A stretch of 64,000 nt of DNA, taken from NCBI GenBank assembly GCA_965228475.1, contig OZ245817.1, forward strand, positions 1,376,001 to 1,440,000, given 5' to 3'. This DNA is from Myxococcota bacterium. Its GTDB lineage: Bacteria; Myxococcota_A; UBA9160; JAFDDA01. Under the pieces are notes generated by a model. It made no database searches. It worked only from the letters and a program-made list of their open reading frames with translations, and was not told the DNA's origin. How positions within the stretch are numbered: the first letter of the stretch is position 1; every line of letters begins with the position of its first letter. Shown one piece after another: positions 1 through 64,000 of this stretch. Position numbers and translations under genes: made by a program.

Positions 1-1440
1 TCGTCGGGCAATCGAGAGGCTCTCCCGGTAGTGCCTAGTCGCGCCTCTCAAGTTGTTCCTTTCCAGCTCGGCGTCGCCGAGGTTGCTGTGAGAGACCGAG
101 AGATCCCTTTGGGCCTGGGTGTTGCTAGGGTCGTTCGTTGCGATTCGTTCTCGAATCGCGAGGGCCTTCCGATAGTGCTCAACCGCGCTTTCGGTGTTTC
201 CCATTCCGAGTCGGACGCTGCCAAGCTTCTCGTGTGAAATCGAGACGCCCCTTTGGGCCTGGGTGTTGCTAGGGTCGCTCGTTGCGATCTGTTTTCTAAT
301 CGCGAGACTCTTCCGATAGTGCTCAACGGCGCTCGCGGTGTTTCCCATTCTGTCTTGAACGTTGCCGAGTCTGTCGTGTGAAATCGAGAGGTCTCTTCGG
401 GCCTGAGCGTTCTCGGGATCGTTCGTTGCGACTCGTTCTCGAATGGCGAGGCTCTCTCGGTAATGCTCAACGGCGCTTTCGGTTTCTCCGGTTCTAGACA
501 GCATGTCGCCGAGTCTGACGTGGGGAATTGAGAGGTCTCTTTGGGCCTGGTTGTTCTCGGGGTCGTCTGCTGCGATTCGTTCTCGGATTGCGAGGCTTTC
601 CCGATAGTGTTCGATGGCGCTCGCGGTGTTGCCGGTTCTGAGTTGGGCGTCCCCGAGTCTGTCGTGGGAGACTGAGAGGTCTCTCCGGGCCTGCGCGTTG
701 TCGGGGGCGTTTGTCGCGATTCGTTGAGCGATCGTGAAGCTCTCCCGGTACTGTTCAATGGCGCTCTCGGTGCTTCCGATTCTGAGTTGGACGTCTCCGA
801 TTCTGTGGTGGGCGACCGCAAGGTCTCTTTGAGCGTGGATGTTGTCGGGGTCGTTTGCTGCGATTTGTTCCCGGATTTCGAGGCTTTGCCGATAGTGTTC
901 GATCGCACTTTCGGTGTTCCCGGTTCTGAGTTGAGCGTCGCCGAGGTTGATGCGGGCGACCGCGAGATCTCTTTGGGCGCGGGCGTCGTCGGAGTCGGCC
1001 GTTGCGATTCGTTGGGCAATCGCGAGGTCCTCTCGGTAGTGGGCCATAGCGCCTTCGGTGTCTCCAACTCTCGTCAGGGCGCCACCGAGGTTTGCGTGCG
1101 AGATCGAGAGGTCCCTTAGGGCCTGGGCATTGCCGGGGTCGTTCGTTGCGATTCGTTGGGCGATAGCGAGGCCCTTCCGGTAGTGCTCGATAGCGCGCTC
1201 GGTGTTTCCGATTCTGAAGTGGGCGTCGCCGAGTTTTGAGTGCGAAATCGAGAGATCTCTTCGGGCCTGAGTGCTGTTGGGCTCTTCGGTTGCAATTCGT
1301 TGGGAGATCGCAAAGCCTGCCCGATAGTGTTCGATAGCGCTTTCAGTGCTTCCGTTCCTGAGTTGGGCGTCGGCGAGTTTGTTGTGGGAGAGCGAGAGGT
1401 CTCGTTGGGCTTGGGTGTCGTCGGGGTCGTTCCTCGCTAG
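1..1440 (-). repeat. ~10 tandem degenerate 144-bp coding repeats (48-aa TPR-like units)
   Basis: A ttgggcctg-like motif recurs at about 108, 252, 396, 540, 684, 828, 972, 1116, 1260 and 1404 (period 144). Consensus is approximately DPxNxQAQRDLSISHxxLGDxxLRxGNTESAIEHYRxxLAIRERIATN. Confidence 0.9.
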
Positions 1441-2619
1441 GAGGTTGAAGCGAGAAAGAGCCTCTTCGAGCAGGGGTACCGCCGCGTTCGGATCGTGGTT
1501 GACCGAGGCCAGTATCACGTCGGCCTTCTGAAGGAGGGCAATCGCGCGAGAGCGCGCCGAGGCCGGCGAATCGGATCCATGGGTTTCCAGGGCGTTGACG
1601 ATTTCATCTACTTCGGCCATGACCGCCTCGCGGGGGCCGATAGGCACATACCGATCCAAGACTTCGGGCAACTCGAAGTTCAGGAAATCGAGGTTGTCGT
1701 TGACTTGGTCTAAGAGAGCGTTCGCCCTGTCTCGTTGGGACTCAGCTAGCTGATACTGCCTCCAGGCAAACGCGCCAGTCACCGTTGCGGTGAGAGCGAG
1801 GATGGTCATGGCGGTACCGATCCGGCGCGCCCGCTGGGTCTTCAAGCGCTGCGCGCGCAACTGATGAGCCTTGTCGCGTTCGGTCAGTCGTTCGAGGCTA
1901 ACGCCAAGAATGCCCGCGATGATCTTCAGGCGAGCCGTGTTGATCTGCTCTTCGTAGGCGACGGTGAGGCGTTCTGCGTCGGAGCGGCTTCGGCCCGATT
2001 GTAGTAGCCGTTGTTTGTAGACGTTGGGGTGGGTGAGCCCCTTGTGGCCGTCCGGGAGACGGAAATTCGCGGCTATGGGTTCTGTGGGTCGATCGATCCG
2101 GAGTTCGCCGTCTTCGCCGACCTCGTACTGGAGCGGTTTGGGGAAGCACTCGAGGGTGCGGACGTCCTCCGGGTCCTCTTCCTTCGCGGGATCGAGGGAT
2201 GCGTTGGGTTCTCCGAGGAGGAGGGCGGCCATGACCCGATCGAACTTCCCGGTGGCTTTGAAGTGACGGATTTCTTCGGCGACGTACTTCGATTGCACGG
2301 CCCGGGGGGAGCAGAGGACGACGAGGAAGCGGGAGCGGTCGAGGGCTTCGGTGATGGCGGAGGAAAGGTCTGCATCCGCCGGTAGCGAGACTTCGTCGCG
2401 GAAGACCGGATAGATCCGGTCGGGGATGATCTCGCCGCGGTTGTTCTTCGTGCCGACGAGCTCGGCGGGAATGTCGTAGATCTCGAGCTGTTGATGGAGC
2501 CAGGTCGCCCACTGTTGGTCTTCTTCGGTGTTGTCGGCGTGCCGGTAGGAGATGAACGCGTAGTAGAAGCCCGATGCTTCACTCGCCTCCGCGGGCTGCG
2601 AAGGGTTTCCGCTACTCAC
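1..2619 (-). CDS. TIR domain - transmembrane helix - 48-aa TPR-like repeat protein (3' end beyond window edge)
   Basis: Not in the ORF track because it has no stop in the window. Manual translation from GTG at 2619-2617 (overlapping the upstream stop) gives MSSGNPSQ...FYYAFISYRHADN...WATWLHQQLEIY...YPVFRDEVSL...LDRSRFLVVLCSPRAVQSKYVAEEIRHF (TIR motifs FISY, VFRD and SxxVxxEI with the catalytic-position Glu). A hydrophobic segment IGTAMTILALTATVTGAFAW and then the repeats follow. The frame is open to position 1. Confidence 0.9.
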   Translation of the reverse strand, partial: MSSGNPSQPAEASEASGFYYAFISYRHADNTEEDQQWATWLHQQLEIYDIPAELVGTKNNRGEIIPDRIYPVFRDEVSLPADADLSSAITEALDRSRFLVVLCSPRAVQSKYVAEEIRHFKATGKFDRVMAALLLGEPNASLDPAKEEDPEDVRTLECFPKPLQYEVGEDGELRIDRPTEPIAANFRLPDGHKGLTHPNVYKQRLLQSGRSRSDAERLTVAYEEQINTARLKIIAGILGVSLERLTERDKAHQLRAQRLKTQRARRIGTAMTILALTATVTGAFAWRQYQLAESQRDRANALLDQVNDNLDFLNFELPEVLDRYVPIGPREAVMAEVDEIVNALETHGSDSPASARSRAIALLQKADVILASVNHDPNAAVPLLEEALSRFNLLARNDPDDTQAQRDLSLSHNKLADAQLRNGSTESAIEHYRAGFAISQRIATEEPNSTQARRDLSISHSKLGDAHFRIGNTERAIEHYRKGLAIAQRIATNDPGNAQALRDLSISHANLGGALTRVGDTEGAMAHYREDLAIAQRIATADSDDARAQRDLAVARINLGDAQLRTGNTESAIEHYRQSLEIREQIAANDPDNIHAQRDLAVAHHRIGDVQLRIGSTESAIEQYRESFTIAQRIATNAPDNAQARRDLSVSHDRLGDAQLRTGNTASAIEHYRESLAIRERIAADDPENNQAQRDLSIPHVRLGDMLSRTGETESAVEHYRESLAIRERVATNDPENAQARRDLSISHDRLGNVQDRMGNTASAVEHYRKSLAIRKQIATSDPSNTQAQRGVSISHEKLGSVRLGMGNTESAVEHYRKALAIRERIATNDPSNTQAQRDLSVSHSNLGDAELERNNLRGATRHYRESLSIARR

Positions 2620-4534
2620 GGGCGGCTCGAAGGTGGAAGAGACGTTCCTCGCCGGCATCCTTGGGAAGGGCGTGGACGCCGACGAACTCGAGGACCCATG
2701 GCGGCTCTTCGTTTCGGCCTTCCCGCCGACTCCTGTGGTCACTCTCGGTGAGCAGGTAGGCGAAGTTCTCGGAGGCGTAGATCCGGCCGCGCACGGTGAC
2801 GGGCTCGAGCCGCGCCGCCCAGTTGACGTGGCTGCCGAACCAGTCTTCCTGTTTGGAAACCGGGTCGAACCACTTCCAGACGGGCGCGGCGTGGAGGGCG
2901 ATTCGCATGTGGAGGAGATGGTCGCCGACCTGGACGCCGTCGGCGCCGCCGGTCGCGCGTTGAAGTGCCAGGGCTAGCTGTGCGATCTGCACGACACCAT
3001 CTTCGTCGGCCGAGGCGGAGAAGATTCCGTCTCCGATGGTCTTGATGAAGGCCGGGCGAGGGGAGATTCCGTTGATCTCTTCGGCGATCTTCTCCATGAA
3101 AGCGCCGAACTTGGGCATCTCATGGTCGCCGAGGCGGGAGAAGTGTTCGATGTCCGCGAAGAGCATGGCGCCGAGCACGCGTCCCCCCTTGCCGGGGGCG
3201 TCTTTTTCGGGCGCACGGTCCCTCGAAGCGGGCGGAGCCTTGGCGTTGGGGGCAACGCGCTCGCGGAGTTCCTTGAGGTCGATCACCACGGTGGGCGGTC
3301 CCGATTCGCCCGATCTCAGGAAGTCGGCGGTTCCACCAGCGATCGGCGGCGCATCGGGGTCGGCGACGCCGACCATCGTTGGGCGGGTGTCCGGGTAGCG
3401 GTCCGCGCGTAGCTGCGCTTTCCCGCGCAGGATCTGGTTCGTCACCGCGAACAGGAAGTCGTCGCCGACGAGGTATTCCTCGCGAGTCAGGTACTGGACC
3501 GATTCGGCGTGGCTCATCGCGGCACGGAAGCGGGGGAGCCACTCGTGGGGGACGCTCGTGTCGACGAAGTCCGTGTCGCTGAAGGGAAGGACCAGGTGGA
3601 CTTCGGCGCCGCGACGAAGCATGGCTTCGGCGAAGAGCAGGTCACTGCCACCGGCAGCCGAGCAGTAGCCGACCTTCGCGTTGAGTTCTTCGAGAACGGC
3701 ATCGAGCCGGGTAGCGACCGCCGTTTCGAGTTCGGCGTCCGGTGGGAAGCGCGGCGACTCTCGGCCGGGGAGATCGATCATGTGACCGGAGAAGGCGAGG
3801 ATGCCGGGGGGCGGGAAGAGTCCGATGAGGCGGTCGGGGACGGGGATGCCGTGGTCGCGGAGAAGAGCCAGCTGCTGAAGCATCGACCTGGACTCGGCGG
3901 GTGATACTGTCTTCTCGAAGGTTCTGAGGTACGCGCGAATGGCATCTTCGTGTTGTTCCAAGAGCAGATGCGCTTCACCCGCCGTAGCATCGGCCCAGTC
4001 GTCACGCGGTTGCGACCTGAGGGCCGTCAGCACCGCCTGCGCCAGTCGGCGGGCTTCCGGCCGATCCCCCGCAAGGGTCGACATCGAAGCGGCATTGATC
4101 CCGCAGTACGTGCCGCCAGTTGCCCGGAAGCCCGCGGCGTAGGCAGCCCGGCTCGCCAGCAGTTCGTTCCGGTCGCCACTCGTTCGCCAGACATCCTTGT
4201 GAAGCCGTCCCCGCAGTCCGAGCAGCTCCTCGAGGATGCCGAGTTCCTTTCCCACGAAGCCGGCGCCGGGCAGATCGGCATCGACGTGCGGGTCGGTGTA
4301 GTGCGCGATCCGCTCCAGCGCTTCCTGGGTGGCACCGGCGTTCGCGAGCGCCAGGCCGTGGAGGTGGGCGAGTACGTGGGAGTCGCCGAAGATGTAGAGC
4401 GCACGCCGTGCCAGGTCGATCGCGGCGAAGTGCTGGCCGGCGTCGTGGAGGCGGCGGATCTCCGAGAGCCATTCTCGGGGGCTCCAGCTCCCGGTGGCGG
4501 ACTCTGGTGAGCGGGGGGGCTCGTCACGCTTCAT
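2612..4534 (-). CDS. TPR-S/DUF4071-like helical domain + SLOG domain + class III nucleotidyl (adenylate) cyclase
   Basis: N-terminal GLRGRLHKD...YCGINAA...WADATAGEAHL. Middle FSGHMID...GYCSAAGGSDLLFAE...VLPF (SLOG). C-terminal LFADIEHFS, KTIGDG, RIALH, DWFGSHVNWAARLE (cyclase). SD-like GAGGAA lies upstream of the ATG. Confidence 0.85.
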   Translation of the reverse strand: MKRDEPPRSPESATGSWSPREWLSEIRRLHDAGQHFAAIDLARRALYIFGDSHVLAHLHGLALANAGATQEALERIAHYTDPHVDADLPGAGFVGKELGILEELLGLRGRLHKDVWRTSGDRNELLASRAAYAAGFRATGGTYCGINAASMSTLAGDRPEARRLAQAVLTALRSQPRDDWADATAGEAHLLLEQHEDAIRAYLRTFEKTVSPAESRSMLQQLALLRDHGIPVPDRLIGLFPPPGILAFSGHMIDLPGRESPRFPPDAELETAVATRLDAVLEELNAKVGYCSAAGGSDLLFAEAMLRRGAEVHLVLPFSDTDFVDTSVPHEWLPRFRAAMSHAESVQYLTREEYLVGDDFLFAVTNQILRGKAQLRADRYPDTRPTMVGVADPDAPPIAGGTADFLRSGESGPPTVVIDLKELRERVAPNAKAPPASRDRAPEKDAPGKGGRVLGAMLFADIEHFSRLGDHEMPKFGAFMEKIAEEINGISPRPAFIKTIGDGIFSASADEDGVVQIAQLALALQRATGGADGVQVGDHLLHMRIALHAAPVWKWFDPVSKQEDWFGSHVNWAARLEPVTVRGRIYASENFAYLLTESDHRSRREGRNEEPPWVLEFVGVHALPKDAGEERLFHLRAARE

Positions 4535-4597
4535 CGCACCGTTCCTCGCGCGGTTGCGCGACCACTATACAAGGAGCGGAGTCGCTGCGGGGCGCTC

Positions 4598-7264
4598 TCA
4601 GGCGTCGGCGTCGGCCTCGCGCCCCGGCGGCCAGCGGTCGATCAGCGCTGGCAGGACCACCAGGTTCGAGACCAGCATGCAGAGCATGCCGATCGTCAGC
4701 ATCTTGCCGAGGCTCGACATGGCGACGTGGCTCGAGAAGGCAAGGGCGCCGAAGCTGACGATGGTGGTGGTGGCGCTGTAGAGGACGGCGCGGGCCGTCG
4801 TGCTCGAGAGCAGCGCGATCTGTTGGCCGGTCTGGCGGCGCAGCGCTCCTCGCTGGACGAGGTGGATCCCGCTGTCGACCCCGGCGCCGAGCAGCAGCGG
4901 GATCACGAGCACGTTGCCGAAGTTGAAGGGGATGTCCGCCGCCGCCATGATCGCCACGGTTCCCCCGGCGCCGAGCAACAGCGGCGCCAGGACGAGGAGC
5001 GGCTCGCGGACGCGTTGCCACAGCAAGACGAGCAGGATGGCGATCGAAACCAGCGCGAGGGTCAGGGCCTGCTCGAAGCTGTCGATGGTCGCGCGCGCGA
5101 ATCCGATCACGTTCGGCGCCATGCCCGTGGCGTCGGGCGCGACCTTCTCGACCTCTTCGACGAAGCGCTCGAGGGCGCCGGGTTCGAAGAGATCTTCGGC
5201 CGGATAGGCGGCGACGCGCACGCGCCCGTCGTTCGCCACCTGACGATCGACGATCTCGGGAGGCAGCCCTTCGAGGGTGATCTCGTCGGGGAGGAGCGCA
5301 TTTCGCAGGCGGTCGAGGTGGCGGGGGAGCGGGCCGAGGGTCAGCTGCTGGAGCTGTTCGAGGGAGCCGCCGAGTTCGCCGCGCTCGCGGGCTTCGGACA
5401 GGAACCCCTCCAGCGTGTCGGCGAGCTCCCGCATCTCTGCCCGGACCGCCGGGTCGCCCGGGCGCGCGGCTTCCGTCCGCAGGGCCTCGACGACGCGGCG
5501 GATGCCGTCTTCCTGCTCCGCGGTGGTGTGGCTCGGCGGCGCCTCTTCGGCGGCGAAGCCCCGGTCGAGCAGGAAGGCCAGATCTTCGAGGATCGCGATC
5601 TTGTCTTCCTGGTCCTCGGGCACGAAGCGGCCGAGGGTGAGGCTGCTGTCGACCACGTCGAGGGACTCGAGTTTCTTCGCCAGGGCCTCGGCTTCCTCCG
5701 CGTTGGCGGCGAGGGCGTCGGCGACGAGGGGGGAGAGCTGGTTCCGCATCTCCATCAGGTCGGTGACGGCCTGGATGGACTCGGCGCTCGGGTCGCGCAG
5801 GCCGAAGACCATCGGGTCGAAGGTCGCGCGCGGGAGCAGGGCGGCGATCGCGACGGCGGCGACCAGTGCGAGGCGCCGGATCCACACGCTCCGCGCCTCG
5901 AGCCAGTGGGACCACCCGACCGGCAGCCCGAGCGGTTCGTCTTCGCTGCCGGCCGGAAGCCGCAGCCCCTTGGTGAGGAGCGCCGGCAGCAGGGTGAGCG
6001 TGAGGAAGAAGATGATGATCATCGCCGTGCCGGCGATCAGGCCGAGCTCCGCGATTCCCGTATAGGGAGCCGGCACGAAGACGAAGAATCCGATCGCCGT
6101 CGTGACCGTGCAGATCAGGAGCGACGGACCGATCTCGCGGGTGGCTTCGGCGAGGCTGTCGGCGTGGCTGAACCCCTGCCGACGCTCCGACGTGTAGGCC
6201 AGGCCGAGGTGGATCCCGAAGTCGATGCCGAGCCCGATGAAGAGGATCCCGAAGGAGAGGGAGGGCAGGGTGAGGTCGCCGACGACGGCGCCCGCCGCGG
6301 CGGCTGCCCAGATGAGGCCGGTCAGGAGCGTCACGGTCGTCGCGGCGAGCATCTGCCAGGAGTGGAAGGCCCGCCAGAGTACGAACATGACCAGGAAGAA
6401 GCAGAAGATGCCGCCGATGAAGACGTCCCAGACGAAGTGGACGAGCTCCTCGAGGTTGATCGCCGCGTTGCCGGTGATGCGGATCGTCGCGCGGCCAGCG
6501 GCCGCCTCGTTGGCCTCGCTGCGGATGGCCGCCATCGCCTCCTGGACTTCGCCGAGCTTCGTGAAGTCGATGACCGGCTCGACGAGGACGAGCGCGCGGT
6601 TGGCGACGGGCCGGTCGAGATCCTGGAGCAGCAGGCTCTCCCACTGGACCTCGCGCGGGTCGCGTTCCGCGTGGATGGCGCGGGTCGTCTGGGAAAGCGC
6701 TTCGAACAGGGAGACCCACGGCGCGTCCGCTTCCTGGGTGCCGAAGAGATCCTGGCCCTGGGCTTCGTCGATCAACGCCGCCATCTGGGCGAAGCTCGGG
6801 TCGCGCTCGAGCTCCGCGATCAGCGGCTGGAGCTGCGTCAGCTGGTCGGCGAACTTCTCGAGCTCCTCGACGCTCAGGTAGAGGAGCCCGTTCTTCTCGA
6901 AGAAGTCGCCGAGCCCCGGTGCGTAGACGTGGCGGTAGCGCTCCGGCTCCGCGGCGAAGCGGTCGCGGATGGCGACCGCGGCGTCGCGCGCGAGCTCCGG
7001 GTTCTCGGCGTCCACGACGACGAGCGTCGTGTGGTCGATGATCGGGAAGAGCTCCGCGAACTCCAGGTAGAGCTGCTGCGATCGGACCTTCGCGCTGACC
7101 TGCTCGACGGTGTCCGCGTTCAATCCCACCGTCGCGACGGCGTAGGCGGCACACGCCACCGTCACGATCGCAGCGGCCCAGAGCACCTGCGAGGCGCGGG
7201 CTTCCACGCGGAGGACCCAGCGCACGAGTTGGCGTCGGAGCACCGGCTCCAGGCGATGGCTCAA
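4598..7264 (-). CDS. MMPL/RND family transporter, HpnN (hopanoid transporter)-like
   Basis: Two MMPL repeats with motifs GLGIDFGIH and GAGVDSGIH; FFEKNGLLYLS; multiple TM helices; TTG start with GAGGAG upstream. Confidence 0.85.
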   Translation of the reverse strand: MSHRLEPVLRRQLVRWVLRVEARASQVLWAAAIVTVACAAYAVATVGLNADTVEQVSAKVRSQQLYLEFAELFPIIDHTTLVVVDAENPELARDAAVAIRDRFAAEPERYRHVYAPGLGDFFEKNGLLYLSVEELEKFADQLTQLQPLIAELERDPSFAQMAALIDEAQGQDLFGTQEADAPWVSLFEALSQTTRAIHAERDPREVQWESLLLQDLDRPVANRALVLVEPVIDFTKLGEVQEAMAAIRSEANEAAAGRATIRITGNAAINLEELVHFVWDVFIGGIFCFFLVMFVLWRAFHSWQMLAATTVTLLTGLIWAAAAAGAVVGDLTLPSLSFGILFIGLGIDFGIHLGLAYTSERRQGFSHADSLAEATREIGPSLLICTVTTAIGFFVFVPAPYTGIAELGLIAGTAMIIIFFLTLTLLPALLTKGLRLPAGSEDEPLGLPVGWSHWLEARSVWIRRLALVAAVAIAALLPRATFDPMVFGLRDPSAESIQAVTDLMEMRNQLSPLVADALAANAEEAEALAKKLESLDVVDSSLTLGRFVPEDQEDKIAILEDLAFLLDRGFAAEEAPPSHTTAEQEDGIRRVVEALRTEAARPGDPAVRAEMRELADTLEGFLSEARERGELGGSLEQLQQLTLGPLPRHLDRLRNALLPDEITLEGLPPEIVDRQVANDGRVRVAAYPAEDLFEPGALERFVEEVEKVAPDATGMAPNVIGFARATIDSFEQALTLALVSIAILLVLLWQRVREPLLVLAPLLLGAGGTVAIMAAADIPFNFGNVLVIPLLLGAGVDSGIHLVQRGALRRQTGQQIALLSSTTARAVLYSATTTIVSFGALAFSSHVAMSSLGKMLTIGMLCMLVSNLVVLPALIDRWPPGREADADA

Positions 7265-7312
7265 GCGCTTCTCCTCGGTCCATGCTCCGACTGACGGCTC
7301 AAACGGTCCTCC

Positions 7313-9007
7313 TCAGTCCGCCCGGAAGACGGTCTTGCCGCCGACGAGCGTCTCGAGAACGCGGATGTCGGCGATCGTCTCCGGGGCCGCCTCGAGCGGA
7401 TTCTCGGAGAGGATCACGAGATCCGCGAGCTTCCCGGCTTCGATCGATCCCTTCCGGGTTTCTTCGAAGTGCTGGAACGCCGCGTCGATCGTCACCGCGC
7501 GCAGGGCCTGCTCGACGGAGATTCGCTCGGCCTCCCCGACGACGAAGCCGCTGCGCGTCGTCCGGTTGACGGCGGCATGGACCAGCCGAAGCGGCTCCAT
7601 CGGGACGACCGGGGCGTCGCAGTGGATCGTGAAGCGGACGCCGCGGGCGAGGGCGCTCGCGGCGGGGCTCATGCGCGCCGCGCGTTCTTCGCCCATGAAC
7701 AGGCGCCGATGCCGGTCGCCCCAGTAGTAGGTGTGCAGGCTGAAGAAGCTCGGGATGACGTCGAGGCTCGCCATGCGGTCGAGCTGGTCTTCGCGGGCCA
7801 TCTGCGCGTGGATCACGACGGGCCGCGCGTCCGCACGCGGGTGCCGGGCGAGGGCGGCCTCGAAGGCGTCGAGGATGTCGTCGATGCTCGCGTCGCCGTT
7901 GCCGTGGACCGCGACCTGCATGCCCGCCGCGTGGTAGCGCTCGACCATCTGGAGGAGCGCCTCGCGCGGGATGCGCGGGTAGCCCCGGTACTCCGGGTCG
8001 TCGCCCGGCGGCACGGCGTAGGGCTCCGAGAGGTAGCCGGTGTAGCCCTGGATGGAGCCGTCGGCGACGAGCTTCACCGCGCCGAGCCGCACCCGGTCTT
8101 CGTCCGGCGAGCGGAAGCTGAACTCGCCGGCCAGGATCTCGTCGGCGGTTTCCTGGTCGGGCCATGCGACGACGCGGATGTCGAGCTGCCGCAGCCGTGC
8201 GAGCCAGCCGAGGGCGCGGATCTGGAGCTTCGGCGCGTGGCCGTTCTGGGCGGTGGTGACGCCCGCTGCCAGGTAGCGCTCCGTCGCCTCTTTCAGGATG
8301 GCGAGGGCCTCGCGCGGCTCCGGTTCGAGCACCAGCGCCTCGACGCCGTGCATCGCCTCTTCTTCGAGGACGCCGTTGGGCGCGCCGTCGGGTCCGCGCT
8401 GGATGACGCCGCCCTCGGGGTCCGGCGTGTCGGCGCCGATCCCGAGCTCCCGCAGTGCGAGGCTGTTCACCACGGCGAGATGCCCCGAGACGTGGATCGC
8501 GACGACGGGGCGCGTGGTGGAGGCGCGGTCGAGATCGTGGCGGGTCGGATGCCGGCTCTCGACGATCAGGGTGTCGTCGTAGCCCATGCCGACCACCCAC
8601 TCGCCTTCCGGCGTCGCGTCGGCCCGCTCACCGAGCAGCAGGACGAGATCCTGGAGGTCGTCGACCTCGGCCATCGGCGGACTGCGCAGGTCCACCACGG
8701 TCGACCAGATGCCTTCGCCCGGAAAGTGGCCGTGGGCGTCGATGAAGCCCGGAAGGAGGGTGCGGCCGCCGAGGTCGACGATGCGCGCTCCCTCACCGGC
8801 CCACGCGCGGACGTCGGCCGCGCTTCCGACCCGCGCGATCTCGTCCCCCTCGATGCCCAGCGCCTCGGCGACCGTTCCCTCGGCATCGAGCGTCACGACC
8901 GGCCCGCCGACGTAGACCGTGCGCTCGGGGCTGCAGGCCACCGCGAACGTCGCGAGAGCGAGGAGGGCCGCGGCCTGGCGGATGCGGGGGATGCGCGAAC
9001 TCGACAT
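7313..9007 (-). CDS. Amidohydrolase 3 family (YtcJ-like), probable lipoprotein
   Basis: PGFIDAHGH, KLVADGS, VHGNGD, IHAQ, GSIEAGKLADLVILS; lipobox-like FAVAC. Confidence 0.9.
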   Translation of the reverse strand: MSSSRIPRIRQAAALLALATFAVACSPERTVYVGGPVVTLDAEGTVAEALGIEGDEIARVGSAADVRAWAGEGARIVDLGGRTLLPGFIDAHGHFPGEGIWSTVVDLRSPPMAEVDDLQDLVLLLGERADATPEGEWVVGMGYDDTLIVESRHPTRHDLDRASTTRPVVAIHVSGHLAVVNSLALRELGIGADTPDPEGGVIQRGPDGAPNGVLEEEAMHGVEALVLEPEPREALAILKEATERYLAAGVTTAQNGHAPKLQIRALGWLARLRQLDIRVVAWPDQETADEILAGEFSFRSPDEDRVRLGAVKLVADGSIQGYTGYLSEPYAVPPGDDPEYRGYPRIPREALLQMVERYHAAGMQVAVHGNGDASIDDILDAFEAALARHPRADARPVVIHAQMAREDQLDRMASLDVIPSFFSLHTYYWGDRHRRLFMGEERAARMSPAASALARGVRFTIHCDAPVVPMEPLRLVHAAVNRTTRSGFVVGEAERISVEQALRAVTIDAAFQHFEETRKGSIEAGKLADLVILSENPLEAAPETIADIRVLETLVGGKTVFRAD

Positions 9008-9079
9008 GCGCGGAGCTTAGACGACTCCCCGCAGCTGCGGGCCCCGGCGTCCGGCCTCGGGGGCGCTAGCCTCGCGGCC

Positions 9080-9595
9080 ATGGACGACCACGGGCCGAAG
9101 GTCCTCTTCCTCTGCACCGGGAACTCGGCGCGAAGCATCCTGGCCGAGGTGCTCCTGCGCGACCGGGCCGCCGGCCGGCTGCGGACCTGCAGCGCCGGGA
9201 GCCGGCCCGCGGGCCGCGTTCACCCGGAGGCGCTCGCCTGCCTCGAACGCCACGGGCACGCCACCGGCGGCCTGCGCAGCAAGAGCTGGGACGAATTCGC
9301 GGAGGGGGAGCCCGTCGACTTCGTGATCACGGTGTGCGGAAACGCCGCGGGCGAGACCTGTCCGGTGTGGCCCGGCCGGCCCCTCGGCGGACACTGGGGG
9401 CTTCCCGACCCTGCCGCGGCAGCGCCGGAAGAGCAGGGCGGCGCCTTCGAGCGGACCTACCGTGCCCTCGAAGCGCGCATCGACCGGTTCCTCGCCCTTC
9501 CGCTCGAAGCTCCGTCCGACCCCGCGGCCCTGAGGGTCGAAATCGAGAAGATCGGATCGCTCGAGCTCCCCGAGGGGGCGCCGGAAGGGGCCTAG
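9080..9595 (+). CDS. arsC: Arsenate reductase ArsC (LMW-PTP fold)
   Basis: C-terminal part of track ORF 7469..9595, with ATG at 9080. Motifs VLFLCTGNSARS, SAGS, VITVCGNAAGETCP, HWGLPDP. Confidence 0.85.
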   Translation: MDDHGPKVLFLCTGNSARSILAEVLLRDRAAGRLRTCSAGSRPAGRVHPEALACLERHGHATGGLRSKSWDEFAEGEPVDFVITVCGNAAGETCPVWPGRPLGGHWGLPDPAAAAPEEQGGAFERTYRALEARIDRFLALPLEAPSDPAALRVEIEKIGSLELPEGAPEGA

Positions 9596-9834
9596 TTCTC
9601 CCGGGTCATGCGGCGCCGGTCGTCCTCGTACTGCGACATCACCCCGTTCAGGTGGTCCCGCACGCGGTCCGTGATCGGACCCGGCGGCGGCGCATCCGCC
9701 GGCCGCGGCGGCTCGAGCGGCTCGAATACCCCGGCCAGGACCCCGCCGAAGGCACCCTGGGTGCCCTTGAACTGGAGCTCGGCGTAGACCCAGATTCCGA
9801 GGATCAGGAAGAGGAAAGTGAGCGGCTTGCCCAT
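9592..9834 (-). CDS. Small membrane-anchored hypothetical protein
   Basis: 80 aa with an N-terminal hydrophobic helix, GGAGG upstream and host-like codon usage. Confidence 0.6.
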   Translation of the reverse strand: MGKPLTFLFLILGIWVYAELQFKGTQGAFGGVLAGVFEPLEPPRPADAPPPGPITDRVRDHLNGVMSQYEDDRRRMTREN

Positions 9835-9966
9835 GGGCGCCTCCAGACCGGCCCCGGTGGCTCCGAAAGAGCCTCATGGCCTTCCTTCGATGGATCGGTT
9901 CGACGCCGCCGGCTCCCAAGGGGAAGTCCCCACGAGGCCCCGGGCGTTGGCTATGATCGGCGCGTG

Positions 9967-10929
9967 ATGAATCGTCCCTTCGCATACTTGGCTGCCCTGC
10001 TTGCGAGTGGGGTGCTGGTCGTCGCGGGCACCGCATCGGCCGGCAACTACTCCATTCCGCCGTCCGAGGCCGAGCGCCGCCTCGGAAGCGAGCCCTTCGA
10101 GATCCTCGAGGCCAAGCGCACCGCTTCGGGTGTCGCCGGCGCCCAGCGCTGGAAGCTGCGCTTCCAGGATGGGAAGGTCATCAAGGCGAAGTGGAAGGCC
10201 GCGCCGCGCTACGTGGCCGACGGCTGGAACAACTCCCCCCGCCGCGAGATGGCCGCCTACGAGATCCAGAAGTGGTTCCTCGACGAAGAGGACTACATCG
10301 TCCCGCCGTCGGAGGTGCGCTGCATCCCCCTGGCGCAGATGCAGGCGATCGATTCGAACGCCCGGCCGACCCTGCTGAACACGAACTGCGTCTACGGTGT
10401 GCTCTCGCTCTGGCTGCAGGACGTCGAGGAGCCCGCCGAGATCTGGCACCCGGACCTCTTCGCCCAGGGCGGCTACTACCGCTACTCGATCGCCGCCGTG
10501 GACGTGCTGACGCTCCTGATCGGCCACCAGGACGGCCGGCCCGCCAACTTCCTCTGGTCGAAGGACGACCGCCGCCAGGTCTTCTCGATCGACAACGGCA
10601 TCTCCTTCCACGCGTTCCCCTACAACTTCCTCGTGCGCAACTGGAACGACCTGCGCGTGCCCGCGCTCTCGCGCCGGGTGATCGAGCGGCTCGACCGCGT
10701 CGGACCCGAGAAGATCAAGGCCCTCGGCATCCTGCGGCACCTCGAGCCGGACGAGAACGGCGTCCTCCAGGTGACGGCGCCCGACGGCAACCACGGCCCG
10801 AGCAAGGGCACCCGGGTCCGTGGCAGCACGCTGCAGTTCGGCCTCAGCAAGAGCGAAGTTCGCGAGGTCGAGGAGCGCCTCGGCCTGATCCTGCGCCTGG
10901 CCGAGAGCGGTCAGATCGACCTCTTCTGA
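9967..10929 (+). CDS. Secreted atypical kinase (PI3K/PI4K/HipA/CotH-like fold)
   Basis: Sec signal MNRPFAYLAALLASGVLVVAGTASA. Motifs AKWK (ATP Lys), REMAAYEI (alphaC Glu), IGHQDGRPANFL (catalytic loop D...N) and IDNGISF (DFG equivalent). Confidence 0.75.
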   Translation: MNRPFAYLAALLASGVLVVAGTASAGNYSIPPSEAERRLGSEPFEILEAKRTASGVAGAQRWKLRFQDGKVIKAKWKAAPRYVADGWNNSPRREMAAYEIQKWFLDEEDYIVPPSEVRCIPLAQMQAIDSNARPTLLNTNCVYGVLSLWLQDVEEPAEIWHPDLFAQGGYYRYSIAAVDVLTLLIGHQDGRPANFLWSKDDRRQVFSIDNGISFHAFPYNFLVRNWNDLRVPALSRRVIERLDRVGPEKIKALGILRHLEPDENGVLQVTAPDGNHGPSKGTRVRGSTLQFGLSKSEVREVEERLGLILRLAESGQIDLF

Positions 10930-10954
10930 GGCCCGCCCGCCCGGCCGGCGCCCC

Positions 10955-12328
10955 ATGAAACGAAGTCGCCTCGAGCGGGCTCTAGGGATCTTCACGGACG
11001 TTCGTCCGGGGGAAGGGCGCACCGCCCTCCTGATGTTCGCGAACGTCTTCCTGATCCTCTGCGCCTACTACTTCATCAAGCCCCTGCGCGACGGCTGGCT
11101 CGCCGGCGAGCAGATCGAAGGGTTCCAGGGGACGATCCGGGCGTACTCCTCCTTCGCCCAGGTCCTGATCCTGATCCCGGCGGTCTCGGCCTACGGCTGG
11201 CTGGCGCGGCGATACCGCGGCGCCGCCCTCATCACGCGCTCGACGATCTTCTGCATCGTCGTCCTGCTGCTCTTCTGGCTGATCTGGCCCGGCTTCCTGT
11301 TCGAGTTCCTGCCGGGCTCGGGCCTCGCCTTCTTCCTCTGGGTCGGCATCTTCAGCGTCTTCGTCGTGGCGCAGTTCTGGACCTTCGCGGCGGACCTCTA
11401 CAACGACGAACGGGGCCGGCGGCTGATGCCCCTCATCATGATCGGCGCGAACGCCGGCGGCGCCTTCGGGGCCGGGCTGCTCGGCCAGCTCGTCTCTGTC
11501 GAGGGCTTCCCGCAGCACGCGCTCCTGCTCGTCGCGATTCTCCCGCTTTCGGCGTCGATCTGGCTCTCGCGGCTGGCGGAGCGCCGCGGGGCGCTCGGAA
11601 CGGGCCTCGACCGGCCCGCGGCCACCCCGGCGGAGCGGGCCCAGAAGAAGCGCGGCTCCCTCGGGACGGTCTTCTCGGACCGCTTCCTGCTCGCCGTCGG
11701 CATGCTCACGATGCTCATGTTCTGGGTCATCTCGAACGGCGAAAACCTGCTCTGGCGCGTGATCCAGGAGGTCCTGGGCAACGAGGCCGCCCAGGCCGTG
11801 GCGAGCGAGGCCGGGCAGCGCGAATACATCCAGAAGGGAACCAGTCAGTTCTACAGCGGGTTCTATACGCAGGTGAACCTGGCGACGCTGCTCCTGCAGG
11901 GCTTCGTCGCGTCGCGGCTTCTGAAGTACGGAGGCTTCGCGACCATCCTGATGGCGCTGCCGGTGGTTTCCCTTCTCTCCTATGCGACCATGGCGCTCGT
12001 TCCCGCTCTCGCCATCGTGAAGCTGATGAAGATCGCCGAGAACTCGACCAACTACTCGCTGAACAACACCGCACGCCACGTCCTGTGGCTGCCGGCGACC
12101 GCCGAGATGCTCTACAAGGGCAAGCCGACGATCGACACGCTCTTCGTGCGCGCGGGGGACGGGCTCGCGGCCCTGACCATCTTCATCGGCATCCAGCAGC
12201 TCGCGCTGCCGACGACGACCCTGTTCTGGATGAACGCCGGGCTGGTCTTCGTCTGGCTCGGCGTGGCGTGGGGCGTGATCCGTCTGCATCGGCGCCTGGC
12301 GCGGGGAGCGCAAGCCGATGAAGCTTGA
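10955..12328 (+). CDS. NTT/TLC-family nucleotide (ATP/ADP) translocase
   Basis: VRPGE...AYYFIKPLRD, FWTFAADLY, YKGKPTIDTLFVRAGD; about 12 TM helices. Confidence 0.85.
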   Translation: MKRSRLERALGIFTDVRPGEGRTALLMFANVFLILCAYYFIKPLRDGWLAGEQIEGFQGTIRAYSSFAQVLILIPAVSAYGWLARRYRGAALITRSTIFCIVVLLLFWLIWPGFLFEFLPGSGLAFFLWVGIFSVFVVAQFWTFAADLYNDERGRRLMPLIMIGANAGGAFGAGLLGQLVSVEGFPQHALLLVAILPLSASIWLSRLAERRGALGTGLDRPAATPAERAQKKRGSLGTVFSDRFLLAVGMLTMLMFWVISNGENLLWRVIQEVLGNEAAQAVASEAGQREYIQKGTSQFYSGFYTQVNLATLLLQGFVASRLLKYGGFATILMALPVVSLLSYATMALVPALAIVKLMKIAENSTNYSLNNTARHVLWLPATAEMLYKGKPTIDTLFVRAGDGLAALTIFIGIQQLALPTTTLFWMNAGLVFVWLGVAWGVIRLHRRLARGAQADEA

Positions 12329-13322
12329 CCGGCGCTCGTTCCTCGCGGGCATCGCCGCGGGCCTCGTCGCTCCTCGGGTCTTCGCAGACGATCCGGGTGG
12401 CCCGGAGTCGATCCCGATCCCCGGGCAGAAGGACGTCGAGGTCTTCTCGGACCCCGTCGTCGAGATGATGCGCCGGCTCGACGAGATCGCGCCCTTCGAG
12501 GACATGGCGCCCCTGTGGAGCTACAAGAGCGAACCCCTCCAGGGCGAGCTCGACAAGCTCCTCGAGCGGCTGGCGCTCGCAAAGCACGTCCGCTCGAAGA
12601 AGCTCGCCGTGGCCTTCGTCGACGTCACGGAGCTCAAAGCACCGCGGGTCGCCGAGGTGAACGGTGACCGCATGATGTACGCGGCGAGCCTGCCGAAGAT
12701 CGCGGTCCTGCTCGGAGCCTTCGAGAAGATCGCCGAAGGCCGCATGAAGCTCACCCGCGAGGTGCGCAGCAGCCTCACGCGCATGATCCGCGAATCGTCG
12801 AACGTCGCCGCGACCGAGATGATGCAGCGGGTGGGCAAGCAGTACATCGCCCGCGTGCTCTTGAACCCCCGCTACCGGCTCTACGACCCGAAGCACAACG
12901 GCGGCCTGTGGGTCGGGAAGGACTACGCGAAGTCCGGCCTCTGGCGCCGCGATCCGCTCCACAACTTCTCCCACGGCGCGACACCGATGCAGGTCGCTCG
13001 TTTCTACTACCTGCTCCAGACCGGAAACCTGGTGACGCCCGAGTACAGCCTGGAGATGAAGAAGATCCTCGGTCACTCGGCGATCAACCACAAATTCATC
13101 AAGGGCCTCCAGCTCGTGAACCCGCGCGCGATGACCTTCCGCAAGTCCGGGAGCTGGCGCGACTACCACTCGGACAGCGTGCTCGTCGAAGGGGGAGGGC
13201 GCGCGTACATCGCGGTCGCCCTGGCGAACCACCGCGAGGGCGGAAACTGGCTGCGGCAGCTGATCATCGGGTTCGACGAAATCATCTACCGCGGGTCGAA
13301 CCGGTGGAGGCGATTCTTGTAG
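12318..13322 (+). CDS. Tat-exported class A beta-lactamase-like SxxK serine hydrolase
   Basis: Tat signal MKLDRRSFL; AASLPK (SxxK), SSN (SxN), KSG. Start overlaps the NTT 3' end by 11 nt. Confidence 0.85.
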   Translation: MKLDRRSFLAGIAAGLVAPRVFADDPGGPESIPIPGQKDVEVFSDPVVEMMRRLDEIAPFEDMAPLWSYKSEPLQGELDKLLERLALAKHVRSKKLAVAFVDVTELKAPRVAEVNGDRMMYAASLPKIAVLLGAFEKIAEGRMKLTREVRSSLTRMIRESSNVAATEMMQRVGKQYIARVLLNPRYRLYDPKHNGGLWVGKDYAKSGLWRRDPLHNFSHGATPMQVARFYYLLQTGNLVTPEYSLEMKKILGHSAINHKFIKGLQLVNPRAMTFRKSGSWRDYHSDSVLVEGGGRAYIAVALANHREGGNWLRQLIIGFDEIIYRGSNRWRRFL

Positions 13323-13326
13323 CGCC

Positions 13327-13452
13327 GGGCGGCTGGAGGGCGGGAGGGGCTCCGGCTCATGGCTCGCCCTGGCTACCTGCCGAGTCGCCTAGACCATCCG
13401 AGTGCGGGCTGCGCTTTACTTCCCCGGAGCCCCTCCCGCCCTCCAGCCGCCC
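13327..13452 (+). repeat. Structured dispersed element, copy 1
   Basis: Perfect 29-bp inverted repeat (13327-13355 / 13424-13452) enclosing TCATGGCTCGCCC-N36-GGGCTGCGCTTTACTTC. Confidence 0.9.
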
Positions 13453-13495
13453 TCCTCGGCAAGGCGTCACGGCCGGAACGAACCCGCTCACGCAA

Positions 13496-13530
13496 AACAG
13501 GGATCGAGCGCAAAGCGCTCGATCCCTGTT
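13496..13530. terminator. Probable bidirectional intrinsic terminator between convergent operons
   Basis: Perfect 16-bp stem aacagggatcgagcgc-aaa-gcgctcgatccctgtt, with A-rich left and T-rich right ends. Confidence 0.7.
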
Positions 13531-13571
13531 GTTTCACTCGCATGGCGGTGGTCCGCCGCGCCGCCTCGCAC

Positions 13572-13691
13572 CGCGGGTCGGGTCAGGGGGGCTTCAGCGA
13601 AGTAAAGCGCAGCCCGCACTCGGATGCGCCGGACGTCTCGGATGTTCGCCAGGGCGAGCCATGAGCGGAAGCCCCCCTGGCCCGACCCGCG
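13572..13691 (-). repeat. Structured dispersed element, copy 2
   Basis: 24-bp inverted repeat with 1 mismatch (13572-13595 / 13668-13691) enclosing the same core on the minus strand; 36-nt loop at 13616-13651. Confidence 0.9.
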
Positions 13692-13711
13692 CGCGCCGCC
13701 CCGACCTCGGA

Positions 13712-15091
13712 CTACTGCCCGAGCATCTCCTTCGCCTTCTTCCGCAGCTCCGGATCCGCCGCCATCGTCTTCAGTTTGGAGGCCATCTCCTGATCGTGGC
13801 GGTTCTGGATGAGGCGGTGGATGCGGGTGCCGAGGGTCTGGTGCTCGACGGCGGAGTTCTTGCGCAGGACGTTCGAGAGCACGACCGAGATGTAGTGGAG
13901 CGGCTGCTTCGAGTCCGTGGTCTCCACCACGGTCAGCGAGTTCATGAAGTTCTTGCGATTCCCCATGTACTTGCCGCACTCGAACCCCGGCTCCGGCTTG
14001 CAGCTGTAGAGCGAGCCGGACTTGAAGTAGAGGGCCGCGTCGGTGAGCGCGGGCGACGACGCGTAGCGGATGCGCCGGTCGGTCAGGTAGAGCAGGCGCT
14101 TGAGTTCGAGGCTCGACCACTCGTCGACGAGCTTGCCCTGCTCCATCAGCAGCGCGAAGCGGAGGAGCTCGCGCGGGGTGGCGATGCTGTTCGTGCCGGA
14201 GACCTTGTTCTTCCCGGTGCGGGTGAAGAAGCTGCCCTGGCGGAGCTTGCCCGTGTCGATGCCGTTGGCCTTGAGCGGGCCGCGGATCGCATCGAGGAAG
14301 ATCGTGCGCTTGCGCTTGGCCGGGGTCTCGCGGAAGAAGCGCGCGGCCTCCTCCGCCGTCGGCGGGTAGGCGTCTCCGTACTCCTTGAAGAGCATGACGT
14401 GCGCCATCAGCATGGCGGCGGCGGCGTTCGAGCTGCTCGAGCACATCCAGTCGAGATAGGTCCAGATGTTCGCGGTGTCGCCCTGGCGGATCGGGCGCTT
14501 CTCGAGCCGCTCCGCGCCCGGCTGCCAGAACGGAACGACGTGCTCGTCCTTGATGATGAACTCGTCGGCCGTGATCTGGACGTCGCGCAGGACTCGCTTG
14601 CGCGCCTCGATGTCGTCGGGGAAGCGGTCGGCCAGCGCCTGCATCCACGCCAGAGCGACGATGACCTTCCCGACCGAGCCCGGGTTCTGGATCTTGTCGC
14701 CGCCGACCTCGGCGTAGCTCGGGTTCGCGGGGTCCGTGATGTCGAGGACGGCGATGCCGTAGCGCGAGGCGTCGGCGTCGAGCAGCGCCTTCAGCTGCTT
14801 GGTGAATTCCGGGTCCGCGGCCGGAAGGGTGAAGTCCGGCCGGCTCGAGAGCTTCAGCCGGACGTCCTTGGTCGGCAGCAGCGCGCCGTCGAAGATGGCC
14901 CGGTTCTTCAGCAGGTGGTCCTGCGCCAACCGGTAGGCCTCGAGGCGGGTGATCCCGGTCTCGCGGTAGCCGTCGAGCGGATAGCCCGCGGCCGTACCCG
15001 CGATGGCAAGGGCGGCCACGCCGGCGAGTGCGCGGCGGCACCGGCCAGGGGCGAGGAAGGGCGAAGAGGAGAAGATCGAACGAGTCCGCAT
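13712..15091 (-). CDS. Secreted class A beta-lactamase-like SxxK serine hydrolase
   Basis: Signal-like RRALAGVAALAIAGTAAG; GSVGK (SxxK), SSN, FKSGS; CKPEPGFEC possible disulfide. Confidence 0.8.
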   Translation of the reverse strand: MRTRSIFSSSPFLAPGRCRRALAGVAALAIAGTAAGYPLDGYRETGITRLEAYRLAQDHLLKNRAIFDGALLPTKDVRLKLSSRPDFTLPAADPEFTKQLKALLDADASRYGIAVLDITDPANPSYAEVGGDKIQNPGSVGKVIVALAWMQALADRFPDDIEARKRVLRDVQITADEFIIKDEHVVPFWQPGAERLEKRPIRQGDTANIWTYLDWMCSSSSNAAAAMLMAHVMLFKEYGDAYPPTAEEAARFFRETPAKRKRTIFLDAIRGPLKANGIDTGKLRQGSFFTRTGKNKVSGTNSIATPRELLRFALLMEQGKLVDEWSSLELKRLLYLTDRRIRYASSPALTDAALYFKSGSLYSCKPEPGFECGKYMGNRKNFMNSLTVVETTDSKQPLHYISVVLSNVLRKNSAVEHQTLGTRIHRLIQNRHDQEMASKLKTMAADPELRKKAKEMLGQ

Positions 15092-15184
15092 GGGGCCTCC
15101 GCAGTGGGTCGGATGCTTTCGACGCAGGGGGAACGTACCAATTCAGCGGCGGGCGTCTTCGGCCGGGTTCCCAGGCTTCGAAGC

Positions 15185-18148
15185 TCAGTCCGCGGGGGCG
15201 CGGTCGAGCCGGATCTTGCGATTGCCCTTGCGGGCCAGCTCGGCGTCCAGGCCCGCCAGATAGCGGCTGCTCTTGGCGCCCTTGCTCTCCACGAAGGGCC
15301 GGATCTGGAGCAGGGTCAGGCGCCCGTCCTTGAAGGCGAACTCGACGTCGGCGGCCATGGGCTGGCCGTTCTCGTCCCGGAGCGAGGGAAAGCGCTTGGG
15401 GACGTCGCGCGCGAACCGGACGAGCTGGTCGATCTCGCCCTTCCGCAGCACGGCGGGCGTGCCGCTCGCGCGGACCCGGGTGACGCCGCCTTTCGGGTCG
15501 AGCACGGCCCGCCGCGGCGCCGTCGCCTGGGCGAGGAACTCGACCCGGCCGCTGCGGGTCTCGATGCGAAGCGACTCCGCCGCCTGCCCGTCGACGGCGC
15601 CGCCGACGCCCTCGTTCACGGCGACGGTGATGTAGTCCTGGCTGCCGCTGTCGACGTCGGCCGTGACCATCACGCCGGACTTCTCGGACGGAAAGCCGAG
15701 CTGGACGACGACGGCCGGGAAGACGTACTCGGGCTCTTCCATCTTGTCCTGCCGCCAGCCGTAGGCGCGCTCGGTGAAGGGCGAGGCCCAGACGAGGCCG
15801 ATCGATTCGAGGATGTTCTCGTAGCCGACCACGTTGGGGACCGTGAGGTTCAGGCCGGCCCCCGTGAAGCCCGGCAGATCCTCGACGTTCGTGTCGCTGC
15901 GGACGAACACGCCGTAGCTCCCGTCGCGTCCGAAGTGTTCTTCGAGCGTCTTGCGCAGCCCGTTGCGGAACTCGGGGCCGGGGTCGACGTCGTGGAGCCA
16001 GCCGCGCAGCCGCTTCAGGAACCTGCGCACCCGCTTGGCCTGGGCGGCCGGCTGGGCCTCGAGCTTGGCGATGGCCGCGTACTCGCCCTTCATCCAGTCG
16101 AAGACCGAGGGCCCGCCGGCCTCGAGGGGCTGGTCGAGGACCTTGCGGAAGGCGCCGAAGGGGATCACGAAGCCGTTCGGGACCTGATTCCCGAAGTGGT
16201 GCTTGAGCTCGCCGAGGTTCGCGCCCTTCGGGCCGGAGACGCGGCCCGAGTCCGCCGCGCGCAGGGCCGAGAGGGAGACGAAACCCGTCTGGGTGAGGTC
16301 GAGCTTCTCGAGGTCCGGGCGGATCACGAGGCCCGCGGAGGGCCCTTCCTTGCCGAAGATCTCGTTCCAGCGCGCCCCGTCGTCGGAGAAGTGGACCACG
16401 CCGCTCGGGCTCACGGCGAGCACGACCCGCTTGCCCATGCGCGTCCGCACTTCCTTCAGGTGCTCGTTGCCAATCACCACGTTCGGAATTCCGAGGTTGC
16501 GGGCCAGCAGCTGGACGTGCGAGAGCGAGCTGCCCTCGCCGCGGGTCAGGATGCCCGCGACGGGCGGAAGGTCCGAGATGGTCTCCGGCAGGAGGAAGAC
16601 GCCCTGGCGATCGAAGCCGCTCGCGCCGGCGTTCTCGGAGGGCTCGTAGAGGCGTCCGCGGACGAGCCCCGGGTTCAGCGCCCGGAGCCCCGCGCCGACG
16701 CGTTGACCGAAGAGTTCGTGCTCGATGCCCGCTTCGCGGTTGGCGTCCTTTACGAGGCTGTCGACGACGGCGCCGTAGAAGAGGAGCGGGCTGCCGCGCA
16801 GGCGGTCCTGGGCAAACAGATGGGTCTTCGGCTCGATGGCGGCGAAGCGCGCGGTCGCTTCGGAGAAGTGGAACTCGATCCAGCGCGAGCCCCACTCGGG
16901 CATGCGCGCGAGGAAGCGGAGTTCCTCGCGGTAGCGGTCGACGGTGGTGTCGTTGCTCTTGGTCAGCCGCTTGAGGCTCGCGACGACGCCCTCGCGGTGG
17001 CGCTCGGTGATGAAGCCCGCGCCGTAGAGCGCCGAGGTCCCCTCGCCGAGCCACGCGAGGCGTTCCTTGCGCGGAACGCCCGAGAGCCGCGCGATCAGGT
17101 CGTTGCCGACGGCGTAGGCCTCGCGCTCGAGCTCGAGGCTCGTGAGCAGGAGGGCCAGGGCCGCTTCGGGATCCTTCTCGTCGGGGAAGTGGCGGCGGAG
17201 CTGGGCCAGGGCCCGGCTCGCGATGCGCAGACGCTGGACGTCCTCGGCGCCGGGCGCCAGGAGCGCCGCGCCGTGGCGCAGGTTCTTCGCGAACTTCGCG
17301 TCCGAGGTGGCGGTGGCGAGGCGCTCGAGGGCGGCACTCGCCCGCGGCGCGTAGAGGGCGTCGATGTCGTCGGCGAGCTTCTGGTAGTCGGCGCGGGCCG
17401 CGGCCTTGCCCTTGGCCCGCGCATGGGCGCGCACGCGCTCCGCGTCGCCGGCATCGGGGAAGCCGTGGATCTTGGCGCGCAGGTTCTTGAAGCCCGGGTC
17501 CTTGTCCGCCACGACGACGGCCAGCTGCCGGACCGCCTGGGCCGAGACCGCGTCGCCGAGCAGGGGCAGGGCGCGGGCGGTCTCGCGGATCAGCAGGAAG
17601 CGGGCCGGATCGCGCCAGGCCGGGTCGGCCAGCATGGCGAGCAGGACTTCGCGGGCCGTCGCCTCTTCGTCCTCGGCCTGGAGCGCGCCGCGGTAGTTGC
17701 GCGCGCCGCGGAAGATCCAGCCCGTATCCGCAGCCCGCAGGAACTTCTCGACGATGACCTGGGAGAGCTGGTCGACGTCCGGATCCGAGCCGACGAAATC
17801 CTCGGGTTCGAGTTCGGCGACGACCGTTCCGACGTAGTAGCCGTCGGCCCGCATCGCCTTCACGCGGTCGTTCCACTCGCCGTGCTGGATGCCGCCGCCC
17901 CGCTCGCCGCCGCAGGGATACGGTCTGGGCGGGTGGATCGTGCCATCGGCGCAGAACCAGCGAATGCGCTTGAAGGGCCCCTTCGGGGAGCGCTTCATCT
18001 CCTTCACCCAGCCCGCGTAGCGCTCGGCGTTCTTGAAGCCCTTGCGCTTGGCGGCGGCCTCGGCGGAAGGGGCGGGGAAGAGCAGGGCCGGAGCCAGCAG
18101 GAGAGCCAGCACCAGCTTCGGGACCGACCGGCGGACGGGGCGCGACAT
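15185..18148 (-). CDS. Secreted PEP-utiliser/PPDK-family dikinase (phospho-His domain followed by C-terminal ATP-grasp)
   Basis: ATG at 18148 gives signal peptide MSRPVRRSVPKLVLALLLAPALLFPAPSAEA. AGILTRGEGSSLSHVQLLARNLGIP is the phospho-His domain. GPKGANLGEL, VPNGFVIP, VRSDTNVED, GAGL and DVEFA...LLQIRP mark the nucleotide-binding domain. Confidence 0.85.
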   Translation of the reverse strand: MSRPVRRSVPKLVLALLLAPALLFPAPSAEAAAKRKGFKNAERYAGWVKEMKRSPKGPFKRIRWFCADGTIHPPRPYPCGGERGGGIQHGEWNDRVKAMRADGYYVGTVVAELEPEDFVGSDPDVDQLSQVIVEKFLRAADTGWIFRGARNYRGALQAEDEEATAREVLLAMLADPAWRDPARFLLIRETARALPLLGDAVSAQAVRQLAVVVADKDPGFKNLRAKIHGFPDAGDAERVRAHARAKGKAAARADYQKLADDIDALYAPRASAALERLATATSDAKFAKNLRHGAALLAPGAEDVQRLRIASRALAQLRRHFPDEKDPEAALALLLTSLELEREAYAVGNDLIARLSGVPRKERLAWLGEGTSALYGAGFITERHREGVVASLKRLTKSNDTTVDRYREELRFLARMPEWGSRWIEFHFSEATARFAAIEPKTHLFAQDRLRGSPLLFYGAVVDSLVKDANREAGIEHELFGQRVGAGLRALNPGLVRGRLYEPSENAGASGFDRQGVFLLPETISDLPPVAGILTRGEGSSLSHVQLLARNLGIPNVVIGNEHLKEVRTRMGKRVVLAVSPSGVVHFSDDGARWNEIFGKEGPSAGLVIRPDLEKLDLTQTGFVSLSALRAADSGRVSGPKGANLGELKHHFGNQVPNGFVIPFGAFRKVLDQPLEAGGPSVFDWMKGEYAAIAKLEAQPAAQAKRVRRFLKRLRGWLHDVDPGPEFRNGLRKTLEEHFGRDGSYGVFVRSDTNVEDLPGFTGAGLNLTVPNVVGYENILESIGLVWASPFTERAYGWRQDKMEEPEYVFPAVVVQLGFPSEKSGVMVTADVDSGSQDYITVAVNEGVGGAVDGQAAESLRIETRSGRVEFLAQATAPRRAVLDPKGGVTRVRASGTPAVLRKGEIDQLVRFARDVPKRFPSLRDENGQPMAADVEFAFKDGRLTLLQIRPFVESKGAKSSRYLAGLDAELARKGNRKIRLDRAPAD

Positions 18149-18264
18149 CAGGCGCAGCTTACCCGATAACCCGCCGTTTCGGGTGGCTTTCCCCTGGGCG
18201 CTCGGGCCCGCAGGGCGGGCGGGCTGCGGCACAGGGTAAGGGGTGGGACGCCCTGCGGGGTGAT

Positions 18265-21200
18265 ATGGTGCGTGCCGTCGCCATGTTGCAGCGCCTGGGG
18301 TTCGATCGGCACGAGAGCCGCGTGCTCGTGTGGGGAGCGATCACGCTCTTCCTCACGGGGTGGGCAGACGTTTCTCTGAAGAACGTCTCGGAAGCCTACT
18401 TCGTGAACAGCGTCGGACCCGAGCGGCTTCCCCTCGTGTTCCTCGCCAGTTCGGCCCTCCTGGTCGGGACGACGTGGGCTCTGGGCATCCTGATGGCTCG
18501 GAGCCAGCGGCTGCGTCTCCTGCCGCGCCTGCTCGGTGTGCTGGCCGTCGCGATCCTTCCCCTGTGGTGGCTGATCCTGAACCACGAGGGTGGAACGGAC
18601 CGCGAGATCAAGAGCGCCTACGGCCTGCTCCTGATCGCCTCGAAGCAGGTCCAGGCGCTGGCGCTCCTGTCGTTCTGGGCCGCCATCAACGATCTGGTGA
18701 ACGCCCGCCAGGCCAAGCGGGTGTTCGCTCCGCTGATGGCCGGCTGGACGCTGGGAACGATCCTCGGAAGCTTCGCATCGGATCCGCTCGCGGGCTGGCT
18801 GGGCGTTCCGGCGCTGGTCCCCGTCTCATCGGCAATGCTGATCCTCGCGGGCGTCGCGACCTATCCGCTCCGCCGCGGGCTGCCTACCCGGCTCCACGTC
18901 GGCACGCGACGACGCCTCCTCGACCTCGTGCGACCCAAGGAAGAGCGCTCGGTGTTCGGCGCGGGCGCGACGGGGTCGCCGGAGGCCGGAAGCGCCGAGG
19001 CCCCGGCGAGCGTGCGCGCGCTCTGGCGGGAGAGTGCCCTGTTCCGGCTGCTCTTCGTCACGGTGCTGCTGTCCGGGATGCTCGGCCCGATGCTCTATTT
19101 CCAGTTCCAGTGGGTCGCGGATGCGGCGACACCGGAAGGCGACGAGGGCCTGGAAGGCCTCCTCCATCTCTACTCGCTCTTCCGCGGCTGGGTGAACGTC
19201 GCCATCCTCGTCGCTCAGCTCACGGTCACCTCGACGCTCTACCGTCGTTTCGGAATCCCGCTGTCCGTCCTGATCTCGCCGCTCACCTATCTCGCCGGCT
19301 TCTTCGGGCTCTCCCGGAGCTTCGCGCTGCCGATGGGCATCGGTGCGATGTCGCTGACGAAGCTCCAGGACAACGCCGTCTTCGATCCGGCCTCCCGGGT
19401 GCTCTACAACCTCTTCCCGGACCGCCACCGGGCCCGTGCCGGGTCCTTCCTCGACGGCCCCGTGAAGCGGGGCGCCGGGGCGCTCGGCAACCTCGTGGTG
19501 ATCGTCGCACTCGAGGCCGCGTCCGTTGCCTACGTCGGCGTGGCCGGCATCGGCCTCGCGCTGATCTGGCTGCTCGCGGCGGTCGTGCTCTGGCAGACCT
19601 ATCCGCGCCTGCTGCTCGCGGCCGCGTCGAACCGCCGGACGTCGGGCGGCGAGTGGGAAGAGGGCATGCTCGACCCCTCGACGGTGCGCGCCCTGAACCC
19701 GCATCTGCTCGACCCCGACCCCGGGCGCTGTGCCCTGGCCATCGGCCTGCTCGAGGAGGCGCGCCCCGAGCTGGCGATCCCCGCGCTCGTGCACGCCTAC
19801 GGAGGGGCCCACGGGGCAACGCGCCCCCTCCTCCTCACGGCGCTCGAGGATGCGCTCGACAAGACGGTCACGACGCCGGTGCGCGACGCCGCGGCGGCCG
19901 CCGAGCTCGACCGGATTCTCGCCGAGACGCCGGATCTCCCGGCCCTCGACCGCTCCCGGCTCGTGCAGTGCTACGGCCGCGTGAGGCCGGAGGACGACCG
20001 CTCGCCGCTGCTCACCCACGCCCTCCACCACGAGGTCGCGAGCGTCCGCCTCGCCGCCGCGGGTGCCCTCGATCACGACGACCTCGACGACCGCCTGCGC
20101 GAGGCCGCGGCCAGCAGCGACCTCGCCGAACGCACCATCGCCCGCCGCGAGCTGCGCGCCGCGCTCCTGTGCGACGCCGAGGATCCGGCCTGGGAACAGC
20201 GGCTCGCGATGCTCGTCGCCATGCTCGACGACCCGGAGGAGCGCCGCCCCGCAGCGGAGGCCCTGGCCGACGTCGCGCGCCGCCACGGCGAGCGCGTCGT
20301 GCCGATCACCGAGGCCGTGCTCGAGCGGCGACACGAGACCGACGTCGCGACGCGCCGCGCGCTGCTGCGCTTCGCCGGCCACGCGGGCTGCGTCGAGCAC
20401 GCGGGCTGGCTGGTCGACCACCTCGCGTCGGACGACGAGTCCGAGGCCGATGCCGCCCGCGAAGGTCTGGTCGCCATGGGGGCCGGCATCACCGACATCC
20501 TGTTGAAGGAGGCGTCCCACGGCCGGCGCAGCAAGCGCGATGCGATCCTGCCGCTCCTGCGCGACCTCCACGTCGACCAGGACGAACTCTGGGAACTCTA
20601 CGAGCGCGAGCTCGCCGGCATCCGCAAGCTCATCGTCCAGCACCACGTGATGCGCGCGACGCCGGGCCTCGAGCTGCTCGAGCAGCGGCTCGACGAGCGC
20701 ATCGACGAAGGCCTGCACACGGCGCTCCTGCTGCTCGCCGGCCTGCGGGACCGGGACGAGTACGAGAGCCTCGCCGAGAGCCTCCCCGGCACGCCGAGCG
20801 GCCGGCGCCGGGCGACCCTGGTCGAGGTGCTCGAGGAGATCGCGACCGCCCGCGAAAAGACCGAGCTCCTGCCGTTGTTGGACGAGGATCTCGACAAGCG
20901 CTGCGCCCGGGCCGCCGGCGCGCTCGGCATCCTCGTCCCGAGCGACGAAGAGGTCCTCCAGCAGACCATGAAGAGCTCCGACGAGCTGACCCGCGTGCTG
21001 GTTGCCGGTTGCCTGCGGACGCTCGGCATGGGGCCCGTGCCCGGTGCGGCGCCCGGCGCAGTTCCATTGGCTCCCTCCGCCGATCTGGAGGAAACTGCGG
21101 ACGTGCTGAGCCCCACGGAGATCGCGCTGCAGCTCAAGGGTCTGCCCATGTTCGATGGGCTCACGACCCGGCAGCTCATGGACCTCGCCCAGGTGGTGAG

Positions 21201-21534
21201 CGAAGTGACCCATGCGCCCGACGCCACCGTCGTCAGCGAGGGCGGCATGAACGAGAGCATGTTCCTGATCGTGGACGGCAAGGTCGAGGTGCGGAAGCAG
21301 GGCCGGCGGGTCGCCGAGCTCGGCCCGGGCGAGTTCTTCGGGGAGATGTCGGTGCTCGAGCGCGCGCGCCCGAGCGCCGACGTGATCACCACGGAGACGG
21401 CGCGCCTGCTCTGCCTTCAGCGCGCGGATCTCTTCCGCCTGATGGAAGAGTTCCCGACCATCCCGATCATCATGTGCCAGACGCTCTCGCGCCGGATGCG
21501 CGAGCTGCTCGAGACGCGCTCCGAGCCTGCCTAG
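18265..21534 (+). CDS. NTT-like MFS transporter fused to HEAT repeats and a cNMP-binding domain
   Basis: About 12 N-terminal TM helices with RQAKRVFAP. A helical HEAT-like middle region follows, then C-terminal MFLIVDGKVEV...GEFFGEMSVL...RPSADV (cNMP fold). Confidence 0.8.
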   Translation: MVRAVAMLQRLGFDRHESRVLVWGAITLFLTGWADVSLKNVSEAYFVNSVGPERLPLVFLASSALLVGTTWALGILMARSQRLRLLPRLLGVLAVAILPLWWLILNHEGGTDREIKSAYGLLLIASKQVQALALLSFWAAINDLVNARQAKRVFAPLMAGWTLGTILGSFASDPLAGWLGVPALVPVSSAMLILAGVATYPLRRGLPTRLHVGTRRRLLDLVRPKEERSVFGAGATGSPEAGSAEAPASVRALWRESALFRLLFVTVLLSGMLGPMLYFQFQWVADAATPEGDEGLEGLLHLYSLFRGWVNVAILVAQLTVTSTLYRRFGIPLSVLISPLTYLAGFFGLSRSFALPMGIGAMSLTKLQDNAVFDPASRVLYNLFPDRHRARAGSFLDGPVKRGAGALGNLVVIVALEAASVAYVGVAGIGLALIWLLAAVVLWQTYPRLLLAAASNRRTSGGEWEEGMLDPSTVRALNPHLLDPDPGRCALAIGLLEEARPELAIPALVHAYGGAHGATRPLLLTALEDALDKTVTTPVRDAAAAAELDRILAETPDLPALDRSRLVQCYGRVRPEDDRSPLLTHALHHEVASVRLAAAGALDHDDLDDRLREAAASSDLAERTIARRELRAALLCDAEDPAWEQRLAMLVAMLDDPEERRPAAEALADVARRHGERVVPITEAVLERRHETDVATRRALLRFAGHAGCVEHAGWLVDHLASDDESEADAAREGLVAMGAGITDILLKEASHGRRSKRDAILPLLRDLHVDQDELWELYERELAGIRKLIVQHHVMRATPGLELLEQRLDERIDEGLHTALLLLAGLRDRDEYESLAESLPGTPSGRRRATLVEVLEEIATAREKTELLPLLDEDLDKRCARAAGALGILVPSDEEVLQQTMKSSDELTRVLVAGCLRTLGMGPVPGAAPGAVPLAPSADLEETADVLSPTEIALQLKGLPMFDGLTTRQLMDLAQVVSEVTHAPDATVVSEGGMNESMFLIVDGKVEVRKQGRRVAELGPGEFFGEMSVLERARPSADVITTETARLLCLQRADLFRLMEEFPTIPIIMCQTLSRRMRELLETRSEPA

Positions 21535-21569
21535 GGCCCGAAGCGCGTCTCGCAAACCGTGGCCATCGC

Positions 21570-22409
21570 TTAGTTGAGATTGATGACGGTGCCGGAACCG
21601 GTGTTACCACCCGGCGCGGGCGGGTCCGGATCGACGGTCGGGTCCACCGGGTCGAACTCCGGAATGAACGGATCCTCGAGCTCGTCGTCGTCGTACGGCT
21701 CGCCCGGATCGTTCCCCGGGTCGGTCGGATCGTTGCCGGTCGTCGAGGAAGAGTCCCCGCCGCCCGCCACGTCGTCGTCGAGGGGCTGATCGAAGTCGTC
21801 GCCGTTGCCGGCCTGGAAGGGGTCGGCCGGATTCCGGAACGGGTCGCCCGGCGCCTTGTCGCCGTAGGCGACGACGCAGAAGCCCGGGCGCGGCTCGGCG
21901 GTCCCGTACTCGTTCTTGACGACGATGCCGCCCGAGATCAGGCAGGCTTCCCACTCGCCGCTCGTGCTGCCCTTGCGCACCTCGAAGTCCGTGCCCTTCA
22001 CGCCGACGGCGGCGGTCGGGGTGTGCACCTCGATCTTGGTGCTTCCGCCGAAGGCGTCGCCCACGGTCGCGCGCAGGCGGCCCCGCACCTGACGCAGGAT
22101 CGAGACTTCCTTCGTGGCGGCGGCGCCGACGTGGAAGGTCTCGATGCGAAGCTCGGTGTCTTCGTCGATCTGGAGCAGGGTGTCGTCGGTGAGGACGATC
22201 TTGGCGCTCGAGTCGAGGCCCGTGCGGATCCGGTCGCCGATCGCGACGGAGCCGTCGCGCTGGGCGGCGGCGAACACGCCGGTGCCGTTGTCGATCTGGA
22301 CGTCGCCGTTGGCGGCGGCGAGGAAGCCGATGTCCTTCGCCGAGGCCAGGCCCGAGAGGCCGAGGGCCGCGGCGGCGATGAGGCTCGTAGCGAGAGAGTT
22401 GCGACGCAC
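21570..22409 (-). CDS. Secreted FecR-domain protein with acidic Pro-rich tail
   Basis: GTG at 22409 with GGAGGA SD; signal peptide; GDRIRTG, TPTAAVGVKGTDF; D/P-rich C-terminus. Confidence 0.8.
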   Translation of the reverse strand: MRRNSLATSLIAAAALGLSGLASAKDIGFLAAANGDVQIDNGTGVFAAAQRDGSVAIGDRIRTGLDSSAKIVLTDDTLLQIDEDTELRIETFHVGAAATKEVSILRQVRGRLRATVGDAFGGSTKIEVHTPTAAVGVKGTDFEVRKGSTSGEWEACLISGGIVVKNEYGTAEPRPGFCVVAYGDKAPGDPFRNPADPFQAGNGDDFDQPLDDDVAGGGDSSSTTGNDPTDPGNDPGEPYDDDELEDPFIPEFDPVDPTVDPDPPAPGGNTGSGTVINLN

Positions 22410-22574
22410 GATGGTTCCTCCGGTCCGGCCTTCCTGGGCCGGGATGCTCACTCCGGCACGATCCATTGCCGGGTCTGTCGTTCGTGCACGTCCGACGCCG
22501 CGGGGTGTCACGAATTCAGGAAAGGGCCGATCCGTTGGCGTTTCGCCCCGGCAGGCCACCCGCAGCCGGCCTGC

Positions 22575-23870
22575 TCAAACGGCCGAGATCTTAGGGAAAT
22601 TCCGCCCGATGGCGAAGATGAGGCCCATCAGCCGCACCATCTCGGCGTTCAGGATGGGTTTCCCGCTCGTCAGGACCGCGGCGGAGAGGTCCCGCTCGGG
22701 GTCGGCCCAGGAGAAGATGTTCGTGTAGCCGAGGTGGCCGAAGGCGTGGGGCGTGTCCCAGCCGAACAAGGAGACCGGCCACTGCCCGAGCATGAAGCCG
22801 AGGCCGTACCGGATGGGGGCGCCGAGGGTGAGGTCGAGCTCCCAGTAGCTCTGCTCGACCGTCGCGCGGTGCACGGTGCGCGGTTCGAAGATGGACTGGC
22901 CGCGGAACTGCCCTTCGTCGAGCAGGCATTGGTAGAAGGCCGAGAGCTCCTCGGCCGTCGCCACGCCGTTGGCGGCCGGGGCGATGCCAGCGAGGAAGCG
23001 CGGGTCCGAGGCCATGGGGATCACGTCCTCGTAGCCGACGCCGAGCGCGCGGCGCAGGAGCTGGGCCACCGGCGGGCCGGGCGGGAGGCCGGTGACGGCG
23101 TCCTCCGCGAGCTTGGGCGCGTCCTCGGGTGAGCAGCCGTAGTTCAGGAAACGCAGGCCGAGGGGGTCGCCGATCTCCTTGCGCAGCACTTCGCGGATGT
23201 CCTGCCCCGTCGCGCGCCGCACCACCTCTCCGAGAACGAATCCGCCGGTCACGGCGTGGTAGGCGAGGCGCCGCCCGGGCCGCATCAAGAGCGGCATCTC
23301 GGCGATCAGGGCGAGGATCTCCTCGGGCCGTTCGAGCAGCTCGAGATCCATCGCTCCGGGAGGAACGTTGGCGATGCCCGCCCGGTGCGCGAGCACGTGG
23401 GCCAGCGTGATCAGCTCCTTGTCCGGGCGCCGGAACTCCGGGAGGTAGTCGCAGACGCGGTCGTCGATGTGGAGCACGCCCTGGTCGTCGAGCTTGTGCA
23501 GGATCATGGCCGTGATGGCCTTGCTCGCGGAGTAGATGCGGAAGGGCGTGTCGGTCGTGGCCGGGATGCGCTCGGCGTCCGGGGCCGCGTCCGGCGTGCC
23601 TCCGCGCGCGTAGCCGAGGGCGCGGTTCAGGACGATCGCGCCGCGGCGCCGGATGCAGATCTGCACGGCCGGGTAGAGCCCCGTCCGGTAGAGGTCCCGC
23701 GCCGCGTCGAAGACGGACTCGACGGCGTGCTTGCTCGTTCCGCCGTCCGAGGGCGCGGACTCCGGCCCGATGCTCGTGACCGCGTCGAGGTCCGAGGGGA
23801 TGCGACAGAGCCGCTTGAAGGGGCGCGTCGGAAGGGTGGCGGCGCGGAGCGCTGCGTCGGTCCAGTCCAT
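22575..23870 (-). CDS. Class C beta-lactamase-family esterase (LipE-like)
   Basis: IYSASK, LAHRAG, YHA, FGHLG. Confidence 0.85.
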   Translation of the reverse strand: MDWTDAALRAATLPTRPFKRLCRIPSDLDAVTSIGPESAPSDGGTSKHAVESVFDAARDLYRTGLYPAVQICIRRRGAIVLNRALGYARGGTPDAAPDAERIPATTDTPFRIYSASKAITAMILHKLDDQGVLHIDDRVCDYLPEFRRPDKELITLAHVLAHRAGIANVPPGAMDLELLERPEEILALIAEMPLLMRPGRRLAYHAVTGGFVLGEVVRRATGQDIREVLRKEIGDPLGLRFLNYGCSPEDAPKLAEDAVTGLPPGPPVAQLLRRALGVGYEDVIPMASDPRFLAGIAPAANGVATAEELSAFYQCLLDEGQFRGQSIFEPRTVHRATVEQSYWELDLTLGAPIRYGLGFMLGQWPVSLFGWDTPHAFGHLGYTNIFSWADPERDLSAAVLTSGKPILNAEMVRLMGLIFAIGRNFPKISAV

Positions 23871-23928
23871 GGCGCGAGGATACGCCAGCGGGCGCCGGCC
23901 GGCCCAGGCGGGCCGAAGGGCGGGGCGG

Positions 23929-24624
23929 CTAGCGCGCGAGCAGCGGCTGCCAGGCGCTTCGCACGGCGTCCCGGCCGCCCGCCGCGCAGACCTCGCCGTG
24001 GGTCACGACGACCCGGTCGAAGTCCCAGCGGAGGATCGTTTCGAGGCTCGTCCGGAGTGCGGACCGGTCTCGCACGAGGGAGCGGATCAGCCGTGAGGTG
24101 CGGACGCCGCCCGCGAGACCCATCCCCCGTACGAAGAGCTTCGTCAGGAAACCGCCCGGGAGCTCGGGGAAGTTCATCGCGAGGTCCGTGAGCAGGAGGG
24201 TGCGGCTCGGGCGGTGGAGGAACACCGCCTCGTTCACGTGGGGGATGCCGCCGACGAGGGTCTGGTCGAGCGTGTCGGCCCAGTCCGGCGGCGGGTCGGC
24301 GGTGAGCGTCCGGTGGAAGACGAGGTCCCGCCGCTTCTCGGCCAGGCCCGGCGCGCCGTAGAGCGTGGCGTCCGGGAAGCGCTCGGTCCAGGGCGCGAGC
24401 CAGAGGTGATGGACCTTGTTCGGCGCGACGAGGAACGCCGTCGGGCCGAGGGCGCCGAGCTCCTCGGCGAGGGCCTCGTCGAAGGGGATCGGGGAGTGCA
24501 GGAAGAGGCCGCCGCCCGGCAGCACGACCACGGTCATGCGTGTGCCGATCTCGACGCCCGCGATGCGGCGCGGCCCGTCGACGAGGTAGAGGCCCTCGGC
24601 CAGCGCTTCGAGGCGCGGGCCCAT
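23929..24624 (-). CDS. DUF4336 family protein (MBL-like fold)
   Basis: RMTVV..L..GGLFLHSP, APNKVHHLW, EAVFLHRPSRTLLLTD, WDFDRVVVTHG. Confidence 0.8.
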   Translation of the reverse strand: MGPRLEALAEGLYLVDGPRRIAGVEIGTRMTVVVLPGGGLFLHSPIPFDEALAEELGALGPTAFLVAPNKVHHLWLAPWTERFPDATLYGAPGLAEKRRDLVFHRTLTADPPPDWADTLDQTLVGGIPHVNEAVFLHRPSRTLLLTDLAMNFPELPGGFLTKLFVRGMGLAGGVRTSRLIRSLVRDRSALRTSLETILRWDFDRVVVTHGEVCAAGGRDAVRSAWQPLLAR

Positions 24625-24627
24625 CGC

Positions 24628-25419
24628 CTAGCGGTCTCGGAAGTCGGGTTTGCGCTTCTCGAGGAAGGCGCGCAGGCCCTCCTGCGCGTCCTCGGTCTGG
24701 GAGGCGGCCGCCATGACCTCGCCGGCGTGGTCGTAGGCGGCGCGGGTGTCGAGGTCGATCTGGCGATAGAAGGCGCGTTTTCCTGTCGCCTTCGCGAGCC
24801 GGCTGCCGCGGGTGGCCCGGGCGAGCAGGGCGCGCGTCTCCCGCGCCACCTCGCCGTCCTCCACCACGCGGTTCACGAGGCCCCAGGCGTGGGCGGTCTC
24901 GGCGTCGATCGGGTCGCCGGTGAGGAGCATCTCGAGGGCGTGCTTGCGCCCGACGGCCCGGGCGAGGGCGACGCCGGGCGTGGTGCAGAACCAGCCGCCG
25001 CGGCCGCCCGGCACCGCGAAGCGCGAACTCCGGCCGCAGACGGCGAGGTCGCAGGTCGAGACGAGCTGGCAGCCGGCGGCGGTGGCGAGGCCTTCGACCT
25101 GGGCGATCACGGGTTGGGGCATCGACTGCACGAGCTGCATCATCTCGGCGCAGACGTCGAGCAGGCGCTGCATCTCGGGGAGCTTCCGCCCGTCCATGTC
25201 CGCGAAGTCGTGGCCGGCCGAGAACACCGGGCCTTCGGCAGCGACGACGAGGCCGCGCGCATCGCCCCCGGCGACTTCGCGCAGGGCCGCGAGGATCTCC
25301 CGGATCACGCTCTCGGCCAGGGCGTTGCGTCGCTCGGGGTTCGCCAGGGTGAGGACGGCGAAGTCGTCCTCGCGGGTCAGGCGGATGCTCTCGAAGCTCA
25401 TGCCGGTCTCCTCGCTCAT
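24628..25419 (-). CDS. Enoyl-CoA hydratase/isomerase family protein
   Basis: RNAL, FSAGHD, ATAAGCQLV..CDL, EMLLTG. Confidence 0.9.
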   Translation of the reverse strand: MSEETGMSFESIRLTREDDFAVLTLANPERRNALAESVIREILAALREVAGGDARGLVVAAEGPVFSAGHDFADMDGRKLPEMQRLLDVCAEMMQLVQSMPQPVIAQVEGLATAAGCQLVSTCDLAVCGRSSRFAVPGGRGGWFCTTPGVALARAVGRKHALEMLLTGDPIDAETAHAWGLVNRVVEDGEVARETRALLARATRGSRLAKATGKRAFYRQIDLDTRAAYDHAGEVMAAASQTEDAQEGLRAFLEKRKPDFRDR

Positions 25420-25444
25420 GCCGGTGTCTTCGGGTTCGCCGGGG

Positions 25445-26941
25445 CTACGGGCGCTCGGCGGCGAGCAGGTGGACGGCCAGGTCCCTGCGCTCTTCCGCGT
25501 CGAGCGGGAAGACCGGCATCGGCGGCGGCGGGGTCGCGAGCAGGCTCGCCAGGGCGTCGACGTCGAAGCGCGCGGCGAGGCCCACGAGCGGCTTCACGAC
25601 CACGCCCTCGGCCGCCTGCGAATCGACGTGGCAGCTCCCGCACGCGTGTTCGTCGAACAGGGCCCGGCCGCGCTCGGCGCGGGCCGCTCGCTCCTCGGCC
25701 GGGAGGCCCGCGAGCGGGTCGCTCCCGCGCACGGTCGCCGCCGCCGCGCCCCCGGCGCGGCGCCCGGCCTCGCCGTAGGCGATCCGGTAGATGGCGCCCG
25801 CGTAGTCGTCCGAGACGTAGAAGGCGCCGTCCGGCCCCTCGGCCACGTCGACGGGCCGGCCGATCACGTCCTCGTCGCGCTCGAAGCCGACGGCGAAGTC
25901 CCGCTCCTCGATCCCGTCGGGCGTCCAGTGCAGGGAGACGACGCTGTAGCCGTCCTTGCTCGTGCGATTCCAGGAGCCGTGCAGGGCGACCAGCGCGGCC
26001 CCGCGGTACTCGGCCGGCACGGCGGACCCGCGAACGAAGGTCATGCCGAGCGGCGCGTTGTGGGCGCGGAACCCGTGGGCGGGCGAGACCACGGCGGCGG
26101 GCCGGTCCGGGTGCTCGCCGAAGTCCGGGTCGGTGACGCCGTCGCCGTTCACGAAGGGCCAGCCGTAGTGCTGGCCGCGCTCGACGCGGTTCAGCTCGCA
26201 GGGCGGGAAGTCGTCGCCGAGCAGATCGCGGCCGTTGTCCGTGGCGTAGAGCGCGCCCGTCCCCGGCTGCCAGTCGAAGCCCGCCGAGTTGCGCAGGCCG
26301 CTCGCGTAGATCTCGGCCCCGCTGCCGTCGGCCTCGAAGCGCAGCATGGCCGCACGCCGCGGGTCTTCCTCGATGCAGACGTTGCAGTCCGAGCCGACGG
26401 AGACGTAGAGCCCGCCGTCGGGCCCGATCCGGACGGTCCGGGTCCAGTGGTTTCCGGCCGCGGGGAGGTCCGGCACCAGGATCTCGAGGGCTCCCGTGGC
26501 CTGGCCGGTCTCGGCATCGAAGCGGACGCGGGAGACGGCGCCGGTCTCGCCGACGTAGAGCCAGCCCTCGTGGAGGTCGAGCCCGTGGGGCCGGTCGAGG
26601 CCCTCGAGCACCGGGGCGCGGCCATCGCTTCGGCCGTCGCCATCGCGGTCCGGGGAGAGCCGGACGATCTCGCCGGCACGCGGCCGGCTCGCCAGCAGGT
26701 CGCCGCTTTCGGTGAAGCGGAGGAACCGGACGCCCGGCAGGCCCTCGGCGAAGACCGAGAGCGAGAAGCCGGGCGGAAGCTCGATCCGCTGGGCAAGAAG
26801 GGAGGCCTCGGCGGGCGGCCCGGCCCGGCCGAACAGGAGCTGACCGAGCGGGGCGTTCACTGCGTACTTCTCGGGCAGGAGGGCACACGCGAAGACGAAC
26901 GCTGCCCCCACCGCCGCGACCCCGATCGCCAATCGTTTCAA
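25445..26941 (-). CDS. PQQ-dependent sugar/sorbosone dehydrogenase-like beta-propeller with C-terminal cytochrome c
   Basis: TTG at 26941 with [46 protein letters not shown] haem motif. Confidence 0.85.
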
Positions 26942-27100
26942 GCCAGCCCCTCCGGCGCTCTCGAGACCGGAGGATCCTATCCCAGCCGGCCCAGCTGGCC
27001 GCCCGAAAGGCGAAGGCCCCGCGGGGAGATCCGCCTCCAGGGGTTGACGGGACGCGCCGTCTGGCGCACACCTACTCCCCTTCCCAACGGGGTGTTTTTC

Positions 27101-27427
27101 ATGGGCTTTCGAATTCGCAAGGGCGACCTGGTGGCCGTCACCACGGGCGCGGACAAGGGCAAGCAGGGGCGCGTGATCGCGGTCGATCCGGAGCGCGGCG
27201 TGCGCGTCGAACAGGTCCGCCTGCAGAAGCGCCACCTCAAGGCCGGCCGCGCGGCCGCGAAGACCGGCGGCATCGTCGAGCAGGAAGGCTACATCCACGC
27301 CTCGAACGTCATGCTCGTCGATCCCTCGACGAACCAGCCGAGCCGCGTGCGCATGGAAACGCGCGACGGCCAGCGCGTGCGCGTGTTCGCCAAGAGCGGC
27401 GAGCCGGTGCCCGGGGCGGGGAGCTAG
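27101..27427 (+). CDS. rplX: 50S ribosomal protein L24
   Basis: [21 protein letters not shown] (KOW), [15 protein letters not shown]. Confidence 0.93.
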
Positions 27428-27429
27428 TC

Positions 27430-27600
27430 ATGGCGAAGAAGGGCAAGCGCGAGAAGATCAAGCTCGAGTCCTCGGCGGGGACCGGCCACTTCTACACGAC
27501 CATCAAGAACAAGCAGAACACGCCCGGCAAGGTCGAGCTGAAGAAGTACGATCCCGTCGTGCGCAAGCACGTCGCCTACAAAGAAACCAAGCTCAAGTAG
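27430..27600 (+). CDS. rpmG: 50S ribosomal protein L33 (Cys-free type)
   Basis: Manual translation: [56 protein letters not shown] (56 aa, shorter than any ORF in the track). Confidence 0.95.
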
Positions 27601-27685
27601 CACCCGCGAGCTTTCACCGGAGCGCGCGACGGCGGCGCTTCGACCGAACGAAACCCTGCTCCAGTAGCGCCCCGAAGGAAGACGA

Positions 27686-28036
27686 ATGGCCTGGGTCATC
27701 ACGAAGCTTTGCATTGATTGCGTGGACCAGAGCTGCGTCGAGGTTTGCCCCGTCGACTGCATCTACGAGTACACCGGTGACGACAAGGGGAGCTTCCCGA
27801 ACCAGCTCTTCATCGACCCGGAAGAGTGCATCAACTGCGGCGTGTGCGAGCCCGAGTGCCCGTGGGAAGCGATCTTCGAGGACGAGCAGGTGCCGGACGT
27901 GTTCCAGGCGGACATCCAGGTGAACGCCGGCATCGCCGAGCAGGCGGATGACCGGGCGGTTCCCGAGAAGGAAGACAAGCCGCGGCCGGCGCCGGAGGAG
28001 ATCGAGAAGAACAAGGCGAAGTGGAACTACGCCTAG
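27686..28036 (+). CDS. Dicluster (7Fe/8Fe) ferredoxin, FdxA-like
   Basis: [18 protein letters not shown] and [12 protein letters not shown]. Confidence 0.92.
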
Positions 28037-28054
28037 GTTCTTGATCGTTGCGCC

Positions 28055-28178
28055 GGTGGCCGGAGCCCGAGCGGGCTTTCGGCTCATGGCTCGCCCTGTC
28101 GAACATCCGAATCGTTTGCGATATCCGAGTGCGGGCTGCGCTTTACTTCGCCGAAAGCCCCCTCGGGCTCCGGCCACC
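28055..28178 (+). repeat. Structured dispersed element, copy 3
   Basis: 29-bp inverted repeat with 1 mismatch (28055-28083 / 28150-28178), same core, 36-nt loop at 28097-28132. Confidence 0.9.
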
Positions 28179-28180
28179 TT

Positions 28181-29017
28181 CTAGCCGGCTCGGGAGCCGG
28201 CTTCGTCGAAGGCTTGGGCCATCACGTCGATTGGTGCCGGCCTTTTGGCGAAGAGGGTGAGCTGTTCGGCTCCCTGGTAGATCAGCATCCATTTTCCGGA
28301 GAGGGTTCTCGCGCCGTGGGCTTCGGCTTCGCGGAGGAGGCGGGTGCGTTCGGGTTGGTAGACGGCGTCCATGACCAGGGCGCCGGGGGGGACGGCGCTT
28401 CCGGGGACGGGGGTTTCGTCGCTGCCGAGGCCGACGCTGGTGGTGTTGACGAGGAGTTCGGGGGCGAGGTCCGGGAGATCCGCGAGGCTTCCCGAGGCGC
28501 CGGCGCCGAGGGCGCGGACGATGGCCTCGGCCTTGGCGACGGTGCGGTTCAGCACCGTGACCCGGGCGCCGCGCTCGAGCAGGCCGAAGGCGACGGCCCG
28601 GGCGGTTCCGCCGCCGCCGAGGACCACGCAGCGCGCGCCTTCGAGCTCCATCTCCCCTTGCTCTTCCAGGGCCCGCACCGCGCCGAGCCAGTCCGTGTTG
28701 CAGGCTTCCAGCCGGTCGCCCCGGCGCGTGACGGTGTTGATGGCGCCGATGCGCTCCGCCGTCCCGTCGATCGCGTCCACGAAGGCGCCGATGGTCTCCT
28801 TGTGCGGGATCGAGACGGCGAGCTGGGCGACGCGGTGCTCGCGCGCCGAAGCCATGAAGCGCGCGAGCCCCTCCGGCTCGACGTCGAAGACGGCGTAGTC
28901 GGCGGCGATGCCGAGGGCGCGGTAGGCGGCGCCGTGCATCGCCGGCGAGCGCGTGTGGCCGGCCGGGTGCAGGACGATCCCGCAGCGCGCGGTTCCTTTC
29001 GGGAGGTCAGGGAACAA
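28181..29017 (-). CDS. aroE: Shikimate dehydrogenase
   Basis: HTRSPAMH, SIPHKE, GAINT, NTDWLG, GGGGTARA, NRT, NTTSVG, MLIYQG. Confidence 0.92.
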   Translation of the reverse strand: MFPDLPKGTARCGIVLHPAGHTRSPAMHGAAYRALGIAADYAVFDVEPEGLARFMASAREHRVAQLAVSIPHKETIGAFVDAIDGTAERIGAINTVTRRGDRLEACNTDWLGAVRALEEQGEMELEGARCVVLGGGGTARAVAFGLLERGARVTVLNRTVAKAEAIVRALGAGASGSLADLPDLAPELLVNTTSVGLGSDETPVPGSAVPPGALVMDAVYQPERTRLLREAEAHGARTLSGKWMLIYQGAEQLTLFAKRPAPIDVMAQAFDEAGSRAG

Positions 29018-30005
29018 TCAGGACCTTGGCTTGGGTGCTCGGCTGGGAGAGCGTCTCGAACATGGCGGGCACGGCGTCGAAGTCGATGCGGTCGGTGATC
29101 ATCGGGCTCGGGTCGATCCGGCCCTGGTCGAGCATCGCCACGGTGTATTGGAAGTCCGAGAGTTCGTAGGCGAGGACGAAGTGGACCGTCGCCTCCTTGA
29201 GGATGCCTGCGAGCGGGAAGATCGTGTCCGGGTGATTGCAGACGCCCACGACGACCACGCGCCCGCGGAAGGCGGCCGAGCCGATCGCCTGGCCGATCAG
29301 GCCGGGGACGCCGGTCGCTTCGAACACCACATCGATGCCGTCCGGCGCGTGCTTCTGGCAGGCGGGCAGGACGCCCGAGGGATCGACCGCCGCCGTCGCA
29401 CCGAGCTGCTCGGCCACGGCGCGGCGGCCTTCGCTCTTCTCCGACACCAGGATCGTGCGCACGCCGAGATGCCGGAGCCAGAGCGTCGTGGCGAGCCCGA
29501 CCGGGCCGGCGCCCTGGACGAGGACCGATTCGTTCGGGGCCACCCGGGAGACGTTCACCGCGTGCAGTCCCACCGCGAGGGGCTCGACCAGCGCGCCGAG
29601 TTCCGAGTCGACCCCCGCCGGCAGCTTCACGCAGTTGTGCGGCGAGACGGCGACGTACTCCGCGAGGGCCCCGGGCGCCGGGCCGAGGCCGATGGCCCGG
29701 CTGCCGTTGGTGCAGAAGGCCGAGAGCCCGGTCACGCACTTGGGGCAGGTTCCGCAGGAGAGCGTGGGGATCGCGCAGAAGCGGTCGCCCGCGCGGTGCT
29801 CCCCGCTCGATTCCATCAGCTCGCCGGCGAACTCGTGGCCCATGATCGCCCCGGGCGGCAGCAGGCCGGACTGATAGAGGTGGAGGTCCGAACCGCAGAT
29901 CCCGCAGCCCTGCACGCGCAGGACGAGCTCTCCCGGGCGCGGAGCCGGGTCCGGAGCCTCCTCGACGGTGAGCTGCTTCGGGCCCTTCGAAACGACGGCT
30001 TTCAT
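29007..30005 (-). CDS. Zn-dependent alcohol dehydrogenase (MDR family)
   Basis: CGICGSDLH, GHE, structural Zn CGTCPKC..C, GAGPVG; ATG at 30005. Confidence 0.9.
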   Translation of the reverse strand: MKAVVSKGPKQLTVEEAPDPAPRPGELVLRVQGCGICGSDLHLYQSGLLPPGAIMGHEFAGELMESSGEHRAGDRFCAIPTLSCGTCPKCVTGLSAFCTNGSRAIGLGPAPGALAEYVAVSPHNCVKLPAGVDSELGALVEPLAVGLHAVNVSRVAPNESVLVQGAGPVGLATTLWLRHLGVRTILVSEKSEGRRAVAEQLGATAAVDPSGVLPACQKHAPDGIDVVFEATGVPGLIGQAIGSAAFRGRVVVVGVCNHPDTIFPLAGILKEATVHFVLAYELSDFQYTVAMLDQGRIDPSPMITDRIDFDAVPAMFETLSQPSTQAKVLIVP

Positions 30006-30104
30006 GGCGATCCTTCCCCGTGCGGAGCGGTGCGGAGCGATTCGATTCGCGGCCGCCAGCATATCCGATTGCGCCCTCGGGCCCGCCGCATCGCCCGCAG
30101 CGGC

Positions 30105-30905
30105 CTAGACCTCGCGCGAGCGGGCGAGGGCGGCCTTCAGGTCTTCCCAGACCTTGCGCCGGTTCTCCGGGGTGTACTGCCGGAGCAGGAACGCCGGGTG
30201 GAACGTCGGCATGAGCGGCGTGCCGCGGTAGTCCTGCCAGGTGCCGCGCAGCTTCGTGATGGCGACGTCGCGCCCGAGCAGGGTGCTCGTCGCGGGCTTG
30301 CCCAGCGAGACGATCACCTTCGGGCGGATCGCGGCGATCTGGCCGTCGAGGAAGCCGCGGCAGGTCGCGACCTCGTCGGCCAGGGGCGTGCGGTTCCCGG
30401 GCGGCCGACACTTCACGATGTTGCAGATGTAGACCGAGCTGCGCGGGATCTCGAGGCCCTTCTCGATCATCGACGTCAGGAGCTCGCCCGCCCGCCCGCA
30501 GAAGGGGATGCCGCGCTCGTCTTCGTTCTGGCCCGGGCCTTCGCCGATGAACAGCAGGTCCGCATCCGGGTTGCCGTCGCCGAAGACGATCTGCGTCCGT
30601 CCCTCGTGCAGGCGGCAGCGCGTGCAGTCGCCAATCTCGGCCCGCACGGCCTCGAGGCTCGCGGATCCGCCGCCGCTCGGAGCCGCCGGCGGCGACGGGG
30701 CGGGGGGCGCTTGGGTCGTAGCCTCCGCCCGCGGCTCGGCGGCCGGCGCTGCGGCACGAAGGGGCGGCTCGGCGGTGACTCCGGCGGCGGCCTGCTCCGC
30801 GTCGGTCTCCCAGACCTCGACGCCCTCCTCGGCCCACTCGGCGAGGGTCGCACGCGCGGCGCCGAGGGCGTCTCGCAGCTCCGGGTCCTGGGGGGTGGGC
30901 GGCAT
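30105..30905 (-). CDS. Uracil-DNA glycosylase, family 4
   Basis: CTRCRL, GEGPG, KCRPPGNR, TFHPAFLLR; ATG at 30905. Confidence 0.92.
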   Translation of the reverse strand: MPPTPQDPELRDALGAARATLAEWAEEGVEVWETDAEQAAAGVTAEPPLRAAAPAAEPRAEATTQAPPAPSPPAAPSGGGSASLEAVRAEIGDCTRCRLHEGRTQIVFGDGNPDADLLFIGEGPGQNEDERGIPFCGRAGELLTSMIEKGLEIPRSSVYICNIVKCRPPGNRTPLADEVATCRGFLDGQIAAIRPKVIVSLGKPATSTLLGRDVAITKLRGTWQDYRGTPLMPTFHPAFLLRQYTPENRRKVWEDLKAALARSREV

Positions 30906-30919
30906 CGGGCGGAACGCCC

Positions 30920-33040
30920 CTAGCTCGCCGGGGGCGCGAAGGCGCGCTCGAGCATGCCGAGCTGGGCGCTGTCCGGAAGCGCCGGCGCTCGGGAGGCCGA
31001 GGTGTCCTTCGGCTTGCCCGTCCCCGGCTCGATCGTCCCGTGGCGCTGGATCTCGATCTTGTCGAGGACCTCGAACTCGAAGCCCGGGTCGTTCGCGTCG
31101 TCGTGGCAATCGCCGCAGACCTGGAGGATGGCGCAGGAGTCGCACTTGTCGCCGAGGGAGACGATGGTGCCGATCTTCTCCGCGCCCTCCGCCACGTGCT
31201 CGCTGCCCGGGCCGTGGCAGGATTCGCAGCCGACGCGCCCGAGATCCGCATGGGCGGCGAGGGTCGCGCCCTTCGGGAAGCCTCCGGTCTTGCCGAAGCC
31301 CGTCGTGTGGCAGGTGAGGCACTCGGCGTTGCCCGCCTCGCCCTTGGCTTCCAGGGTCTCCCCGGCCTTCGCATGGCCTCCGCTGGCCCAGGTCGCGTAC
31401 TCGGAGGGGTGGCAGCTCTGGCACGCATCCGAACCGACGTAGTCCGCGTCCACCGGCAGGATCGCGGCGCGGCGGGCGCCGAGCTCTTCGATGCGCGCGA
31501 GCTTCTGGTCGAGGGAGAGGCCGAGCACGTCGCGGTTGGCGGCGTGGGAGATCTTCGGGTGGAACGTCGCGAAGTCGAAGCCGAGAGAGTGCTTCTTGTC
31601 GTGGCAGGTCACGCACATCGGTTCGTAGCCGGCCTTCGTGTACTCCGGGGAGAGGTGCGGGCCGCCGCGGCCGTGGCAGGACTCGCAGCCGACGTCCTCG
31701 AAGCGCGCCGAGCCGTGGCCCTCGAAGCTGAAACCGCCCTTTTCCTCGTAGCCGACGACGTGGCAGCCGACGCACTCGGGGTTCCGGGATTCGCCGTGCT
31801 TCACGAGCGTGTCGTAGGCGTAGGCGTGCTTGGTGAACTCCCAGGTCGTGGTCTGCTCCTCGTGGCAGACCGCGCAGAAGTCGTTGCCGCTGTAGCCCGT
31901 GCGGTGGAGCAGCATCGGGACGGGTGCGCCGCCTTCCTTCGCGAGGCGCATCTGCCAGAGCGGCGGGTCGAGCTGGTCGTCCCAGCCCGAGCCGCGGTGC
32001 GCGATGCGCCCCTCGGCGTCGACGAGGACGAGGTCCGGGACGCCGCCGCTCACGCCGAAGGCGGTGCGCAGGGCTCCGCCCGGGTCCATCAGCACGGGGA
32101 AGAAGTCGAGCCCGTCTTCTTCGAGCTTCTCGCGCACGGCGTAGGCGCGGTCGAGGATCGAGACGCCGACGAGAACGGGCCGCTGCTCCTCCGGCAGCTT
32201 CGGCAGGGCCTCCTTCAGGAAGCGCATGGCGTGGTGGCAGTGCGGGCAGGTGTGCAGGAAGAAGATCACCATCACGGCCTGGCCGCGGTGGGCCGAGAGG
32301 CTGAAGGCCTTGCCGGCGAGGTCCGTGCCCGTGAGCTCGGGCGCCTTCGGGCGCTCGCCGAGGAGCGGCTGGGTCGGCGCGGGCGCGGCGGGCAACCGCA
32401 GCATGTCCCGGACCATGGCGTTGATGGCGTCGCCGGTGACGTCGCTGTCTTCCTGCCAGCCCGCGGTGCGCGTCACGTAACCTTCGTCGTCGACCGAAGC
32501 CAGCAGGACGGGGACCGGCGCGCGAAGCAGGCTCGCGATGCGGGCCGTCGAATCGTCGAGGATCGGGAAGTCGAGGCCCTTCTTCTCGGCGAACTCCTGG
32601 GCGACCGCGCGGCGCGAGCCGGTGGCGATGCCCAGGATCTCGAAGTTGTTTTTGGCCCGGAACTCGGAGACTTCGGCGAGGGCTTCGGCGGCCTTCCCGG
32701 CCACGCCGATCTCCGGGTTGAACATGAACAGCAGGTAGCGCTGGCCGAGCAGGTCCGACGCCTGGAGCTTCCGGTCGTCGAGGGTGATCCCGCCGAGGGC
32801 CGGCAGCGGCCTTTCGTGGGAGTGCCGCTTCGCCTTCTTCGAGTGCTCCGGCTTCTCTCGCGCGGCAGCGGCCTCGCCCGGTGCCGAAGCCTGGGCGACC
32901 TCCGTCACCCCCTCCGAAGCCGGCTGCGAAGCCTCCGCAGCCCCGCTCGTCTCTTCCCCCCCACCGCAGCCAACCGCCGCCAGCAGGACCCCCAACACCA
33001 CGAAATTTCGAAGATTCAGCACGGGGCCCAGCATAGCCAA
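30920..33040 (-). CDS. Lipoprotein with two redoxin (thioredoxin-fold) domains and an octaheme (2 x c554-like) cytochrome c
   Basis: Lipobox LAAVGC; second redoxin has HTCPHC. Eight CxxCH motifs downstream: CAVCH, CVGCH, CESCH, CVTCH, CQSCH, CLTCH, CESCH, CGDCH. Start could be 33034. Confidence 0.85.
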   Translation of the reverse strand: MAMLGPVLNLRNFVVLGVLLAAVGCGGGEETSGAAEASQPASEGVTEVAQASAPGEAAAAREKPEHSKKAKRHSHERPLPALGGITLDDRKLQASDLLGQRYLLFMFNPEIGVAGKAAEALAEVSEFRAKNNFEILGIATGSRRAVAQEFAEKKGLDFPILDDSTARIASLLRAPVPVLLASVDDEGYVTRTAGWQEDSDVTGDAINAMVRDMLRLPAAPAPTQPLLGERPKAPELTGTDLAGKAFSLSAHRGQAVMVIFFLHTCPHCHHAMRFLKEALPKLPEEQRPVLVGVSILDRAYAVREKLEEDGLDFFPVLMDPGGALRTAFGVSGGVPDLVLVDAEGRIAHRGSGWDDQLDPPLWQMRLAKEGGAPVPMLLHRTGYSGNDFCAVCHEEQTTTWEFTKHAYAYDTLVKHGESRNPECVGCHVVGYEEKGGFSFEGHGSARFEDVGCESCHGRGGPHLSPEYTKAGYEPMCVTCHDKKHSLGFDFATFHPKISHAANRDVLGLSLDQKLARIEELGARRAAILPVDADYVGSDACQSCHPSEYATWASGGHAKAGETLEAKGEAGNAECLTCHTTGFGKTGGFPKGATLAAHADLGRVGCESCHGPGSEHVAEGAEKIGTIVSLGDKCDSCAILQVCGDCHDDANDPGFEFEVLDKIEIQRHGTIEPGTGKPKDTSASRAPALPDSAQLGMLERAFAPPAS

Positions 33041-33078
33041 GGAGCGGGAGAGTGACGGCGGCTGCGTTCAAGCAAGGA

Positions 33079-33200
33079 GGGCGTGAGGGCCGGGGTCGCC
33101 TTCAGCGAAGTAAAGCGCAGCCCGGAGCAACCAAGTGGAGTAAAGCAGCCCGTTCGCCCGGGCGAGCCATGAGCGGAAGGCGACCCCGGCCCTCACGCCC
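33079..33200 (-). repeat. Structured dispersed element, copy 4
   Basis: Perfect 25-bp inverted repeat (33079-33103 / 33176-33200), same core on the minus strand, 36-nt loop at 33124-33159. Confidence 0.9.
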
Positions 33201-33206
33201 GGCGCT

Positions 33207-33719
33207 CTAGCGAAGCTTCTCCTTCAGCTCCGCCAAAGTCTCCTTCACCCACCCATTGTCCCGCTCATAAGCCAACGCCATCTTCAAATTCTGCTGCGCA
33301 CCCTTCCAGTCCTCGCGCGCCAGATCCTGGTTCGCGAGCGCGATGTAGCGCTTCCCGTTGGGTGTCGTCCCCTGGCGTTCGCTGCTGACCTGGCGGTCCG
33401 CCTGGGCGCCGCCTTCGACGAGGGCCAGGCGCCGCTCGCCCTCCCCGTCGAGCTGCTGGTCGTAGAGCTTCCGGCGGCGCGGGTCGCGCAGCACGGCGTA
33501 GGCCTCGCTCACGCGCTTCGCGATGCGCTCGGCCGAGCCCACCACCTCGGGCCCGTGCACGCGCAGCCGGTCCGGATGGAAGCGGCGCGCGACGGAGTGG
33601 TAGGCCGTCCGCACGGCGGCGGCGTTCGCCCGCCGCTCGACTTCGAGCAGCTGGTAGTAGTCGAGGTCCTCGACGATGTTGGCGAGGGCTCGAAGTTCTG
33701 CGGTGTTCACCGATGCCAA
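33207..33719 (-). CDS. J-domain co-chaperone with C-terminal TPR-like helices
   Basis: DYYQLLEV, FHPD, SEAYAVLRDP.RR..YD. Confidence 0.88.
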   Translation of the reverse strand: MASVNTAELRALANIVEDLDYYQLLEVERRANAAAVRTAYHSVARRFHPDRLRVHGPEVVGSAERIAKRVSEAYAVLRDPRRRKLYDQQLDGEGERRLALVEGGAQADRQVSSERQGTTPNGKRYIALANQDLAREDWKGAQQNLKMALAYERDNGWVKETLAELKEKLR

Positions 33720-33727
33720 GGGGGACC

Positions 33728-35905
33728 TCAGGCCAGCTCGATGTCTTCGTCGTCTTCGTCGTCGGAGAGCAGGTCGGTTCCGACCGCCTCGAACAGGGAG
33801 TCCTTGCCCGCCGGTGCGTCGGCTTGCGTGGGTTCGGCTTGTGCGGGTTGGCTCGGAGCGGGCGAGACCGGCTCCGCCTCCAGGACGTCGTCCTGGCTCA
33901 GGGTGACCTCGCCGACGACCTCCACGGCCGAGACCTCGTTCCTGTCGTCCGAGGCCACGTCGATGTCGGGCAGTTCGATCTCGTCCTCGAGGGAGTCGAT
34001 CTCGAGCTCCGGCAGGTCGCCTTCGTCCACCTCGAGCTCGTCGAGATCGACGTCCGGAACCTGCGGGACCGCATCGGCCGCGACCGGCGCCTCGGCCTGG
34101 GGCTCCGGCGCGATGGGCGGCTCGGGTTCGGCCGGCTCCGCCGCAATGGGCGGCTCGGGCTCTTGGATCGCCGGCGGCGGCTCGTCCACCGGCTCATCGT
34201 CGGCCGCGGGCTCGGCAGCCGGGGGCTCGGCGTCGGCGACGGACGGCGCCGCGGCGGCGGCGACCGATGCGGCGGCACCCGCCACCGGGCCTTCGTTCGC
34301 CGGCATGGCCTGCTCTTCGCCCTTCGCGACGATCTCCGTCTTCACGCGCGCGGTCGGGTTCTCCGCGAGGATCGACTGGAGCTCCTCGTCCGAGAGGCCC
34401 GAGGAGAGCGTGATGCGCGTCGAGGCTTCCTGGCCGGTCTCCGGCTCGCGAGCCGTCACGTGGACGATGCCGTCGCTGTTGATCGCGAAGATCACCTGGA
34501 TCTCGACCTCGCCGCGGCGAGCCTTCGGGAAGCCCGAGAACTCGAACTGCCCGAGCAGCTCGTTGTCCTCGGCCTGCTTCTCCTCGCCCTGGTAGACGCG
34601 GATGACCACCTCTTCCTGGGCGTCCTGCACGGTCGTGAAGCTCCGCGCCTGTTCGATCGGCACGGGCGTGTTGCGTTCGATGATCGGTTCGCAGATGCCG
34701 CCGGCGACGCCCACCTGGAGCGAGAGCGGCGTGACGTCGAGCAGGAACGCGTTCTGCTGCGGCGCGACGAGCTCGCTGGCGTGGATCGCCGCGCCCATGG
34801 CCACCACCACGTCCGGGTCGACGTCGGTCTTGGGTTCGAGGCCGAAGTAGGTCTTCACCGCGTCGCGGATCATCGGGAGCCGCGTCGGCCCGCCGACGAG
34901 CACGATGCCGTCGAGCTCGCGGGCGACGATGCCGGCTTCCTGGAGCGCCTCGTCGGTCACCTTGAAGGTGCGCTGGATCAGGTCGTGGGTGAGCTTCGCG
35001 AAGTCGTTCGCGGTCAGCGTGCGCTCGAGGGCGATCGAGGTTCCGTCCTCGGCCGTGGCGATGTCCTCGATCCGGATCTGGACCTCTTCGTCGAGGGAGA
35101 GGGCCTTCTTGGCGTCCTCGGCGGCCTTCTTCAGGCGCTCGAAGGTCTGCTTGTCCTGGCGCAGGTTCTTCCCGTGCTCCTGGAGGAACTCGTCGGCCAG
35201 CAGGTCGATCAGCCGGTCGTCGAAGTCGTCGCCGCCGAGGAAGGTGTCGCCGGAGGTCGAGATCACCTCGAACACGTCCTCGCCGATCTCGAGGACGGAG
35301 ATGTCGAAGGTGCCGCCGCCGAGGTCCCAGACGGCGACCTTCTGCGAGAGGCCCTGGCCGAAGCCGTAGGCGAGCGCGGCCGCCGTCGGCTCGTTCAGGA
35401 TGCGCAGCACCTCGAGCCCGGCGATCTTGCCGGCGTCCTTGGTGGCCTGACGCTGGTTGTCGTTGAAGTAGGCGGGAACCGTGATCACCGCCTGGGTGAC
35501 TTCGTGGCCGAGCTGGGCTTCGGCGACGCTCTTCAGCTCGCGCAGGATCATCGCGGAGATCTCGGGCAGCGAGAGCACTTCCTCGCGCACCTGGACGCGC
35601 ACGCTGTGCTCCGGCCCCTCGACGATCTGGTACGGGCAGATGGCCTGGGCCTTCTTCACTTCTTCCGAGAAGAAGTACCGGCCGATCAGGCGCTTGGCCG
35701 AGGTGACCGTGGCTTCCGGATCGACGACGGCGTTGGCCTTGGCTTCGTTTCCGACCAGGACGGTGCCGTCCTCGCGAAAGGCCACGGCGCTCGCCATGAT
35801 GCTCTCGCCGTAGGCGTTCGCGAGCACCTCGACCTTGCCGTTTCGCAGGACCGCGACGGCCGAGTTGCTCGTCCCCAGATCGATTCCGATGGCGACTTCC
35901 GACAT
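33728..35905 (-). CDS. Hsp70/DnaK-family paralogue with acidic low-complexity tail
   Basis: [33 protein letters not shown], linker [10 protein letters not shown]-terminal P/E/D-rich region. Confidence 0.92.
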
Positions 35906-36034
35906 GAGAACCCTCCGGCCCCGTTATCGGTGGAACCCCTCGGTTTCTGGATGAGTTTCCGGGCCCGGGGGAGGGCCTGGGAGGCCCCTGGGGCGCGTTG
36001 ACCCCCCGTGGGAGCGCGTGCTACCCACCCCGGC

Positions 36035-36787
36035 ATGTCCGGGCACTCCAAATGGTCGACGATCAAGCGCAAGAAGGGCGCCGCGGACGCCAAGCGTGGA
36101 AAGATCTTCACGAAGCTGATCCGCGAGATCGCGACCGCCGCACGAATGGGGGGAGGGGACCCCAATGCCAACCCCCGCCTGCGCCTGGCCGTGGACAAGG
36201 CCCGCGCGGCCAACATGCCCAAGGACAACATCGACCGGGCCATCAAGAAGGGCACGGGCGAGGGCGACGACGGTTCGCGCTACGAGGAGGTCGTCTACGA
36301 GGGCTACGGCCCGGGCGGCGTGGCCATCCTGCTCGAGACCCTGACGGACAACCGCAACCGCACCGTCGGCGACGTGCGCCACGTGCTGACCAAGCACGGC
36401 GGCAACCTCGGCGAGTCCGGCTGCGTCTCCTTCCTGTTCGAGAAGAAGGGCGCGATCACCTTCGAGCGCGCCGCCGTGGCCGACGGCGACGCCCTGCTCG
36501 AGGCCGCCCTCGAGGCCGGCGCCGAGGACGTGGAAGAGGGCGAGGAGGCCCTCCAGGTGCTCACGACCCCGAGCGATTTCGAGAGCGTGCGCAGCGCCCT
36601 GGGTGAAGCGGGCTTCGACGCCGCCGACGCCGAGATCACCATGGAGCCTTCGACCACGGTGAAGCTCGAGGGCTCCGACGCCGAGTCCATGCTCAAGCTG
36701 GCCGATGCCCTCGAAGACCTGGACGACGTCCAGAACGTCTTCTCGAACTTCGACATCTCCGACGACGAGCTCGCGAAGTTCGCCTGA
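36035..36787 (+). CDS. yebC: YebC/PmpR family protein
   Basis: [30 protein letters not shown]. Confidence 0.95.
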
Positions 36788-36876
36788 TCGGGACTCGCGA
36801 AGCGCGCCGGAGCCCGGCTCGGGCCGGCCGCCGCCTCGCTGCGCCCGCCCGGAGTGCGTTCGCTAGCTTCCCGACG

Positions 36877-37434
36877 ATGCGAGTCATGGGGATCGATCCG
36901 GGTTCGAACGTGACGGGCTTCGGCGTCGTCGCGCGCGAAGGCTCCTCCGTGAAATCGCTTGCATTCGGCACGCTGCGTCCGCGCCGCGGGGATCCGCTCG
37001 CGGTCCGGCTCGGGGTTCTGCTCGAGGGGCTCGGCGAGGCGATGGAGGCGCACCGGCCCGAGGTCGTCGTGGTCGAGAAGGTCTTCGTGGCGGCGAGCGC
37101 GCGCTCGGCCCTGGTGCTCGGCCAGGCCCGCGGCGTCGCTCTCGCGGCGGCGGCGGCGCGCCAGATCCCCGTCGTCGAGTACACGGCCTCCCAGATCAAG
37201 CAGGCGGTGGTCGGGACGGGCGCGGCCGCCAAGCCGCAGGTCCAGGCCATGGTGAAGAGCCTGCTCGCCCTGCCGAAAGCACCGGCCACGGATGCCGCCG
37301 ACGCCCTGGCCGCCGCCATCTGCCACGCCCACGCCGGGCGTCTCGGCGCGCTCGTCGCCGGCGATCGCGTCGCGGGCCGCGGGCGCAGCCGCCGGGGAAG
37401 CGGCCGAGGCTTCGTCGTGAGGCGGGTCCGATGA
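36877..37434 (+). CDS. ruvC: Holliday junction resolvase RuvC
   Basis: [21 protein letters not shown]. Confidence 0.95.
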
Positions 37435-38045
37435 TCGCGCGCCTCGAAGGCCAGCTCCGGGAGAAGAGCCCGACGCGCATCGTGATCGACGTCGGCGGCG
37501 TCGGCTACGAGGTCCTGATCCCGGTGACGACCTTCTACGAACTCCCCGAAGAAGGGAAGACCGTCGCCCTGCGCATCCACACCCACGTGCGCGAGGACGT
37601 CTTCCAGCTCTTCGGATTCCGCAGCGGCCGGGAGCGCGCGATCTTCGAGCTGCTGATCCGCACGAGCGGCGTCGGCCCGAAGCTCGCGCAGTCGATCCTC
37701 TCGGGCATCGAGGCGGAGCGTCTGGTCGCGGCGATCCGGGACGGCGACGTCGCCGTGTTGAAGTCGGTGCCGGGGCTCGGTGCGAAGAAGGCCGAGCGCC
37801 TGATCGTCGAGCTGCGCGACCGCGTGGATCAGCTCGAGGGCGACGAGGCCGCGCCGCCGGCCGGCGTGCCCGTGGCGCCGCCCGCCGGCGACGAACGCAC
37901 GGAGGAGGTGATCTCGGCGCTCCTGAACCTCGGCTACTCCCGCGCGCAGGTCGAAGCCAAGGTCGCCGCCGCCGCCGAGGCGATGGGCGAGGACGCACCG
38001 CTCGAGGACGTGATTCGCGAATCCCTGCGGAGGCTTTCGAAGTGA
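37431..38045 (+). CDS. ruvA: Holliday junction binding protein RuvA
   Basis: GGVGYEV, HVRED, GVGPKLA; ATGA overlap with ruvC. Confidence 0.95.
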
Positions 38046-39109
38046 CGGGCGAAGCCAGAGAAGGCCCGCTCGCCGCGGAGCCGCTGCCCGGAGAGCGGGG
38101 CCTCGAAGAGAGCCTCCGCCCGCGATCCCTCGACGAGTTCGTCGGCCAGGCCCGGCTGCGTGAGAACCTCCAGGTCTTCCTGAAGGCGGCGCGCGAGCGC
38201 GGCGAGGCCGTCGACCACCTGCTCTTCTACGGCCCGCCGGGCCTCGGCAAGACGGCGCTCGCCCACATCATCGCGCGGGAGATGTCGGCGCAGCTGCGCG
38301 CGACGAGCGGCCCGGTGCTCGAGCGAGCCGGCGACGTGGCGGCGATGCTCTCGAACCTCGACGCCGGCGACGTGCTCTTCATCGACGAGATCCACCGCCT
38401 CCACCCGGTGGTCGAGGAGATCCTCTACCCCGCGATGGAGGACTTCCGGCTCGATCTGGTGATCGGGCAGGGCCCCGCGGCGCGCAGCGTCCGGCTCGAT
38501 CTGCCGCGCTTCACGCTGGTCGGCGCGACCACGCGCGCGGGCCTGCTCTCCTCCCCGCTGCGAGACCGCTTCGGCTACGTCGCGCGCCTCGACTACTACC
38601 CGCCGGACGACCTGCGCGAGATCCTCGTGCGCTCGGCCCGGCTCATGGGCGTCGAGATCGCGCCCGACGCCGCGCTCGAGGTCGCGCGCCGCTCCCGCGG
38701 AACGCCGCGCATCGCGAACCGGCTGCTGCGGCGGGTGCGGGACTTCGCCGAGGTCGGCGCCGGGGAGTCGGCCGGAGGTGAGGGGCCGGCGGGGATCGGC
38801 CTCGAGCAGGCGCAGTACGCCCTCGAGCGGCTCGAGGTCGACGACGCGGGCTTCGATGCCCTCGACCGCATGCTGCTGCGGACCCTGATCGAGAAGTTCG
38901 GCGGCGGCCCGGTCGGGATCGACACCCTCGCCGCGGCCCTCGGTGAGGATCGCGGGACGCTCGAGGACATCGTCGAGCCCTTCCTCATCCAGGGAGGTTT
39001 CCTCGAGCGCACGCCCCGCGGCCGGGTCGCGACACCGGCAGCTTTCGCGCACTTCGGGCATCCGCCCCCGAGCGGCGGCGGCGGCGCCCGCCAGGGGCGG
39101 CTCCTCTAG
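38042..39109 (+). CDS. ruvB: Holliday junction helicase RuvB
   Basis: [33 protein letters not shown]. Confidence 0.96.
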
Positions 39110-39301
39110 CAGCCCCCCGGGCCTCGGGTCCGTCGCACGACCCTTCAAGAGATCTGGACAGGCCCGGCAAAGCGCTGTTCTCGCTCCGGGGGTGGTCCGA
39201 TACGCCCAGGGTCGAGCACCGGCCTGCGCTGCGCAGCGCGCTCCGGACGACCGGCCGGAATGCGGTCTGAAGGCTCGACTGGAAAGGGATCGGAGCCCGA
39301 C

Positions 39302-41854
39302 GTGGCCATCCTGGGACGGCTTATCTCCTTCGTGTTCGGCGTGGCCCTGCTCGGCCTCGGCGGGGCCGGGCTCGCGCTCGCCTACGCGCCGGAGACCGGC
39401 CTCGGCAACCTGGCCGACCCGCTGCTCGCGGCAGCCGGAGAGGCCCTCGCCGCCACCGGCAACGGCTTCGATCTCGAGCAGGCCCACCGCTTCCTTTCCG
39501 ACCCGGTGCTCCGCTTCGCCCTGCCGGGGCTCGGCCTCTTCCTCACCGGATCCGCCGTGTGGCCGCGTGGCGGCACGGACGAGGCCCCGGCGGAGAAGAA
39601 GCACAGCGACGACGTCACCCTCGACAAGACGGCCAAGAAGCAGTTCACGAAGGAAGCGCGCAACCTCGCGAAGAAGGGCGACCTGGCCGAAGCCGCCGAG
39701 GTCTACCGGGATTCGGGGGACCTCGACAAGGCGGCGAGCGTCCTGATCGAAGGCGAACGCTTCGAGCGCGCCGCCGAGATCCGCCGGGAGCAGGGCGACC
39801 TCGCCGCCTGCGCGGAGCTCTACTTGAAGGCCGAGCGCACCGACCTGGCGGCCCGTGCCTACGCCGACGGCGGCGCCTTCGAGAAGGCCGCGCGCTGCTA
39901 CGTCGAACTCGACCAGCACAGCCTGGCCGGGGAGATGTTCGAGCAGGCGAAGTGCTGGAAGGAAGCCGGGGATTCCTTCGCGAAGATCGAGTTCCATCGC
40001 GAGGCCGCGAAGGCCTACATCAAGGCGCGCGATTGGGTCCGGGCCGCGAAGTCCATCGAAGAGGTCGTGCAGGACGAGTTCGCGCGGGTCACGGACCCGA
40101 ACAAGCGCAAGGAGCGCCGCAAGCTCGTCCTGAAGGCCGCCGAGCTCTGGCGCGAGGCGAACGAGCTCGAGGAGGCCCAGCGCGTCCTCGAGAAGGGCGA
40201 GTGCTTCGGCCACGCCGGTGCGCTCGCCATGGAGCTCGAGCAGTTCGAGCGCGCCGCGGAGCTCTTCTTCCGCGCCGAGGATGCCGAGCGCGGCGCCGAG
40301 GCCCTGCGGCGCCTCGGCCGCGACGAAGAGGCCGCGCGCCTGCTCGGGGAGCACTACCGGGACCGCGGCCGGGACGAAGAGGCGGCCGCCCTCCTGATGG
40401 AAGCGAAGGAGTTCGAGCAGGCCGGCGATCTCTATCGCAAGCTCGAAGAGTTCCTGCGCGCGGGCGAGTGCTTCGAAGCCTCCGGTGACCACGCGACCGC
40501 CGCCGAGATGTACCGCGCCGCGGGCGATCTCACGCGCGCCGCCGTGGGCTACGAAGGCGCGGAAGCCTGGGCGGAAGCCGCGAGCTGCTGGTCCGAACTC
40601 GGAGACCACGCGCGCCACGCGGCGGCTCTCGAGCCCGCGGGCCGCTACCTCGAGGCGGGCCGGATCTACCAGGAGCTCGGCCGCGACGAGGACGCCGTGC
40701 GCGTGCTCCAGAAGATCGACGGCGAGCACGCGGACTACCGCGCCGCCTCGGCCATGCTCGGCGAGTTCTTCCGCGGGAAGAAGATGTTCGCCGTGGCGAT
40801 CAAGAAGCTCCGCCAGGCCTGCGAGGGCCAGGACCTCACGCCCGAGAGCGCTCCGCTCTTCTACCACCTCGCGCGCTGCTTCGAGGACAACGGCGACGTC
40901 AAGCAGGCGGTCGACCTCTACGAGCGCATCCTCGCCTTCGACATCCAGTGGGAGGACGTGAGCAAGCGGCTCGAGACCGTGCGCAAGCGCCTCCAGATCG
41001 AAGGCGACCGCGAGGCCGAAGCGGACGGCAAGAAGAAGGGCGAGCAGCGCTACCAGATCGTCGGCGAGCTCGGGCGCGGCGGCATGGGCATCGTCTACAA
41101 GGCGCTCGACACCGTGCTCGACCGGGAGGTCGCCTACAAGGTCCTGCCCGACACCCTGAAGCAGAACGCGAAGGCCCTCGAGAACTTCCTGCGCGAGGCC
41201 AAGAGCGCGGCCCAGCTGAACCACCCGAACATCGTGACCGTCTACGACGCGGGCGAGCAGGGCGGCCAGTACTACATCGCGATGGAGTACGTCGACGGGA
41301 CGACGCTGAAGGACATCGTGCGCCGCAAGGGCATCGTGAAGCCGCGCGGCGTGCTCCACGTCCTGGCCCAGATGTGCGAGGCGCTCGAGTTCGCCCACGC
41401 GAAGGGCATCGTCCACCGCGACATCAAGACCGCCAACACCATGTGGACGCGCGACAAGAAGGCCAAGATCATGGACTTCGGCCTGGCCAAGGCCATCGAG
41501 GAAGTCCGCAACCACACGACGATGGTCTCGGGCACGCCCTTCTACATGAGCCCCGAGCAGACCCTCGGGAAGAACATCGACCACCGGACGGACATCTACT
41601 CGCTCGGCGTCTCGATCTTCGAGATGGCCACCGGCCGGGTGCCCTTCCGGGAGGGCAACGTGCCCTACCACCACGTCCACACCCCACCGCCCGACCCTTG
41701 CGAGGTGAACCCGAAGCTCCCGCCGCTGCTCGGCCGGATCATCTCGCGCTGCCTCAAGAAGGACCCGGCGGAGCGCTACCAGACGGCCGGCGAGATCCTG
41801 GCCGAGGTCCGGGCGGCTCTGACGCGCCGCGACGAAGGGACGGCCAAATCGTGA
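39302..41854 (+). CDS. Membrane-anchored TPR-repeat Hanks-type Ser/Thr kinase
   Basis: Two N-terminal hydrophobic segments and helical repeats. Kinase motifs GRGGMG, VAYK, HRDIKTAN, DFG, GTPFYMSPEQ. Start at GTG 39302 is a best guess. Confidence 0.9.
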   Translation: MAILGRLISFVFGVALLGLGGAGLALAYAPETGLGNLADPLLAAAGEALAATGNGFDLEQAHRFLSDPVLRFALPGLGLFLTGSAVWPRGGTDEAPAEKKHSDDVTLDKTAKKQFTKEARNLAKKGDLAEAAEVYRDSGDLDKAASVLIEGERFERAAEIRREQGDLAACAELYLKAERTDLAARAYADGGAFEKAARCYVELDQHSLAGEMFEQAKCWKEAGDSFAKIEFHREAAKAYIKARDWVRAAKSIEEVVQDEFARVTDPNKRKERRKLVLKAAELWREANELEEAQRVLEKGECFGHAGALAMELEQFERAAELFFRAEDAERGAEALRRLGRDEEAARLLGEHYRDRGRDEEAAALLMEAKEFEQAGDLYRKLEEFLRAGECFEASGDHATAAEMYRAAGDLTRAAVGYEGAEAWAEAASCWSELGDHARHAAALEPAGRYLEAGRIYQELGRDEDAVRVLQKIDGEHADYRAASAMLGEFFRGKKMFAVAIKKLRQACEGQDLTPESAPLFYHLARCFEDNGDVKQAVDLYERILAFDIQWEDVSKRLETVRKRLQIEGDREAEADGKKKGEQRYQIVGELGRGGMGIVYKALDTVLDREVAYKVLPDTLKQNAKALENFLREAKSAAQLNHPNIVTVYDAGEQGGQYYIAMEYVDGTTLKDIVRRKGIVKPRGVLHVLAQMCEALEFAHAKGIVHRDIKTANTMWTRDKKAKIMDFGLAKAIEEVRNHTTMVSGTPFYMSPEQTLGKNIDHRTDIYSLGVSIFEMATGRVPFREGNVPYHHVHTPPPDPCEVNPKLPPLLGRIISRCLKKDPAERYQTAGEILAEVRAALTRRDEGTAKS

Positions 41855-41943
41855 TCATTCGGTCACGGCCGTAACTCGAACGTCACCCCAGAGGCGCCCT
41901 TTCGCCTTCTGGGGAAGCGGCACCCGGGCGGCATCCGCCTCTC

Positions 41944-41956
41944 CAAACGCCTGATT
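41944..41956 (-). promoter_or_regulatory. Putative IHF-binding site
   Basis: Minus-strand AATCAGGCGTTTG matches WATCARNNNNTTR, in an AT-richer patch upstream of a sigma54 motif. Confidence 0.5.
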
Positions 41957-42006
41957 TACGAAGATTTTACGGTTTTCGTTGCCGGTTTTCGCTGCGCTGC
42001 GTCAGT

Positions 42007-42023
42007 TCGGCACAGTGCTTGCT
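42007..42023 (+). promoter_or_regulatory. Putative sigma54 (-24/-12) promoter of lpxC
   Basis: TCGGCACAGTGCTTGCT: GG at 42009-42010 and GC at 42021-42022 with canonical spacing (GGCAC-N5-TTGC). Confidence 0.7.
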
Positions 42024-42091
42024 ATTCCAAGGGCCGATCATGGGGAACGTCGGCCAGGAGTCGGCGCAGGTTCGTCCTGGAGGGGGTGACT

Positions 42092-43000
42092 ATGAACCAG
42101 CATACCATCGCGGAGAAGGTGTCCTGCACCGGCGTCGGGCTTCACACGGGCCAGCCCGTGCACCTGACCCTGCACCCCGCGCGCGTCGGTTCCGGCATCG
42201 TCTTCGTCCGGACGGATCTCGCCACCCCCGTCGAGCTGCCCGCGCGCCCGGACTCGGTCGTCGATACCACCCTGGCGACGACGCTCGGTTCCGGCGAGGC
42301 GAAGGTCAGCACGATCGAGCACCTCCTGGCTGCGCTGCACGGCCTCGGCATCGACAACGTCCGCGTCGAACTCGACGGCCCCGAAGTCCCGGTGATGGAC
42401 GGCAGCTCGGCCTCCTTCGTCTACCTGATCCGCCTGGCGGGGATCTTCGAGCAGCCGGCGCCCCGCCGCACGCTGCGCATCCGGAAGCCCATCGAGGTTC
42501 GCGACGGCGACCGCTTCGCCCGCATCGAGCCGCTCTCGGGCCGCTTCCAGATCAGCTACGACGTCGACTACGACCACCCGATGATCGGCCGGCAGTCCCT
42601 GCGCGAGCTCGTGATCACGCCCGAGACCTTCGAGGCCGAGATCAGCCGCGCGCGGACGTTCGGCTTCCTGCGCGACGTCCAGGCGCTCTGGCGCATGGGC
42701 CTCGGCAAGGGCGGCTCCCTCGAGAACGCCGTGGTGCTCGACGACGCCGCGGTGGTGAACCCCGAGGGTGTCCGCTGGGCCGACGAGTTCGTGCGGCACA
42801 AGGTGCTCGACCTGATCGGTGACTTCGCGCTGCTCGGCCGCACCATCCAGGGCCACGTGGTGGTGCACAAGGGCGGCCATGCGCTGCACCAGGCGCTCGC
42901 GGCCGAGGTGCTGCGGGTGATCGAGGCCCAGGAGCGCAAGGCGCGGAACGCCCGGGCGACCCGTCAGGCCGCCGCGCTCACACCCGTCACCGCGGGCTAG
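42092..43000 (+). CDS. lpxC: UDP-3-O-acyl-GlcNAc deacetylase
   Basis: GVGLHTG, TIEHLLAAL, MDGSS, ARTFGF, HKVLDLIGD; GGAGG SD. Confidence 0.96.
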   Translation: MNQHTIAEKVSCTGVGLHTGQPVHLTLHPARVGSGIVFVRTDLATPVELPARPDSVVDTTLATTLGSGEAKVSTIEHLLAALHGLGIDNVRVELDGPEVPVMDGSSASFVYLIRLAGIFEQPAPRRTLRIRKPIEVRDGDRFARIEPLSGRFQISYDVDYDHPMIGRQSLRELVITPETFEAEISRARTFGFLRDVQALWRMGLGKGGSLENAVVLDDAAVVNPEGVRWADEFVRHKVLDLIGDFALLGRTIQGHVVVHKGGHALHQALAAEVLRVIEAQERKARNARATRQAAALTPVTAG

Positions 43001-43036
43001 CCGACACTACGCGTCGGATCGATCCAGAGCGGACGG

Positions 43037-45112
43037 CTAGGAGCCGTTCTTCAGGAATCCACCGAGCAGGCCGCGCAGGCCGCGCTCGCCGTTCTCCTCG
43101 TTTGCCGTCTCCACGGGAGCGGCCGGCTTCGGGCTCGGCGGGTCGTCGCCCCGGTAGAGCAGGACCTTCTCGAGGGCCTCTCGCACGTCCTCGCGGTCGG
43201 GGTCGTGGGCGAGGGACTGGCGGTACGCCTCCGCGGCTGCCGTCATGTCCTCGAGCGGGCCGGCGCGGAGCTTGCCGAGTTCGCTGTAGAGATCCGCGAG
43301 CCGATCGTCCCGGTCCGAGGGCGTTCGCGCGGCCACGCGCTCGATCGTCCGAGCCGCCGTGGTCCAGTCGCCGAGGCCGCGGAGTACGTGGAGGGCGCCC
43401 GAGAGCGGCTGCGGGTCGCACGGGGACTCTTCCGCCGCGGCGGACCAGGCGCTCGCCGCGCTGCGCGCGTCGCCCTTCTCTTCGAGCAGGGTCGCGCGGG
43501 TCGTGAACAGGCGCGTGCGGGATTCGGGGTCCTTGACCGTCGCCAGGGCGCGGCGCGTCACGTCGAGGGCCTCTTCGTCGTTGCCCGCCTCGTAGTGGAC
43601 GTTCGCGAGCAGCAGCCAGGCGTCGCCGAGCGACGGGTCGCGCGAGAGGCCTTCGTGCAGGCGGGCCAGGACGTCTTCGTCGTTCGCGCCGGAATCCCGC
43701 AGGAGCCGCGCGGCGCGGGCCATGCGTTCGGCGCGGGCCTTCGGTTCTTCCGTGCGTTCCGCCCAGCGGTCGACGAGCGCGGCGGCTTCCGCCCAGCGCT
43801 CCTGACGTTCGAGGATGCGGATCGCACCGGCCAGGGCGGCGTCGTGGTCCGGGTCGCCTTCGAGGATCTGCTGGTAGCCCGCGAGGGCCTCTTCGAGATC
43901 GCCCCGGGTCTCGAGCCCGGCCGCGGCGATCGCCCGGTGCAGGGTCGGCTGGGTGTCGACGGTGCCGAGCGAGAGGCGCTTCTGGACCGCTTCGGCGGCG
44001 GCGTCGACGTCGCCGAGGTCGAAGCGGGTCTCGGCCAGTCCCGAGAGTGCGGCGGCGTTCTCGCGGTCGAGCTCGACGCCCCACTGGAAGAGCTCGGCGG
44101 CTTCTTCGACGAGCCCCTTCGCGCGGGCGCGCTCGGCGGTCTCGACGAGCAGCTCGAGCAGGAGCGCGCCGCCGACGGCGCCCTCCGCATCGCGCCGCGC
44201 GAGGGCCTCGCGCAGCCAGGGCAGGGCCGAGAGCGGATCGTCGCCGTGCTCGACGCGCCCGCGGGCGGCGCCGTAGGCAATCCGGGACTGATCGCCCGGG
44301 TCGCTGGCGAGGCCGAAGCGCCGCTCCTGGAGGACGAGGACTTCGTCCCAGTCTCCGCGCCGGGCGGCGAGGTCCGTGAGGGCGGTCAGGGCTTCGTGGT
44401 GGTCCGGCTCGTCGCGGGTCGCTTCGAGGTAGAGCCGACCCGCACGCTCGTCGTCGTCGAGTTCGAACTCGACGAGGCGGGCGAGGGCCACGCGCGCGCG
44501 GGCGCGCTCCGGGCCTTCGACCAGGCCGATGGCGTGTTGGTAGGCGTCGATGGCCCGCTCACCGCGACCCACCTGTTCGAGCAGGGAGGCGTGGCGGAGC
44601 GCCGCTTCGGCGTTGCGCGGGTCGTCGCTCGCGGCGAGCTGGAAGTGACAGAGCGCCTGCTCCGGATCGTTCGCGTGGCGCAGCCAGATCTCCCCGCACT
44701 CGAGGTGGAGGGCCGCGCGCGCGCGGGCGGCGATCGGGCAGGAAAGTTCCTGTTCGGCGACCTGGAGCACGAGCTCCCAGCTCCCGACGGCGCCGTAGGC
44801 CTGGCGCAGGGCGCGCAGGGCAGGGCGGTAGTCGGGCGCGCGCTCGGCGGCCTCGCGGTAGCGGAGCAGCGCCGCGCCGTGGTCGCCGCGGCCGCGTTCG
44901 AGCATCTGGCCGAGGCGCACGAGGATGCGCGCCTGGTCCGTCGGAGAACCGGACTCGGTCTCGGCGCCGAGGCGGCGCACGTAGAGCGCTTCGAGCTCCG
45001 ACCACTCCTCGTGCAGGTAGTGGTGCTCTTCGAGCGCTTCGAAGGCGGCGCGGTCCCTCGGGTCGGCCTCGAGGCGGCGGCGATGGCTGGCGACGGGCGA
45101 TTCCGCTGACAT
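43037..45112 (-). CDS. Large TPR-repeat protein
   Basis: ATG at 45112 with GGAGG SD; continuous TPR-like repeats (A...Y..A...DP). Confidence 0.8.
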   Translation of the reverse strand: MSAESPVASHRRRLEADPRDRAAFEALEEHHYLHEEWSELEALYVRRLGAETESGSPTDQARILVRLGQMLERGRGDHGAALLRYREAAERAPDYRPALRALRQAYGAVGSWELVLQVAEQELSCPIAARARAALHLECGEIWLRHANDPEQALCHFQLAASDDPRNAEAALRHASLLEQVGRGERAIDAYQHAIGLVEGPERARARVALARLVEFELDDDERAGRLYLEATRDEPDHHEALTALTDLAARRGDWDEVLVLQERRFGLASDPGDQSRIAYGAARGRVEHGDDPLSALPWLREALARRDAEGAVGGALLLELLVETAERARAKGLVEEAAELFQWGVELDRENAAALSGLAETRFDLGDVDAAAEAVQKRLSLGTVDTQPTLHRAIAAAGLETRGDLEEALAGYQQILEGDPDHDAALAGAIRILERQERWAEAAALVDRWAERTEEPKARAERMARAARLLRDSGANDEDVLARLHEGLSRDPSLGDAWLLLANVHYEAGNDEEALDVTRRALATVKDPESRTRLFTTRATLLEEKGDARSAASAWSAAAEESPCDPQPLSGALHVLRGLGDWTTAARTIERVAARTPSDRDDRLADLYSELGKLRAGPLEDMTAAAEAYRQSLAHDPDREDVREALEKVLLYRGDDPPSPKPAAPVETANEENGERGLRGLLGGFLKNGS

Positions 45113-45348
45113 GACTCCCCTCCGGAGGCACGGGAAGCGTCCGTGCCCTCCGCGTGCTCCTGCGCGCGTTCCATGGATCCGGCGTGAGGCCGCCCTCCGT
45201 TCTCCGGGGCTGGCCTCGGGCCTTGCTCCGTCGAACTCATCGTCCGGCTCGGGGATAACCTTGATGTTTGCCGGTCGGGTGCACGCTGCCGGGGTGTCCC
45301 CGAAGCGGGGGGATCGCCACTCGGGCGTTCCGCGGACGGGCTTGGGCG

Positions 45349-47751
45349 CTACTCGGCCGAGAGCTTCGCGGCGAGGGCCCGAGCGCGTTCCGAGAACGGC
45401 GGCTCGAGTTCGCTCGCTTCGATCTGCGCAAGCGACGCGCGCGCCTCGCCCGGCCGATCGAGCGCGGCCAGGGCCGAAGCCTCGAGGTACCGCAGATGGG
45501 GCGTCAGGTGGGCCGGGGCGTCCGGCAACAGGCCGCGGACGATCTCGAGACACGCGGCCGCTTCTCCGCGCGCGAGGTGGACGCTCGCGAGCGTGTCGAG
45601 GCTCTCCGGCGTCCCGAGCGCGGCGGAAGCGCTGCGCGCGAGCCGGAGGGCTTCTTCGAGGCTCTGGCCGGCGACGGCCAGCCCCCAGGCGAGGTCGTTC
45701 TGGCGGCGCGGGTCGTTCGGGTCGAGGCCGTAGGGCTGCCGCCAGGCATCGACGGCCTCCTCGAGCTGCCCTGCGTGCTGGAGGCTCAGCGCCAGGGAAC
45801 TCCACGCCGTCTGCGAAGTCGGCTCACGGCGGGTCAGCCGGCGCAGGCGTGCGATCGCGGCGTCCTGCCGCCCCGCCTGGGTCTCGGCGTGGGCGATGCG
45901 CGCCTGGGTCTCCGCCTGGCCGAGGAAGGAGGGCGAGAGCGCCGCGAGGTGCGCGTCGGCGGCCTCGGTGTCGCCGCTTTCGAAGGCGAGCAGCGCGAGC
46001 TGGAAGCGGGCGCCGCCCGGCGGGTCCTCGAGGGCCGTGGCCTGCTCGAAGAAGGCTCGGGCCTGCTCGCGATCCCCGCGCCGGTGGGCGACCCGGCCGA
46101 GCCCGATCAGGCCCGACGGGCTTTCGGGATCCTGCGCGGCGGTCTCCCGGAACGCCGCCTCGGCTTCTTCGAGCTCGCCCTGTCCGATCAGTCCGAGGCC
46201 GAGCACGTAGTGATGGACCGACATCAGCGGGTCGATCTCGACGAGCCTGCGCCCCGCATCGACGACGATGTCGTAGCGCGCGGAGAGGACGCCGGCGTTG
46301 GCGCGCATGAGCAGGATGTGGCGGCCCGGTTGCTCGATCGGCGCGAGGAGGGCGAGCGCCTGGTCGCCGCGGCCATCCGAGAGGTGGGCCGCGGCGCGCT
46401 GCATGGCGCTGGCCTCCTGCATGTGATCCTTCGGATCCGGGCCGCCGACGACGCCGAGCTCCGTGAGGTCGACGCCTTCGCTTCCCGGCATCAGGTACCC
46501 GAGGCTTTCGAGGCGGGCGCGATCTTCGGCGGTCAGCTCGGCTCCGCCCTGGTTGCCGCGGGCGCGGGCGAGCACTTCGTCGATCTTCCGGTCGAAGGCC
46601 TCGACGCGTTCGGGCTGTTCGGCGGCGACGTTCCGGAGCTCGTTCGGGTCGGCCGCGAGGTCGTAGAGCTCGGGCCGCGGCGCCCGCAGGTACTTGTACC
46701 CCTCGGCGCGAATGCCGAGCACCGGGCTCCACCCCATCGAGATCTGCGGTTCGAGGGCCTCGACGTAGGCCACCCGCTCGCTCTCGGGTTCCGCGCCCAG
46801 GGCCAGGGGGACGAGGCTCTTCCCCGTGGTGTCCGGCAGCGGCGGCAGGTCGGCCAGTTCGAGCAGGGTCGGCGCGATGTCCGCCGAGCGGACCTGGTCG
46901 TCCACCACGGCGCCGCGCCCGAGGCCCGGCCCGCTGATGATCAAGGGAACGCGCTGGGTCGCGTCGTAGACGGTCAGCGAGTGGGTCGCCTCTCCGTGCT
47001 CGCCGAGCGCCTCCCCGTGGTCGCTCGTCACGATGATCGCGAGCTTCTCGAACCCGAAGCGGCGCCGGATTCCCGCGAGGAGGCGCGCGACCTGGGCGTC
47101 GCTGAAGGCGATCTCGCCCGCGTAGGGGTCCTGGCGGTGGCGGCCGGCGAAGGGCTCCGGCGGGTTGTAGTTGGCGTGGGGGTCGTAGAGGTGGACCCAG
47201 AGGAAGAACTTCTCCGGCGCCTCCCGCACCCAGTCGAGGGCGGCATCCACGACGAGGTCGCCCCGCCGTTCGGCGTAGGAGAACGGGCTTCCGGCGGCCC
47301 GGCGCTGGCCGATGTCGTCGTCGTAGACGTCGAAGCCGCGGTCGAGCCCGAACTGGCTGTCGAGCACGAAGGCCGCGACGAAGGCGGCGGTGCCGTACCC
47401 GCCCTGCTGGAAGTGCTCGCCGACGGTGGGAATGGTCGGGTCGAGCGAGAAGACCGAGTTGCCGCGCACGCCGTGCTCGGGCGGCTCGAGGCCCGTCAGC
47501 ATCGAAGCGTGGGAGGGACGGGTGATCGGGGTCGGCGCGATGGCCTGGTCGAAGCGCACGCCCGCTGCGGCGAGCCGGTCGAGGGTCGGCGTTTCCGCGT
47601 TCTTGTCGCCGTAGGCTCCGACGCGATCGGCGCGCAGCGTGTCGAGGGTGATCAGGACGACCCGGTCGACGGGCGGGCGCTCGGGCTCGCGGCCACAGCC
47701 CCAAGAGAGGAGCGCACAAAGTGCGATCACGACGTGGCCCGGAGCCGACAT
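45349..47751 (-). CDS. Sulfatase-like/alkaline-phosphatase-superfamily lipoprotein with C-terminal TPRs
   Basis: Lipobox LSWGC; LITLDTLRAD, PITRPSHASMLTG, HLYDPH, SDHGE; AAAGGAG SD. Confidence 0.85.
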   Translation of the reverse strand: MSAPGHVVIALCALLSWGCGREPERPPVDRVVLITLDTLRADRVGAYGDKNAETPTLDRLAAAGVRFDQAIAPTPITRPSHASMLTGLEPPEHGVRGNSVFSLDPTIPTVGEHFQQGGYGTAAFVAAFVLDSQFGLDRGFDVYDDDIGQRRAAGSPFSYAERRGDLVVDAALDWVREAPEKFFLWVHLYDPHANYNPPEPFAGRHRQDPYAGEIAFSDAQVARLLAGIRRRFGFEKLAIIVTSDHGEALGEHGEATHSLTVYDATQRVPLIISGPGLGRGAVVDDQVRSADIAPTLLELADLPPLPDTTGKSLVPLALGAEPESERVAYVEALEPQISMGWSPVLGIRAEGYKYLRAPRPELYDLAADPNELRNVAAEQPERVEAFDRKIDEVLARARGNQGGAELTAEDRARLESLGYLMPGSEGVDLTELGVVGGPDPKDHMQEASAMQRAAAHLSDGRGDQALALLAPIEQPGRHILLMRANAGVLSARYDIVVDAGRRLVEIDPLMSVHHYVLGLGLIGQGELEEAEAAFRETAAQDPESPSGLIGLGRVAHRRGDREQARAFFEQATALEDPPGGARFQLALLAFESGDTEAADAHLAALSPSFLGQAETQARIAHAETQAGRQDAAIARLRRLTRREPTSQTAWSSLALSLQHAGQLEEAVDAWRQPYGLDPNDPRRQNDLAWGLAVAGQSLEEALRLARSASAALGTPESLDTLASVHLARGEAAACLEIVRGLLPDAPAHLTPHLRYLEASALAALDRPGEARASLAQIEASELEPPFSERARALAAKLSAE

Positions 47752-47783
47752 CTCCATGCTCCTTTCGCGGATCCAGTGACTCA

Positions 47784-49685
47784 TCATCCACCGATGCCCT
47801 GGCGATCGAGCGTGCGGGCGAGCAGCGCCAACATCCAGCGGCGGTGCACACGACGGTAGAGCGAGTCTTCCGGATCTCGGGCCGGAGAACTCGGGTCGAG
47901 CGACCGACCGATCGCATCGAGGGCCCCGGGGCGGAAGATCCTGCGGAGAGGGGAGTCGTTGGATGAGACGGCGAACCGGAACGCGTCGACGAACACCTGG
48001 CCTCCGATGTCCTCGATGGGGATGGCGAAACCTTGCTTGGGTCGATCGACTACCCAAGGTGGAACCAGCCGACGAGCCACTCTTCGAAGAGCCCTCTTTC
48101 CGACGAAGTGCTGCTGTTTCTCGCGGAACGGCAGGCGCGCTGCAAGGTCCAGGACGCGGCCGGACAGAAGCGGAGCCCGGAGTTCGACGGACGCGGCGGC
48201 AGACATTCGGTCGACTTTGGTGAGCATGTTGTCCGGAAGCATCAGCCGTTGCTCCTGCCAGTGTGCGGCTTCAGCCGGGTTGGCTGCCAACGTGGCCCCG
48301 CGTTCTTCCATCAGCCGGTCGAAGGTCCGGCTCGGCTCCTCCGGGAGCCAGGCCGGGTCGATCAGCCTCACCTGCTCCTCCGGCCAGAAGAGGGAGGTGT
48401 ACGCAACCTGGCGTCGTACTGCCGACATCCGTGCAGTGTCCAGAAAACGTGCGGACTGACGACCGCGTTCACCGGCGGCGCGCTGGAGAAGAGCGCTGGC
48501 GAGTCCGAGGACTCCGCCAGGGATGCGGGAAAGGGCGGCCAGCGGCGGCAAGATCGCGTAGCGGCGATAGCCGGCGAAGACTTCGTCCCCGCCGTCGCCG
48601 GACAGCGCGACCTTGACGTGCTTTGCGAGCTCCCGGCTCAGTCGGAGCACGTTGAGCGAAGAAGTGTCGCCGAAGGGATCTCCGTGGTGGTCGACGAGAC
48701 AATCGAATTCCTGCTGGGAGAGTGGCGCCCTCGAGATCTCGACCTCGTTGTGGTCGCTCCCGATGTGGTCTGCCACGGCACGGGCGGCATCCCGTTCATC
48801 GTAGGCCGGGTCGTCGTAGACCACGGTGAAGGTCTTCAAGCGGCCCACACGACGAGCGGCCAGAGCAGCAACGGTCGAGGAGTCGATACCTCCCGAGAGG
48901 AGTACGCCGACCGGAACGTCCGAGACCAGATGCTCTGCCACCGCCTGCTCCAGCGTCGCTTCCAGGTCTCTCGGGTCCGATTCGGGTCGCGCCGGAGCCG
49001 GTTCGGGGGCGAAACGGCCGAGCTCGGGCTCGTGACCCACGCGGAGGCGGACCCAGGCGCCCGGCTGGAGCTGGAAGATGTCGCGTCGCATCGTGTGAGG
49101 TGCGGGCGCGAAGCCGAAGGTCAGGATATGGGAGAGGCCCTCGGGGCTGAGGGTGGCATCGACGTCGGGAACGGCCAGGAGGGGCGTCAACTCCGATGCG
49201 AACGCCCAACCGCCGTGGCTCCGGCGAGCGACGTAGAGCGGCTTCTGGCCCGCCCGGTCTCGCGCTAGCAGCGCGGTCTGTCCGCGTTCGTCGAGCAGGG
49301 CCAATGCGAACATCCCGTCGAACCGCTCCAACGCCTGTATCCCCTGGGTCGCGAGCATGCGCAGCACGACTTCGGTATCGCTCGTTCCAGCGAACCGCTC
49401 TCCCGCCAGCTCGAGCTCCCTGCGCAGCGCTTCGAAGTTGTACACCTCGCCGTTGTAGACGAGGAGGTGGCTGCGGGTCGGCGACCACATGGGCTGGGCA
49501 CCGGTCTCGGTGAGGTCGAGAATCGCGAGGCGAGTGTGCGCCACGCCCGAGGGTCCGGCGCGCTCGATCGCCGATTCGTCGGGCCCGCGATGGTGCAAGT
49601 CGACGCAGAAACGCCGCAGCGTCCGCTCCAGTGTGGCTCCGTCCACGCGAGAGGATGAGCTCAGGATGCCGGCGATTCCGCACAT
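47784..49685 (-). CDS. asnB: Asparagine synthase-like glutamine amidotransferase (polysaccharide-associated)
   Basis: MCGIAG, HRGPD, NGEVYNF, LSGGIDSS, SGDGGDE, KVDRMS. Confidence 0.9.
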   Translation of the reverse strand: MCGIAGILSSSSRVDGATLERTLRRFCVDLHHRGPDESAIERAGPSGVAHTRLAILDLTETGAQPMWSPTRSHLLVYNGEVYNFEALRRELELAGERFAGTSDTEVVLRMLATQGIQALERFDGMFALALLDERGQTALLARDRAGQKPLYVARRSHGGWAFASELTPLLAVPDVDATLSPEGLSHILTFGFAPAPHTMRRDIFQLQPGAWVRLRVGHEPELGRFAPEPAPARPESDPRDLEATLEQAVAEHLVSDVPVGVLLSGGIDSSTVAALAARRVGRLKTFTVVYDDPAYDERDAARAVADHIGSDHNEVEISRAPLSQQEFDCLVDHHGDPFGDTSSLNVLRLSRELAKHVKVALSGDGGDEVFAGYRRYAILPPLAALSRIPGGVLGLASALLQRAAGERGRQSARFLDTARMSAVRRQVAYTSLFWPEEQVRLIDPAWLPEEPSRTFDRLMEERGATLAANPAEAAHWQEQRLMLPDNMLTKVDRMSAAASVELRAPLLSGRVLDLAARLPFREKQQHFVGKRALRRVARRLVPPWVVDRPKQGFAIPIEDIGGQVFVDAFRFAVSSNDSPLRRIFRPGALDAIGRSLDPSSPARDPEDSLYRRVHRRWMLALLARTLDRQGIGG

Positions 49686-49716
49686 GGTTGGGGGCCCTCT
49701 GGGGGGCCTGGGTCCC

Positions 49717-50772
49717 TCACTCCGCGCGGGCCTCGATTCGCTCGAGCACGTCGTCGAGAATGGCGTCTTCGGGCCACGTGTGCCCCTCGATCCATTCGAG
49801 GTCCGGGGTCCAGTGCCCCGGGCAGTCATGGACCGGCACGGACTCGTACCCGTACGAGATCTCGACGATGCGCGGCTGAGAGGTCTTGTCGTCGACGAAG
49901 TCGAAGCAGATGCTCGCGGCGCCGAGTGATTGAGCGACATCGAAGGCGGTTTGGACCGCAGCTTCGCGAATTCGCGACCGGTCGTATTCGATCCTACCGC
50001 TCCCCGAGGCGCGGAAATCACCCGGCCGTACGCCGCGCGTGAAGCCGAAAGCCCGCTTCCCGATCACGGTGATCCTCGTGTCGAAGGCGTTGTCGGGAAC
50101 GAACTCCTGAAGATAGAGGTATCCGCTCTCCTTGCCCAGTCGCTGGTCGAGTTCCCGACGCCGCTTGATCTTCGCCGGCAAAGACTGAATGAGCTCCTTG
50201 AAGCGGCCGATTCGCCACGAGTTGGCGAACTTCCATGCCTCGTTTCGTAGCGAGCCCGACGGCGTGAAACCCGCCCCGAAGGCCTTGTCGAGGGTCTTCC
50301 TTGCTTCCTCCAGGTCCGCGAGAAGCCGGACGTTGCGGGATCCCGAGCCGCGTCGAAGCTTGAACACCTTGGGGTAGGTCGTCGTCTCCAGGAACTCGCG
50401 TGCACTCCGGGCGTCGAGGAAGACCCAGGTCGGCACGAGCGGCGCGCCGATCGCCTCGAGGGCGTACTTCTGGGCGATCTTGTCGTCGAAGTGCCAACAC
50501 GTCGCGTCGTCTGGGAAGGTGACGAGCCCCATGGAGGCGGCGCTCTTCAGAACGTGTCGCGCGATCAGCTGGTCTTGCGCCGAGCCGTGACCGAAATGCC
50601 AGAGCAAGGCTGATTTCCCGCGGAGCTGATCGATCGCATCGCTGCGATGGCAGTCGACGATCTCGTGCGGGATGCCACGTTCTCGGCAGGATGCGATCCA
50701 GCGATCGGAGAAGCCTCCGGGCCTCGGATGGATCGCGATCGCGCGCCGCCTACTGTCTTCGCTCACCGACAT
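49717..50772 (-). CDS. RimK-like ATP-grasp ligase
   Basis: DDKIAQKY, PKVFKLRRGSGS, YLQEFVP, DFRASGSG, VEIS. Confidence 0.85.
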   Translation of the reverse strand: MSVSEDSRRRAIAIHPRPGGFSDRWIASCRERGIPHEIVDCHRSDAIDQLRGKSALLWHFGHGSAQDQLIARHVLKSAASMGLVTFPDDATCWHFDDKIAQKYALEAIGAPLVPTWVFLDARSAREFLETTTYPKVFKLRRGSGSRNVRLLADLEEARKTLDKAFGAGFTPSGSLRNEAWKFANSWRIGRFKELIQSLPAKIKRRRELDQRLGKESGYLYLQEFVPDNAFDTRITVIGKRAFGFTRGVRPGDFRASGSGRIEYDRSRIREAAVQTAFDVAQSLGAASICFDFVDDKTSQPRIVEISYGYESVPVHDCPGHWTPDLEWIEGHTWPEDAILDDVLERIEARAE

Positions 50773-52182
50773 TCAGGCGGCCCGTCTTTCGATGAATCCG
50801 GCCCAGCCGGCGGGAGGCCGTGCGCGGACCCCGAAGGCCGAAACTGCCTCGGCCATCGAGAGCTCGCCGGCATCGGATCGAATGCGGACCGGCGCCGCTG
50901 CGTCCGGCAGCGGCCAGCGAGGCTCGTCGCCGGCGTGGGCGAGGAGCGGGATCCGGTCCGGGTCGAGGCCAAGGAGGCGTGCATGAAGCCTCTCGGCGGC
51001 GAACGGAGCGTCACTGAACGTCACGACGCCCATGTCGATCGGGTCCGGGCGCAGCGGGCCTTCCCCCTGGCCGCAAACGATGGCGTCGGTGAGGGAGAGG
51101 ACCTTGCGTTGCTGGGAGTCGGAAAGGCTTCCGTCGAGACGACCGAAGCGAACGATCCGGTTGAGGTCGAGCACCATTCGCCAGACCGTATCGTTGCCGT
51201 GCCACGCACCACTCATCCGTCCGCCCCCGCCCCCCGAGAGGTAGCGAGCGACCCGGCTCGCCTGGCGCCACAGCCCGTAGCCGCGCTGTCCGATCCTGCG
51301 GTTGGCCGCATCATCGAGGCCCTCGGCGAACTCGCGAGTCCGGGACTTGCCCGGGTAGCAGTCTCCCCCTCGCTCGGATCCGCCGAAGCGGTGGTGCGGG
51401 AGAAAATCCTTGTCGCCGTTGAGGCCGACGAGGTTCTTGACGGTTCCGGTGATGCCGGCCTTGCAATGGGTCTTGAGCTTCGGAAGGGAGAGGATGCAGT
51501 CGACCTCGAAGGCGTCGCGACAGAGCAGGTAGCAGTGTCGGCCCGGTCGGTGGGTCTCTACCAGTCGATCCGGGTCGTAGTCCGCGACGCGGAAACGCGG
51601 CTCGACGCTGGAAATGGGCTCGAGCATGCTGTCGCTGCCAACATCGAACCGGACGTATCGGCTCTCGGAACGGATGTCCTTCTTCACGTTGGCCGACAGG
51701 CCCCCGCTCTCGAAGACCGTCCTTCGAAAGTCGATCACCTCGACAACGGCGCCATGCTGGCGGGCGAGTGCATCGACCCGTTCTTCGAAGCCGGGAGGCA
51801 GTAGCGCCTGGAAGTCGCAGCGTTGGATCGGCGCGTCCCCGATGATCACGCGAGCGGGCCGAGCCTTCAGCACCTCGGTCAGAGCGGCGATCACGAACTC
51901 CGGGTGCGTGACCAGGCACTCCTTGCCGCCGCTCCCCTCGTTCTCGTGAGCGACCCAGTTCGGCTTCAGGAGAACGGACCCGCCTTGTGGGATGATCGAC
52001 GAGAGGCCTCGCCCCTCTTCCGTCCCATGGGCCACGGCTCGCTCGATCAGCGATGCGAGGTGGCCCGGTTCGTAAGCCGCGTGTGAAGGCCCCTCGCGAC
52101 CCCGTTCGCTATGAGCCAAGCCCACGCGGCATTCGGTGGCGTTTTGCGCCGTTGCCTCGGGCTTTTCGCTGCGTGCGGCCAT
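50773..52182 (-). CDS. DUF362 domain-containing protein
   Basis: VLLKPNWV, THPEF, IGDAP, LPKLKTH, KNLVG, GEGP; start uncertain. Confidence 0.8.
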   Translation of the reverse strand: MAARSEKPEATAQNATECRVGLAHSERGREGPSHAAYEPGHLASLIERAVAHGTEEGRGLSSIIPQGGSVLLKPNWVAHENEGSGGKECLVTHPEFVIAALTEVLKARPARVIIGDAPIQRCDFQALLPPGFEERVDALARQHGAVVEVIDFRRTVFESGGLSANVKKDIRSESRYVRFDVGSDSMLEPISSVEPRFRVADYDPDRLVETHRPGRHCYLLCRDAFEVDCILSLPKLKTHCKAGITGTVKNLVGLNGDKDFLPHHRFGGSERGGDCYPGKSRTREFAEGLDDAANRRIGQRGYGLWRQASRVARYLSGGGGGRMSGAWHGNDTVWRMVLDLNRIVRFGRLDGSLSDSQQRKVLSLTDAIVCGQGEGPLRPDPIDMGVVTFSDAPFAAERLHARLLGLDPDRIPLLAHAGDEPRWPLPDAAAPVRIRSDAGELSMAEAVSAFGVRARPPAGWAGFIERRAA

Positions 52183-52313
52183 TGCAAACGATGCTACCAC
52201 GGGCGGTCGAAGAGCCGCCAGGCAGCCTGGCCTCGAGGCTGTCCGAATTGCGTTCGAGTTGCAGCGAGGTTGCCAGGTGCGTAGCTTCCGCCGCGCGGTG
52301 GGCACCGGGAATC

Positions 52314-53459
52314 ATGCGGATCCTCTACATGATCGACAACCTCGGGAGCGGCGGTGCGCAGCGTCAGGCTGTGGAGGTCGCCGTTCGTCTGAGCCGACAG
52401 CCGGACGTCGAGGTCGCGTTCGCCGTGTATCGAGATGTCGACTTCTTCCGCGCGCGCCTCGACGAAGCCGAGATCCCTGTCGTCTGTCTGCAGAAGCGCG
52501 GGACGGTCGATCCCTTCTTTCCTCTTCGCCTGCGTCGGTTCATCCGATCTCATCGGCCCGACATCCTTCACGCGTTCCTTCCCATGCCCGTGATCTGGTC
52601 GGCTCTGGCGCGCGGTCGCAGCACAGACAGCACAGTCTGGGTCGCAGGGGAGCGTTCGGCGCCCGAGCACGGCGGCGGCCGCATCTTCGAGTCGGTCCTG
52701 CGCCGCGCGTATCTCCGCTTCGACACCGTCTTCGCCAACTCCTGTCGAGCCTCCCAGGTCCTCGTCGACGCCTGGGGGCTTCGTCGAGAGCGTGTGCACT
52801 ACCTGCCGAACGGGATCGACCTCGAGGAGTGGGACCGACGATCCGAAGGCCCGTGCCCGGTCGATCTCGAGCCGGGGTGCACTCATCTCGCCCTCATTGG
52901 CAGGCTCTCGGAGGAGAAGGGGCATCTCCTGATCCTCGAGGCGGTTTCCCGGTTGGCGGAGGGCCAGCGCAGGCGTCTTCGGCTCTGGTTCTTCGGCGCC
53001 GACGGCCCCATGTCGTCCGCGGTGGACGAGGAGATCGAGCGAAGAGGGCTGCGAGACGTGGCCTTTCGAAGGCCGCCCACACCCCACCTGCCGGCCCTGA
53101 TGCGGCGCCTTGACGGATTGGTCCTGGCGTCCCGTTTCGAAGGGTCGCCGAACGTAGTCCTCGAGGCGATGGCGAGTGGACTCCCGGTACTTTCATACGA
53201 TGTAGGTGACGTCCCTTCGCTCGTTCGGCCGGCCGACACGGGGTGGCTCCTGCCTCCGGGCGACATCGAGGCGCTCACGCGCGGCCTGGTCGAGTTGCTC
53301 GAGGCTCCTCCCGGGGTTCGGCAGCGGATGGGGGCGGCGGGAAGAGCCGTCGTGGCGGAGGAGTTCGCCATCGACGTCGTGGCCCAGAAGCACCTCGATC
53401 TCTATCGCCGACTTGCCGATGAGCTGCGGAGCCATGCCGAGGCAAGGCCGCTGGGCTAG
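52314..53459 (+). CDS. Glycosyltransferase family 4
   Basis: MRILYMIDNLGSGGAQRQ, PNGID, GRL..EKG, EGSPNVVLEAMASG. Confidence 0.9.
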   Translation: MRILYMIDNLGSGGAQRQAVEVAVRLSRQPDVEVAFAVYRDVDFFRARLDEAEIPVVCLQKRGTVDPFFPLRLRRFIRSHRPDILHAFLPMPVIWSALARGRSTDSTVWVAGERSAPEHGGGRIFESVLRRAYLRFDTVFANSCRASQVLVDAWGLRRERVHYLPNGIDLEEWDRRSEGPCPVDLEPGCTHLALIGRLSEEKGHLLILEAVSRLAEGQRRRLRLWFFGADGPMSSAVDEEIERRGLRDVAFRRPPTPHLPALMRRLDGLVLASRFEGSPNVVLEAMASGLPVLSYDVGDVPSLVRPADTGWLLPPGDIEALTRGLVELLEAPPGVRQRMGAAGRAVVAEEFAIDVVAQKHLDLYRRLADELRSHAEARPLG

Positions 53460-53515
53460 CCTGCCCGGTCCGCCAGCCGGCGCGCAGGTCCAAGAGCCGG
53501 AGGAGCAAGAGCGCC

Positions 53516-54469
53516 ATGTCGCAGGTCGATGTCGTCACCGGAGGGGCAGGGTTCATCGGGTCGCACCTGTCCGGTGCCCTCGCGGCGCAGGGCCGGACGG
53601 TCCGCATCCTCGACAACCTCTCGACGGGCAAGCAGGAGCGGATCGACGGCCTGCTGGCCGAGCACGGCGATCGCATCGACTTCCGCGCCGAGGACATCCA
53701 GGACCCGAAGGCACTCGCGCGTGCCTTCGAAGGCGCCGAGTTCGTCTACCACCAGGCGGCGCTTCCCTCGGTCCCGCGCTCGGTGAACGACCCGGTGGCC
53801 AGCAACGCCGCGAACATCGACGGCACGCTGAACGTCTTCGTGGCCGCCCGGGACGCCGGCGTGAAGAAGGTCGTCTACGCGAGTTCGTCCTCGATCTACG
53901 GAGACTCGAAGGAGCTCCCGAAGCACGAGGGCATGGAGTTCAACCCGAAGTCGCCCTACGCCATCACCAAGTGCGTGGGCGAGATGTACGGGCGGGTCTT
54001 CTCCCAGATCTACGGCCTCGGGACCGTCGGGCTCCGCTACTTCAACGTCTTCGGCCCGTCCCAGGATCCGACCTCGCAGTACGCCGCCGTCATCCCCCGC
54101 TTCATCACGCGCATGCTGGCCGGGGAGTCCCCGATCATCTTCGGCGACGGCGAGCAGAGCCGCGACTTCACCTTCATCGACAACGTGGTCTCGGCGAACC
54201 AGTGTGCTGCGCGCTCCGAGGCGTCGGGCGTCGCCGTGAACGTCGCCTGCGGCGACCGCTTCACGCTGAATCACCTGGTCGAGCAGCTGAACGAGATCCT
54301 CGGCACCTCGATCGAGTCGGTGCACGAGGAGAGCCGCGTCGGCGACGTCAAGCACTCCCAGGCTTCCGTCGATCGCGCCAACGCCGAGATCGGCTTCGTG
54401 CCGAAGGTCGACTTCCTCGAAGGCCTGCGCCAGACGGTGGAGTTCTTCCGGGCGGAAGCCGGGGCCTAG
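53516..54469 (+). CDS. NAD-dependent nucleotide-sugar epimerase (WbpP-like)
   Basis: TGGAGFIGSH, HQAALPSVPRS, YAITK, LRYFNVFGP, RDFTFIDNV. Confidence 0.92.
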   Translation: MSQVDVVTGGAGFIGSHLSGALAAQGRTVRILDNLSTGKQERIDGLLAEHGDRIDFRAEDIQDPKALARAFEGAEFVYHQAALPSVPRSVNDPVASNAANIDGTLNVFVAARDAGVKKVVYASSSSIYGDSKELPKHEGMEFNPKSPYAITKCVGEMYGRVFSQIYGLGTVGLRYFNVFGPSQDPTSQYAAVIPRFITRMLAGESPIIFGDGEQSRDFTFIDNVVSANQCAARSEASGVAVNVACGDRFTLNHLVEQLNEILGTSIESVHEESRVGDVKHSQASVDRANAEIGFVPKVDFLEGLRQTVEFFRAEAGA

Positions 54470-55596
54470 CGCGCCGCGCGGACGTTCCGCAGGCGTTCGG
54501 CCAGCACGTCCGCGATCACGGCATGTCCAGCCGGTGTCCAGTGGTCGTCGTAGACGGACGTTCCACTCGCCAGCTCCGCTCGGAGCGCGGCGCTCGGGTC
54601 GATCAGCTCGATGCCGAGGGTCTCGCAGGTCTCCCGTAGCCAGGGCAGCCAGGTGTCTTCGGCCGCGACTTCGCCGGTGAGCTGGGTCTCCCCGCGCGGA
54701 ACGTAGAGAATCGAGAAGCCGACTCCCGCCTCGCGTGTCTTGGCGGCGAACTCGGCCAGGACCGTTCGGCCGAGGGCACGCGCGCGTTCGGAGTACTCGG
54801 TGGGCCAGGTGCTCGGCAGATCGTTCGGGCCGGGCACGGCTCCCGCTTCACCGGACATCTCGACCTCGTCGCGATCCACGCCGATCCGAACGCCGGTCCG
54901 GCGAATCGCCATCGCGCGCTGCCGAGCGAGCCGCGCGACGAAGGAGTGGCGCTGGATGAACTTGCCGATGCGGCGGGAGAGGGAGGCGCCCTCTGGAGGA
55001 ATCGGCCAGCGGATCTGAAAGCCGTCCCCGTCGGGCCTCAGCAGGGCCCTCGTGTTGCCCTCGGCGGCGACGCCCTCGAGCTGATCCCCCAGATCGTTGC
55101 CGACGAAGAGGTAGACGGCGTGGTCGATTCCGTAGCGCGGGCCGTAGGTCTGCCAGGCATGCAGGGCGTTGAACGTGCCCCAGCCCGAGATCCCGAAGCC
55201 GAACGTCTCGAAGCGGTGCTCGAGCTGTTTCTCCAACACCCGGAAGAAGACCTGGTCGAGAGGAACCTGGAGGGACTCGACGTAGGAATCGCCGAAGAAT
55301 GCGACTCGCGTCGTCCCCGCCGCGGCTTCCTTCGCGTGGTCGACGTCCATGAAACCGTCGGCGTTGGGAACGCGTCGGACGAAACGGACCTTGTTGTAGA
55401 TCACGGGGCCGGCGTGAACGTTGCCGCGCAGGGTCGCTTCGTAGCGGCCGCCTCCGTAGCTGCCGGGAGGCAGGAGTGACGGCACCGCTCGGAAGGCTAC
55501 CTCGAGGATCACGACCACGAACGCGAGGCTGAACCCCAAGAGAGCGAGCCGAGCCACGGCGGGGATCCAGCGTCTGTTCGTCTTCGGTCCGGACAT
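54466..55596 (-). CDS. Membrane-anchored SGNH hydrolase/acetyltransferase (AlgJ/AlgX-like)
   Basis: N-terminal TM; GDSY, GND, DHWTPAGH. Confidence 0.78.
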   Translation of the reverse strand: MSGPKTNRRWIPAVARLALLGFSLAFVVVILEVAFRAVPSLLPPGSYGGGRYEATLRGNVHAGPVIYNKVRFVRRVPNADGFMDVDHAKEAAAGTTRVAFFGDSYVESLQVPLDQVFFRVLEKQLEHRFETFGFGISGWGTFNALHAWQTYGPRYGIDHAVYLFVGNDLGDQLEGVAAEGNTRALLRPDGDGFQIRWPIPPEGASLSRRIGKFIQRHSFVARLARQRAMAIRRTGVRIGVDRDEVEMSGEAGAVPGPNDLPSTWPTEYSERARALGRTVLAEFAAKTREAGVGFSILYVPRGETQLTGEVAAEDTWLPWLRETCETLGIELIDPSAALRAELASGTSVYDDHWTPAGHAVIADVLAERLRNVRAAR

Positions 55597-55632
55597 CCGG
55601 GCAAGGCTAGCAACTCACCCGGTCCCGGGGGC

Positions 55633-57117
55633 TCAAGTCCTGCGGTTGCGAACGCGAGCGCGCAGGTCTTTCGCGAAGCCGACGAGGTCCCTCGGCTCGA
55701 TCGCGCCCGTCGCGAGCGATGTCACCGCGAAGGCGACGAGGGCTGCGCCCCGGAACCCGAAACGCGCCGCATCGCCGAAGTCGAGGGAAAGGCCGTAGGC
55801 AGCGGCGAGGCCCGCGCTCGCGGCCGCGAGGAACAGCAGCCGGCCTCTCTCGAAGGGGATCGGATAGGTGCGGCGCGTCATCCAGACGGTGACGACGTTC
55901 AAGATCGCGAAGGACATCACCGTGGCGAGGGCGGCGCCGTGGATTCCCATGCGTGGGATGAGCCAAATGTCGAGCAGGAGGTTGCAGGCGCCGGCGATGA
56001 TCACGCGCACGGGCAGGAGGTGGGTCTGCTCCCGGATGAGCAGGCCGACCTTGACGACGTCGCTCAGGGCGAAGAGGAGCAGGGAGGCGCCGAGCATGCC
56101 GATCAGGCGCTCGGCCTCCCAGTAGCGTTCGTCGAGGAGGTGGCGGAGCGGGAGTTCCGCGAAGAAGGCGAGGCCCGCGACGAGCAGGATGCCGCCGGCC
56201 GTGAACTGGGTCGTGAAGCGGGCGAAGACCGCCTGGGCGTCCGGGCGGCGGCCGAGATCGTAGAGGGCGACGTTCCAGACCATCCGGAAGGGGGTGAAGA
56301 CGGCGACGGTCAGGATCGAGGCGACGCGGACGCCCATCCCGTAGAGCCCCACCGCAGCCTCGTCCATGAAGTAGCGGATGAGGTAGCGGTCGGCGGTCGA
56401 CAGGACGTAGAACGAGAGGCCGGCGAAGACGAGGGGCAGGCCGAAGGCGAGCATGCTGCGCATCTCGTCCCGGGAGAAGCGGGCGGGGAGCTGGTCCCGG
56501 CTCGCGCGAAAGAGCAGGGCCGCGAGCGCCACCTGGCTGGCGGCTGCGCCGAGGACCGGCGCTTCGAACGTCTTGTCGGCCCCGAGGATCAGGTAGACCG
56601 TGACCGCGGCCTGGACCCCGGCCCCGAGGAGCAGGATCCAGGCGAGGCCCACCGTCCGGTAGAGGCCACGCATGACCGTGGTGAAGACGTTCACGAGCGC
56701 CGAGGCCACGAGCGTGCCGGCGCCGGCCACGACCAGCCAGCCGAGGGAGGTGTCGTCGAGGAGCAGGCCCGCGATCGGTTCGGCGAGCAGCGTGCAGAGG
56801 AGGGCGACGGCGCCCGTCGAACCGAGGATGCCGGCGGTCGCAGTGCTGGCCGCGAGCCTGCGGCTCTGGGCGTCGTCGGCGTGTTCGTAGTTGAAGCGGC
56901 GGGCGAGGGCGCTCGGCAAGCCGAGCATGAAGAACGTGCCGACCAGGGTGACGGAGGCCATCAGCAGCTCGACCTTGCCGAAGGCTTCGGGGGGCAGATG
57001 ACGCGAGTAGAGAGGGAGGAGCAGGAATCCGAGCACGCCGCTCGCGACGTTCCCCAGCGAGGTGACCAGGGTGTGCGAGACGAGCCGCTTGACCTCGTTC
57101 CCCACGTCGCGCTCCAT
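55633..57117 (-). CDS. wzx: Wzx-type polysaccharide flippase
   Basis: LLPLYSRHLPPEAFG, FGLPL, DRYLI, VGLY, GAALAT; many TM helices. Confidence 0.85.
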   Translation of the reverse strand: MERDVGNEVKRLVSHTLVTSLGNVASGVLGFLLLPLYSRHLPPEAFGKVELLMASVTLVGTFFMLGLPSALARRFNYEHADDAQSRRLAASTATAGILGSTGAVALLCTLLAEPIAGLLLDDTSLGWLVVAGAGTLVASALVNVFTTVMRGLYRTVGLAWILLLGAGVQAAVTVYLILGADKTFEAPVLGAAASQVALAALLFRASRDQLPARFSRDEMRSMLAFGLPLVFAGLSFYVLSTADRYLIRYFMDEAAVGLYGMGVRVASILTVAVFTPFRMVWNVALYDLGRRPDAQAVFARFTTQFTAGGILLVAGLAFFAELPLRHLLDERYWEAERLIGMLGASLLLFALSDVVKVGLLIREQTHLLPVRVIIAGACNLLLDIWLIPRMGIHGAALATVMSFAILNVVTVWMTRRTYPIPFERGRLLFLAAASAGLAAAYGLSLDFGDAARFGFRGAALVAFAVTSLATGAIEPRDLVGFAKDLRARVRNRRT

Positions 57118-57428
57118 GCGCTGCCACCGGTGAGCGCGGGCGAACCGTATGAGATCGCCGGAGTCCCGTAAAGGGAGCGAAAGGGCGGAGCCGCGCCGGC
57201 ATCCGATCCTCGCAAGGCCGCGGCGTTCCATGCAGAAGTTCGACAGGGGCGGTCCCGGTCGGGCCTGGGCCGGTGGTGGCGCGTCATCGTTTCTTCGCCG
57301 GCTCGTCACCCGGCGTCCGGGGGGGCTCCGTACCTTGCCGGGGAAGCGTCCGTCGGCCGCCCGTTCGAAGGCTCCGCGCGGAGTGGTCCATGGGGAGCGC
57401 CCATGGGCAGCGAGATCGGAGGAGCGAG

Positions 57429-58433
57429 ATGCGAAGCCTTGGTTTCACCCGCGTCCACATCACGTCGTGCACCCCGCGTAGCGGTACGACTCTGCTGACC
57501 GAGTTGATGACCCACGGCTTTCGGTTCGACGCGTGGTCCGAGCACGAGATGGATCTGTTCAACCGGCCCCGCCCCTCCCAGTGCCACGGCCGGGTCCTCA
57601 CCAAGTCGCCAACGGACATCGTGACCTCTCGCTACCTGCTCGATCTGTGGAAGGATCTTTGGGTCATCTGCGTCGTCCGGGACCCGCGCGACGTCGTCGT
57701 GAGCCGGCACCGCGGCGCTCCCGACCGCTACTACGTCGGCCTCAACAACTGGAAGGAGGGCTACGGCCACATGCAGCGGCTGGCAGCTCACCCCCGCGTG
57801 TTGACGCTGCGATACGAGGATCTCGCCGAGGACCCGGATGGAGTCCAGGCGAAGATCGCCGCGTTCCTGCCGTGGCTGGAGCGCCGCGCGGCGTTCTCGA
57901 CGTTTCACGAGGTTGCACGGCCGTCCGAGGGTTCGTCCAAGGCCCTCGGCGGGGTTCGGCCCGTGTCTTCGTCGAGCGTCGGCGCATGGCGGCGGCACCT
58001 CCCGCGCATCGCCTCGCAGGTGGCGCGCCACGGCCCCATCGACGACGTGCTCTACGACCTCGGCTACGAGGCCGACACGGAGTGGAAGCGCGAGCTCGAC
58101 GGGATCGAGCCGGATGGTCTTCCGTCGTACTTCCCGGAGTTCCCGACGGCGGGCCAGCGCTGGCAGCGGCGGCTCTGGATCCTGCGAAACTGGGTTCGCT
58201 GCGTGCTCGGGATCGAGGTTCGCGCGGATCTGGTGACGGCGACTTCGGCTGGCTCAGGCGCCGAAGGCGTTGCCCGCCCACGCCTCGAGCAGGAACACAC
58301 GCATCAGTTCGGGGTCGAGGCCCGTCGTCTCGTCGAGGAATCCGTCGCGAGCGGCAACGAGTCGCGTCGTGTCGTACCACCCGCGCCGCGCGAGCCTTTC
58401 GCTGTCGAGGGTCTCCACGAAGAAGTCGCGTAG
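57429..58433 (+). CDS. Sulfotransferase family protein
   Basis: PRSGTTLL (5'-PSB), RDPRDVVVS (3'-PB), LRYEDL; GGAGGAG SD. Confidence 0.85.
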   Translation: MRSLGFTRVHITSCTPRSGTTLLTELMTHGFRFDAWSEHEMDLFNRPRPSQCHGRVLTKSPTDIVTSRYLLDLWKDLWVICVVRDPRDVVVSRHRGAPDRYYVGLNNWKEGYGHMQRLAAHPRVLTLRYEDLAEDPDGVQAKIAAFLPWLERRAAFSTFHEVARPSEGSSKALGGVRPVSSSSVGAWRRHLPRIASQVARHGPIDDVLYDLGYEADTEWKRELDGIEPDGLPSYFPEFPTAGQRWQRRLWILRNWVRCVLGIEVRADLVTATSAGSGAEGVARPRLEQEHTHQFGVEARRLVEESVASGNESRRVVPPAPREPFAVEGLHEEVA

Positions 58434-60098
58434 CGGGCCCCGGAGCCACCGTGCATGGGGGACCGGGAAGCCCATCTTGTCGCGCCGCTTCCAGATCACG
58501 TCGGGCACGAGCCCGGGAAGAATCGAACGCAGCAGGAATTTGTTGAGGCCTCCCTTGCGCAGCAGCCGCGTGGGGGCCCGGCGCGCGAACGCCACGAGTC
58601 GCGGGTCGAGGAAGGGCAGGCGTGCCTCGAGTGAGAAGGCCGAGGAGTTCGTGTCCTCGATCCGGAGGTAGAGGGGCAGCGGCTCGCGGAAGACCGAGAG
58701 TTCGCGAACCTTGGCGAGGTCGCCCGCGGACTCCAGCGGCTCCAGGGGAGCGGTTGCCAGCTCTCCCGCGAGGAGCCGATCGCGCCGGTTCCTCGCTGCG
58801 AGCTTCCCTGCGAACGGTACGAAGCCCGCAACAGACGCTCCCAGAAGCTTGAGCCCCTCGCTCGCGCTGCTCGTTTCGCGGAAGGCCTCGCGGACGGCGT
58901 AGGCGACATCCCCTTCCCGCACGAGGGTTCGCAGGTAGTAGCGTTGGGTCGACGGGTAGCCCGCGAGTAGCTCGTCTGCCCCCTGCCCGTTGAGCAGGAC
59001 GCGCACGTTCTCCCGGGCGGCGAGTTCCATCACCAGGAAGCCGGCGAGGGGTGCCAGCGAGTGGACCGGCTCGTCGTGGGCGGTGAAGAATCGGCGGGTC
59101 TTCTCGTCGAGGAGATCGTCGTCGGCGGAGGTGACGTGCCAGCGAAGGTCGCGCTCCTCCACGAGGGGCCGGATGTACCGGGACTCGTCGAAGTCCGGGA
59201 AGTGGGCCGTGAAGCCGTAGCGGCAGGCGGAGACCCGGTCCCCGGCGAGGAGCTGGCTCGTCACGCCGGTGATCGCCGTCGAGTCGAGGCCCCCCGAGAG
59301 GCTCGTTCCCACGTCGACGTCCGCGCGCAGGCGGATCCGTACCGAATCGATGAAGGCCTCACGGAAGGCTTCGGACCACTCCGTTTCGTCCGCACCGGCC
59401 GGGACTTCGACACCTGCCGTGCCGTCGCCGTAGACCTCCGACCGTTCTGTTCCATCGGCATGGAAGGAATGGATGATGCCCGGGCCCAGACGTTCGACTC
59501 CCTCGAAGAGCGTTCGCTCGTCGCTGTCGAGCATGCCGCGCGCGATGAAGTTGCGCGCCGCCGCGGCGTCCACCCGGGAGAGGTCGAGCCCGAACTCGCG
59601 AAGCGCCTTGATCTCGCTCGCGAGAAGAATCCGGTTCCCGTCCCGGGCGAGGAAGAGCGGTTTGATGCCCCAGGGGTCGCGCACGGCGTGGAGGATCCGC
59701 TCCCGCGCGTCCCAGGCCAGCAGGCCCCACATCCCGTTCATGCGTTCGAGGCAGCCGAGGCCGAACGTCGCGATCGACTCGAGCAGGACCTCGGTGTCGC
59801 AGTCGCTCCGGAACCGGGCGCCGCGGCTCTCGAGCTCCTTGCGGAGCTCGAGGAAGTTGTAGACCTCGCCGTTGTAGGCGACGGTCCAGCGTCCGTCGGC
59901 GCTCGTCATCGGTTGGTGGCCGAGGGGGCTCAGGTCGAGGATGCTGAGGCGCCGGAAGCCGAGGCCGACCGGGCCGTCGAAGAAGCGTCCTTCGTCGTCC
60001 GGCCCCCGGTGGGCGATGCGATCCGTCGCGCGGACGAGTTCGGCCTCGTACCGCCGGGCCTCCCCCCCAAGCTCCAGCAGCCCGACGACTCCGCACAT
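58254..60098 (-). CDS. asnB: Second asparagine synthase-like amidotransferase
   Basis: MCGVVG, HRGPD, NGEVYNF, LSGGLDS, GQGADE, RLPFLD, KMGF. Confidence 0.92.
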   Translation of the reverse strand: MCGVVGLLELGGEARRYEAELVRATDRIAHRGPDDEGRFFDGPVGLGFRRLSILDLSPLGHQPMTSADGRWTVAYNGEVYNFLELRKELESRGARFRSDCDTEVLLESIATFGLGCLERMNGMWGLLAWDARERILHAVRDPWGIKPLFLARDGNRILLASEIKALREFGLDLSRVDAAAARNFIARGMLDSDERTLFEGVERLGPGIIHSFHADGTERSEVYGDGTAGVEVPAGADETEWSEAFREAFIDSVRIRLRADVDVGTSLSGGLDSTAITGVTSQLLAGDRVSACRYGFTAHFPDFDESRYIRPLVEERDLRWHVTSADDDLLDEKTRRFFTAHDEPVHSLAPLAGFLVMELAARENVRVLLNGQGADELLAGYPSTQRYYLRTLVREGDVAYAVREAFRETSSASEGLKLLGASVAGFVPFAGKLAARNRRDRLLAGELATAPLEPLESAGDLAKVRELSVFREPLPLYLRIEDTNSSAFSLEARLPFLDPRLVAFARRAPTRLLRKGGLNKFLLRSILPGLVPDVIWKRRDKMGFPVPHARWLRGPLRDFFVETLDSERLARRGWYDTTRLVAARDGFLDETTGLDPELMRVFLLEAWAGNAFGA

Positions 60099-60266
60099 GA
60101 CCCGATCACTCCGAATCCAGCTCGCCCCATCCGGCAGGGAGAGGGCCGCGCAGCATAGCGCGTGGCCCCGTCCGCTCGAAAACGGTGACTCGGCCGGAGC
60201 GGTAGAGCGCTCGCCCTTCGCGAACCTCCGGAGCCCGGGCTAGTCTGCGCGCCCACGGAGGCCGCC

Positions 60267-61634
60267 CTGACGGATCGAATCCAAGCCGCCGAGAAGAGCG
60301 CCCCCGAGCATCGGCCCCGGCTGCTCCTCGTCACCCACCATTTTCCCCCGAACGCGACCATCGGAACGGTCCGCGCGCGCCGGATGGCGATCCACCTGGA
60401 GCGGCTGGGCTGGGAGGTGGAGGTCCTGGCCGCGAAGCCGCGCTATCAGGTGACCCTCGATGACGCGCTCTCCGCGGGCCTCGATGCCGTGACGGTGCAC
60501 CGGACGCATTCGATCGAACCTCGAGGGTGGCTTGGCGGCCCGTCGCTGCCGTCTCGCCCGGCACCCGGCTCGTCGCCGGCTTCTCCGGCGTCCGTCCCGC
60601 CTTTGCCGCCCACGACCGTCGTGCCCGGGGAGCCGGGGCACGGGCCCGGGAAGTGGGTCCGCAGCCTGGCGGCGTGGTTGGGCGTGCGGCTCGAGATCCC
60701 GGACTCGCGGGTCGGGTGGGTCCCCGTCGCCGCCTGGGTCGGAAGTCGGCTGCCGCGGCCCGACGTGGTGTTGACCACGATTCCCTGGTGGAGCAGTGCC
60801 CTCGCCGCCAGCTGGATCGCCGGCCGGTTCGGTGCGCCGCTGGTGATCGACTACCGCGACCCCTGGCAGGTCGAGGACGCTCCGGCCGAGTGGCCCGCCT
60901 GGCGCCGCGGCCTCGAACGGTCACTCGAGAACGGATGCCTTCGTCGATCCGCAGCCCTCGTGGCCACGACGCCGAGCATCGCGGCCGATCTCGCGGAACG
61001 CTTCTCCGGGCCGATTCACGTCATCACGAACGCCAGTGATCCCGAGCGCTACGTCGGCGTCTCGCCGCGAGCGTTCGATGTGCCGAGCCTGGTCTACGCG
61101 GGGGGCTTGTACAGCGACCGCAACCTCGATCCGATCTTCGAGGGCTTCGCGCGTCTCGAGCGCGCGGGCCGGATCACGCCACAGGATCTGCAGCTCGTCT
61201 ACATGGGCGCCACGTCGGACTCCGCGGTCGCCTCGGCGGCCCGCCACGGGGCGTCGGCGTTCCTCGTCGACGAGGGCGCCCGCCCGATGCAGCACGCCCT
61301 GGCCGCCACGCTCGGCGCCGCCTGCAACCTCTCCATCGTCGGGGCCTCGCACGTGCGACAGGTCCCGGGCAAGCTCTTCGAGCACATCGGCGCCCGCCGT
61401 CCATTGCTCTGCATCGCACCCGAGGCTTCCGAGGCGGCCGCGCTGCTTCGGCCCGTGCCGACCGCCCACTGTGTCGCAGCAGGCGACGCCGAGGGGATCG
61501 ATTCGGCGCTCCTGGAGGTGAGCCGAAGAGCCTCCGCAAGCGAGTCGGCGGAGATTCCCGCCGCGTTCACTGCCGAGGAAACGATGGCAGCGCTCGACCG
61601 CGCCTTGCGCGCGACGATCGCGCCCGGCGGCTAG
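60267..61634 (+). CDS. Glycosyltransferase (GT4-like), probable CTG start
   Basis: The frame continues upstream of the track ATG (60384) through RLLLVTHHFPP. GGAGG at 60257-60261 precedes CTG at 60267. Motifs DYRDPW and PGKLFEH. Confidence 0.8.
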   Translation: MTDRIQAAEKSAPEHRPRLLLVTHHFPPNATIGTVRARRMAIHLERLGWEVEVLAAKPRYQVTLDDALSAGLDAVTVHRTHSIEPRGWLGGPSLPSRPAPGSSPASPASVPPLPPTTVVPGEPGHGPGKWVRSLAAWLGVRLEIPDSRVGWVPVAAWVGSRLPRPDVVLTTIPWWSSALAASWIAGRFGAPLVIDYRDPWQVEDAPAEWPAWRRGLERSLENGCLRRSAALVATTPSIAADLAERFSGPIHVITNASDPERYVGVSPRAFDVPSLVYAGGLYSDRNLDPIFEGFARLERAGRITPQDLQLVYMGATSDSAVASAARHGASAFLVDEGARPMQHALAATLGAACNLSIVGASHVRQVPGKLFEHIGARRPLLCIAPEASEAAALLRPVPTAHCVAAGDAEGIDSALLEVSRRASASESAEIPAAFTAEETMAALDRALRATIAPGG

Positions 61635-61657
61635 CGGATCCCTCTCGCGCCTTGGGC

Positions 61658-62971
61658 CTAGCGGGTCCAACTCGCGCCGAGCCCAGCATCCCCGAAGGAG
61701 CGCTCGGCAGCAGGCTGGGCGGAAGCGGCCGCGTCGCCTTCGAGTTCCTGCACTCGTGCCAGCGTGAAGTGTCGCACGATCGGGGCGAGGGCGATGATCA
61801 GCCACATCGTCTTGCTCTTCTGCATGATGCTCGTGGCGCCCATGGTCATCGAGCCGAACAGCGCCATCTGCAGGAAGAGCGCGAGCGCCGCGAGTTCGGT
61901 GAGGGTCGGGTCGCGGAGCCGGCGCCTTCGCCGAGCCGTGCGGTAGGCCTGGCCGTACTGCATCCACGTCGTCAGCAAGATGATCATGTACGGGATGAAG
62001 CCGAGCAGTCCCATCTCCGCCAGGATGCTCATGTAGGAGCTGTGGACCACGTGGTGGATGACCTGGCCGCCCGGTTGTTTGTGCGACCAGAGCGTGAAGT
62101 TCAGGAGGCCGACCCCGGTGACCGGGTTGCTCGCGAACGCTCGCACGGAGAATTCGTACTGGACCATGCGAGCGCCGATCGAGCCGTCGGCGCTTCGCTG
62201 CCGGGCGTCGGTCACGGTCTGCAGGCGCTCGACGACCTCGGTCGGGGCGAAGAACAGGGCTCCGATACCGAGGAGCACGGCTGGGATCACGTACCGGATG
62301 GAGTCGATCCGGCCGGAGCGCAGCATCCAGAAGCCCCACATCGCCCCGCCTGCCAGGAGGGCGGACCTCGAGAGCGAGCGCAGGAGGCCGCCGATCGAGA
62401 TCGCAGCCGCTGCGAAGAGGATGGCCCGCTTGGCCCGGGAGGAAGTGCCGAGGCCCAGCCCGATCGCAATCGGCGCCACGATCGCCATGTCGATGCCGAG
62501 GACGTTGGCGTGACCGGACAGGCCGTAGGCCCGGCCGCTCCCCCCGACGCCACCCAGGCCGGTGATGGCCGCGGTGCTCGTCGTGACGCCGCCGAGGACC
62601 AGACCCCAGAGGAGGGTTCTGAGTATGCTGATGTCGTCGACCACGAAAGCGACGAGGAAGTAGAACAAGAGGATCGAGCCGTAGGTCGTGGTCTCGTTGA
62701 TCAGCCTCGCGGCTGGCACGCCCTGGACGAAACCCTGGAAGACGGAGATCACGATCGCCAGCCCGTAGGCCATGACCCACACGGAGGTCTGGTCGCTCGG
62801 GCGCCGCTTCTGACTCAGGGTAAACTCGACCGCCGCTACGATCAGCAGCAGGATCGTCGCCAGTTTGAAGGGCGACATGCCGAAAGGCCCGATGTTGAAG
62901 AGTGAGAACGCTGCGAGCGGCAAGGTGAACCCGGCCGCGAACAGCAGGAGCTTTCGGATGGTTCGGTTCAT
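61658..62971 (-). CDS. O-antigen ligase/Wzy polymerase family protein
   Basis: Many TM helices; SLSRSA, NPVTGVG, HSSYMSILAEMGLLG. Confidence 0.85.
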   Translation of the reverse strand: MNRTIRKLLLFAAGFTLPLAAFSLFNIGPFGMSPFKLATILLLIVAAVEFTLSQKRRPSDQTSVWVMAYGLAIVISVFQGFVQGVPAARLINETTTYGSILLFYFLVAFVVDDISILRTLLWGLVLGGVTTSTAAITGLGGVGGSGRAYGLSGHANVLGIDMAIVAPIAIGLGLGTSSRAKRAILFAAAAISIGGLLRSLSRSALLAGGAMWGFWMLRSGRIDSIRYVIPAVLLGIGALFFAPTEVVERLQTVTDARQRSADGSIGARMVQYEFSVRAFASNPVTGVGLLNFTLWSHKQPGGQVIHHVVHSSYMSILAEMGLLGFIPYMIILLTTWMQYGQAYRTARRRRRLRDPTLTELAALALFLQMALFGSMTMGATSIMQKSKTMWLIIALAPIVRHFTLARVQELEGDAAASAQPAAERSFGDAGLGASWTR

Positions 62972-63108
62972 GGCGCTCGGCGGGTTGCTCTCCAAGGCTT
63001 CATCGGCCGACGGCGGGGTCCGATTGAGGCGGCCATGGTAACGCGCCCCTCCTTCACCGGGGTTGCGGGCTGCTTTCCCTACGCACGGCACCGGGGCCCG
63101 GAAGCGCG

Positions 63109-64000
63109 ATGAGCGGCGCGCGCTGGCTTCATCGGTTCTTCCGGGGGGCCGTGGTCTGGCGCCATGGGGTGTTCCCGGAGCTTCATGCGGGGGCCCTCGC
63201 GCGCTACGAGGGTGCCTCGGCCGACGCCCAACGGGCGCGGTCCTTCGAGCGGCTCCAGGCGGTGGTCCGCCACGCCTACGAGACCGTTCCGTACTACCGG
63301 GAGCGCTTCGACGAGGCCGGAGCGCACCCCGAGACCTTGCGCTCGGCCGAGGATCTCGCCCGCTTTCCGATCCTGGAGAAGCAGGACGTGATCCGTCACC
63401 GCGAGACGCTCTGCATCCCCGGTGCTCCCCTTGCCGGGCCGGACTGGGACGCCACGGGCGGAAGCACCGGCGAGCCCATGCGTTTCCTCCGTTCTCGCCA
63501 CTCGACGGCCGTGATGTATGCGAACGAGGCCCGGACCTGGCGTTGGTACGGCGTCGCGCCGGGCGCGCGCCTGGCCAACGTCTGGGGCGCCGACCGCGAC
63601 GTCTCGCCCGACGAGTCCGCGCTCAGCCTGAAGAACCGGCTGCTCGGCGTGTGTCAGCTGAACGCCTTCCTGGTGGACGACGAACGCTGTCGGCGCTTCT
63701 CCGAACTCCTGGAGGAGTTCCGGCCCGAGATCATCTACGGCTACGCCACAGCGCTGGCCCGGTTCGCCACCTATCGCCAGGAGCACGGGCTCGCCCCCCT
63801 TCCGGTGAAGGCCGTCCGATCGACGGCCGAGGTGCTGCTGCCCGAGCATCGCGAGCGCATCGAGCAGGGTTTCGACGGGCCGCTCTACGACTACTACGGC
63901 TCACGCGAGGCCGGGCCGATCGCCGGCGAACTCCCGGACGGCGAAGGGCTTCACGTGTTCTCGGACGTCACCCACGTCGAGATCGTCGACGAAGCGGGTG
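63109..64000 (+). CDS. CapK/phenylacetate-CoA-ligase-like adenylate-forming enzyme (3' end beyond window)
   Basis: Not in the track. Manual translation from ATG 63109 gives HAYETVPYYRERF, LARFPILEK, ATGGSTGEP, IYGY, DYYGSREAG. Confidence 0.85.
   Translation, partial: MSGARWLHRFFRGAVVWRHGVFPELHAGALARYEGASADAQRARSFERLQAVVRHAYETVPYYRERFDEAGAHPETLRSAEDLARFPILEKQDVIRHRETLCIPGAPLAGPDWDATGGSTGEPMRFLRSRHSTAVMYANEARTWRWYGVAPGARLANVWGADRDVSPDESALSLKNRLLGVCQLNAFLVDDERCRRFSELLEEFRPEIIYGYATALARFATYRQEHGLAPLPVKAVRSTAEVLLPEHRERIEQGFDGPLYDYYGSREAGPIAGELPDGEGLHVFSDVTHVEIVDEAG

Follow-up and report, generated by a model that had tools for sequence, protein, structure and literature searches.

The window analysed here, a stretch of 64,000 nucleotides from a Myxococcota bacterium (contig OZ245817.1), begins with two genes on the minus strand, one encoding a soluble-type protein with TPR-S, SLOG and cyclase domains and the other a membrane protein with a TIR domain and TPR-type repeats. 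Their features are as follows:

2612..4534, minus strand: TPR-S / SLOG / class III cyclase gene (P0001, 640 aa), from the ORF listing and Pfam; AlphaFold model with pLDDT 87.5 and pTM 0.89
3824..4507, minus strand: all-helical N-terminal TPR-S region, residues ~10-237 (Pfam PF20308; model helices H10-H237)
3254..3811, minus strand: YpsA-like SLOG-superfamily domain, residues ~242-427, with GxD motif G296/D298 (predicted model, Foldseek, VIA-align)
2624..3184, minus strand: class III nucleotidyl cyclase domain, residues ~451-637 (Pfam, Foldseek, Rv1264 alignment)
2612..2619, minus strand: 8-nt overlap GTGAGTAG, candidate TIR-gene GTG over cyclase-gene TAG
1..2619, minus strand: TIR-TM-TPR gene, 873 of 948 codons in the window (ORF listing)
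2125..2565, minus strand: TIR domain, residues ~19-165, E116 codon at 2272-2274 (Pfam, profile alignment)
1834..2124, minus strand: conserved juxtamembrane region, residues ~166-262, with invariant ECFP and P-x-AA-x-FR (A3 alignment, 26 rows)
1762..1821, minus strand: single predicted membrane helix, residues 267-286 (hydropathy, basic residues on the N-terminal side)
1..1407, minus strand: 48-aa TPR-type repeat array, predicted extracytoplasmic (Pfam TPR_12, TPR_10 and others; regex spacing)

The cyclase gene is first in this two-gene order, and the TIR gene ends at a stop 228 nt left of the window, which gives a full protein of 948 aa. The overlap of the cyclase stop with a GTG of the TIR frame, pointed out in the first-pass annotation, is indeed present: in the reverse complement of window positions 2612-2619, GTGAGTAG, the cyclase TAG takes up 2614-2612 and the GTG 2619-2617. 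This GTG remains a candidate start. No stop codon interrupts the frame as far back as a GTG at 2742, and an ATG stands about 13 codons before the GTG at 2619; none of these three candidates is preceded by a clear Shine-Dalgarno sequence. With any of these starts the TIR gene would begin within the cyclase gene or right at its end, leaving no intergenic gap. In L003 13000-19000, a promoter scan returned 0 promoter-like sites, and the 8 terminator-like sites there are inside the shuffle range (mean 5.3).

The domains named in the first-pass annotation (TPR-S, class III cyclase, TIR, membrane helix and repeats) are all borne out by Pfam, hydropathy and structure models. In the cyclase-gene product, residues 37-151 belong to the TPR-S family (PF20308, E 5.3e-13, 49.9 bits against a cut-off of 27.6); a weaker Pfam match in the same region is to MAP3K_TRAF_bd. 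Elsewhere in the genome, a match to P0001 at C1:386947-387402 (E 1.3e-4) was considered as a further TPR-S protein and rejected, being a LuxR-type response regulator.

The middle domain was folded alone because Foldseek of the whole 640-aa model gave cyclase matches only. Modelled in this way (pLDDT 92.8), its top Foldseek match is YpsA (2nx2, E 1.7e-8), and VIA-align superposes it on the same structure with Z 18.6 and an rmsd of 3.0 over 162 aligned residues, with lower matches to DprA (Z 12.6), ShosA (11.7), LOG (9.9), TRPM2 (9.3), MCP (9.0) and the SLOG domain of ThsA (7uxs, 7.0). The predicted structure thus has a Rossmannoid SLOG fold that is closest to YpsA, and the earlier call of a SLOG domain stands on this model, although the curated SLOG families (SLOG, LOG, DprA, DUF1273) give no Pfam match at E<=1 and none in NCBIfam. 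Among 147 family rows, G296 of the GxD motif is kept in 137 and D298 in 134, and each of G250, H251, G296, D298, E303, P317, W332 and R335 is kept in 123-144. In YpsA, nucleotide binding is predicted to occur at a GxD/E motif, according to the available text of PMC6459960; G296-x-D298, placed by its position after strand 2 rather than by residue-level superposition, would be the counterpart of this motif. The pocket is equally conserved in family members that have no TIR neighbour, which implies that its ligand need not derive from a cognate TIR.

This SLOG domain is widespread, with 5140 cluster representatives matching its profile at E<=0.001 and 1311 of them still doing so at E<=1e-30, and in 79 members that were scanned it occurs with a cyclase in 65 and with TPR-S in 54. 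One relative (P0052) keeps SLOG and TPR-S and carries a caspase-like peptidase in place of the cyclase, and another (P0064) keeps SLOG and carries a patatin there. These exchanges imply that the cyclase occupies an output slot. Experimental work on the TPR-S/SLOG reader family was not found in the literature searched.

The cyclase domain itself belongs to Guanylate_cyc (PF00211; residues 456-606, 38.2 bits against a cut-off of 21.9), and its Foldseek matches are structures of soluble guanylate cyclase and of bacterial adenylate cyclase (E 1.6e-9). Class III enzymes require dimerisation and use two metal-binding aspartates, a substrate pair and an Asn/Arg pair for the transition state. All six catalytic residues are kept, in the motifs FADI (D461), KTIGDG (K498, D502), EDWFG (D564) and VNWAAR (N571, R575), which align with FAD / FIKTIGD / DWFGSxVNxAxR of the Rv1264 adenylyl cyclase (1y10), so the metal aspartates, ATP-specifying Lys and Asp and N...R pair read from the letters alone are present as described. 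The substrate pair is K/D in 14 of the 147 family rows and N/N in 86. A Lys/Asp pair is typical of ATP-specific enzymes, and the predicted product is therefore probably cAMP. The genome as a whole has 17 matches to cyclase domains and 14 to cNMP-binding domains; next to the locus itself there is no dedicated cNMP-dependent effector.

The partner protein starts with a domain that matches Pfam TIR_2 at residues 22-135 (E 2.5e-10, 41.3 bits against 28) and ThsB_TIR (E 1.2e-7, 32.5 bits against 21.2). The full A3 profile matched TPR proteins only, and alignment with plant TIRs needed a trimmed TIR profile (A4); in this alignment the segment SKYVAEEI, whose glutamate the first-pass annotation had placed at the catalytic position, falls on SKWCLMEL of plant TIR L6 (WCLxEL motif). 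All 26 of 26 family rows keep E116, and the glutamate of plant TIRs with which it aligns is the catalytic residue there. Profile match and glutamate together point to a TIR domain of the enzymatic type. By phmmer, the N-terminal 270 aa matched no PDB sequence, and the juxtamembrane region at residues 166-262 received no family assignment.

Taken alone, the membrane helix is borderline to weak, with a Kyte-Doolittle value of 1.59 for residues 267-285. In a family of 121 proteins the most hydrophobic 19-mer lies at the same place (median position 261, median value 2.24), and the 15 residues before it hold 5.6 K/R against 2.9 after it. The protein is accordingly predicted to be a type-II membrane protein with a cytoplasmic TIR domain and outward-facing repeats. 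The full protein has eleven 48-aa TPR units by regex spacing, ten of which start in the window and the eleventh beyond it, in keeping with the one helix and at least 10 repeats reported before; at the DNA level, stretches of the array that lie 1008 nt apart are 71% identical. Throughout the family, a constant TIR-TM module carries variable C-terminal repeats of TPR, WD40, ankyrin or FGE type. Pfam finds no cNMP-binding domain in the TIR protein.

How often the two genes occur together depends on the side from which one looks. When 80 loci of cyclase relatives were searched with a TIR HMM, 17 of them, from 7 phyla, had TIR ORFs within ~6 kb (19 in all), while the other 63 had no TIR in the flank examined. 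One alphaproteobacterial clade (43 rows) has no TIR nearby and a conserved, housekeeping-like synteny; outside it, the count is 17 of 37. In the Holosporaceae group, the synteny includes a divergent response-regulator/histidine-kinase gene. Where both genes are present they may be very close, with gaps of 16 nt (L030), 18 nt (L049), 7 nt (L025) and 10 nt (L062) or an overlap of 4 nt (L079), in both orders, and 14 of the 19 partner TIR ORFs contain a strongly hydrophobic 19-mer, which marks most of these partners, too, as membrane proteins. The reciprocal search met a TPR-S/SLOG/cyclase gene next door in 4 of 78 TIR-TM loci (L105, L106, L124, L143); at the other 74, many of them on short contigs, the cyclase protein is absent. 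The pairing is recurrent but facultative: adjacency across genomes, whose rarity would have refuted the first-pass reading, holds for enough cyclase loci that the genes cannot be called rarely adjacent, and fails for most TIR-TM loci.

Of 40 related genomes, one (G031) has a full homologue of the cyclase protein, preceded there by a TIR gene and an nSTAND1-WD40 gene that run in the same direction. A search of 400 further genomes from the phylum met the TIR module in none (E<=1e-20). The window's protein is on a long branch of unsure placement; its own genome has only 3 TIR ORFs in 5.0 Mb. The TIR gene has a GC content of 59-62% and the cyclase gene one of 64-68%, compared with 70.5% in the genome, and both genes, patchy among relatives and low in GC, behave as accessory genes. 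The patchy low-GC distribution and the recurrent linkage are direct results, as are the domains, catalytic residues, topology signal and overlap.

The locus appears to lie outside any recognisable defence island, its neighbours being an MMPL transporter, an amidohydrolase, a beta-lactamase-fold gene and an rRNA operon. An effector left of the window, for which a search had been proposed, was rejected, as that side holds the beta-lactamase-fold gene, a radical-SAM fragment and the rRNA operon instead. Some related loci have AbiEii, HigB, transposase, nSTAND1 or NACHT neighbours. PADLOC-DB v2 (2023), which predates Thoeris types V-XI, gave 0 families for the cyclase protein and a generic TPR model only for the TIR protein.

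What we infer from these data is every chemical step, which ligand is involved, which way the signal runs and what the module does for the cell. The reading to which we give a probability of about one half is a co-transcribed two-gene TIR-signalling module with Thoeris-like logic, in which a NAD-derived signal is read by TPR-S/SLOG and turns the cyclase on. The input would be engagement of the outward repeat array with its eleven TPR units, upon which the TIR domains would come together and turn NAD+ into a nucleotide signal, for example a cADPR isomer or an ADPR conjugate. The soluble cyclase-gene product would sense this signal via TPR-S, a sensor candidate at least as good as the SLOG domain, via the YpsA-like SLOG, or via both. 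The C-terminal class III cyclase would then be released or dimerised and would probably make cAMP, which could feed the genome's own cNMP receptors or act as the terminal effector through ATP drain or a flood of cAMP. We favour a role in defence against phages or other invaders over general envelope sensing. More tentatively, the TIR protein may be an outside-in receptor, resembling an inverted Toll-like receptor, whose NAD-derived messenger would announce an event at the surface or in the periplasm and would be converted by the TPR-S/SLOG reader to cAMP and passed into a general cyclic-nucleotide network rather than to a suicide effector. If so, the TIR-TM proteins with swappable TPR, WD40, ankyrin and FGE-type ectodomains would be a large unrecognised family of transmembrane TIR receptors.

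Other readings dispense with the nucleotide signal or turn it round. TPR solenoids are typical binders of proteins and peptides, and this fact, with the need of class III cyclases to dimerise, speaks for a direct protein relay in which the TIR domain is an adaptor or scaffold for the TPR-S solenoid and clustering of the receptor joins cyclase monomers; the tight operon overlap would also suit products made jointly, and, according to the available text of preprint 10.1101/2023.05.26.542521, defence requires that BcTir and BcTpr form a complex. We consider this relay unlikely, because the invariant glutamate and TIR motifs (26 of 26 rows) fit an enzyme better than a pure adaptor, the strongly conserved nucleotide pocket of SLOG would be left without a role, and at 74 of 78 loci the TIR module mostly has no TPR-S protein nearby. 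A prediction of the complex between TPR-S plus SLOG (residues 1-432) and the cytoplasmic part of the TIR protein (1-255) scored 0.25 against a mark of 0.32, which makes no call either way. The scarcity of the cyclase protein at TIR-TM loci would agree with two independent or loosely linked neighbours, the cyclase protein sensing an endogenous nucleotide in an ordinary cAMP network and the TIR protein depleting NAD or signalling by itself, as would the 17 class III cyclase and 14 cNMP-binding domain matches of the genome and the TIR-free largest clade of relatives (43 rows) with its conserved synteny. Such independence nevertheless appears improbable in view of the TIR genes in 17 of 37 loci outside the alphaproteobacterial clade, in 7 phyla, in both orders and often with tiny gaps or overlaps; moreover, the genes in the window overlap by 8 nt, both depart together from the GC content of the genome, and the sole relative with a homologue again has it in a TIR operon.

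The signal could also run in the reverse, Pycsar-like direction. Pycsar consists of a cyclase and effectors that can carry TIR domains or membrane helices, a coupling that resembles the present one, and the cyclase gene is the first in the operon; the protein sensing the trigger would then be the cyclase, and its cyclic nucleotide would activate the membrane TIR as a NAD-depleting effector. TIRs are listed in the context of Pycsar in the accessible part of preprint 10.64898/2025.12.03.692087. This direction is very improbable here: the TIR protein has no Pfam cNMP-binding domain, variable repeats on a constant TIR-TM module look like an input and not like an effector accessory, the replacement of the cyclase by caspase or patatin puts it in the output slot, and the PADLOC Pycsar models do not match.

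Should the relay from TIR to cyclase prove true, a second-messenger output in the form of a cyclase would join the known TIR outputs of NAD depletion, membrane disruption, proteolysis and nucleotide hydrolysis, and TIR signals could be started from the membrane, by a receptor whose repeat array faces outward. The pair would also be cloneable for asking whether TPR-S or SLOG reads which NAD-derived molecule. The module is probably a Thoeris-like variant of TIR signalling and would turn one small messenger into another.

Predicted conflict systems of TIR and TPR-S were reportedly described by Burroughs and Aravind in 2020 (J Bacteriol 202:e00365-20). The present module shares with them a TPR-S (PF20308) next to a TIR gene, a YpsA-type SLOG with a TPR core and patatin variants, as far as the citing texts describe them, and known systems lie nearer to it than the first-pass annotation implied, since it adjoins these TIR/TPR-S systems. 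The accessible text of the BcTir/Tpr preprint (10.1101/2023.05.26.542521) names 'YpsA-Tpr assemblies' among the 78 operons of the Burroughs and Aravind data set, and the word 'cyclase' is absent from that text on the 78 operons. The fusion of TPR-S, SLOG and cyclase and the TIR-TM-repeat partner, in contrast, are not seen in these systems as the citing preprints describe them, though the original article or its supplementary material may contain them. Papers of the Aravind laboratory (eLife 2020 and 2021) deal, in the parts available, with cNMP cyclases and with TIRs from conflict systems other than the pair of a TIR and a TPR-S-SLOG-cyclase protein.

The module is neither a canonical Thoeris nor a canonical Pycsar system, as had been claimed, with PADLOC giving nothing for the cyclase protein and a generic TPR match for the TIR protein; PADLOC Thoeris models have no match at the window proteins. 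Its arrangement is nonetheless of Thoeris type, a TIR gene adjacent to a gene with a sensing domain fused to an output domain, while a cyclase as Thoeris effector is not established. As type I Thoeris (ThsB with the SIR2-SLOG protein ThsA) is described in the sources available, a SLOG domain reads the TIR signal and switches a fused enzyme, and the ThsA SLOG (7uxs) matches ours with Z 7.0. The window's SLOG is nearer to YpsA (Z 18.6), the output is a cyclase and not SIR2, and the TIR is a membrane repeat protein. Type VIII Thoeris (ThsB TIR with ThsI) likewise has two genes, and in the available text of preprint 10.64898/2025.12.03.692087 ThsI responds to cADPR, with its TPR as proposed sensor of the canonical molecule. 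Compared by description, ThsI has a CMP-hydrolase-type output domain with no SLOG mentioned there, whereas the window protein has a cyclase output; 'cyclase' in the accessible text of this preprint (Yirmiya et al.) refers only to ADP-ribosyl cyclase and to a CBASS reference. Pycsar resembles the pair in encoding a nucleotide cyclase together with a TIR/TM protein, and differs in that the window's TIR protein is without a cNMP-binding domain and the cyclase bears its own sensor domains and occupies the caspase/patatin slot, with no PADLOC match. Structurally, the middle domain is best matched by B. subtilis YpsA (2nx2), with which it shares the GxD/E motif; YpsA differs in that it stands alone and has a link to cell division (PMC6459960, available text), and the sequence identity is ~19-21%. 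Among all these, the TIR/TPR-S systems of Burroughs and Aravind 2020 and type VIII Thoeris come closest to the module.

The window spans G000:C1:1376001-1440000 of a single 5.0-Mb contig. The gene pair lies on the minus strand, gene 1 encoding the cyclase protein and gene 2 the TIR-TM-TPR protein:

Window 2612-4534, minus strand: gene 1, an open reading frame of 640 aa
Gene 1 residues ~10-237: all-helical region, with Pfam TPR-S (PF20308) at 37-151, E 5e-13
Gene 1 residues ~242-427: alpha/beta domain, matched by neither Pfam nor NCBIfam
Gene 1 residues ~451-637: class III cyclase family (Pfam, above cut-off)
Window 3041-3043 and 2843-2845: gene 1 codons of the substrate residues K498 and D564, respectively
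Window 1834-2124, minus strand: gene 2 juxtamembrane stretch between TIR domain and helix, residues ~166-262

Pfam confirmed the TPR-S, cyclase and TIR domains (TIR_2, E 2.5e-10; ThsB_TIR, E 1.2e-7) named by the first-pass annotation but matched no family to the middle domain of gene 1; the helical region also gave a weaker MAP3K_TRAF_bd/DUF4071 match. The AlphaFold model of the whole gene 1 protein is confident (pLDDT 87.5, pTM 0.89; 30-row alignment). Foldseek with this model returned cyclases only, and the middle domain was therefore folded separately, from a 42-row alignment (pLDDT 92.8). Foldseek then ranked YpsA (2nx2) first, at E 1.7e-8, and DprA, ShosA and LOG next; VIA-align against 48,161 chains gave YpsA a Z of 18.6 (rmsd 3.0, 162 aligned), with lower values for DprA (12.6), ShosA (11.7), LOG (9.9), TRPM2 (9.3), MCP (9.0) and ThsA-SLOG (7.0). 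We take all of these to be members of the SLOG superfamily, as the literature partly confirms, and for that reason the middle domain is, by its predicted fold, a SLOG domain that is YpsA-like and not ThsA-like, so that the earlier SLOG call holds at that level. Of 147 family rows, 123-144 retain each of the residues G250, H251, G296, D298, E303, P317, W332 and R335, and G296-x-D298 is the putative counterpart of the GxD/E motif of YpsA, described in PMC6459960 as the predicted nucleotide-binding site.

The catalytic residues named at first reading are retained in both proteins. In the cyclase, D461 (FADI), K498 and D502 (KTIGDG), D564 (EDWFG), and N571 and R575 (VNWAAR) align with FAD, FIKTIGD and DWFGSxVNxAxR in the sequence of Rv1264, an adenylyl cyclase. 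Of the 147 family rows, 142 and 140 have the two Asp and 140 have R575; at the substrate positions, 14 rows, the window's included, carry K/D and 86 carry N/N, and 51 rows have Ser or Thr in place of the Asn in the N...R pair. Judged by its K/D pair, the window's cyclase looks ATP-specific; the pocket is unusual in most of the family, whose Asn/Asn pair and Ser/Thr substitutions mean that the product of most relatives may be other than cAMP. On the TIR side, SKYVAEEI lines up with SKWCLMEL of L6 and SSWCLDEL of AtTIR in an alignment made with a 26-row profile, and the catalytic-position Glu, E116, is invariant (26/26 rows).

At the junction, the candidate GTG start of gene 2 (2619-2617) overlaps the TAG of gene 1 (2614-2612; GTGAGTAG), as first described, and coupling of the two genes is likely. 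The exact start is a candidate only, because more in-frame starts exist farther upstream and no convincing ribosome-binding site was seen at the junction. Counted from this GTG, gene 2 encodes 948 aa and ends 228 nt left of the window. Its predicted architecture agrees with the earlier count of one transmembrane helix and at least 10 repeats: there is one hydrophobic helix (residues 267-285, with a Kyte-Doolittle value of only 1.59) and eleven TPR-type units of 48 aa, ten with their start inside the window. An internal DNA repeat in the array (window 1-424 against 1009-1432, 71% identity) has an offset of 1008 nt, or seven units, which suggests block duplication.

The helix position is shared by the family: in 121 proteins, the 19-mer of highest hydrophobicity lies there (5th-95th percentile 243-271), with a median Kyte-Doolittle value of 2.24 and at least 1.6 in 120 of them; K/R number 5.6 per 15 residues before it and 2.9 after it. 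By the positive-inside rule, this conserved segment and the K/R excess ahead of it support a single-pass, N-in/C-out protein whose TIR domain would be cytoplasmic and whose repeats would lie outside. The juxtamembrane stretch, in which ECFP and P-x-AA-x-FR are invariant in 26/26 rows, matched no family and may serve for regulation or as a ligand site.

How often the two genes occur together depends on the side from which one looks. A word-index search with gene 1 found 64 relatives at 26-43% identity, mostly annotated as TPR-S and/or cyclase, some with a caspase, a patatin or an N-terminal RyR domain. Scanning a single genome for each species yielded at least 600 stretches; at least 584 of them were confirmed, and the best 80 were retained as loci. 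An HMM for TIR, made with 11 seed sequences, was run on every ORF of these best 80 and found 19 TIR ORFs in 17 loci (L025, L026, L028, L030, L032, L033, L034, L035, L036, L045, L049, L058, L062, L075, L078, L079 and L080); as a crude background, the same HMM picked up 3 ORFs in the window's own genome of 5.0 Mb. Pfam on the adjoining ORFs (downstream at 72 loci, upstream at 66) showed Sel1, WD40, ankyrin, FGE-sulfatase, SH3+YARHG or CHAT-cyclase-FHA-LysM domains on the TIR partners. A strongly hydrophobic segment is present in 14 of the 19 TIR ORFs. DUF4062-NACHT proteins occur in L029 and L065 and nSTAND1 proteins in L027 and L072. In a quick maximum-likelihood tree of the cyclase protein (86 rows), one 43-row clade, made up of sequences of Magnetospirillum and Holosporaceae type with a few others, is devoid of TIR; outside it, TIR is scattered over 17 of 37 loci from the same best 80, and the well-supported branches require at least 10 changes of TIR-present state. 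The window's own row has a long branch (1.65) and an unsure placement. In a set of 40 genomes related to the window's, a full-length gene 1 homologue (36% identity) occurs only in G031, of the same order, downstream of TIR and nSTAND1-WD40 genes, the trio making up a three-gene version of the module:

L171 (G031:C90) 2466-9975, all on the same strand: TIR, 492 aa; nSTAND1-WD40, 1286 aa; TPR-S/SLOG/cyclase-type, 818 aa

Seen from the TIR side, the association is rarer. Of 8000 candidates scored against residues 1-330 of the TIR protein, 2531 matched, with identities reaching 69%; the TIR-TM module is constant, and the C-termini are TPR, WD40, ankyrin or FGE-type. A sample of 400 further genomes of the phylum had no match to the module at E<=1e-20. 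At 78 metagenome loci that hold close relatives of the TIR protein, tblastn found SLOG plus cyclase in four (L105, L106, L124, L143), SLOG alone in L131 and L153, and a weak match in L163, and Pfam on 112 immediate neighbours of TIR-TM loci confirmed TPR-S in the same four. Co-occurrence amounts to 17/80 cyclase loci and 4/78 TIR-TM loci. Recurrent among the 112 neighbours are RyR/TrkA_N, TIR-nSTAND1, trypsin, lipase and HD_4, with SLATT once. So many alternative neighbours of the membrane TIR protein are as expected for a signal generator with different receivers, and they make the cyclase protein a minority partner. TrkA_N and/or RyR proteins adjoin TIR-TM-repeat genes in L093, L131, L140, L145 and L147, and RyR is also fused N-terminally to some cyclase relatives, which points to RyR as a putative further part of the network.

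The surroundings of the pair are as follows:

Window 4598-7264, minus strand: MMPL-family transporter gene, 63 nt (4535-4597) upstream of the cyclase gene
L003 (the own locus, including DNA left of the window) 6009-11546, plus strand: complete rRNA operon, 16S-tRNA-tRNA-23S-5S, 2.2-7.8 kb to the left of where the TIR gene ends
G000:C1:448753-451527 (L168 5750-8509), minus strand: own-genome TIR_2 protein, 919 aa, no assigned C-terminal domain
G000:C1:1949357-1950604 (L169 5357-6607), plus strand: own-genome TIR + YbbR protein, 416 aa

The GC content is 59-62% in the TIR gene and 64-68% in the cyclase gene, against 68-72% in the flanks and 70.5% in the genome; this low GC and the patchy distribution suggest that the two genes may have been acquired as a unit. 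Effectors had been looked for left of the window, where a convergent beta-lactamase-fold gene, a radical-SAM fragment and the rRNA operon were found instead; on the right, an amidohydrolase gene follows the MMPL gene, which is possibly co-transcribed with the pair. Neither side has an effector or an obvious defence island among these neighbours, and the 919-aa and 416-aa TIR genes have no TPR-S/SLOG neighbour among the scanned ORFs. Any cAMP made by gene 1 would find readers in its own genome, given 14 cNMP-binding and 17 class III cyclase domain matches. One cNMP-binding match lies in the window (21208-21450, plus strand), within a very long ORF (18265-21534 or 18330-23132); it is ~17 kb away from the pair and not adjacent to it.

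A Thoeris-like relay is the most economical reading of the pair, and its proposed mechanism is plausible. External repeats would gate the TIR domain, which would make an NAD-derived molecule; TPR-S and/or SLOG would bind this molecule and switch the cyclase on, and cAMP would serve as another messenger or be itself the effector. In relatives of gene 1, SLOG is kept (as is TPR-S in the caspase form) and a caspase-like or patatin domain takes the place of the cyclase, which argues that the cyclase occupies an output slot. A direction from TIR to cyclase is favoured by this slot, by the variable C-terminus on a constant TIR-TM module, and by precedent for both sensor types, SLOG and TPR. The domains, residues, gene overlap and predicted topology of the first-pass annotation stand, its interpretation has partial support, and the relay chemistry that it proposes is plausible. 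The gene 1 family is large and the pair cloneable, and sensor, ligand and cyclase output are directly testable.

The pair matches neither canonical Thoeris nor Pycsar, as first proposed, and PADLOC (2023) did not recognise it. The full-text literature search found no paper on a TIR + SLOG-cyclase pair; such a pair may be included in Table S1 of the Thoeris survey. In TIR/TPR-S systems the TPR scaffold is reportedly predicted to recognise NAD+-derived signals. These systems (Burroughs & Aravind 2020) are the nearest described relatives of the window pair, and the sensor of type I Thoeris, according to 10.64898/2025.12.03.692087, is a SLOG domain. The BcTir/Tpr preprint (10.1101/2023.05.26.542521) lists, for the 78 operons of Burroughs & Aravind 2020, Tpr alone (29), Tir-Tpr (28), YpsA-Tpr (5) and Patatin-Tpr (4), and adds LSDAT and calcineurin forms; the word cyclase is absent from its text.

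Follow-up and report, generated by a model that had tools for sequence, protein, structure and literature searches.

Transporters of the NTT family (TLC, TC 2.A.12) are best represented by the ATP/ADP translocases of Chlamydiae, Rickettsiales and plastids, and to our knowledge all characterised members are importers, some of them carrying NAD or other nucleotides. The enzymes encoded beside the transporters described here have their closest described counterparts in Fam20A, Fam20B, Fam20C and the type II PI4-kinases on the one hand, and on the other in the dikinases. The former act in a topologically extracytosolic compartment on imported ATP, the ATP/ADP exchanger of the ER being SLC35B1/AXER. 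Among the dikinases, glucan, water dikinase (GWD) has a substrate-binding N-terminal region followed by a phospho-His domain and a C-terminal ATP-grasp. In the accessible part of their article, Major, Embley and Williams (2017; PMC5381601) described NTT-HEAT and NTT-HEAT-cNBD fusions as broadly conserved and uncharacterised, proposed for them a role in the control of ATP uptake or in transfer across thylakoids, and recorded carriers of substrates other than ATP in the family; the words 'periplasm' and 'export' are absent from that text, nor does it connect these proteins with exported kinases. Full-text literature searching returned no description of a system such as the one presented below.

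The window, a stretch of 64,000 nucleotides of contig OZ245817.1 from a Myxococcota bacterium, contains the six genes of the cluster between positions 9967 and 21534 (Table 1). The GC3 values of 0.83–0.98 backed exactly the frames called in the initial sequence-only reading, whose gene number, strands and spacings were all confirmed by the coordinates, including the 25-nt gap from KIN to NTT1 and the 11-nt overlap of NTT1 with BLA1. The spacer between the convergent BLA1 and BLA2 measures 389 nt, BLA2 follows DIK on the same strand 93 nt downstream, and NTT-HEAT-cNMP is divergent from DIK with 116 nt from start to start; an alternative GTG start of DIK reaches 18232. Next to the cluster, at 21570–23870, a PF00144 gene of the class-C-type beta-lactamase fold is found together with a gene of the FecR family, which typically pairs with ECF sigma factors.

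Table 1. Genes of the cluster, with positions counted within the window
Gene	Positions	Strand	Product
KIN	9967-10929	+	exported atypical kinase-fold protein (predicted), 320 aa
NTT1	10955-12328	+	short NTT/TLC-family membrane transporter, 457 aa
BLA1	12318-13322	+	exported class-A-beta-lactamase/PBP-fold serine enzyme (predicted), 334 aa, twin-arginine signal
BLA2	13712-15091	-	second exported beta-lactamase/PBP-fold serine enzyme (predicted), 459 aa
DIK	15185-18148	-	exported dikinase (predicted), 987 aa counted from MSRPVRR
NTT-HEAT-cNMP	18265-21534	+	long NTT paralogue, 1089 aa

The two transporters are, judging from profile comparisons, true NTT homologues. While NTT1 itself scored 19.3 bits with Pfam TLC, below the cut-off of 21, its relatives scored 51–71 bits, above the cut-off, and the family profile matched solved ADP,ATP carriers with E-values of 2.4e-36 (9j3n) and 1.4e-29 (9j3j). 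At the profile level, the homology to the translocases of Chlamydiae, Rickettsiales and plastids extends over nearly the full length and takes in a Lys/Asp/Arg motif conserved close to the C-terminus: Y-x-x-K-x-x-x-D-x-x-x-x-R around the conserved K390 of NTT1 has its aligned counterpart in the KGKAAID..R stretch of the solved ADP,ATP carrier. The antiport mechanism is presumably also common to both. In contrast to these translocases, the copies in the window are below or near the Pfam and TIGRFAM cut-offs (TIGR00769, 16.7 bits versus 387), belong to a free-living host with a 5-Mb genome, are linked to exported enzymes predicted to use ATP, and have a proposed net direction outwards; furthermore, one paralogue carries a HEAT-cNMP tail. 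The sequence-only reading had named this tail, and its cNMP part was recovered directly (cNMP_binding, 57.2 bits, residues 982–1062), whereas Pfam found no HEAT repeat in the protein itself at E <= 0.01 and the HEAT part stood only via relatives, since jackhmmer linked the middle region to proteins passing Pfam HEAT_2 and TLC. The N-terminal 470 aa were linked in the same way to NTT1-type ORFs. The resulting architecture corresponds to the one in the accessible text of Major et al. (2017; PMC5381601), as do the split pairs of NTT-HEAT and cNMP genes in related loci. A third NTT paralogue of the genome adjoins pgi and has no exported enzyme beside it.

All four soluble proteins begin with putative N-terminal export signals, as the sequence-only reading had claimed, and their relatives have signals of the Sec, Tat or lipobox types. 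The signals were conserved in 27/28 KIN relatives, 12/12 inspected full-length DIK ORFs (12 related loci, two subfamilies) and 28/28 aligned BLA1 relatives, albeit called by eye and with a crude hydropathy rule of poor specificity, which fired in 109–114 of 120 N-termini but also in 0–116 of 120 internal windows.

KIN starts with MNRPFAYLAALLASGVLVVAGTASA followed by GN, and among the 27 relatives with a hydrophobic N-terminal extension 7–8 had a lipobox. It had no match in Pfam or NCBIfam, and weak Pfam matches were obtained among its relatives to PI3_PI4_kinase (19/28) and Fam20C (7/28). The AF2 model (pLDDT 90) was matched best by Foldseek in the PDB to PI4KIIalpha (4hnd, E 5e-7) and Fam20C (5yh0, E 6e-7, TM 0.52), and so the predicted fold is that of a Fam20/PI4KII-like atypical kinase. 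Residues K75, E94, D189 and N194 were invariant in the 28 aligned relatives and D209 was conserved in at least 90%; these make up the catalytic K/E/D/N/D set, whose Lys, Asp, Asn, Asp pattern is common to the Fam20 and type II PI4-kinases; a Cys pair (C119, C141) was likewise conserved. The distance to these kinases is nevertheless large, with a sequence identity of 11–17%, TM values of only 0.41–0.54 and a score below the Pfam cut-offs of such families (14.2 bits versus 27.1). Like them, KIN would work in an extracytosolic compartment depending on imported ATP; unlike them, it is bacterial, and its proposed transporter partner is an MFS-type NTT instead of an SLC35 protein.

DIK (signal MSRPVRRSVPKLVLALLLAPALLFPAPSAEA) consists of the signal peptide, a helical N-domain, a phospho-His swivel domain and a C-terminal ATP-grasp (PEP-utilizers, 24.6 bits; PPDK_N, 108 bits), the His domain thus preceding the ATP-grasp. 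The swivel motif GEGSSLSH, whose His is residue 544, was invariant in 32 sequences, and the alignment of relatives showed one or more conserved Cys pairs. Both catalytic domains are common to PEP synthase, PPDK and rifampin phosphotransferase (RPH), and the ATP-grasp resembles PEP synthase and RPH chains with E-values from 7e-19 to 1e-14. However, the domain order is reversed relative to these enzymes, a PEP/pyruvate-binding domain is missing, a signal peptide is present, and the NCBIfam scores for PEP synthase, PPDK and RPH reached 94–101 bits versus cut-offs of 598–999. In its order DIK agrees with glucan, water dikinase and phosphoglucan, water dikinase, with which it would also have the dikinase chemistry in common. 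It differs from them in being exported, in having no carbohydrate-binding module detectable with Pfam or NCBIfam, and in its N-domain, whose model (pLDDT 82.5) gave no informative match in fold comparison and probably represents a novel helical fold.

Both BLA proteins matched PF13354 (Beta-lactamase2), BLA1 with 63 bits and BLA2 with 24.9 bits (cut-off 22), and in common with class A beta-lactamases and low-molecular-weight PBPs they have SxxK, SxN and KSG triads, which are kept as SLPK, SSN, KSG in the relatives of BLA1 and as SVGK, SSN, KSG in those of BLA2. The N-terminus of BLA1, MKLDRRSFLAG, contains the twin-arginine motif RRSFLAG, while that of BLA2 is of the Sec type. The mean column identity of BLA1 over 28 relatives was 66%. 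In contrast to the known enzymes, a sequence search of the PDB with the BLA1 profile brought up no entry at E <= 1e-3, and so no solved beta-lactamase, and the BLA proteins are conserved alongside NTT, DIK and KIN, in some genomes even fused to KIN.

The gene linkage on which the sequence-only reading had relied recurs elsewhere. Among 79 KIN loci, taken from the best 80 of 210 matches and therefore leaning towards close relatives, an NTT-family ORF was present in 41, and in 25 it was the immediate neighbour of KIN (19 downstream on the same strand, three convergent and three divergent); the remaining 38 had no NTT in the locus DNA examined and heterogeneous neighbours. The record titles named Myxococcota, Binatia, Syntrophobacterales, Gemmatimonadota, Bacteroidota, Terriglobales and spirochaete bins, thus spanning different phylum-level labels, and the four-gene unit NTT-HEAT > cNMP protein > KIN > NTT recurred in 10 loci. 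In a sample of 401 genomes of the phylum, in which related genomes are not independent, KIN was found in 19, of which 18 had an NTT and the sole exception contained only broken KIN fragments. Since NTT genes are common in the phylum (at least 198/401 genomes, including 180/382 without KIN), such genome-level co-occurrence is weak evidence. The DIK N-domain had strong matches in 21 genomes of this sample, all with an NTT, located in 17 of them on the same contig less than 6 kb from DIK. In other lineages, KIN loci without an NTT had one elsewhere in the genome in 5/5 cases, while TLC was found in none of 14 control genomes. The linkage is beyond chance. Of 20 further NTT loci, six encoded an unrelated kinase-like exported lipoprotein whose sequence shows a K...HxDxxxxN...DFG-like pattern, four had PAP2 phosphatases and one had a Fam20C-domain lipoprotein.

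Several of the components also occur fused. BLA and KIN form a single ORF with one signal peptide in five loci (L010, L013, L016, L025, L026) and are also fused in P0370, which supports their action in a shared pathway. In two proteins (P0418, P0446) KIN is joined behind a signal peptide to a PPP-type metallophosphoesterase, suggesting that the modification is reversible. The 804-aa protein P0456 combines an NTT domain (TLC, 32.8 bits) with KIN through a hydrophobic segment, although this fusion was predicted just once, from a contig of 8.9 kb, and could be a merged gene call.

We prefer, with a probability of about 0.55, a reading in which ATP leaves the cell interior through cNMP-gated NTT antiporters and fuels phosphorylation in the envelope. 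The inner-membrane NTTs would send ATP out of the cytoplasm and take back what the exported enzymes release in the periplasm, namely ADP and/or AMP plus Pi, and the antiporter would run outwards because the ATP/ADP gradient from cytoplasm to periplasm is steep; the long paralogue may be gated by cAMP or cGMP on the cytoplasmic side via its HEAT-cNMP tail. KIN would consume ATP and yield ADP, while DIK would transfer the beta-phosphate of ATP via His544 to a substrate on its helical N-domain, with AMP and Pi as products. The PBP-fold enzymes would act on the same envelope substrate, most plausibly a peptide- or ester-bearing polymer of the cell wall or surface, or an exported protein. Periplasmic ATP could leak via porins or fall to periplasmic phosphatases. 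The AMP from the dikinase would not be recycled by an ATP/ADP exchanger, which counts against ATP export, and the cluster was found to contain no exported adenylate kinase. Also weighing against it are the import activity of the characterised NTTs, the TLC score of NTT1 below the cut-off, the 38 of 79 KIN loci (from the best 80 of 210 matches) in which no NTT was found, and the third paralogue next to pgi.

It is rather unlikely, though worth weighing, that the NTTs, although truly linked to the exported enzymes, serve a purpose other than ATP export, carrying a different nucleotide-like compound (GTP/UTP, NAD, a nucleotide sugar or a dinucleoside polyphosphate) or importing what those enzymes yield, either phosphorylated products or nucleotides, with the phosphoryl donor coming from elsewhere. 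The low scores of the window's NTTs place them far from the characterised ones (TLC 19 bits; TIGR00769 as above), and the phosphoesterase fused to KIN has a motif that we take to be of the PPP/ApaH type, a group including nucleotide hydrolases. Carriers of other substrates also exist in the family, according to the accessible text of Major et al. (2017; PMC5381601). On the other hand, the characterised relatives of both enzyme folds (Fam20, PI4K, PPS, RPH, GWD) bind ATP, the K390 motif aligns with that of the solved carrier, and the cluster encodes no alternative donor pathway. The probability is lower that the NTTs do supply ATP for a periplasmic detoxification of antibiotics or other small molecules and not for modification of the cell's own envelope, as might be proposed from the presence of two PF13354 proteins with the adjoining PF00144 and FecR-family genes, from the known enzyme classes involved, all of which include resistance enzymes, and from the DIK ATP-grasp, which matches RPH (5hv1, 5fbs) about as well as PEP synthase. 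DIK, however, is far under the RPH equivalog cut-off (94 versus 999 bits), with the opposite domain order and an unrelated N-domain; the strong conservation of BLA1 fits a fixed endogenous substrate, its profile finds no solved beta-lactamase, and the KIN-phosphatase fusion suggests a reversible modification.

Slightly less probable again is predatory scavenging, in which KIN and DIK would be secreted effectors acting in prey or lysates containing ATP while the NTTs import prey nucleotides. Many loci are labelled Myxococcota, a phylum that includes predators, and the characterised NTTs all import nucleotides, but the lipobox variants would tether KIN to the producer's own membranes, as would the predicted NTT-TM-KIN protein, and BLA1 has a Tat signal. 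Moreover, the system is also present in bins with the labels Binatia, Gemmatimonadota, Marinimicrobia, Bacteroidota and Syntrophobacterales, lineages not known as predators, the operon is tightly coupled by genes overlapping or spaced by 4 nt, and the cluster has no secretion-system genes. Adjacency by chance or lineage-specific synteny without a shared function is disfavoured and very improbable: despite the frequency of NTTs in the phylum and the 38 of 79 KIN loci (from the best 80 of 210 matches) without a nearby NTT, the adjacency recurs with differing gene orders, strands and phylum-level labels, two unrelated exported enzyme families, KIN and DIK, each track NTT genes, and the parts are joined in fusions (BLA-KIN, KIN-PPP).

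The ATP-export interpretation of the sequence-only reading was thus supported in part, namely in its export signals and in the recurrent co-occurrence of the genes, two points on which it had named refuting outcomes and on which no refutation came about. With a likelihood somewhat better than even, these genes represent a conserved module for envelope phosphorylation centred on nucleotide antiporters of the NTT family, and the results suggest that some free-living bacteria deliver ATP beyond the inner membrane.

NTT-family transporters were found in a conserved association with PBP-fold enzymes and with exported proteins of nucleotide-dependent phosphotransferase folds. The G+C content of the window is about 70% and its raw ORF lists were crowded with spurious frames; gene frames were picked by third-position G+C, with a single frame per stretch. 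The frames favored by this measure were exactly the gene set that the sequence-only reading had claimed: a kinase-fold protein (KIN), a short NTT/TLC-family transporter (NTT1), two beta-lactamase/PBP-fold serine enzymes (BLA1 and BLA2), a dikinase (DIK) and a long NTT paralogue (NTT-HEAT-cNMP). None of the six proteins received a name from NCBIfam at its cut-offs. Consensus scans gave no promoter-like and two terminator-like sites, fewer than expected from shuffling.

Features of the cluster, its flanks and related loci (L numbers, loci from other genomes unless stated)
Feature	Location	Coordinates	Strand	Remarks
TPR-S/adenylate-guanylate cyclase protein	window	2615-4564	-	upstream of cluster
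MMPL transporter	window	4601-7312	-	upstream of cluster
LMW-PTP/ArsC-like protein	window	9164-9595	+	upstream of cluster; no signal peptide
KIN, 320 aa	window	9967-10929	+	frame from third-position G+C; N-terminal signal MNRPFAYLAALLASGVLVVAGTASA, then GN
NTT1, 457 aa	window	10955-12328	+	25-nt gap after KIN
BLA1, 334 aa	window	12318-13322	+	11-nt overlap with NTT1; twin-arginine type signal MKLDRRSFLAGIAAGLVAPRVFA, then DD
BLA2, 459 aa	window	13712-15091	-	389-nt convergent spacer from BLA1; Sec-like signal
DIK, 987 aa	window	15185-18148	-	frame from third-position G+C; N-terminal signal MSRPVRRSVPKLVLALLLAPALLFPAPSAEA, then AA
NTT-HEAT-cNMP, 1089 aa	window	18265-21534	+	divergent from DIK, 116 nt apart
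FecR-family protein	window	21570-22559	-	directly after cluster
PF00144 (class C type) beta-lactamase-fold protein	window	22575-23870	-	directly after cluster
Open frame, 885 codons	window	24770-27424	+	L24/KOW ribosomal domain at end
Third NTT paralogue	same genome, L082	G000:C1:2257782-2259161	-	TLC 58.5 bits
PAP2-superfamily membrane phosphatase	L114	8828-9553		beside NTT-short/NTT-long pair
PAP2-superfamily membrane phosphatase	L115	5202-6164		beside NTT-short/NTT-long pair
PAP2-superfamily membrane phosphatase	L116	15484-16440		beside NTT-short/NTT-long pair
PAP2-superfamily membrane phosphatase	L120	5385-6728		beside NTT-short/NTT-long pair
U1 lipoprotein	L113	9331-11121
U1 lipoprotein	L115	11955-13715
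U1 lipoprotein	L120	8089-9846
U1 lipoprotein	L122	7053-9095
U1 lipoprotein	L124	6065-7858
U1 lipoprotein	L130	5188-6942
Y_phosphatase3	L010	8417-9262		no signal peptide; after NTT-HEAT-cNMP
Y_phosphatase3	L013	15694-16560		no signal peptide; after NTT-HEAT-cNMP
Y_phosphatase3	L017	2173-3027		no signal peptide; after NTT-HEAT-cNMP
Y_phosphatase3	L026	11987-12859		no signal peptide; after NTT-HEAT-cNMP
Lipoprotein Y_phosphatase3	L029	11014-12060		flanks KIN
PhoX alkaline phosphatase	L029	7370-9421		flanks KIN

As for the flanks, the cyclase encoded upstream could supply the long NTT's cNMP domain, and an MMPL gene also flanks NTT-HEAT-cNMP at locus L027. Counting the PF00144 gene, three serine beta-lactamase-fold genes lie inside 12 kb. 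The stop-free frame further downstream probably marks where a ribosomal-protein operon starts, its artefactual length being due to the high G+C.

A one-genome-per-species scan yielded 210 stretches with KIN relatives, the best 80 of which gave 79 loci. Using iterative profile searches of six-frame ORFs, an NTT-family ORF was detected at 41 of these 79 loci (best 80 of 210 stretches), and at 25 of the 79 it was the immediate neighbor of KIN: directly downstream on the same strand in 19 cases, often overlapping KIN or sitting 4 nt away, convergent in three and divergent in three. Three layouts recurred: the window's set (KIN, NTT1, BLA, DIK and NTT-HEAT-cNMP), whole or partial, at 16 loci; the order NTT-HEAT, cNMP protein, KIN, NTT at 10 loci, besides which four more had a fused NTT-HEAT-cNMP gene upstream; and KIN followed by NTT at 10 loci. 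The titles of the records with KIN loci named Myxococcota, Binatia, Syntrophobacterales, Gemmatimonadota, Bacteroidota, Terriglobales and spirochaete-labelled bins. The recurrence elsewhere, on which the sequence-only reading depended, was thus observed under labels from several phyla.

At the other 38 of the 79 loci NTT was not found within the locus DNA searched, and the neighbors there, examined as third-position-G+C-filtered gene calls with Pfam (132 ORFs scanned), were heterogeneous, with no common KIN partner. A homologue of the MTTB-family trimethylamine methyltransferase adjoined KIN, with no NTT nearby, at L058, L063, L066, L068, L071 and L076; the KIN proteins of these six loci had 32–36% identity to that of the window, and an AhpC/TSA gene was located upstream at three of them (L063, L066 and L068). 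This MTTB neighborhood is a conserved alternative context of KIN.

At the genome level, KIN was present in 19 and NTT in at least 198 of 401 sampled genomes of the window's phylum. NTT genes were held by 18 of the 19 KIN genomes, the sole exception having only broken KIN fragments, and by 180 of the remaining 382. The N-terminal domain of DIK had a strong match in 21 of the 401 genomes (two more were marginal, E ~3e-4), all 21 of which possessed NTT: in 17 an NTT was on the DIK contig at a distance of no more than 6 kb, and in the other four, represented by fragmented assemblies, the listed NTT matches were on different contigs. Ten genomes contained DIK without KIN and eight KIN without DIK; therefore, KIN and DIK track NTT genes independently. 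Among other-lineage genomes with an NTT-less KIN locus, NTT was found elsewhere in five out of five, while TLC was present in none of the 14 control genomes. Since NTT is common throughout the phylum and genomes of relatives are not independent samples, the adjacency outweighs these genome-level counts.

Several fusions were also found. The BLA domain and KIN formed one ORF with a single signal peptide, KIN's own signal being gone, at L010, L013, L016, L025 and L026, and again in protein P0370; at L003 and L004 the two are encoded separately, and each has a signal of its own. Two Gemmatimonadota-labelled proteins (P0418 and P0446) combined a signal peptide, KIN and a metallophosphoesterase with GDxHG, GDxxDRG and GNHE motifs, which we take to be a PPP/ApaH-type signature; such proteins would be putative exported kinase-phosphatases or kinase-nucleotide hydrolases. 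In the metagenomic protein P0456 (804 aa) an NTT domain (TLC 32.8 bits) was joined to KIN via an extra hydrophobic segment that would put KIN outside the membrane. This protein, a singleton on one 8.9-kb contig, may represent a genuine fusion of transporter and kinase, or else two neighboring genes that faulty assembly or gene calling has merged.

KIN itself had no match in Pfam. Scoring of 5,911 candidates gave 169 relatives at E <= 1e-3, nearly all unnamed, and the family made up 648 clusters in a 50%-identity library. Residues K75, E94, D189 and N194 were invariant in the alignment with 28 relatives, and D209 was at least 90% conserved; from motif position we infer K75 as the catalytic Lys, D189 and N194 as the catalytic-loop Asp and Asn, and D209 as the metal-binding Asp. 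The best structural matches of its AlphaFold2 model (pLDDT 90) in Foldseek were type II PI4-kinase and Fam20 secretory kinases (4hnd, E 5e-7; 5yh0, E 6e-7; 5wrr, E 4e-6; probability 1.00, TM 0.41–0.54). Weak Pfam matches to PI3_PI4_kinase and Fam20C were present in 19 and 7 of the 28 relatives, respectively, with best E-values of 1.3e-5 (PF00454) and 2.2e-3 (PF06702), and the nearest named Atlas clusters (0.94 and 0.93) agreed with a PI4K/Fam20-type fold. Because the model matches, the weak Pfam matches and the Atlas clusters agree, KIN is considered a family of its own, with a predicted atypical-kinase fold in common with the Fam20 and PI3/PI4-kinases. Its placement within PF06702 or PF00454 proper was rejected, the scores being below the cut-offs (14.2 vs 27.1 bits for PF00454). 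Complex prediction for BLA1 (residues 25–334, alignment A4) with KIN (residues 27–320, alignment A1) gave an ipSAE of 0.00 in both runs, which speaks neither for nor against binding.

The dikinase scored 108.4 bits with PPDK_N, preceded by a PEP-utilizers domain (24.6 bits, cut-off 23.1). The GEGSSLSH motif, whose His is residue 544, was invariant over 32 DIK sequences, and the ATP-grasp domain resembled PEP synthase and rifampin phosphotransferase chains. By sequence, DIK has the pattern of PEP-utilising dikinases: an ATP-grasp domain and a swivel domain with a putative catalytic His. Homologues of the dikinase family number more than 2,000. Identification as a PEP synthase or PPDK proper was rejected, since Pfam found no third domain that would be the C-terminal PEP/pyruvate-binding domain; at the equivalog level the NCBIfam scores were 100.9 vs 598 bits (PPS) and 94.1 vs 999 bits (RPH). 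The first ~520 residues were modelled as a mainly helical domain (pLDDT 82.5), for which Pfam gave no match (residues 1–520), Foldseek against the PDB none at E <= 0.001 (best 0.18), and wide VIA-align a best Z of 8.3 over 91 residues, in the generic range for helical models. Plant glucan, water dikinases consist of an N-domain, then the His domain, then ATP-grasp, and DIK has the same order; the likeness is in order alone, and this assignment was also rejected, as neither a CBM45/CBM20 starch-binding module nor another carbohydrate-binding module was present.

The PF13354 scores were 63 bits for BLA1 and 24.9 bits for BLA2; BLA1, BLA2 and a third subfamily kept the SxxK, SxN and KSG motifs (17 of 17 aligned ORFs covering these motifs). 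On these sequence criteria both enzymes belong to the class A beta-lactamase/PBP fold. BLA1, with more than 6,800 homologues in its family, was very conserved (mean column identity 66%), and its profile retrieved no solved protein at E <= 1e-3 from PDB sequences.

The TLC (PF03219) score of NTT1 was 19.3 bits vs the cut-off of 21, which was passed by its relatives, and a profile of NTT1 with relatives matched solved ADP,ATP carriers over most of the length (9j3n, E 2.4e-36; 9j3j, E 1.4e-29). For the long paralogue Pfam TLC gave no match at E <= 0.01; its N-terminal 470 aa pulled out NTT ORFs, its middle region retrieved 16 relatives with Pfam HEAT_2, although Pfam HEAT models detected no repeats in the window's own sequence, and its C-terminal cNMP_binding domain scored 57.2 bits. 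The protein appears to have the NTT-HEAT-cNBD architecture (NTT domain, HEAT repeats and cyclic-nucleotide-binding domain), called widespread and uncharacterised by Major et al. 2017 (PMC5381601). The third NTT paralogue of the same genome, above the TLC cut-off, adjoins glucose-6-phosphate isomerase, with no exported enzyme beside it.

The export signals proposed from the window's sequence are conserved in relatives. A hydrophobic N-terminal extension preceded the conserved domain in 27 of 28 aligned KIN relatives, with a lipobox-like L-x-x-C in 7–8 of these 27; signal-like starts were present in all 12 full-length DIK ORFs from 12 related loci (two subfamilies, ~55% and ~31% identical to the window's DIK) and signal-like segments in all 28 aligned BLA1 relatives. 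The twin-arginine motif was confined to closer BLA1 relatives, an RRxFL-like motif being found in 33 of 120. Conserved cysteine pairs in KIN (C119 and C141) and in the DIK N-terminus would fit an oxidising compartment. A hydropathy rule was positive at the N-termini of 109 (KIN), 111 (DIK) and 114 (BLA1) of 120 sequences, and likewise in anywhere from 0 to 116 of the 120 internal windows; because it fires there too, the rule is unspecific, and the case for export is built on where the segments lie, on the lipoboxes and on the Tat motif, without the hydropathy count.

Another 20 NTT regions, drawn from 19 genomes of the phylum as a non-random sample hand-picked from the NTT match list, were read up to 4.5 kb from the NTT genes. 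cNMP-binding proteins were present near NTT in five of the 20 and PAP2 phosphatases in four; Omp85-like barrels also occurred among the neighbors, and L121 encoded a Fam20C-domain lipoprotein (35.9 bits, cut-off 26.8). Six of the 20 regions shared a conserved pair of uncharacterised genes, one of which, adjoining NTT, encodes a second lipoprotein family of ~585 aa without a Pfam family (U1), in which K181, D312, N317 and D338 were invariant in a K...HxDxxxxN...DFG-like pattern (LLKFD ... NHFDSREQN ... LDFGD). From this pattern, U1 is a possible third family of exported kinases associated with NTTs. Pfam matched only HipA_2 in one of six members (E 0.029), PDB sequences gave nothing relevant, hhalign of U1 (alignment A5) against KIN gave a probability of 0.4% (E 0.14), and the nearest named Atlas clusters (0.77–0.80) are leads only. 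A signal-bearing ORF of ~450–520 aa with the look of an outer-membrane barrel accompanied U1 at L113, L122, L124 and L130, and at L120 an Omp85-type ORF was located upstream of it. As to the phosphatases, the PAP2 gene at L114 lies between the two NTT genes, and L029, where KIN is flanked by two of them, is Kiloniellales-labelled.

In textbooks the Gram-negative periplasm is free of ATP, its envelope chemistry having to rely on other donors, for example lipid-linked phosphates, PE or proton-motive machines. A second puzzle, standing since 2017, is why free-living bacteria retain the NTT 'energy-parasite' transporters and the HEAT-cNMP fusions, and the cluster joins the two. Judged by sequence comparison and structural models, NTT genes have genomic ties, in places as fusions, to at least two enzyme folds that depend on ATP, are unrelated to each other and carry conserved export signals. 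The balance tips slightly in favor of the NTTs passing ATP through the inner membrane to these enzymes; the antiporter would run outward because of the cell's ATP/ADP gradient, and the supply would be under cyclic-nucleotide control from the cytoplasmic side. For the broader reading, in which free-living bacteria of several phyla would keep an ATP-energised periplasm, we estimate a probability of about 0.45: cNMP-gated NTT antiporters would send ATP out and take ADP or AMP back in, feeding the Fam20/PI4KII-like KIN, the exported dikinase, the Fam20C-domain lipoproteins and the further kinase-like lipoprotein family, and exported phosphatases and PBP-fold enzymes would work alongside. Candidates for the phosphorylated target are cell-wall or surface polymers, incoming small molecules and envelope proteins, the last because the PPP-type fusion points that way.

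In the literature covered, with most subscription journals outside its scope, NTT was linked neither to exported kinases or dikinases nor to a dedicated periplasmic ATP supply; parts of PMC5381601, of the Fam20 review PMC7948968 and of a 2026 AAC-ancestry preprint likewise contained no NTT-linked exported kinases and no dedicated periplasmic ATP supply. If ATP export were confirmed, an ATP-dependent periplasmic phosphorylation system would be established, many 'hypothetical' proteins would receive a function, and the six genes would provide a defined and tractable test bed. If true, the ATP-energised periplasm would be for bacteria what lumenal phosphorylation is in the eukaryotic ER/Golgi, and would give a physiological role to NTT genes, whose presence in free-living bacteria has been puzzling.

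What the first reader, a model, noticed from the sequence alone, without database searches (positions are those of the whole stretch)
13327..33200. Unannotated structured element family: copy-specific long stems, invariant core, exactly 36-nt variable loop
Seen: four copies (13327-13452 +, 13572-13691 -, 28055-28178 +, 33079-33200 -). Each has a 24-29 bp near-perfect outer stem whose sequence differs between copies while pairing is kept. The stem encloses TCATGGCTC-GCCC-[36 nt]-GGGC-TGCGCTTTACTTC. Loops: TGGCTACCTGCCGAGTCGCCTAGACCATCCGAGTGC, TGGCGAACATCCGAGACGTCCGGCGCATCCGAGTGC, TGTCGAACATCCGAATCGTTTGCGATATCCGAGTGC, GGGCGAACGGGCTGCTTTACTCCACTTGGTTGCTCC. Every copy starts within about 4-20 nt after a stop codon and lies in the same orientation as that gene. 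In REP/MITE elements the termini are usually the conserved part; here the arms vary and the asymmetric internal loop is invariant. Inference: a protein-recognised ssRNA/ssDNA structure, such as a 3'-UTR RNA motif, ribozyme-like or guide-carrying RNA, or a non-autonomous mobile hairpin. No cognate transposase or RT is in this window.
Basis: seen in the sequence. Interest (0 to 1): 0.85.

Follow-up and report, generated by a model that had tools for sequence, protein, structure and literature searches.

The report
Hairpin repeat family behind stop codons
The four structures are real copies of a small hairpin-shaped DNA repeat that sits just behind genes in one order of Myxococcota-like bacteria and in some marine Gammaproteobacteria; it has an almost unchanging asymmetric centre between fast-changing matched arms, and I found no record of it.

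Summary
All four copies are where stated: 25-30 bp copy-specific stems around exact TCATGGCTC and TGCGCTTTACTTC. "Exactly 36 nt" does not hold: the variable part is 35-38 nt in this genome and 7 to about 125 nt elsewhere. The genome has 16 full copies and one truncated copy. A covariance model finds 33 copies in a congeneric genome and copies in 11 of 23 other genomes of the order. It finds none in 127 genomes from the rest of the phylum sample. Three marine Gammaproteobacteria genomes have 3-74 copies. Rfam has no match, and no Y1/RAYT or reverse-transcriptase gene is in this genome. Copies lie a median 12 nt behind a stop codon and mostly point the same way as that gene (44 versus 8). Seven of 16 sites are shared with the congener. 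There the arms are unrelated but still paired, and the core is a different co-varying variant. One related genome carries copies nested inside each other. Arm mismatches are A:C rather than G:U on the gene's strand, which argues against simple selection on a sense-strand RNA helix. My best reading is a REP/MITE-like palindromic repeat with a protein-recognised core. The mechanism is unknown. It is a new variant of a known kind.

The parts
13327..13452 (+). Copy 1. 5' arm 13327-13355, motif A (TCATGGCTC) 13357-13365, short helix GCCC 13366-13369, variable part 13370-13405 (36 nt), GGGC 13406-13409, motif B (TGCGCTTTACTTC) 13410-13422, 3' arm to 13452.
   Evidence: MFE -92.8 kcal/mol, z -8.5. 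It follows the TAG stop of a 334-aa beta-lactamase-like gene (window 12318-13322 +) by 1 nt.
13572..13691 (-). Copy 2, convergent with copy 1. On the minus strand, motif A plus GCCC lies at 13664-13652 and GGGC plus motif B at 13615-13599.
   Evidence: z -6.1. It lies 20 nt behind the TAG stop of a 459-aa gene (13712-15091 -).
13494..13535 (.). A separate 14-bp perfect hairpin between copies 1 and 2, with an A-run on one side and a T-rich run on the other. By eye it looks like a two-way intrinsic terminator. If so, both copies lie upstream of the terminator, inside the 3' untranslated regions.
   Evidence: Read directly from the sequence. The consensus scan did not call it, so this is inspection only.
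28055..28178 (+). Copy 3. Motif A plus GCCC at 28084-28096; GGGC plus motif B at 28133-28149.
   Evidence: z -7.8. It lies 15 nt behind the TAG stop of a 116-aa ferredoxin gene (27686-28036 +). A convergent 278-aa frame (28181-29017 -) ends 2 nt beyond the 3' arm.
33079..33200 (-). Copy 4. On the minus strand, motif A plus GCCC lies at 33172-33160 and GGGC plus motif B at 33123-33107.
   Evidence: z -9.1. It lies 3 nt behind the TAG stop of a 170-aa DnaJ-domain gene (33207-33719 -).

Best explanation
The four structures belong to a family of gene-less palindromic intergenic DNA repeats, 80-165 bp long. They are REP/MITE-like in kind but built the other way round. A 22-30 nt asymmetric centre (motif A ..ATGGCTC and motif B TGCGCTTTAYTTC, on one strand) is the constrained, sequence-specifically recognised part. 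The 25-30 bp arms are free to drift as long as they stay complementary. Shown: the family is dispersed and multi-copy, patchy across genomes, present in two phyla, able to nest inside itself, and gained or lost between congeneric genomes. Inferred: it spreads or spread as DNA with the help of an unidentified trans-acting protein that reads the centre. The arms are kept matched by a DNA-level process in which one arm templates the other (hairpin-templated correction or extension), not by slow RNA-level compensation. Copies survive almost only just behind stop codons. There they are transcribed passively as part of the 3' untranslated region, and the polarity of the centre relative to transcription is under selection.
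For: Copy numbers by covariance model: 16 in this genome plus one truncated copy, 33 in the congener, 0 in a same-family genome that is 81% complete, and 4, 20 and 74 in three other genomes. In the phylum sample 12 of 151 genomes have hits, all in one order; 11 of 23 other order members are positive and 0 of 127 genomes outside the order. In a Gammaproteobacteria sample 2 of 151 have hits. One related MAG shows a recent burst, with 34 near-identical loci in which one element is nested, inverted, in the centre of another. Sites are gained and lost: 7 of 16 sites are shared with the congener, and three orthologous sites in the congener are empty and lack any long hairpin. At shared sites the arms are no more alike than random pairs yet stay paired, and one copy is flipped. 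Arm pairing: all 26 outer pairs change on both sides, 87% of cells are paired, 0 of 500 shuffles reach the covariation score, and only 2 G:U cells occur. In this genome the arms have 422 Watson-Crick pairs against 4 G:T and 5 A:C. In the burst genome the palindrome runs 3-12 bp beyond the family-conserved part into copy-specific sequence. Orientation and position: a gene end lies only on the 5' side in sense for 44 copies and only on the 3' side in antisense for 8 (p = 4e-7); the median gap from stop to stem is 12 nt. The two centre variants co-vary (TC with C 36, CC with C 1, GA or AA with T 15, GA with C 3) and occur in both phyla.
Against: No mobilising enzyme was found. PF01797 (Y1/RAYT) is absent from this complete genome and from three other element-bearing genomes, and where it is present no copy lies within 1.5 kb of it. 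No long version with a gene between motifs A and B exists in the genomes checked. No target-site duplication was seen (by eye). In this genome the centre is intact in all 16 full copies (one has a 1-nt insertion in motif B), while arms and flanks are saturated with change. Six of the 7 sites shared with the congener also keep their orientation. Both features are easier to explain by a host-level function at each site than by selfish spread. The congeners carry different centre variants at the same sites, which needs in-place replacement or concerted evolution; I did not demonstrate either. The orientation counts rest on my own crude frame calling (GC3-based), and related genomes are not independent.
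Confidence: 0.45

Rival explanations
1. A host-selected 3'-UTR RNA element. The upstream gene's transcript runs into the element and the long hairpin forms in the mRNA. The asymmetric internal loop (about 4 nt against 7 nt once GGC pairs with GCU) is then a binding or cleavage site for a conserved RNA-binding protein or RNase. This would set mRNA 3'-end processing, stability or translation termination, as RNase III or RNase E sites in structured intergenic hairpins do.
For: Copies lie a median 12 nt behind stop codons and point the same way as the gene, 44 versus 8. In at least two places the copy lies between the stop codon and a canonical-looking terminator hairpin. Seven of 16 sites are kept in the congener, behind rho, ftsZ, dksA, a sigma factor and a PP2C gene among others, with orientation kept in 6 of 7. 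The centre is intact in all 16 full copies while the arms are saturated. The nested two-way form sits mostly between convergent genes (17 of 33) and gives each transcript one sense-oriented centre.
Against: The helix has almost no G:U. Transition mismatches are mainly A:C on the sense strand, which breaks the sense RNA helix but would be wobble pairs on the other strand: 129 versus 24 in four genomes (58 of the 129 at three recurrent positions) and 81 versus 18 in metagenome copies. Some copies carry a terminator-like hairpin with a T-run in their centre, which would stop transcription before the 3' arm. One copy lies behind a terminator-like hairpin. Sites behind rho and ftsZ are not kept in 5 other genomes of the order, with 0 hits in 10 loci. 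Twelve of the congener's 33 copies lack an exact motif B. A change of centre variant across all copies of a genome is hard to reconcile with a fixed host partner.
Confidence: 0.25
2. A strand-specific single-stranded-DNA site. One DNA strand, the one antisense to the upstream gene, folds into the hairpin. The unpaired centre is then read by a recombinase or nuclease, in the way integron attC sites or IS200/IS605 ends are recognised as folded single strands with unpaired bases marking the active strand.
For: Wobble-compatible mismatches lie on the antisense strand. The arms are strictly Watson-Crick. Position directly behind the stop codon with a fixed polarity relative to the gene is also how attC sites sit (recalled knowledge). 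Centres are flipped, exchanged or nested at the tip of the hairpin.
Against: No Y1 HUH gene is in this genome. I did not search for integron integrases or other recombinases. Copies are dispersed singly or in inverted pairs, not in cassette arrays. Inverted pairs at one locus rule out a simple link to replication direction. The asymmetry is absent within this genus (8 G:U versus 9 A:C for the two congeners together). Other causes are possible, such as G:T-specific repair in sense-strand hairpins or selection to weaken the mRNA hairpin.
Confidence: 0.15
3. A lineage-specific non-canonical transcription terminator family, like the TRIT motif of Mycobacterium: a conserved GC-rich hairpin without a U-tract that ends transcription, possibly with a factor that binds the conserved part.
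For: Gene-end location with a narrow distance to the stop codon. Many copies exactly fill the gap between convergent genes: 13 of 27 parsed copies in one Gammaproteobacteria genome and 17 of 33 in the nested form. High-GC hosts. TRIT is likewise a sequence-conserved palindromic motif tightly placed at stop codons (PMC3152330, passages read).
Against: Several copies are followed or preceded by an ordinary terminator-like hairpin. Only 16 of several thousand genes here carry a copy. There is no T-run after the 3' arm. A pure terminator needs neither the asymmetric centre nor a polarity.
Confidence: 0.1

Closest known systems
REP / BIME / REPIN elements with RAYT (TnpA-REP) transposases
   Same: Both are gene-less GC-rich palindromic repeats in many copies. 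Both lie in extragenic regions, mainly downstream of genes and between convergent or same-direction genes (PMC3733652, abstract and passages read). Both often occur as inverted pairs that can fold into larger hairpins, and both are thought to be transcribed.
   Different: REPs are 20-40 bp with 6-13 bp stems, a GTAG or CGTC tag and mostly short loops (PMC3733652). Here the unit is 80-165 bp with 25-30 bp arms, and I saw no conserved terminal tag. Conservation is inverted: centre fixed, arms free. No Y1/RAYT gene is in this genome or in three other carrier genomes, and none lies next to a copy where checked.
Transcribed hairpin MITEs of Proteobacteria (ERIC/IRU, Correia/NEMIS elements); comparison from recalled knowledge
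   Same: Similar size (about 100-150 bp). Both fold into long hairpins within mRNAs and are inserted close to gene ends. Orientation-dependent effects on transcript fate have been reported for ERIC (recalled, not read here).
   Different: Those families have conserved terminal inverted repeats and a TA target duplication (recalled). Here only the innermost roughly 7 bp of the arms are family-conserved (for example CTCCGGC with GCCGGAG in the congener). The outer arms are copy-specific and no duplication was seen.
TRIT, the Mycobacterium-specific terminator motif (Gardner et al. 2011, PMC3152330)
   Same: Both are sequence- and structure-conserved hairpin families in high-GC bacteria. Both are tightly placed relative to stop codons, and for both a factor binding the conserved part has been proposed (passages read).
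   Different: TRIT is described as palindromic and mostly bidirectional, with 147 copies, centred about 8 nt inside the coding end, and restricted to Mycobacterium. This family has an asymmetric centre with a polarity, variable arms, far fewer copies per genome, and lies behind the stop codon.
Integron attC sites (recalled knowledge)
   Same: Both are imperfect palindromes of 57-141 bp directly behind a gene's stop codon with a fixed polarity. In both, structure is conserved more than sequence, unpaired bases mark one strand, and the apical part is variable.
   Different: attC sites keep their conserved boxes at the outer ends and occur in cassette arrays next to an integrase. Here the conserved part is internal and copies are dispersed. 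I saw no attC-type outer boxes. The integrase was not searched for.
Other 'invariant core, variable matched arms' hairpin repeats noted earlier in this scan (Omnitrophota, gut Clostridia, Patescibacteria; AI notes, unchecked)
   Same: The same architecture and behaviour were reported: a near-invariant asymmetric centre, fast-drifting but complementary arms, and centres flipped, swapped or nested at the same site.
   Different: The sequences and host groups are unrelated; no sequence look-alike of this element is in the scan index. Those notes are not independent evidence.

Membership tests
Any Rfam 15 RNA family | Match to a curated covariance model at its gathering score | tested here: not met
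   0 matches in the 64-kb window at gathering scores. In E-value mode on 13200-13800 only miRNA-precursor models matched, at 30 bits or less against cut-offs of 55-137, driven by the long stem alone.
REP/REPIN-RAYT | Short (20-40 bp) palindrome with a conserved GTAG or CGTC terminal tag | tested here: not met
   Units are 80-165 bp with 25-30 bp arms. GTAG next to the stem occurs in only some copies and coincides with the TAG stop codon. TAG is the stop of about half of the long frames in this genome (914 of 1814).
REP/REPIN-RAYT | A cognate Y1 (PF01797) RAYT gene in the genome, typically flanked by the repeats | tested here: not met
   0 hits in this complete genome and in G006, G041 and G042. 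Hits occur in G001 (1), G043 (1), G044 (3), G017 (3), G132 (11) and G021 (12). No element lies within 1.5 kb of the G001 and G043 genes, and no motif B lies near the three G044 genes.
REP/REPIN-RAYT | Extragenic, mostly downstream of genes and between convergent or same-direction genes | tested here: met
   59 of 70 parsed copies in three genomes have a sense gene end within -7 to 73 nt of the stem. 29 of 33 nested copies in G044 abut at least one gene end.
MITE (non-autonomous DDE-type element) | Family-conserved terminal inverted repeats, target-site duplication, and a related autonomous IS | tested here: not met
   The outer arm ends are copy-specific. No direct repeat flanks the young copies in G044, by eye. 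Every exact motif B in G000, G001, G042, G043 and G044 lies in a short element or a degraded one, so no long version was found. The duplication test is weak because the true ends are not defined.
Intrinsic (Rho-independent) terminator | GC-rich hairpin followed directly by a U/T-run | tested here: not met
   No T-run follows the 3' arms of the four window copies, and the scan calls none there. A few copies elsewhere carry such a hairpin inside their centre.
Integron attC | Conserved outer R boxes, cassette array, nearby integron integrase | tested here: inconclusive
   I saw no conserved outer boxes in the alignment of 29 copies, where only the centre is invariant. Copies are dispersed, not arrayed. 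The integrase was not searched for.
Retron / other RT-dependent non-coding element | A reverse transcriptase gene in the genome or next to the element | tested here: not met
   PF00078 gives 0 hits in G000, G001, G043 and G044, and one hit in G041 about 2.7 Mb from its four copies.

The most novel reading that the evidence does not exclude
This may be one family of a wider, undescribed class of bacterial elements. In that class the unit that is recognised, flipped, exchanged and inserted is the asymmetric tip of a hairpin. The long arms would be a self-correcting palindrome that regrows from local sequence. An unknown, structure-specific enzyme would act on one folded strand at gene ends. This reading would account for several things together: cross-phylum identity of a 22-nt centre, different centre variants at the same sites in sister species, elements nested in each other's tips, copy-specific palindrome extensions in young copies, and a strand-biased mismatch spectrum. 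It would also tie together similar families that this scan noted in Omnitrophota, Clostridia and Patescibacteria.
Probability: 0.2. Interest if true: 0.85.

Novelty: new variant of a known kind. Interest (0 to 1): 0.58.

Why it matters
Small palindromic repeats at gene ends are common, but how they persist and what they do is unsettled even for the best-known REP family. This family is an unusually clean case. Its 22-nt centre is identical in two phyla, while the arms are saturated with change yet strictly paired. It has a measurable polarity relative to the upstream gene. Orthologous sites lie behind core genes such as rho, ftsZ and dksA. A two-way nested form occurs between convergent genes. 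The two co-varying centre variants give a ready specificity test for whatever protein reads the centre. If a partner is found, it could reveal either a new way of moving DNA through hairpin tips or a new 3'-end control element. If not, it remains a well-characterised selfish repeat that breaks short-read assemblies and should be annotated.

Tried and rejected
- Stop-codon preference. Most copies follow TAG, but TAG ends 914 of 1814 long frames in this genome, so I dropped it.
- boxA mimic. Motif B recalled the Nus-factor boxA, but this genome's own rRNA leader carries a different boxA-like sequence, so the idea is weak.
- 16S rRNA resemblance. Motif A resembles the 5' end of 16S, and the complement of motif B matches 9 nt of this genome's 16S. 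One is in sense and the other in antisense, and the host's own match is no better, so I treat it as coincidence.
- Small ORF starting at the ATG in motif A. The variable spacing breaks the frame.
- Ribozyme or other known RNA. None was found by Rfam.
- Phage origin. The 7 pattern hits in viral contigs all lack stems. There was no blastn match in plasmids.
- Arms as pre-existing target hairpins. In G043 the arms of different copies are homologous to each other, and three empty orthologous sites have no long hairpin. The idea is rejected for the bulk of the arm and left open for the outermost few bp.
- Retro-mobility as the cause of the G-to-A bias. The burst genomes have no RT gene.
- The gene between the two inverted pairs in G041 looks like a glutathione-transferase-type enzyme, judged by eye from its translation; it is not a transposase.
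- Sequencing runs. No RNA holder was listed. Laying four DNA-type runs only showed assembly contigs ending at the shared centres and cross-mapping of other copies; it gave no strain variant of the arms.
- Literature. Searches for the motif strings found 0 papers. 'Repetitive extragenic palindromic' with 'Myxococcus' found 4 unrelated papers. One search failed on a term format and was not repeated.
- Earlier scan index. It holds no sequence look-alike.

Full report
**Observation.** TCATGGCTCGCCC and GGGCTGCGCTTTACTTC each occur four times in the window without mismatch. For the longer motif only 0.13 matches are expected even with three mismatches allowed. Each copy folds into one long hairpin, at -76 to -93 kcal/mol with z-scores of -6.1 to -9.1. 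The outer stem has 25-30 Watson-Crick pairs whose sequence differs between copies. All four copies follow a same-strand gene, with 1, 20, 15 and 3 nt between stop codon and stem. Between copies 1 and 2 lies a separate 14-bp hairpin with an A-run and a T-rich run. By eye it looks like a two-way terminator, so both copies would sit inside 3' untranslated regions. The consensus scan did not call it.

**Genome-wide picture.**
- The genome is one contig of 5.0 Mb with 70.5% G+C. It holds 15 copies with both motifs exact.
- A covariance model (R1), built from 29 copies, finds a 16th copy with one extra T in motif B.
- A truncated 17th copy has only the 5' arm and motif A.
- The variable part is 35-38 nt, with 36 nt in 9 of the 15 exact copies. 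The 'exactly 36 nt' rule therefore fails.
- Three loci carry convergent pairs.
- Rfam has no family for the element.

**Other genomes.** The exact pattern was absent from 40 relatives, but the model finds diverged copies.
- Copy numbers: 33 in the congeneric genome G001, 0 in a same-family genome that is 81% complete, 4 in another genome of the order, and 20 and 74 in two Gammaproteobacteria MAGs.
- In a sample of 151 genomes of the phylum, 12 have hits and all belong to one order. That is 11 of 23 other order members and 0 of 127 genomes outside the order.
- In 151 genomes of the Gammaproteobacteria class, 2 have hits.
- A public-genome scan found 34 loci in one further MAG labelled a delta proteobacterium, 5 more true-looking loci, and 9 chance matches without stems.
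Of 131 unique matches, 55 had at least 14 paired arm positions by my ungapped test. Fifty-four had fewer than 8, and I did not examine those further.
- Viral contigs gave only stemless chance hits, and plasmids gave none.

**Anatomy across the family.**
- The inner part ranges from 7 nt (GCTGCGC in the 81-nt short form of G043) to about 125 nt.
- In some copies the inner part is a terminator-like hairpin with a T-run.
- Invariant across the 29 aligned copies are ATGGCTC and CTGCGCTTTA.TTC.
- Two centre variants co-vary: TCAT with ..TAC.. and GAAT or AAAT with ..TAT... Both occur within the order and in Gammaproteobacteria.
- Among metagenome copies the combinations were TC+C 36, CC+C 1, GA+T 13, AA+T 2 and GA+C 3.
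- In the MAG with the recent burst, the unit is a composite of about 230 nt: one element sits, inverted, in the centre of another. The outer palindrome runs 3-12 bp beyond the family-conserved part into copy-specific sequence.

**Arms.** All 26 outer pairs show double-sided changes and 87% of cells are paired. No shuffle or slid register comes near that, and only two cells are G:U. In this genome the arms hold 422 Watson-Crick pairs, 4 G:T and 5 A:C. In G043 the arms of different copies are recognisably homologous. The arm is therefore part of the repeated unit and not a pre-existing target hairpin.

Oriented by motif A to motif B, transition mismatches are mostly A:C rather than G:U:

| Source | A:C | G:U |
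|---|---|---|
| G043 | 41 | 7 |
| G044 (58 of the 79 at three recurrent positions) | 79 | 9 |
| Metagenome copies | 81 | 18 |
| This genome (G000) | 5 | 1 |
| Congener (G001) | 4 | 7 |

Wobble-compatible pairs thus lie on the strand opposite to the upstream gene. I cannot explain this with confidence. Possible causes are a functional antisense-strand fold, G:T-specific repair in sense-strand DNA hairpins, or selection to weaken the mRNA hairpin. A reverse-transcription origin is unsupported, because no RT gene is in G000, G001, G043 or G044.

**Position and polarity.** I called frames with a GC3-based method of my own and counted copies by which side has a gene end. 'Unparsed' copies are those for which my ungapped test found no stem.

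| Genome | Sense gene end on 5' side only | Antisense gene end on 3' side only | Between convergent ends | Neither | Unparsed |
|---|---|---|---|---|---|
| G000 | 14 | 1 | 1 | 0 | 0 |
| G001 | 20 | 4 | 1 | 2 | 6 |
| G043 | 10 | 3 | 13 | 1 | 4 |

Together this is 44 against 8 (p = 4e-7). The median distance from stop to stem is 12 nt. One of the 14 G000 cases rests on a doubtful 51-codon frame. The nested two-way composites show no bias (7 against 5), and 17 of 33 lie between convergent genes. The upstream genes here are varied: HtrA-type protease, two beta-lactamase-like proteins, ferredoxin, DnaJ-domain protein, PP2C phosphatase, a sigma-70 factor, DksA, FtsZ, a desaturase, Rho, a Fis-type HTH protein and a SnoaL-like protein.

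**Comparison with the congener.**
- Seven of the 16 sites are shared with G001. Both flanks match, and the translated flank matches are 62-92% identical. These sites lie behind PP2C and the sigma factor (a pair), DksA, FtsZ, Rho, the Fis-type gene and a carboxylase subunit.
- At these sites the arms are no more alike than random pairs yet remain paired.
- Six sites keep their orientation and one is flipped.
- Every G000 copy has the first centre variant and every exact G001 copy the second.
- Three other orthologous sites in G001 are empty and show no long hairpin.
- Behind rho and ftsZ in five other carrier genomes of the order there is no copy, with 0 hits in 10 loci, some cut at contig ends.

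**Partner search.** PF01797 (Y1/RAYT) is absent from this genome and from G006, G041 and G042. Where it is present, it is not next to a copy. No long version with a gene between the two motifs was found. In G041 the only four copies form two inverted pairs around a gene that looks like a glutathione-transferase-type enzyme, judged by eye from its translation.

**Reading.** The family behaves like dispersed, occasionally proliferating DNA. It shows patchy and cross-phylum distribution, a burst, nesting, gain and loss, and a truncated copy. Its arms are kept matched by something faster and stricter than RNA-level compensation. Three further features argue that more than neutral selfish decay is at work: the intact centres at old sites, the polarity relative to the gene, and the two co-varying centre types. 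Either a host-level role of the transcribed or folded element exists, or the centres are replaced in place. I rank the readings as follows:
- REP/MITE-like repeat with a protein-recognised centre: 0.45.
- Selected 3'-UTR RNA element: 0.25.
- Strand-specific single-stranded-DNA site: 0.15.
- TRIT-like terminator family: 0.10.

These readings are not mutually exclusive.

**Known relatives and novelty.** The kind of element is known: palindromic intergenic repeats at gene ends (PMC3733652, abstract and passages; TRIT in PMC3152330, passages). The family fails the defining tests for REP-RAYT, classical MITEs, intrinsic terminators, RT-dependent elements and every Rfam family. I found no paper holding its motifs, though my literature searches were few. 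Earlier unchecked notes of this scan describe the same architecture (invariant asymmetric centre; drifting matched arms; flipped, swapped or nested centres) in Omnitrophota, Clostridia and Patescibacteria. That makes a broader undescribed class worth testing. I rate it a new variant of a known kind, with interest 0.58.

Noticed in passing
window 13494-13535: A 14-bp perfect hairpin with an A-run on one side and a T-rich run on the other lies between the two convergent copies. It looks like a two-way intrinsic terminator, but the consensus scan did not call it.
   Followed up: partly
G000:C1 about 3992570-3992620 (-), outside the window: A truncated copy behind the TGA stop of a gene I take, by eye, for an acyl-CoA-synthetase type. 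The 5' arm, motif A and GCCC are intact, then unrelated sequence follows, with no motif B and no 3' arm.
   Followed up: partly
5' arms of the copies, e.g. window 13327-13355; G000 copy at 4018252 (-): In this genome the 5' arm is G-rich with several runs of 3-6 G, and the 3' arm is C-rich. By eye several arms could form G-quadruplexes, and the 3' arm resembles a C-rich Rho-loading tract. The Gammaproteobacteria copies lack this skew.
   Followed up: no
3' flanks of copies in G000 and G001 (e.g. window 13453-13459; L084, L076): Several copies in both congeners are followed directly by TCCTCGG or a close variant. Others are followed by CGATCG. The family therefore extends a few bases beyond the stem and has subfamilies.
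   Followed up: partly
G000:C1:1368015 (about 8 kb before the window start): A 16S rRNA gene starts here. Its leader holds a boxA-like GGTCTTTGAAAA. Motif A resembles the 16S 5' end, and the complement of motif B matches 9 nt inside this 16S. I judge this a coincidence.
   Followed up: partly
L076 (G001 orthologue of the copy behind ftsZ) versus G000 3125518: In G001 a terminator-like hairpin with a T-run sits inside the element's centre. In G000 a terminator-like hairpin lies between ftsZ's stop codon and the element. The relative order of terminator and element is therefore not fixed.
   Followed up: partly
L070/L074 (G041:C1:907588-909228): This complete chromosome has only four copies, arranged as two inverted pairs on both sides of one gene that looks like a glutathione-transferase type.
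   Followed up: partly
window 13280-33260 in public runs X1-X3: Short-read assembly contigs of the same organism end inside the shared centres of copies 2 and 3 (at about 13596-13619 and 28126-28152). The repeat therefore fragments k-mer assemblies.
   Followed up: no
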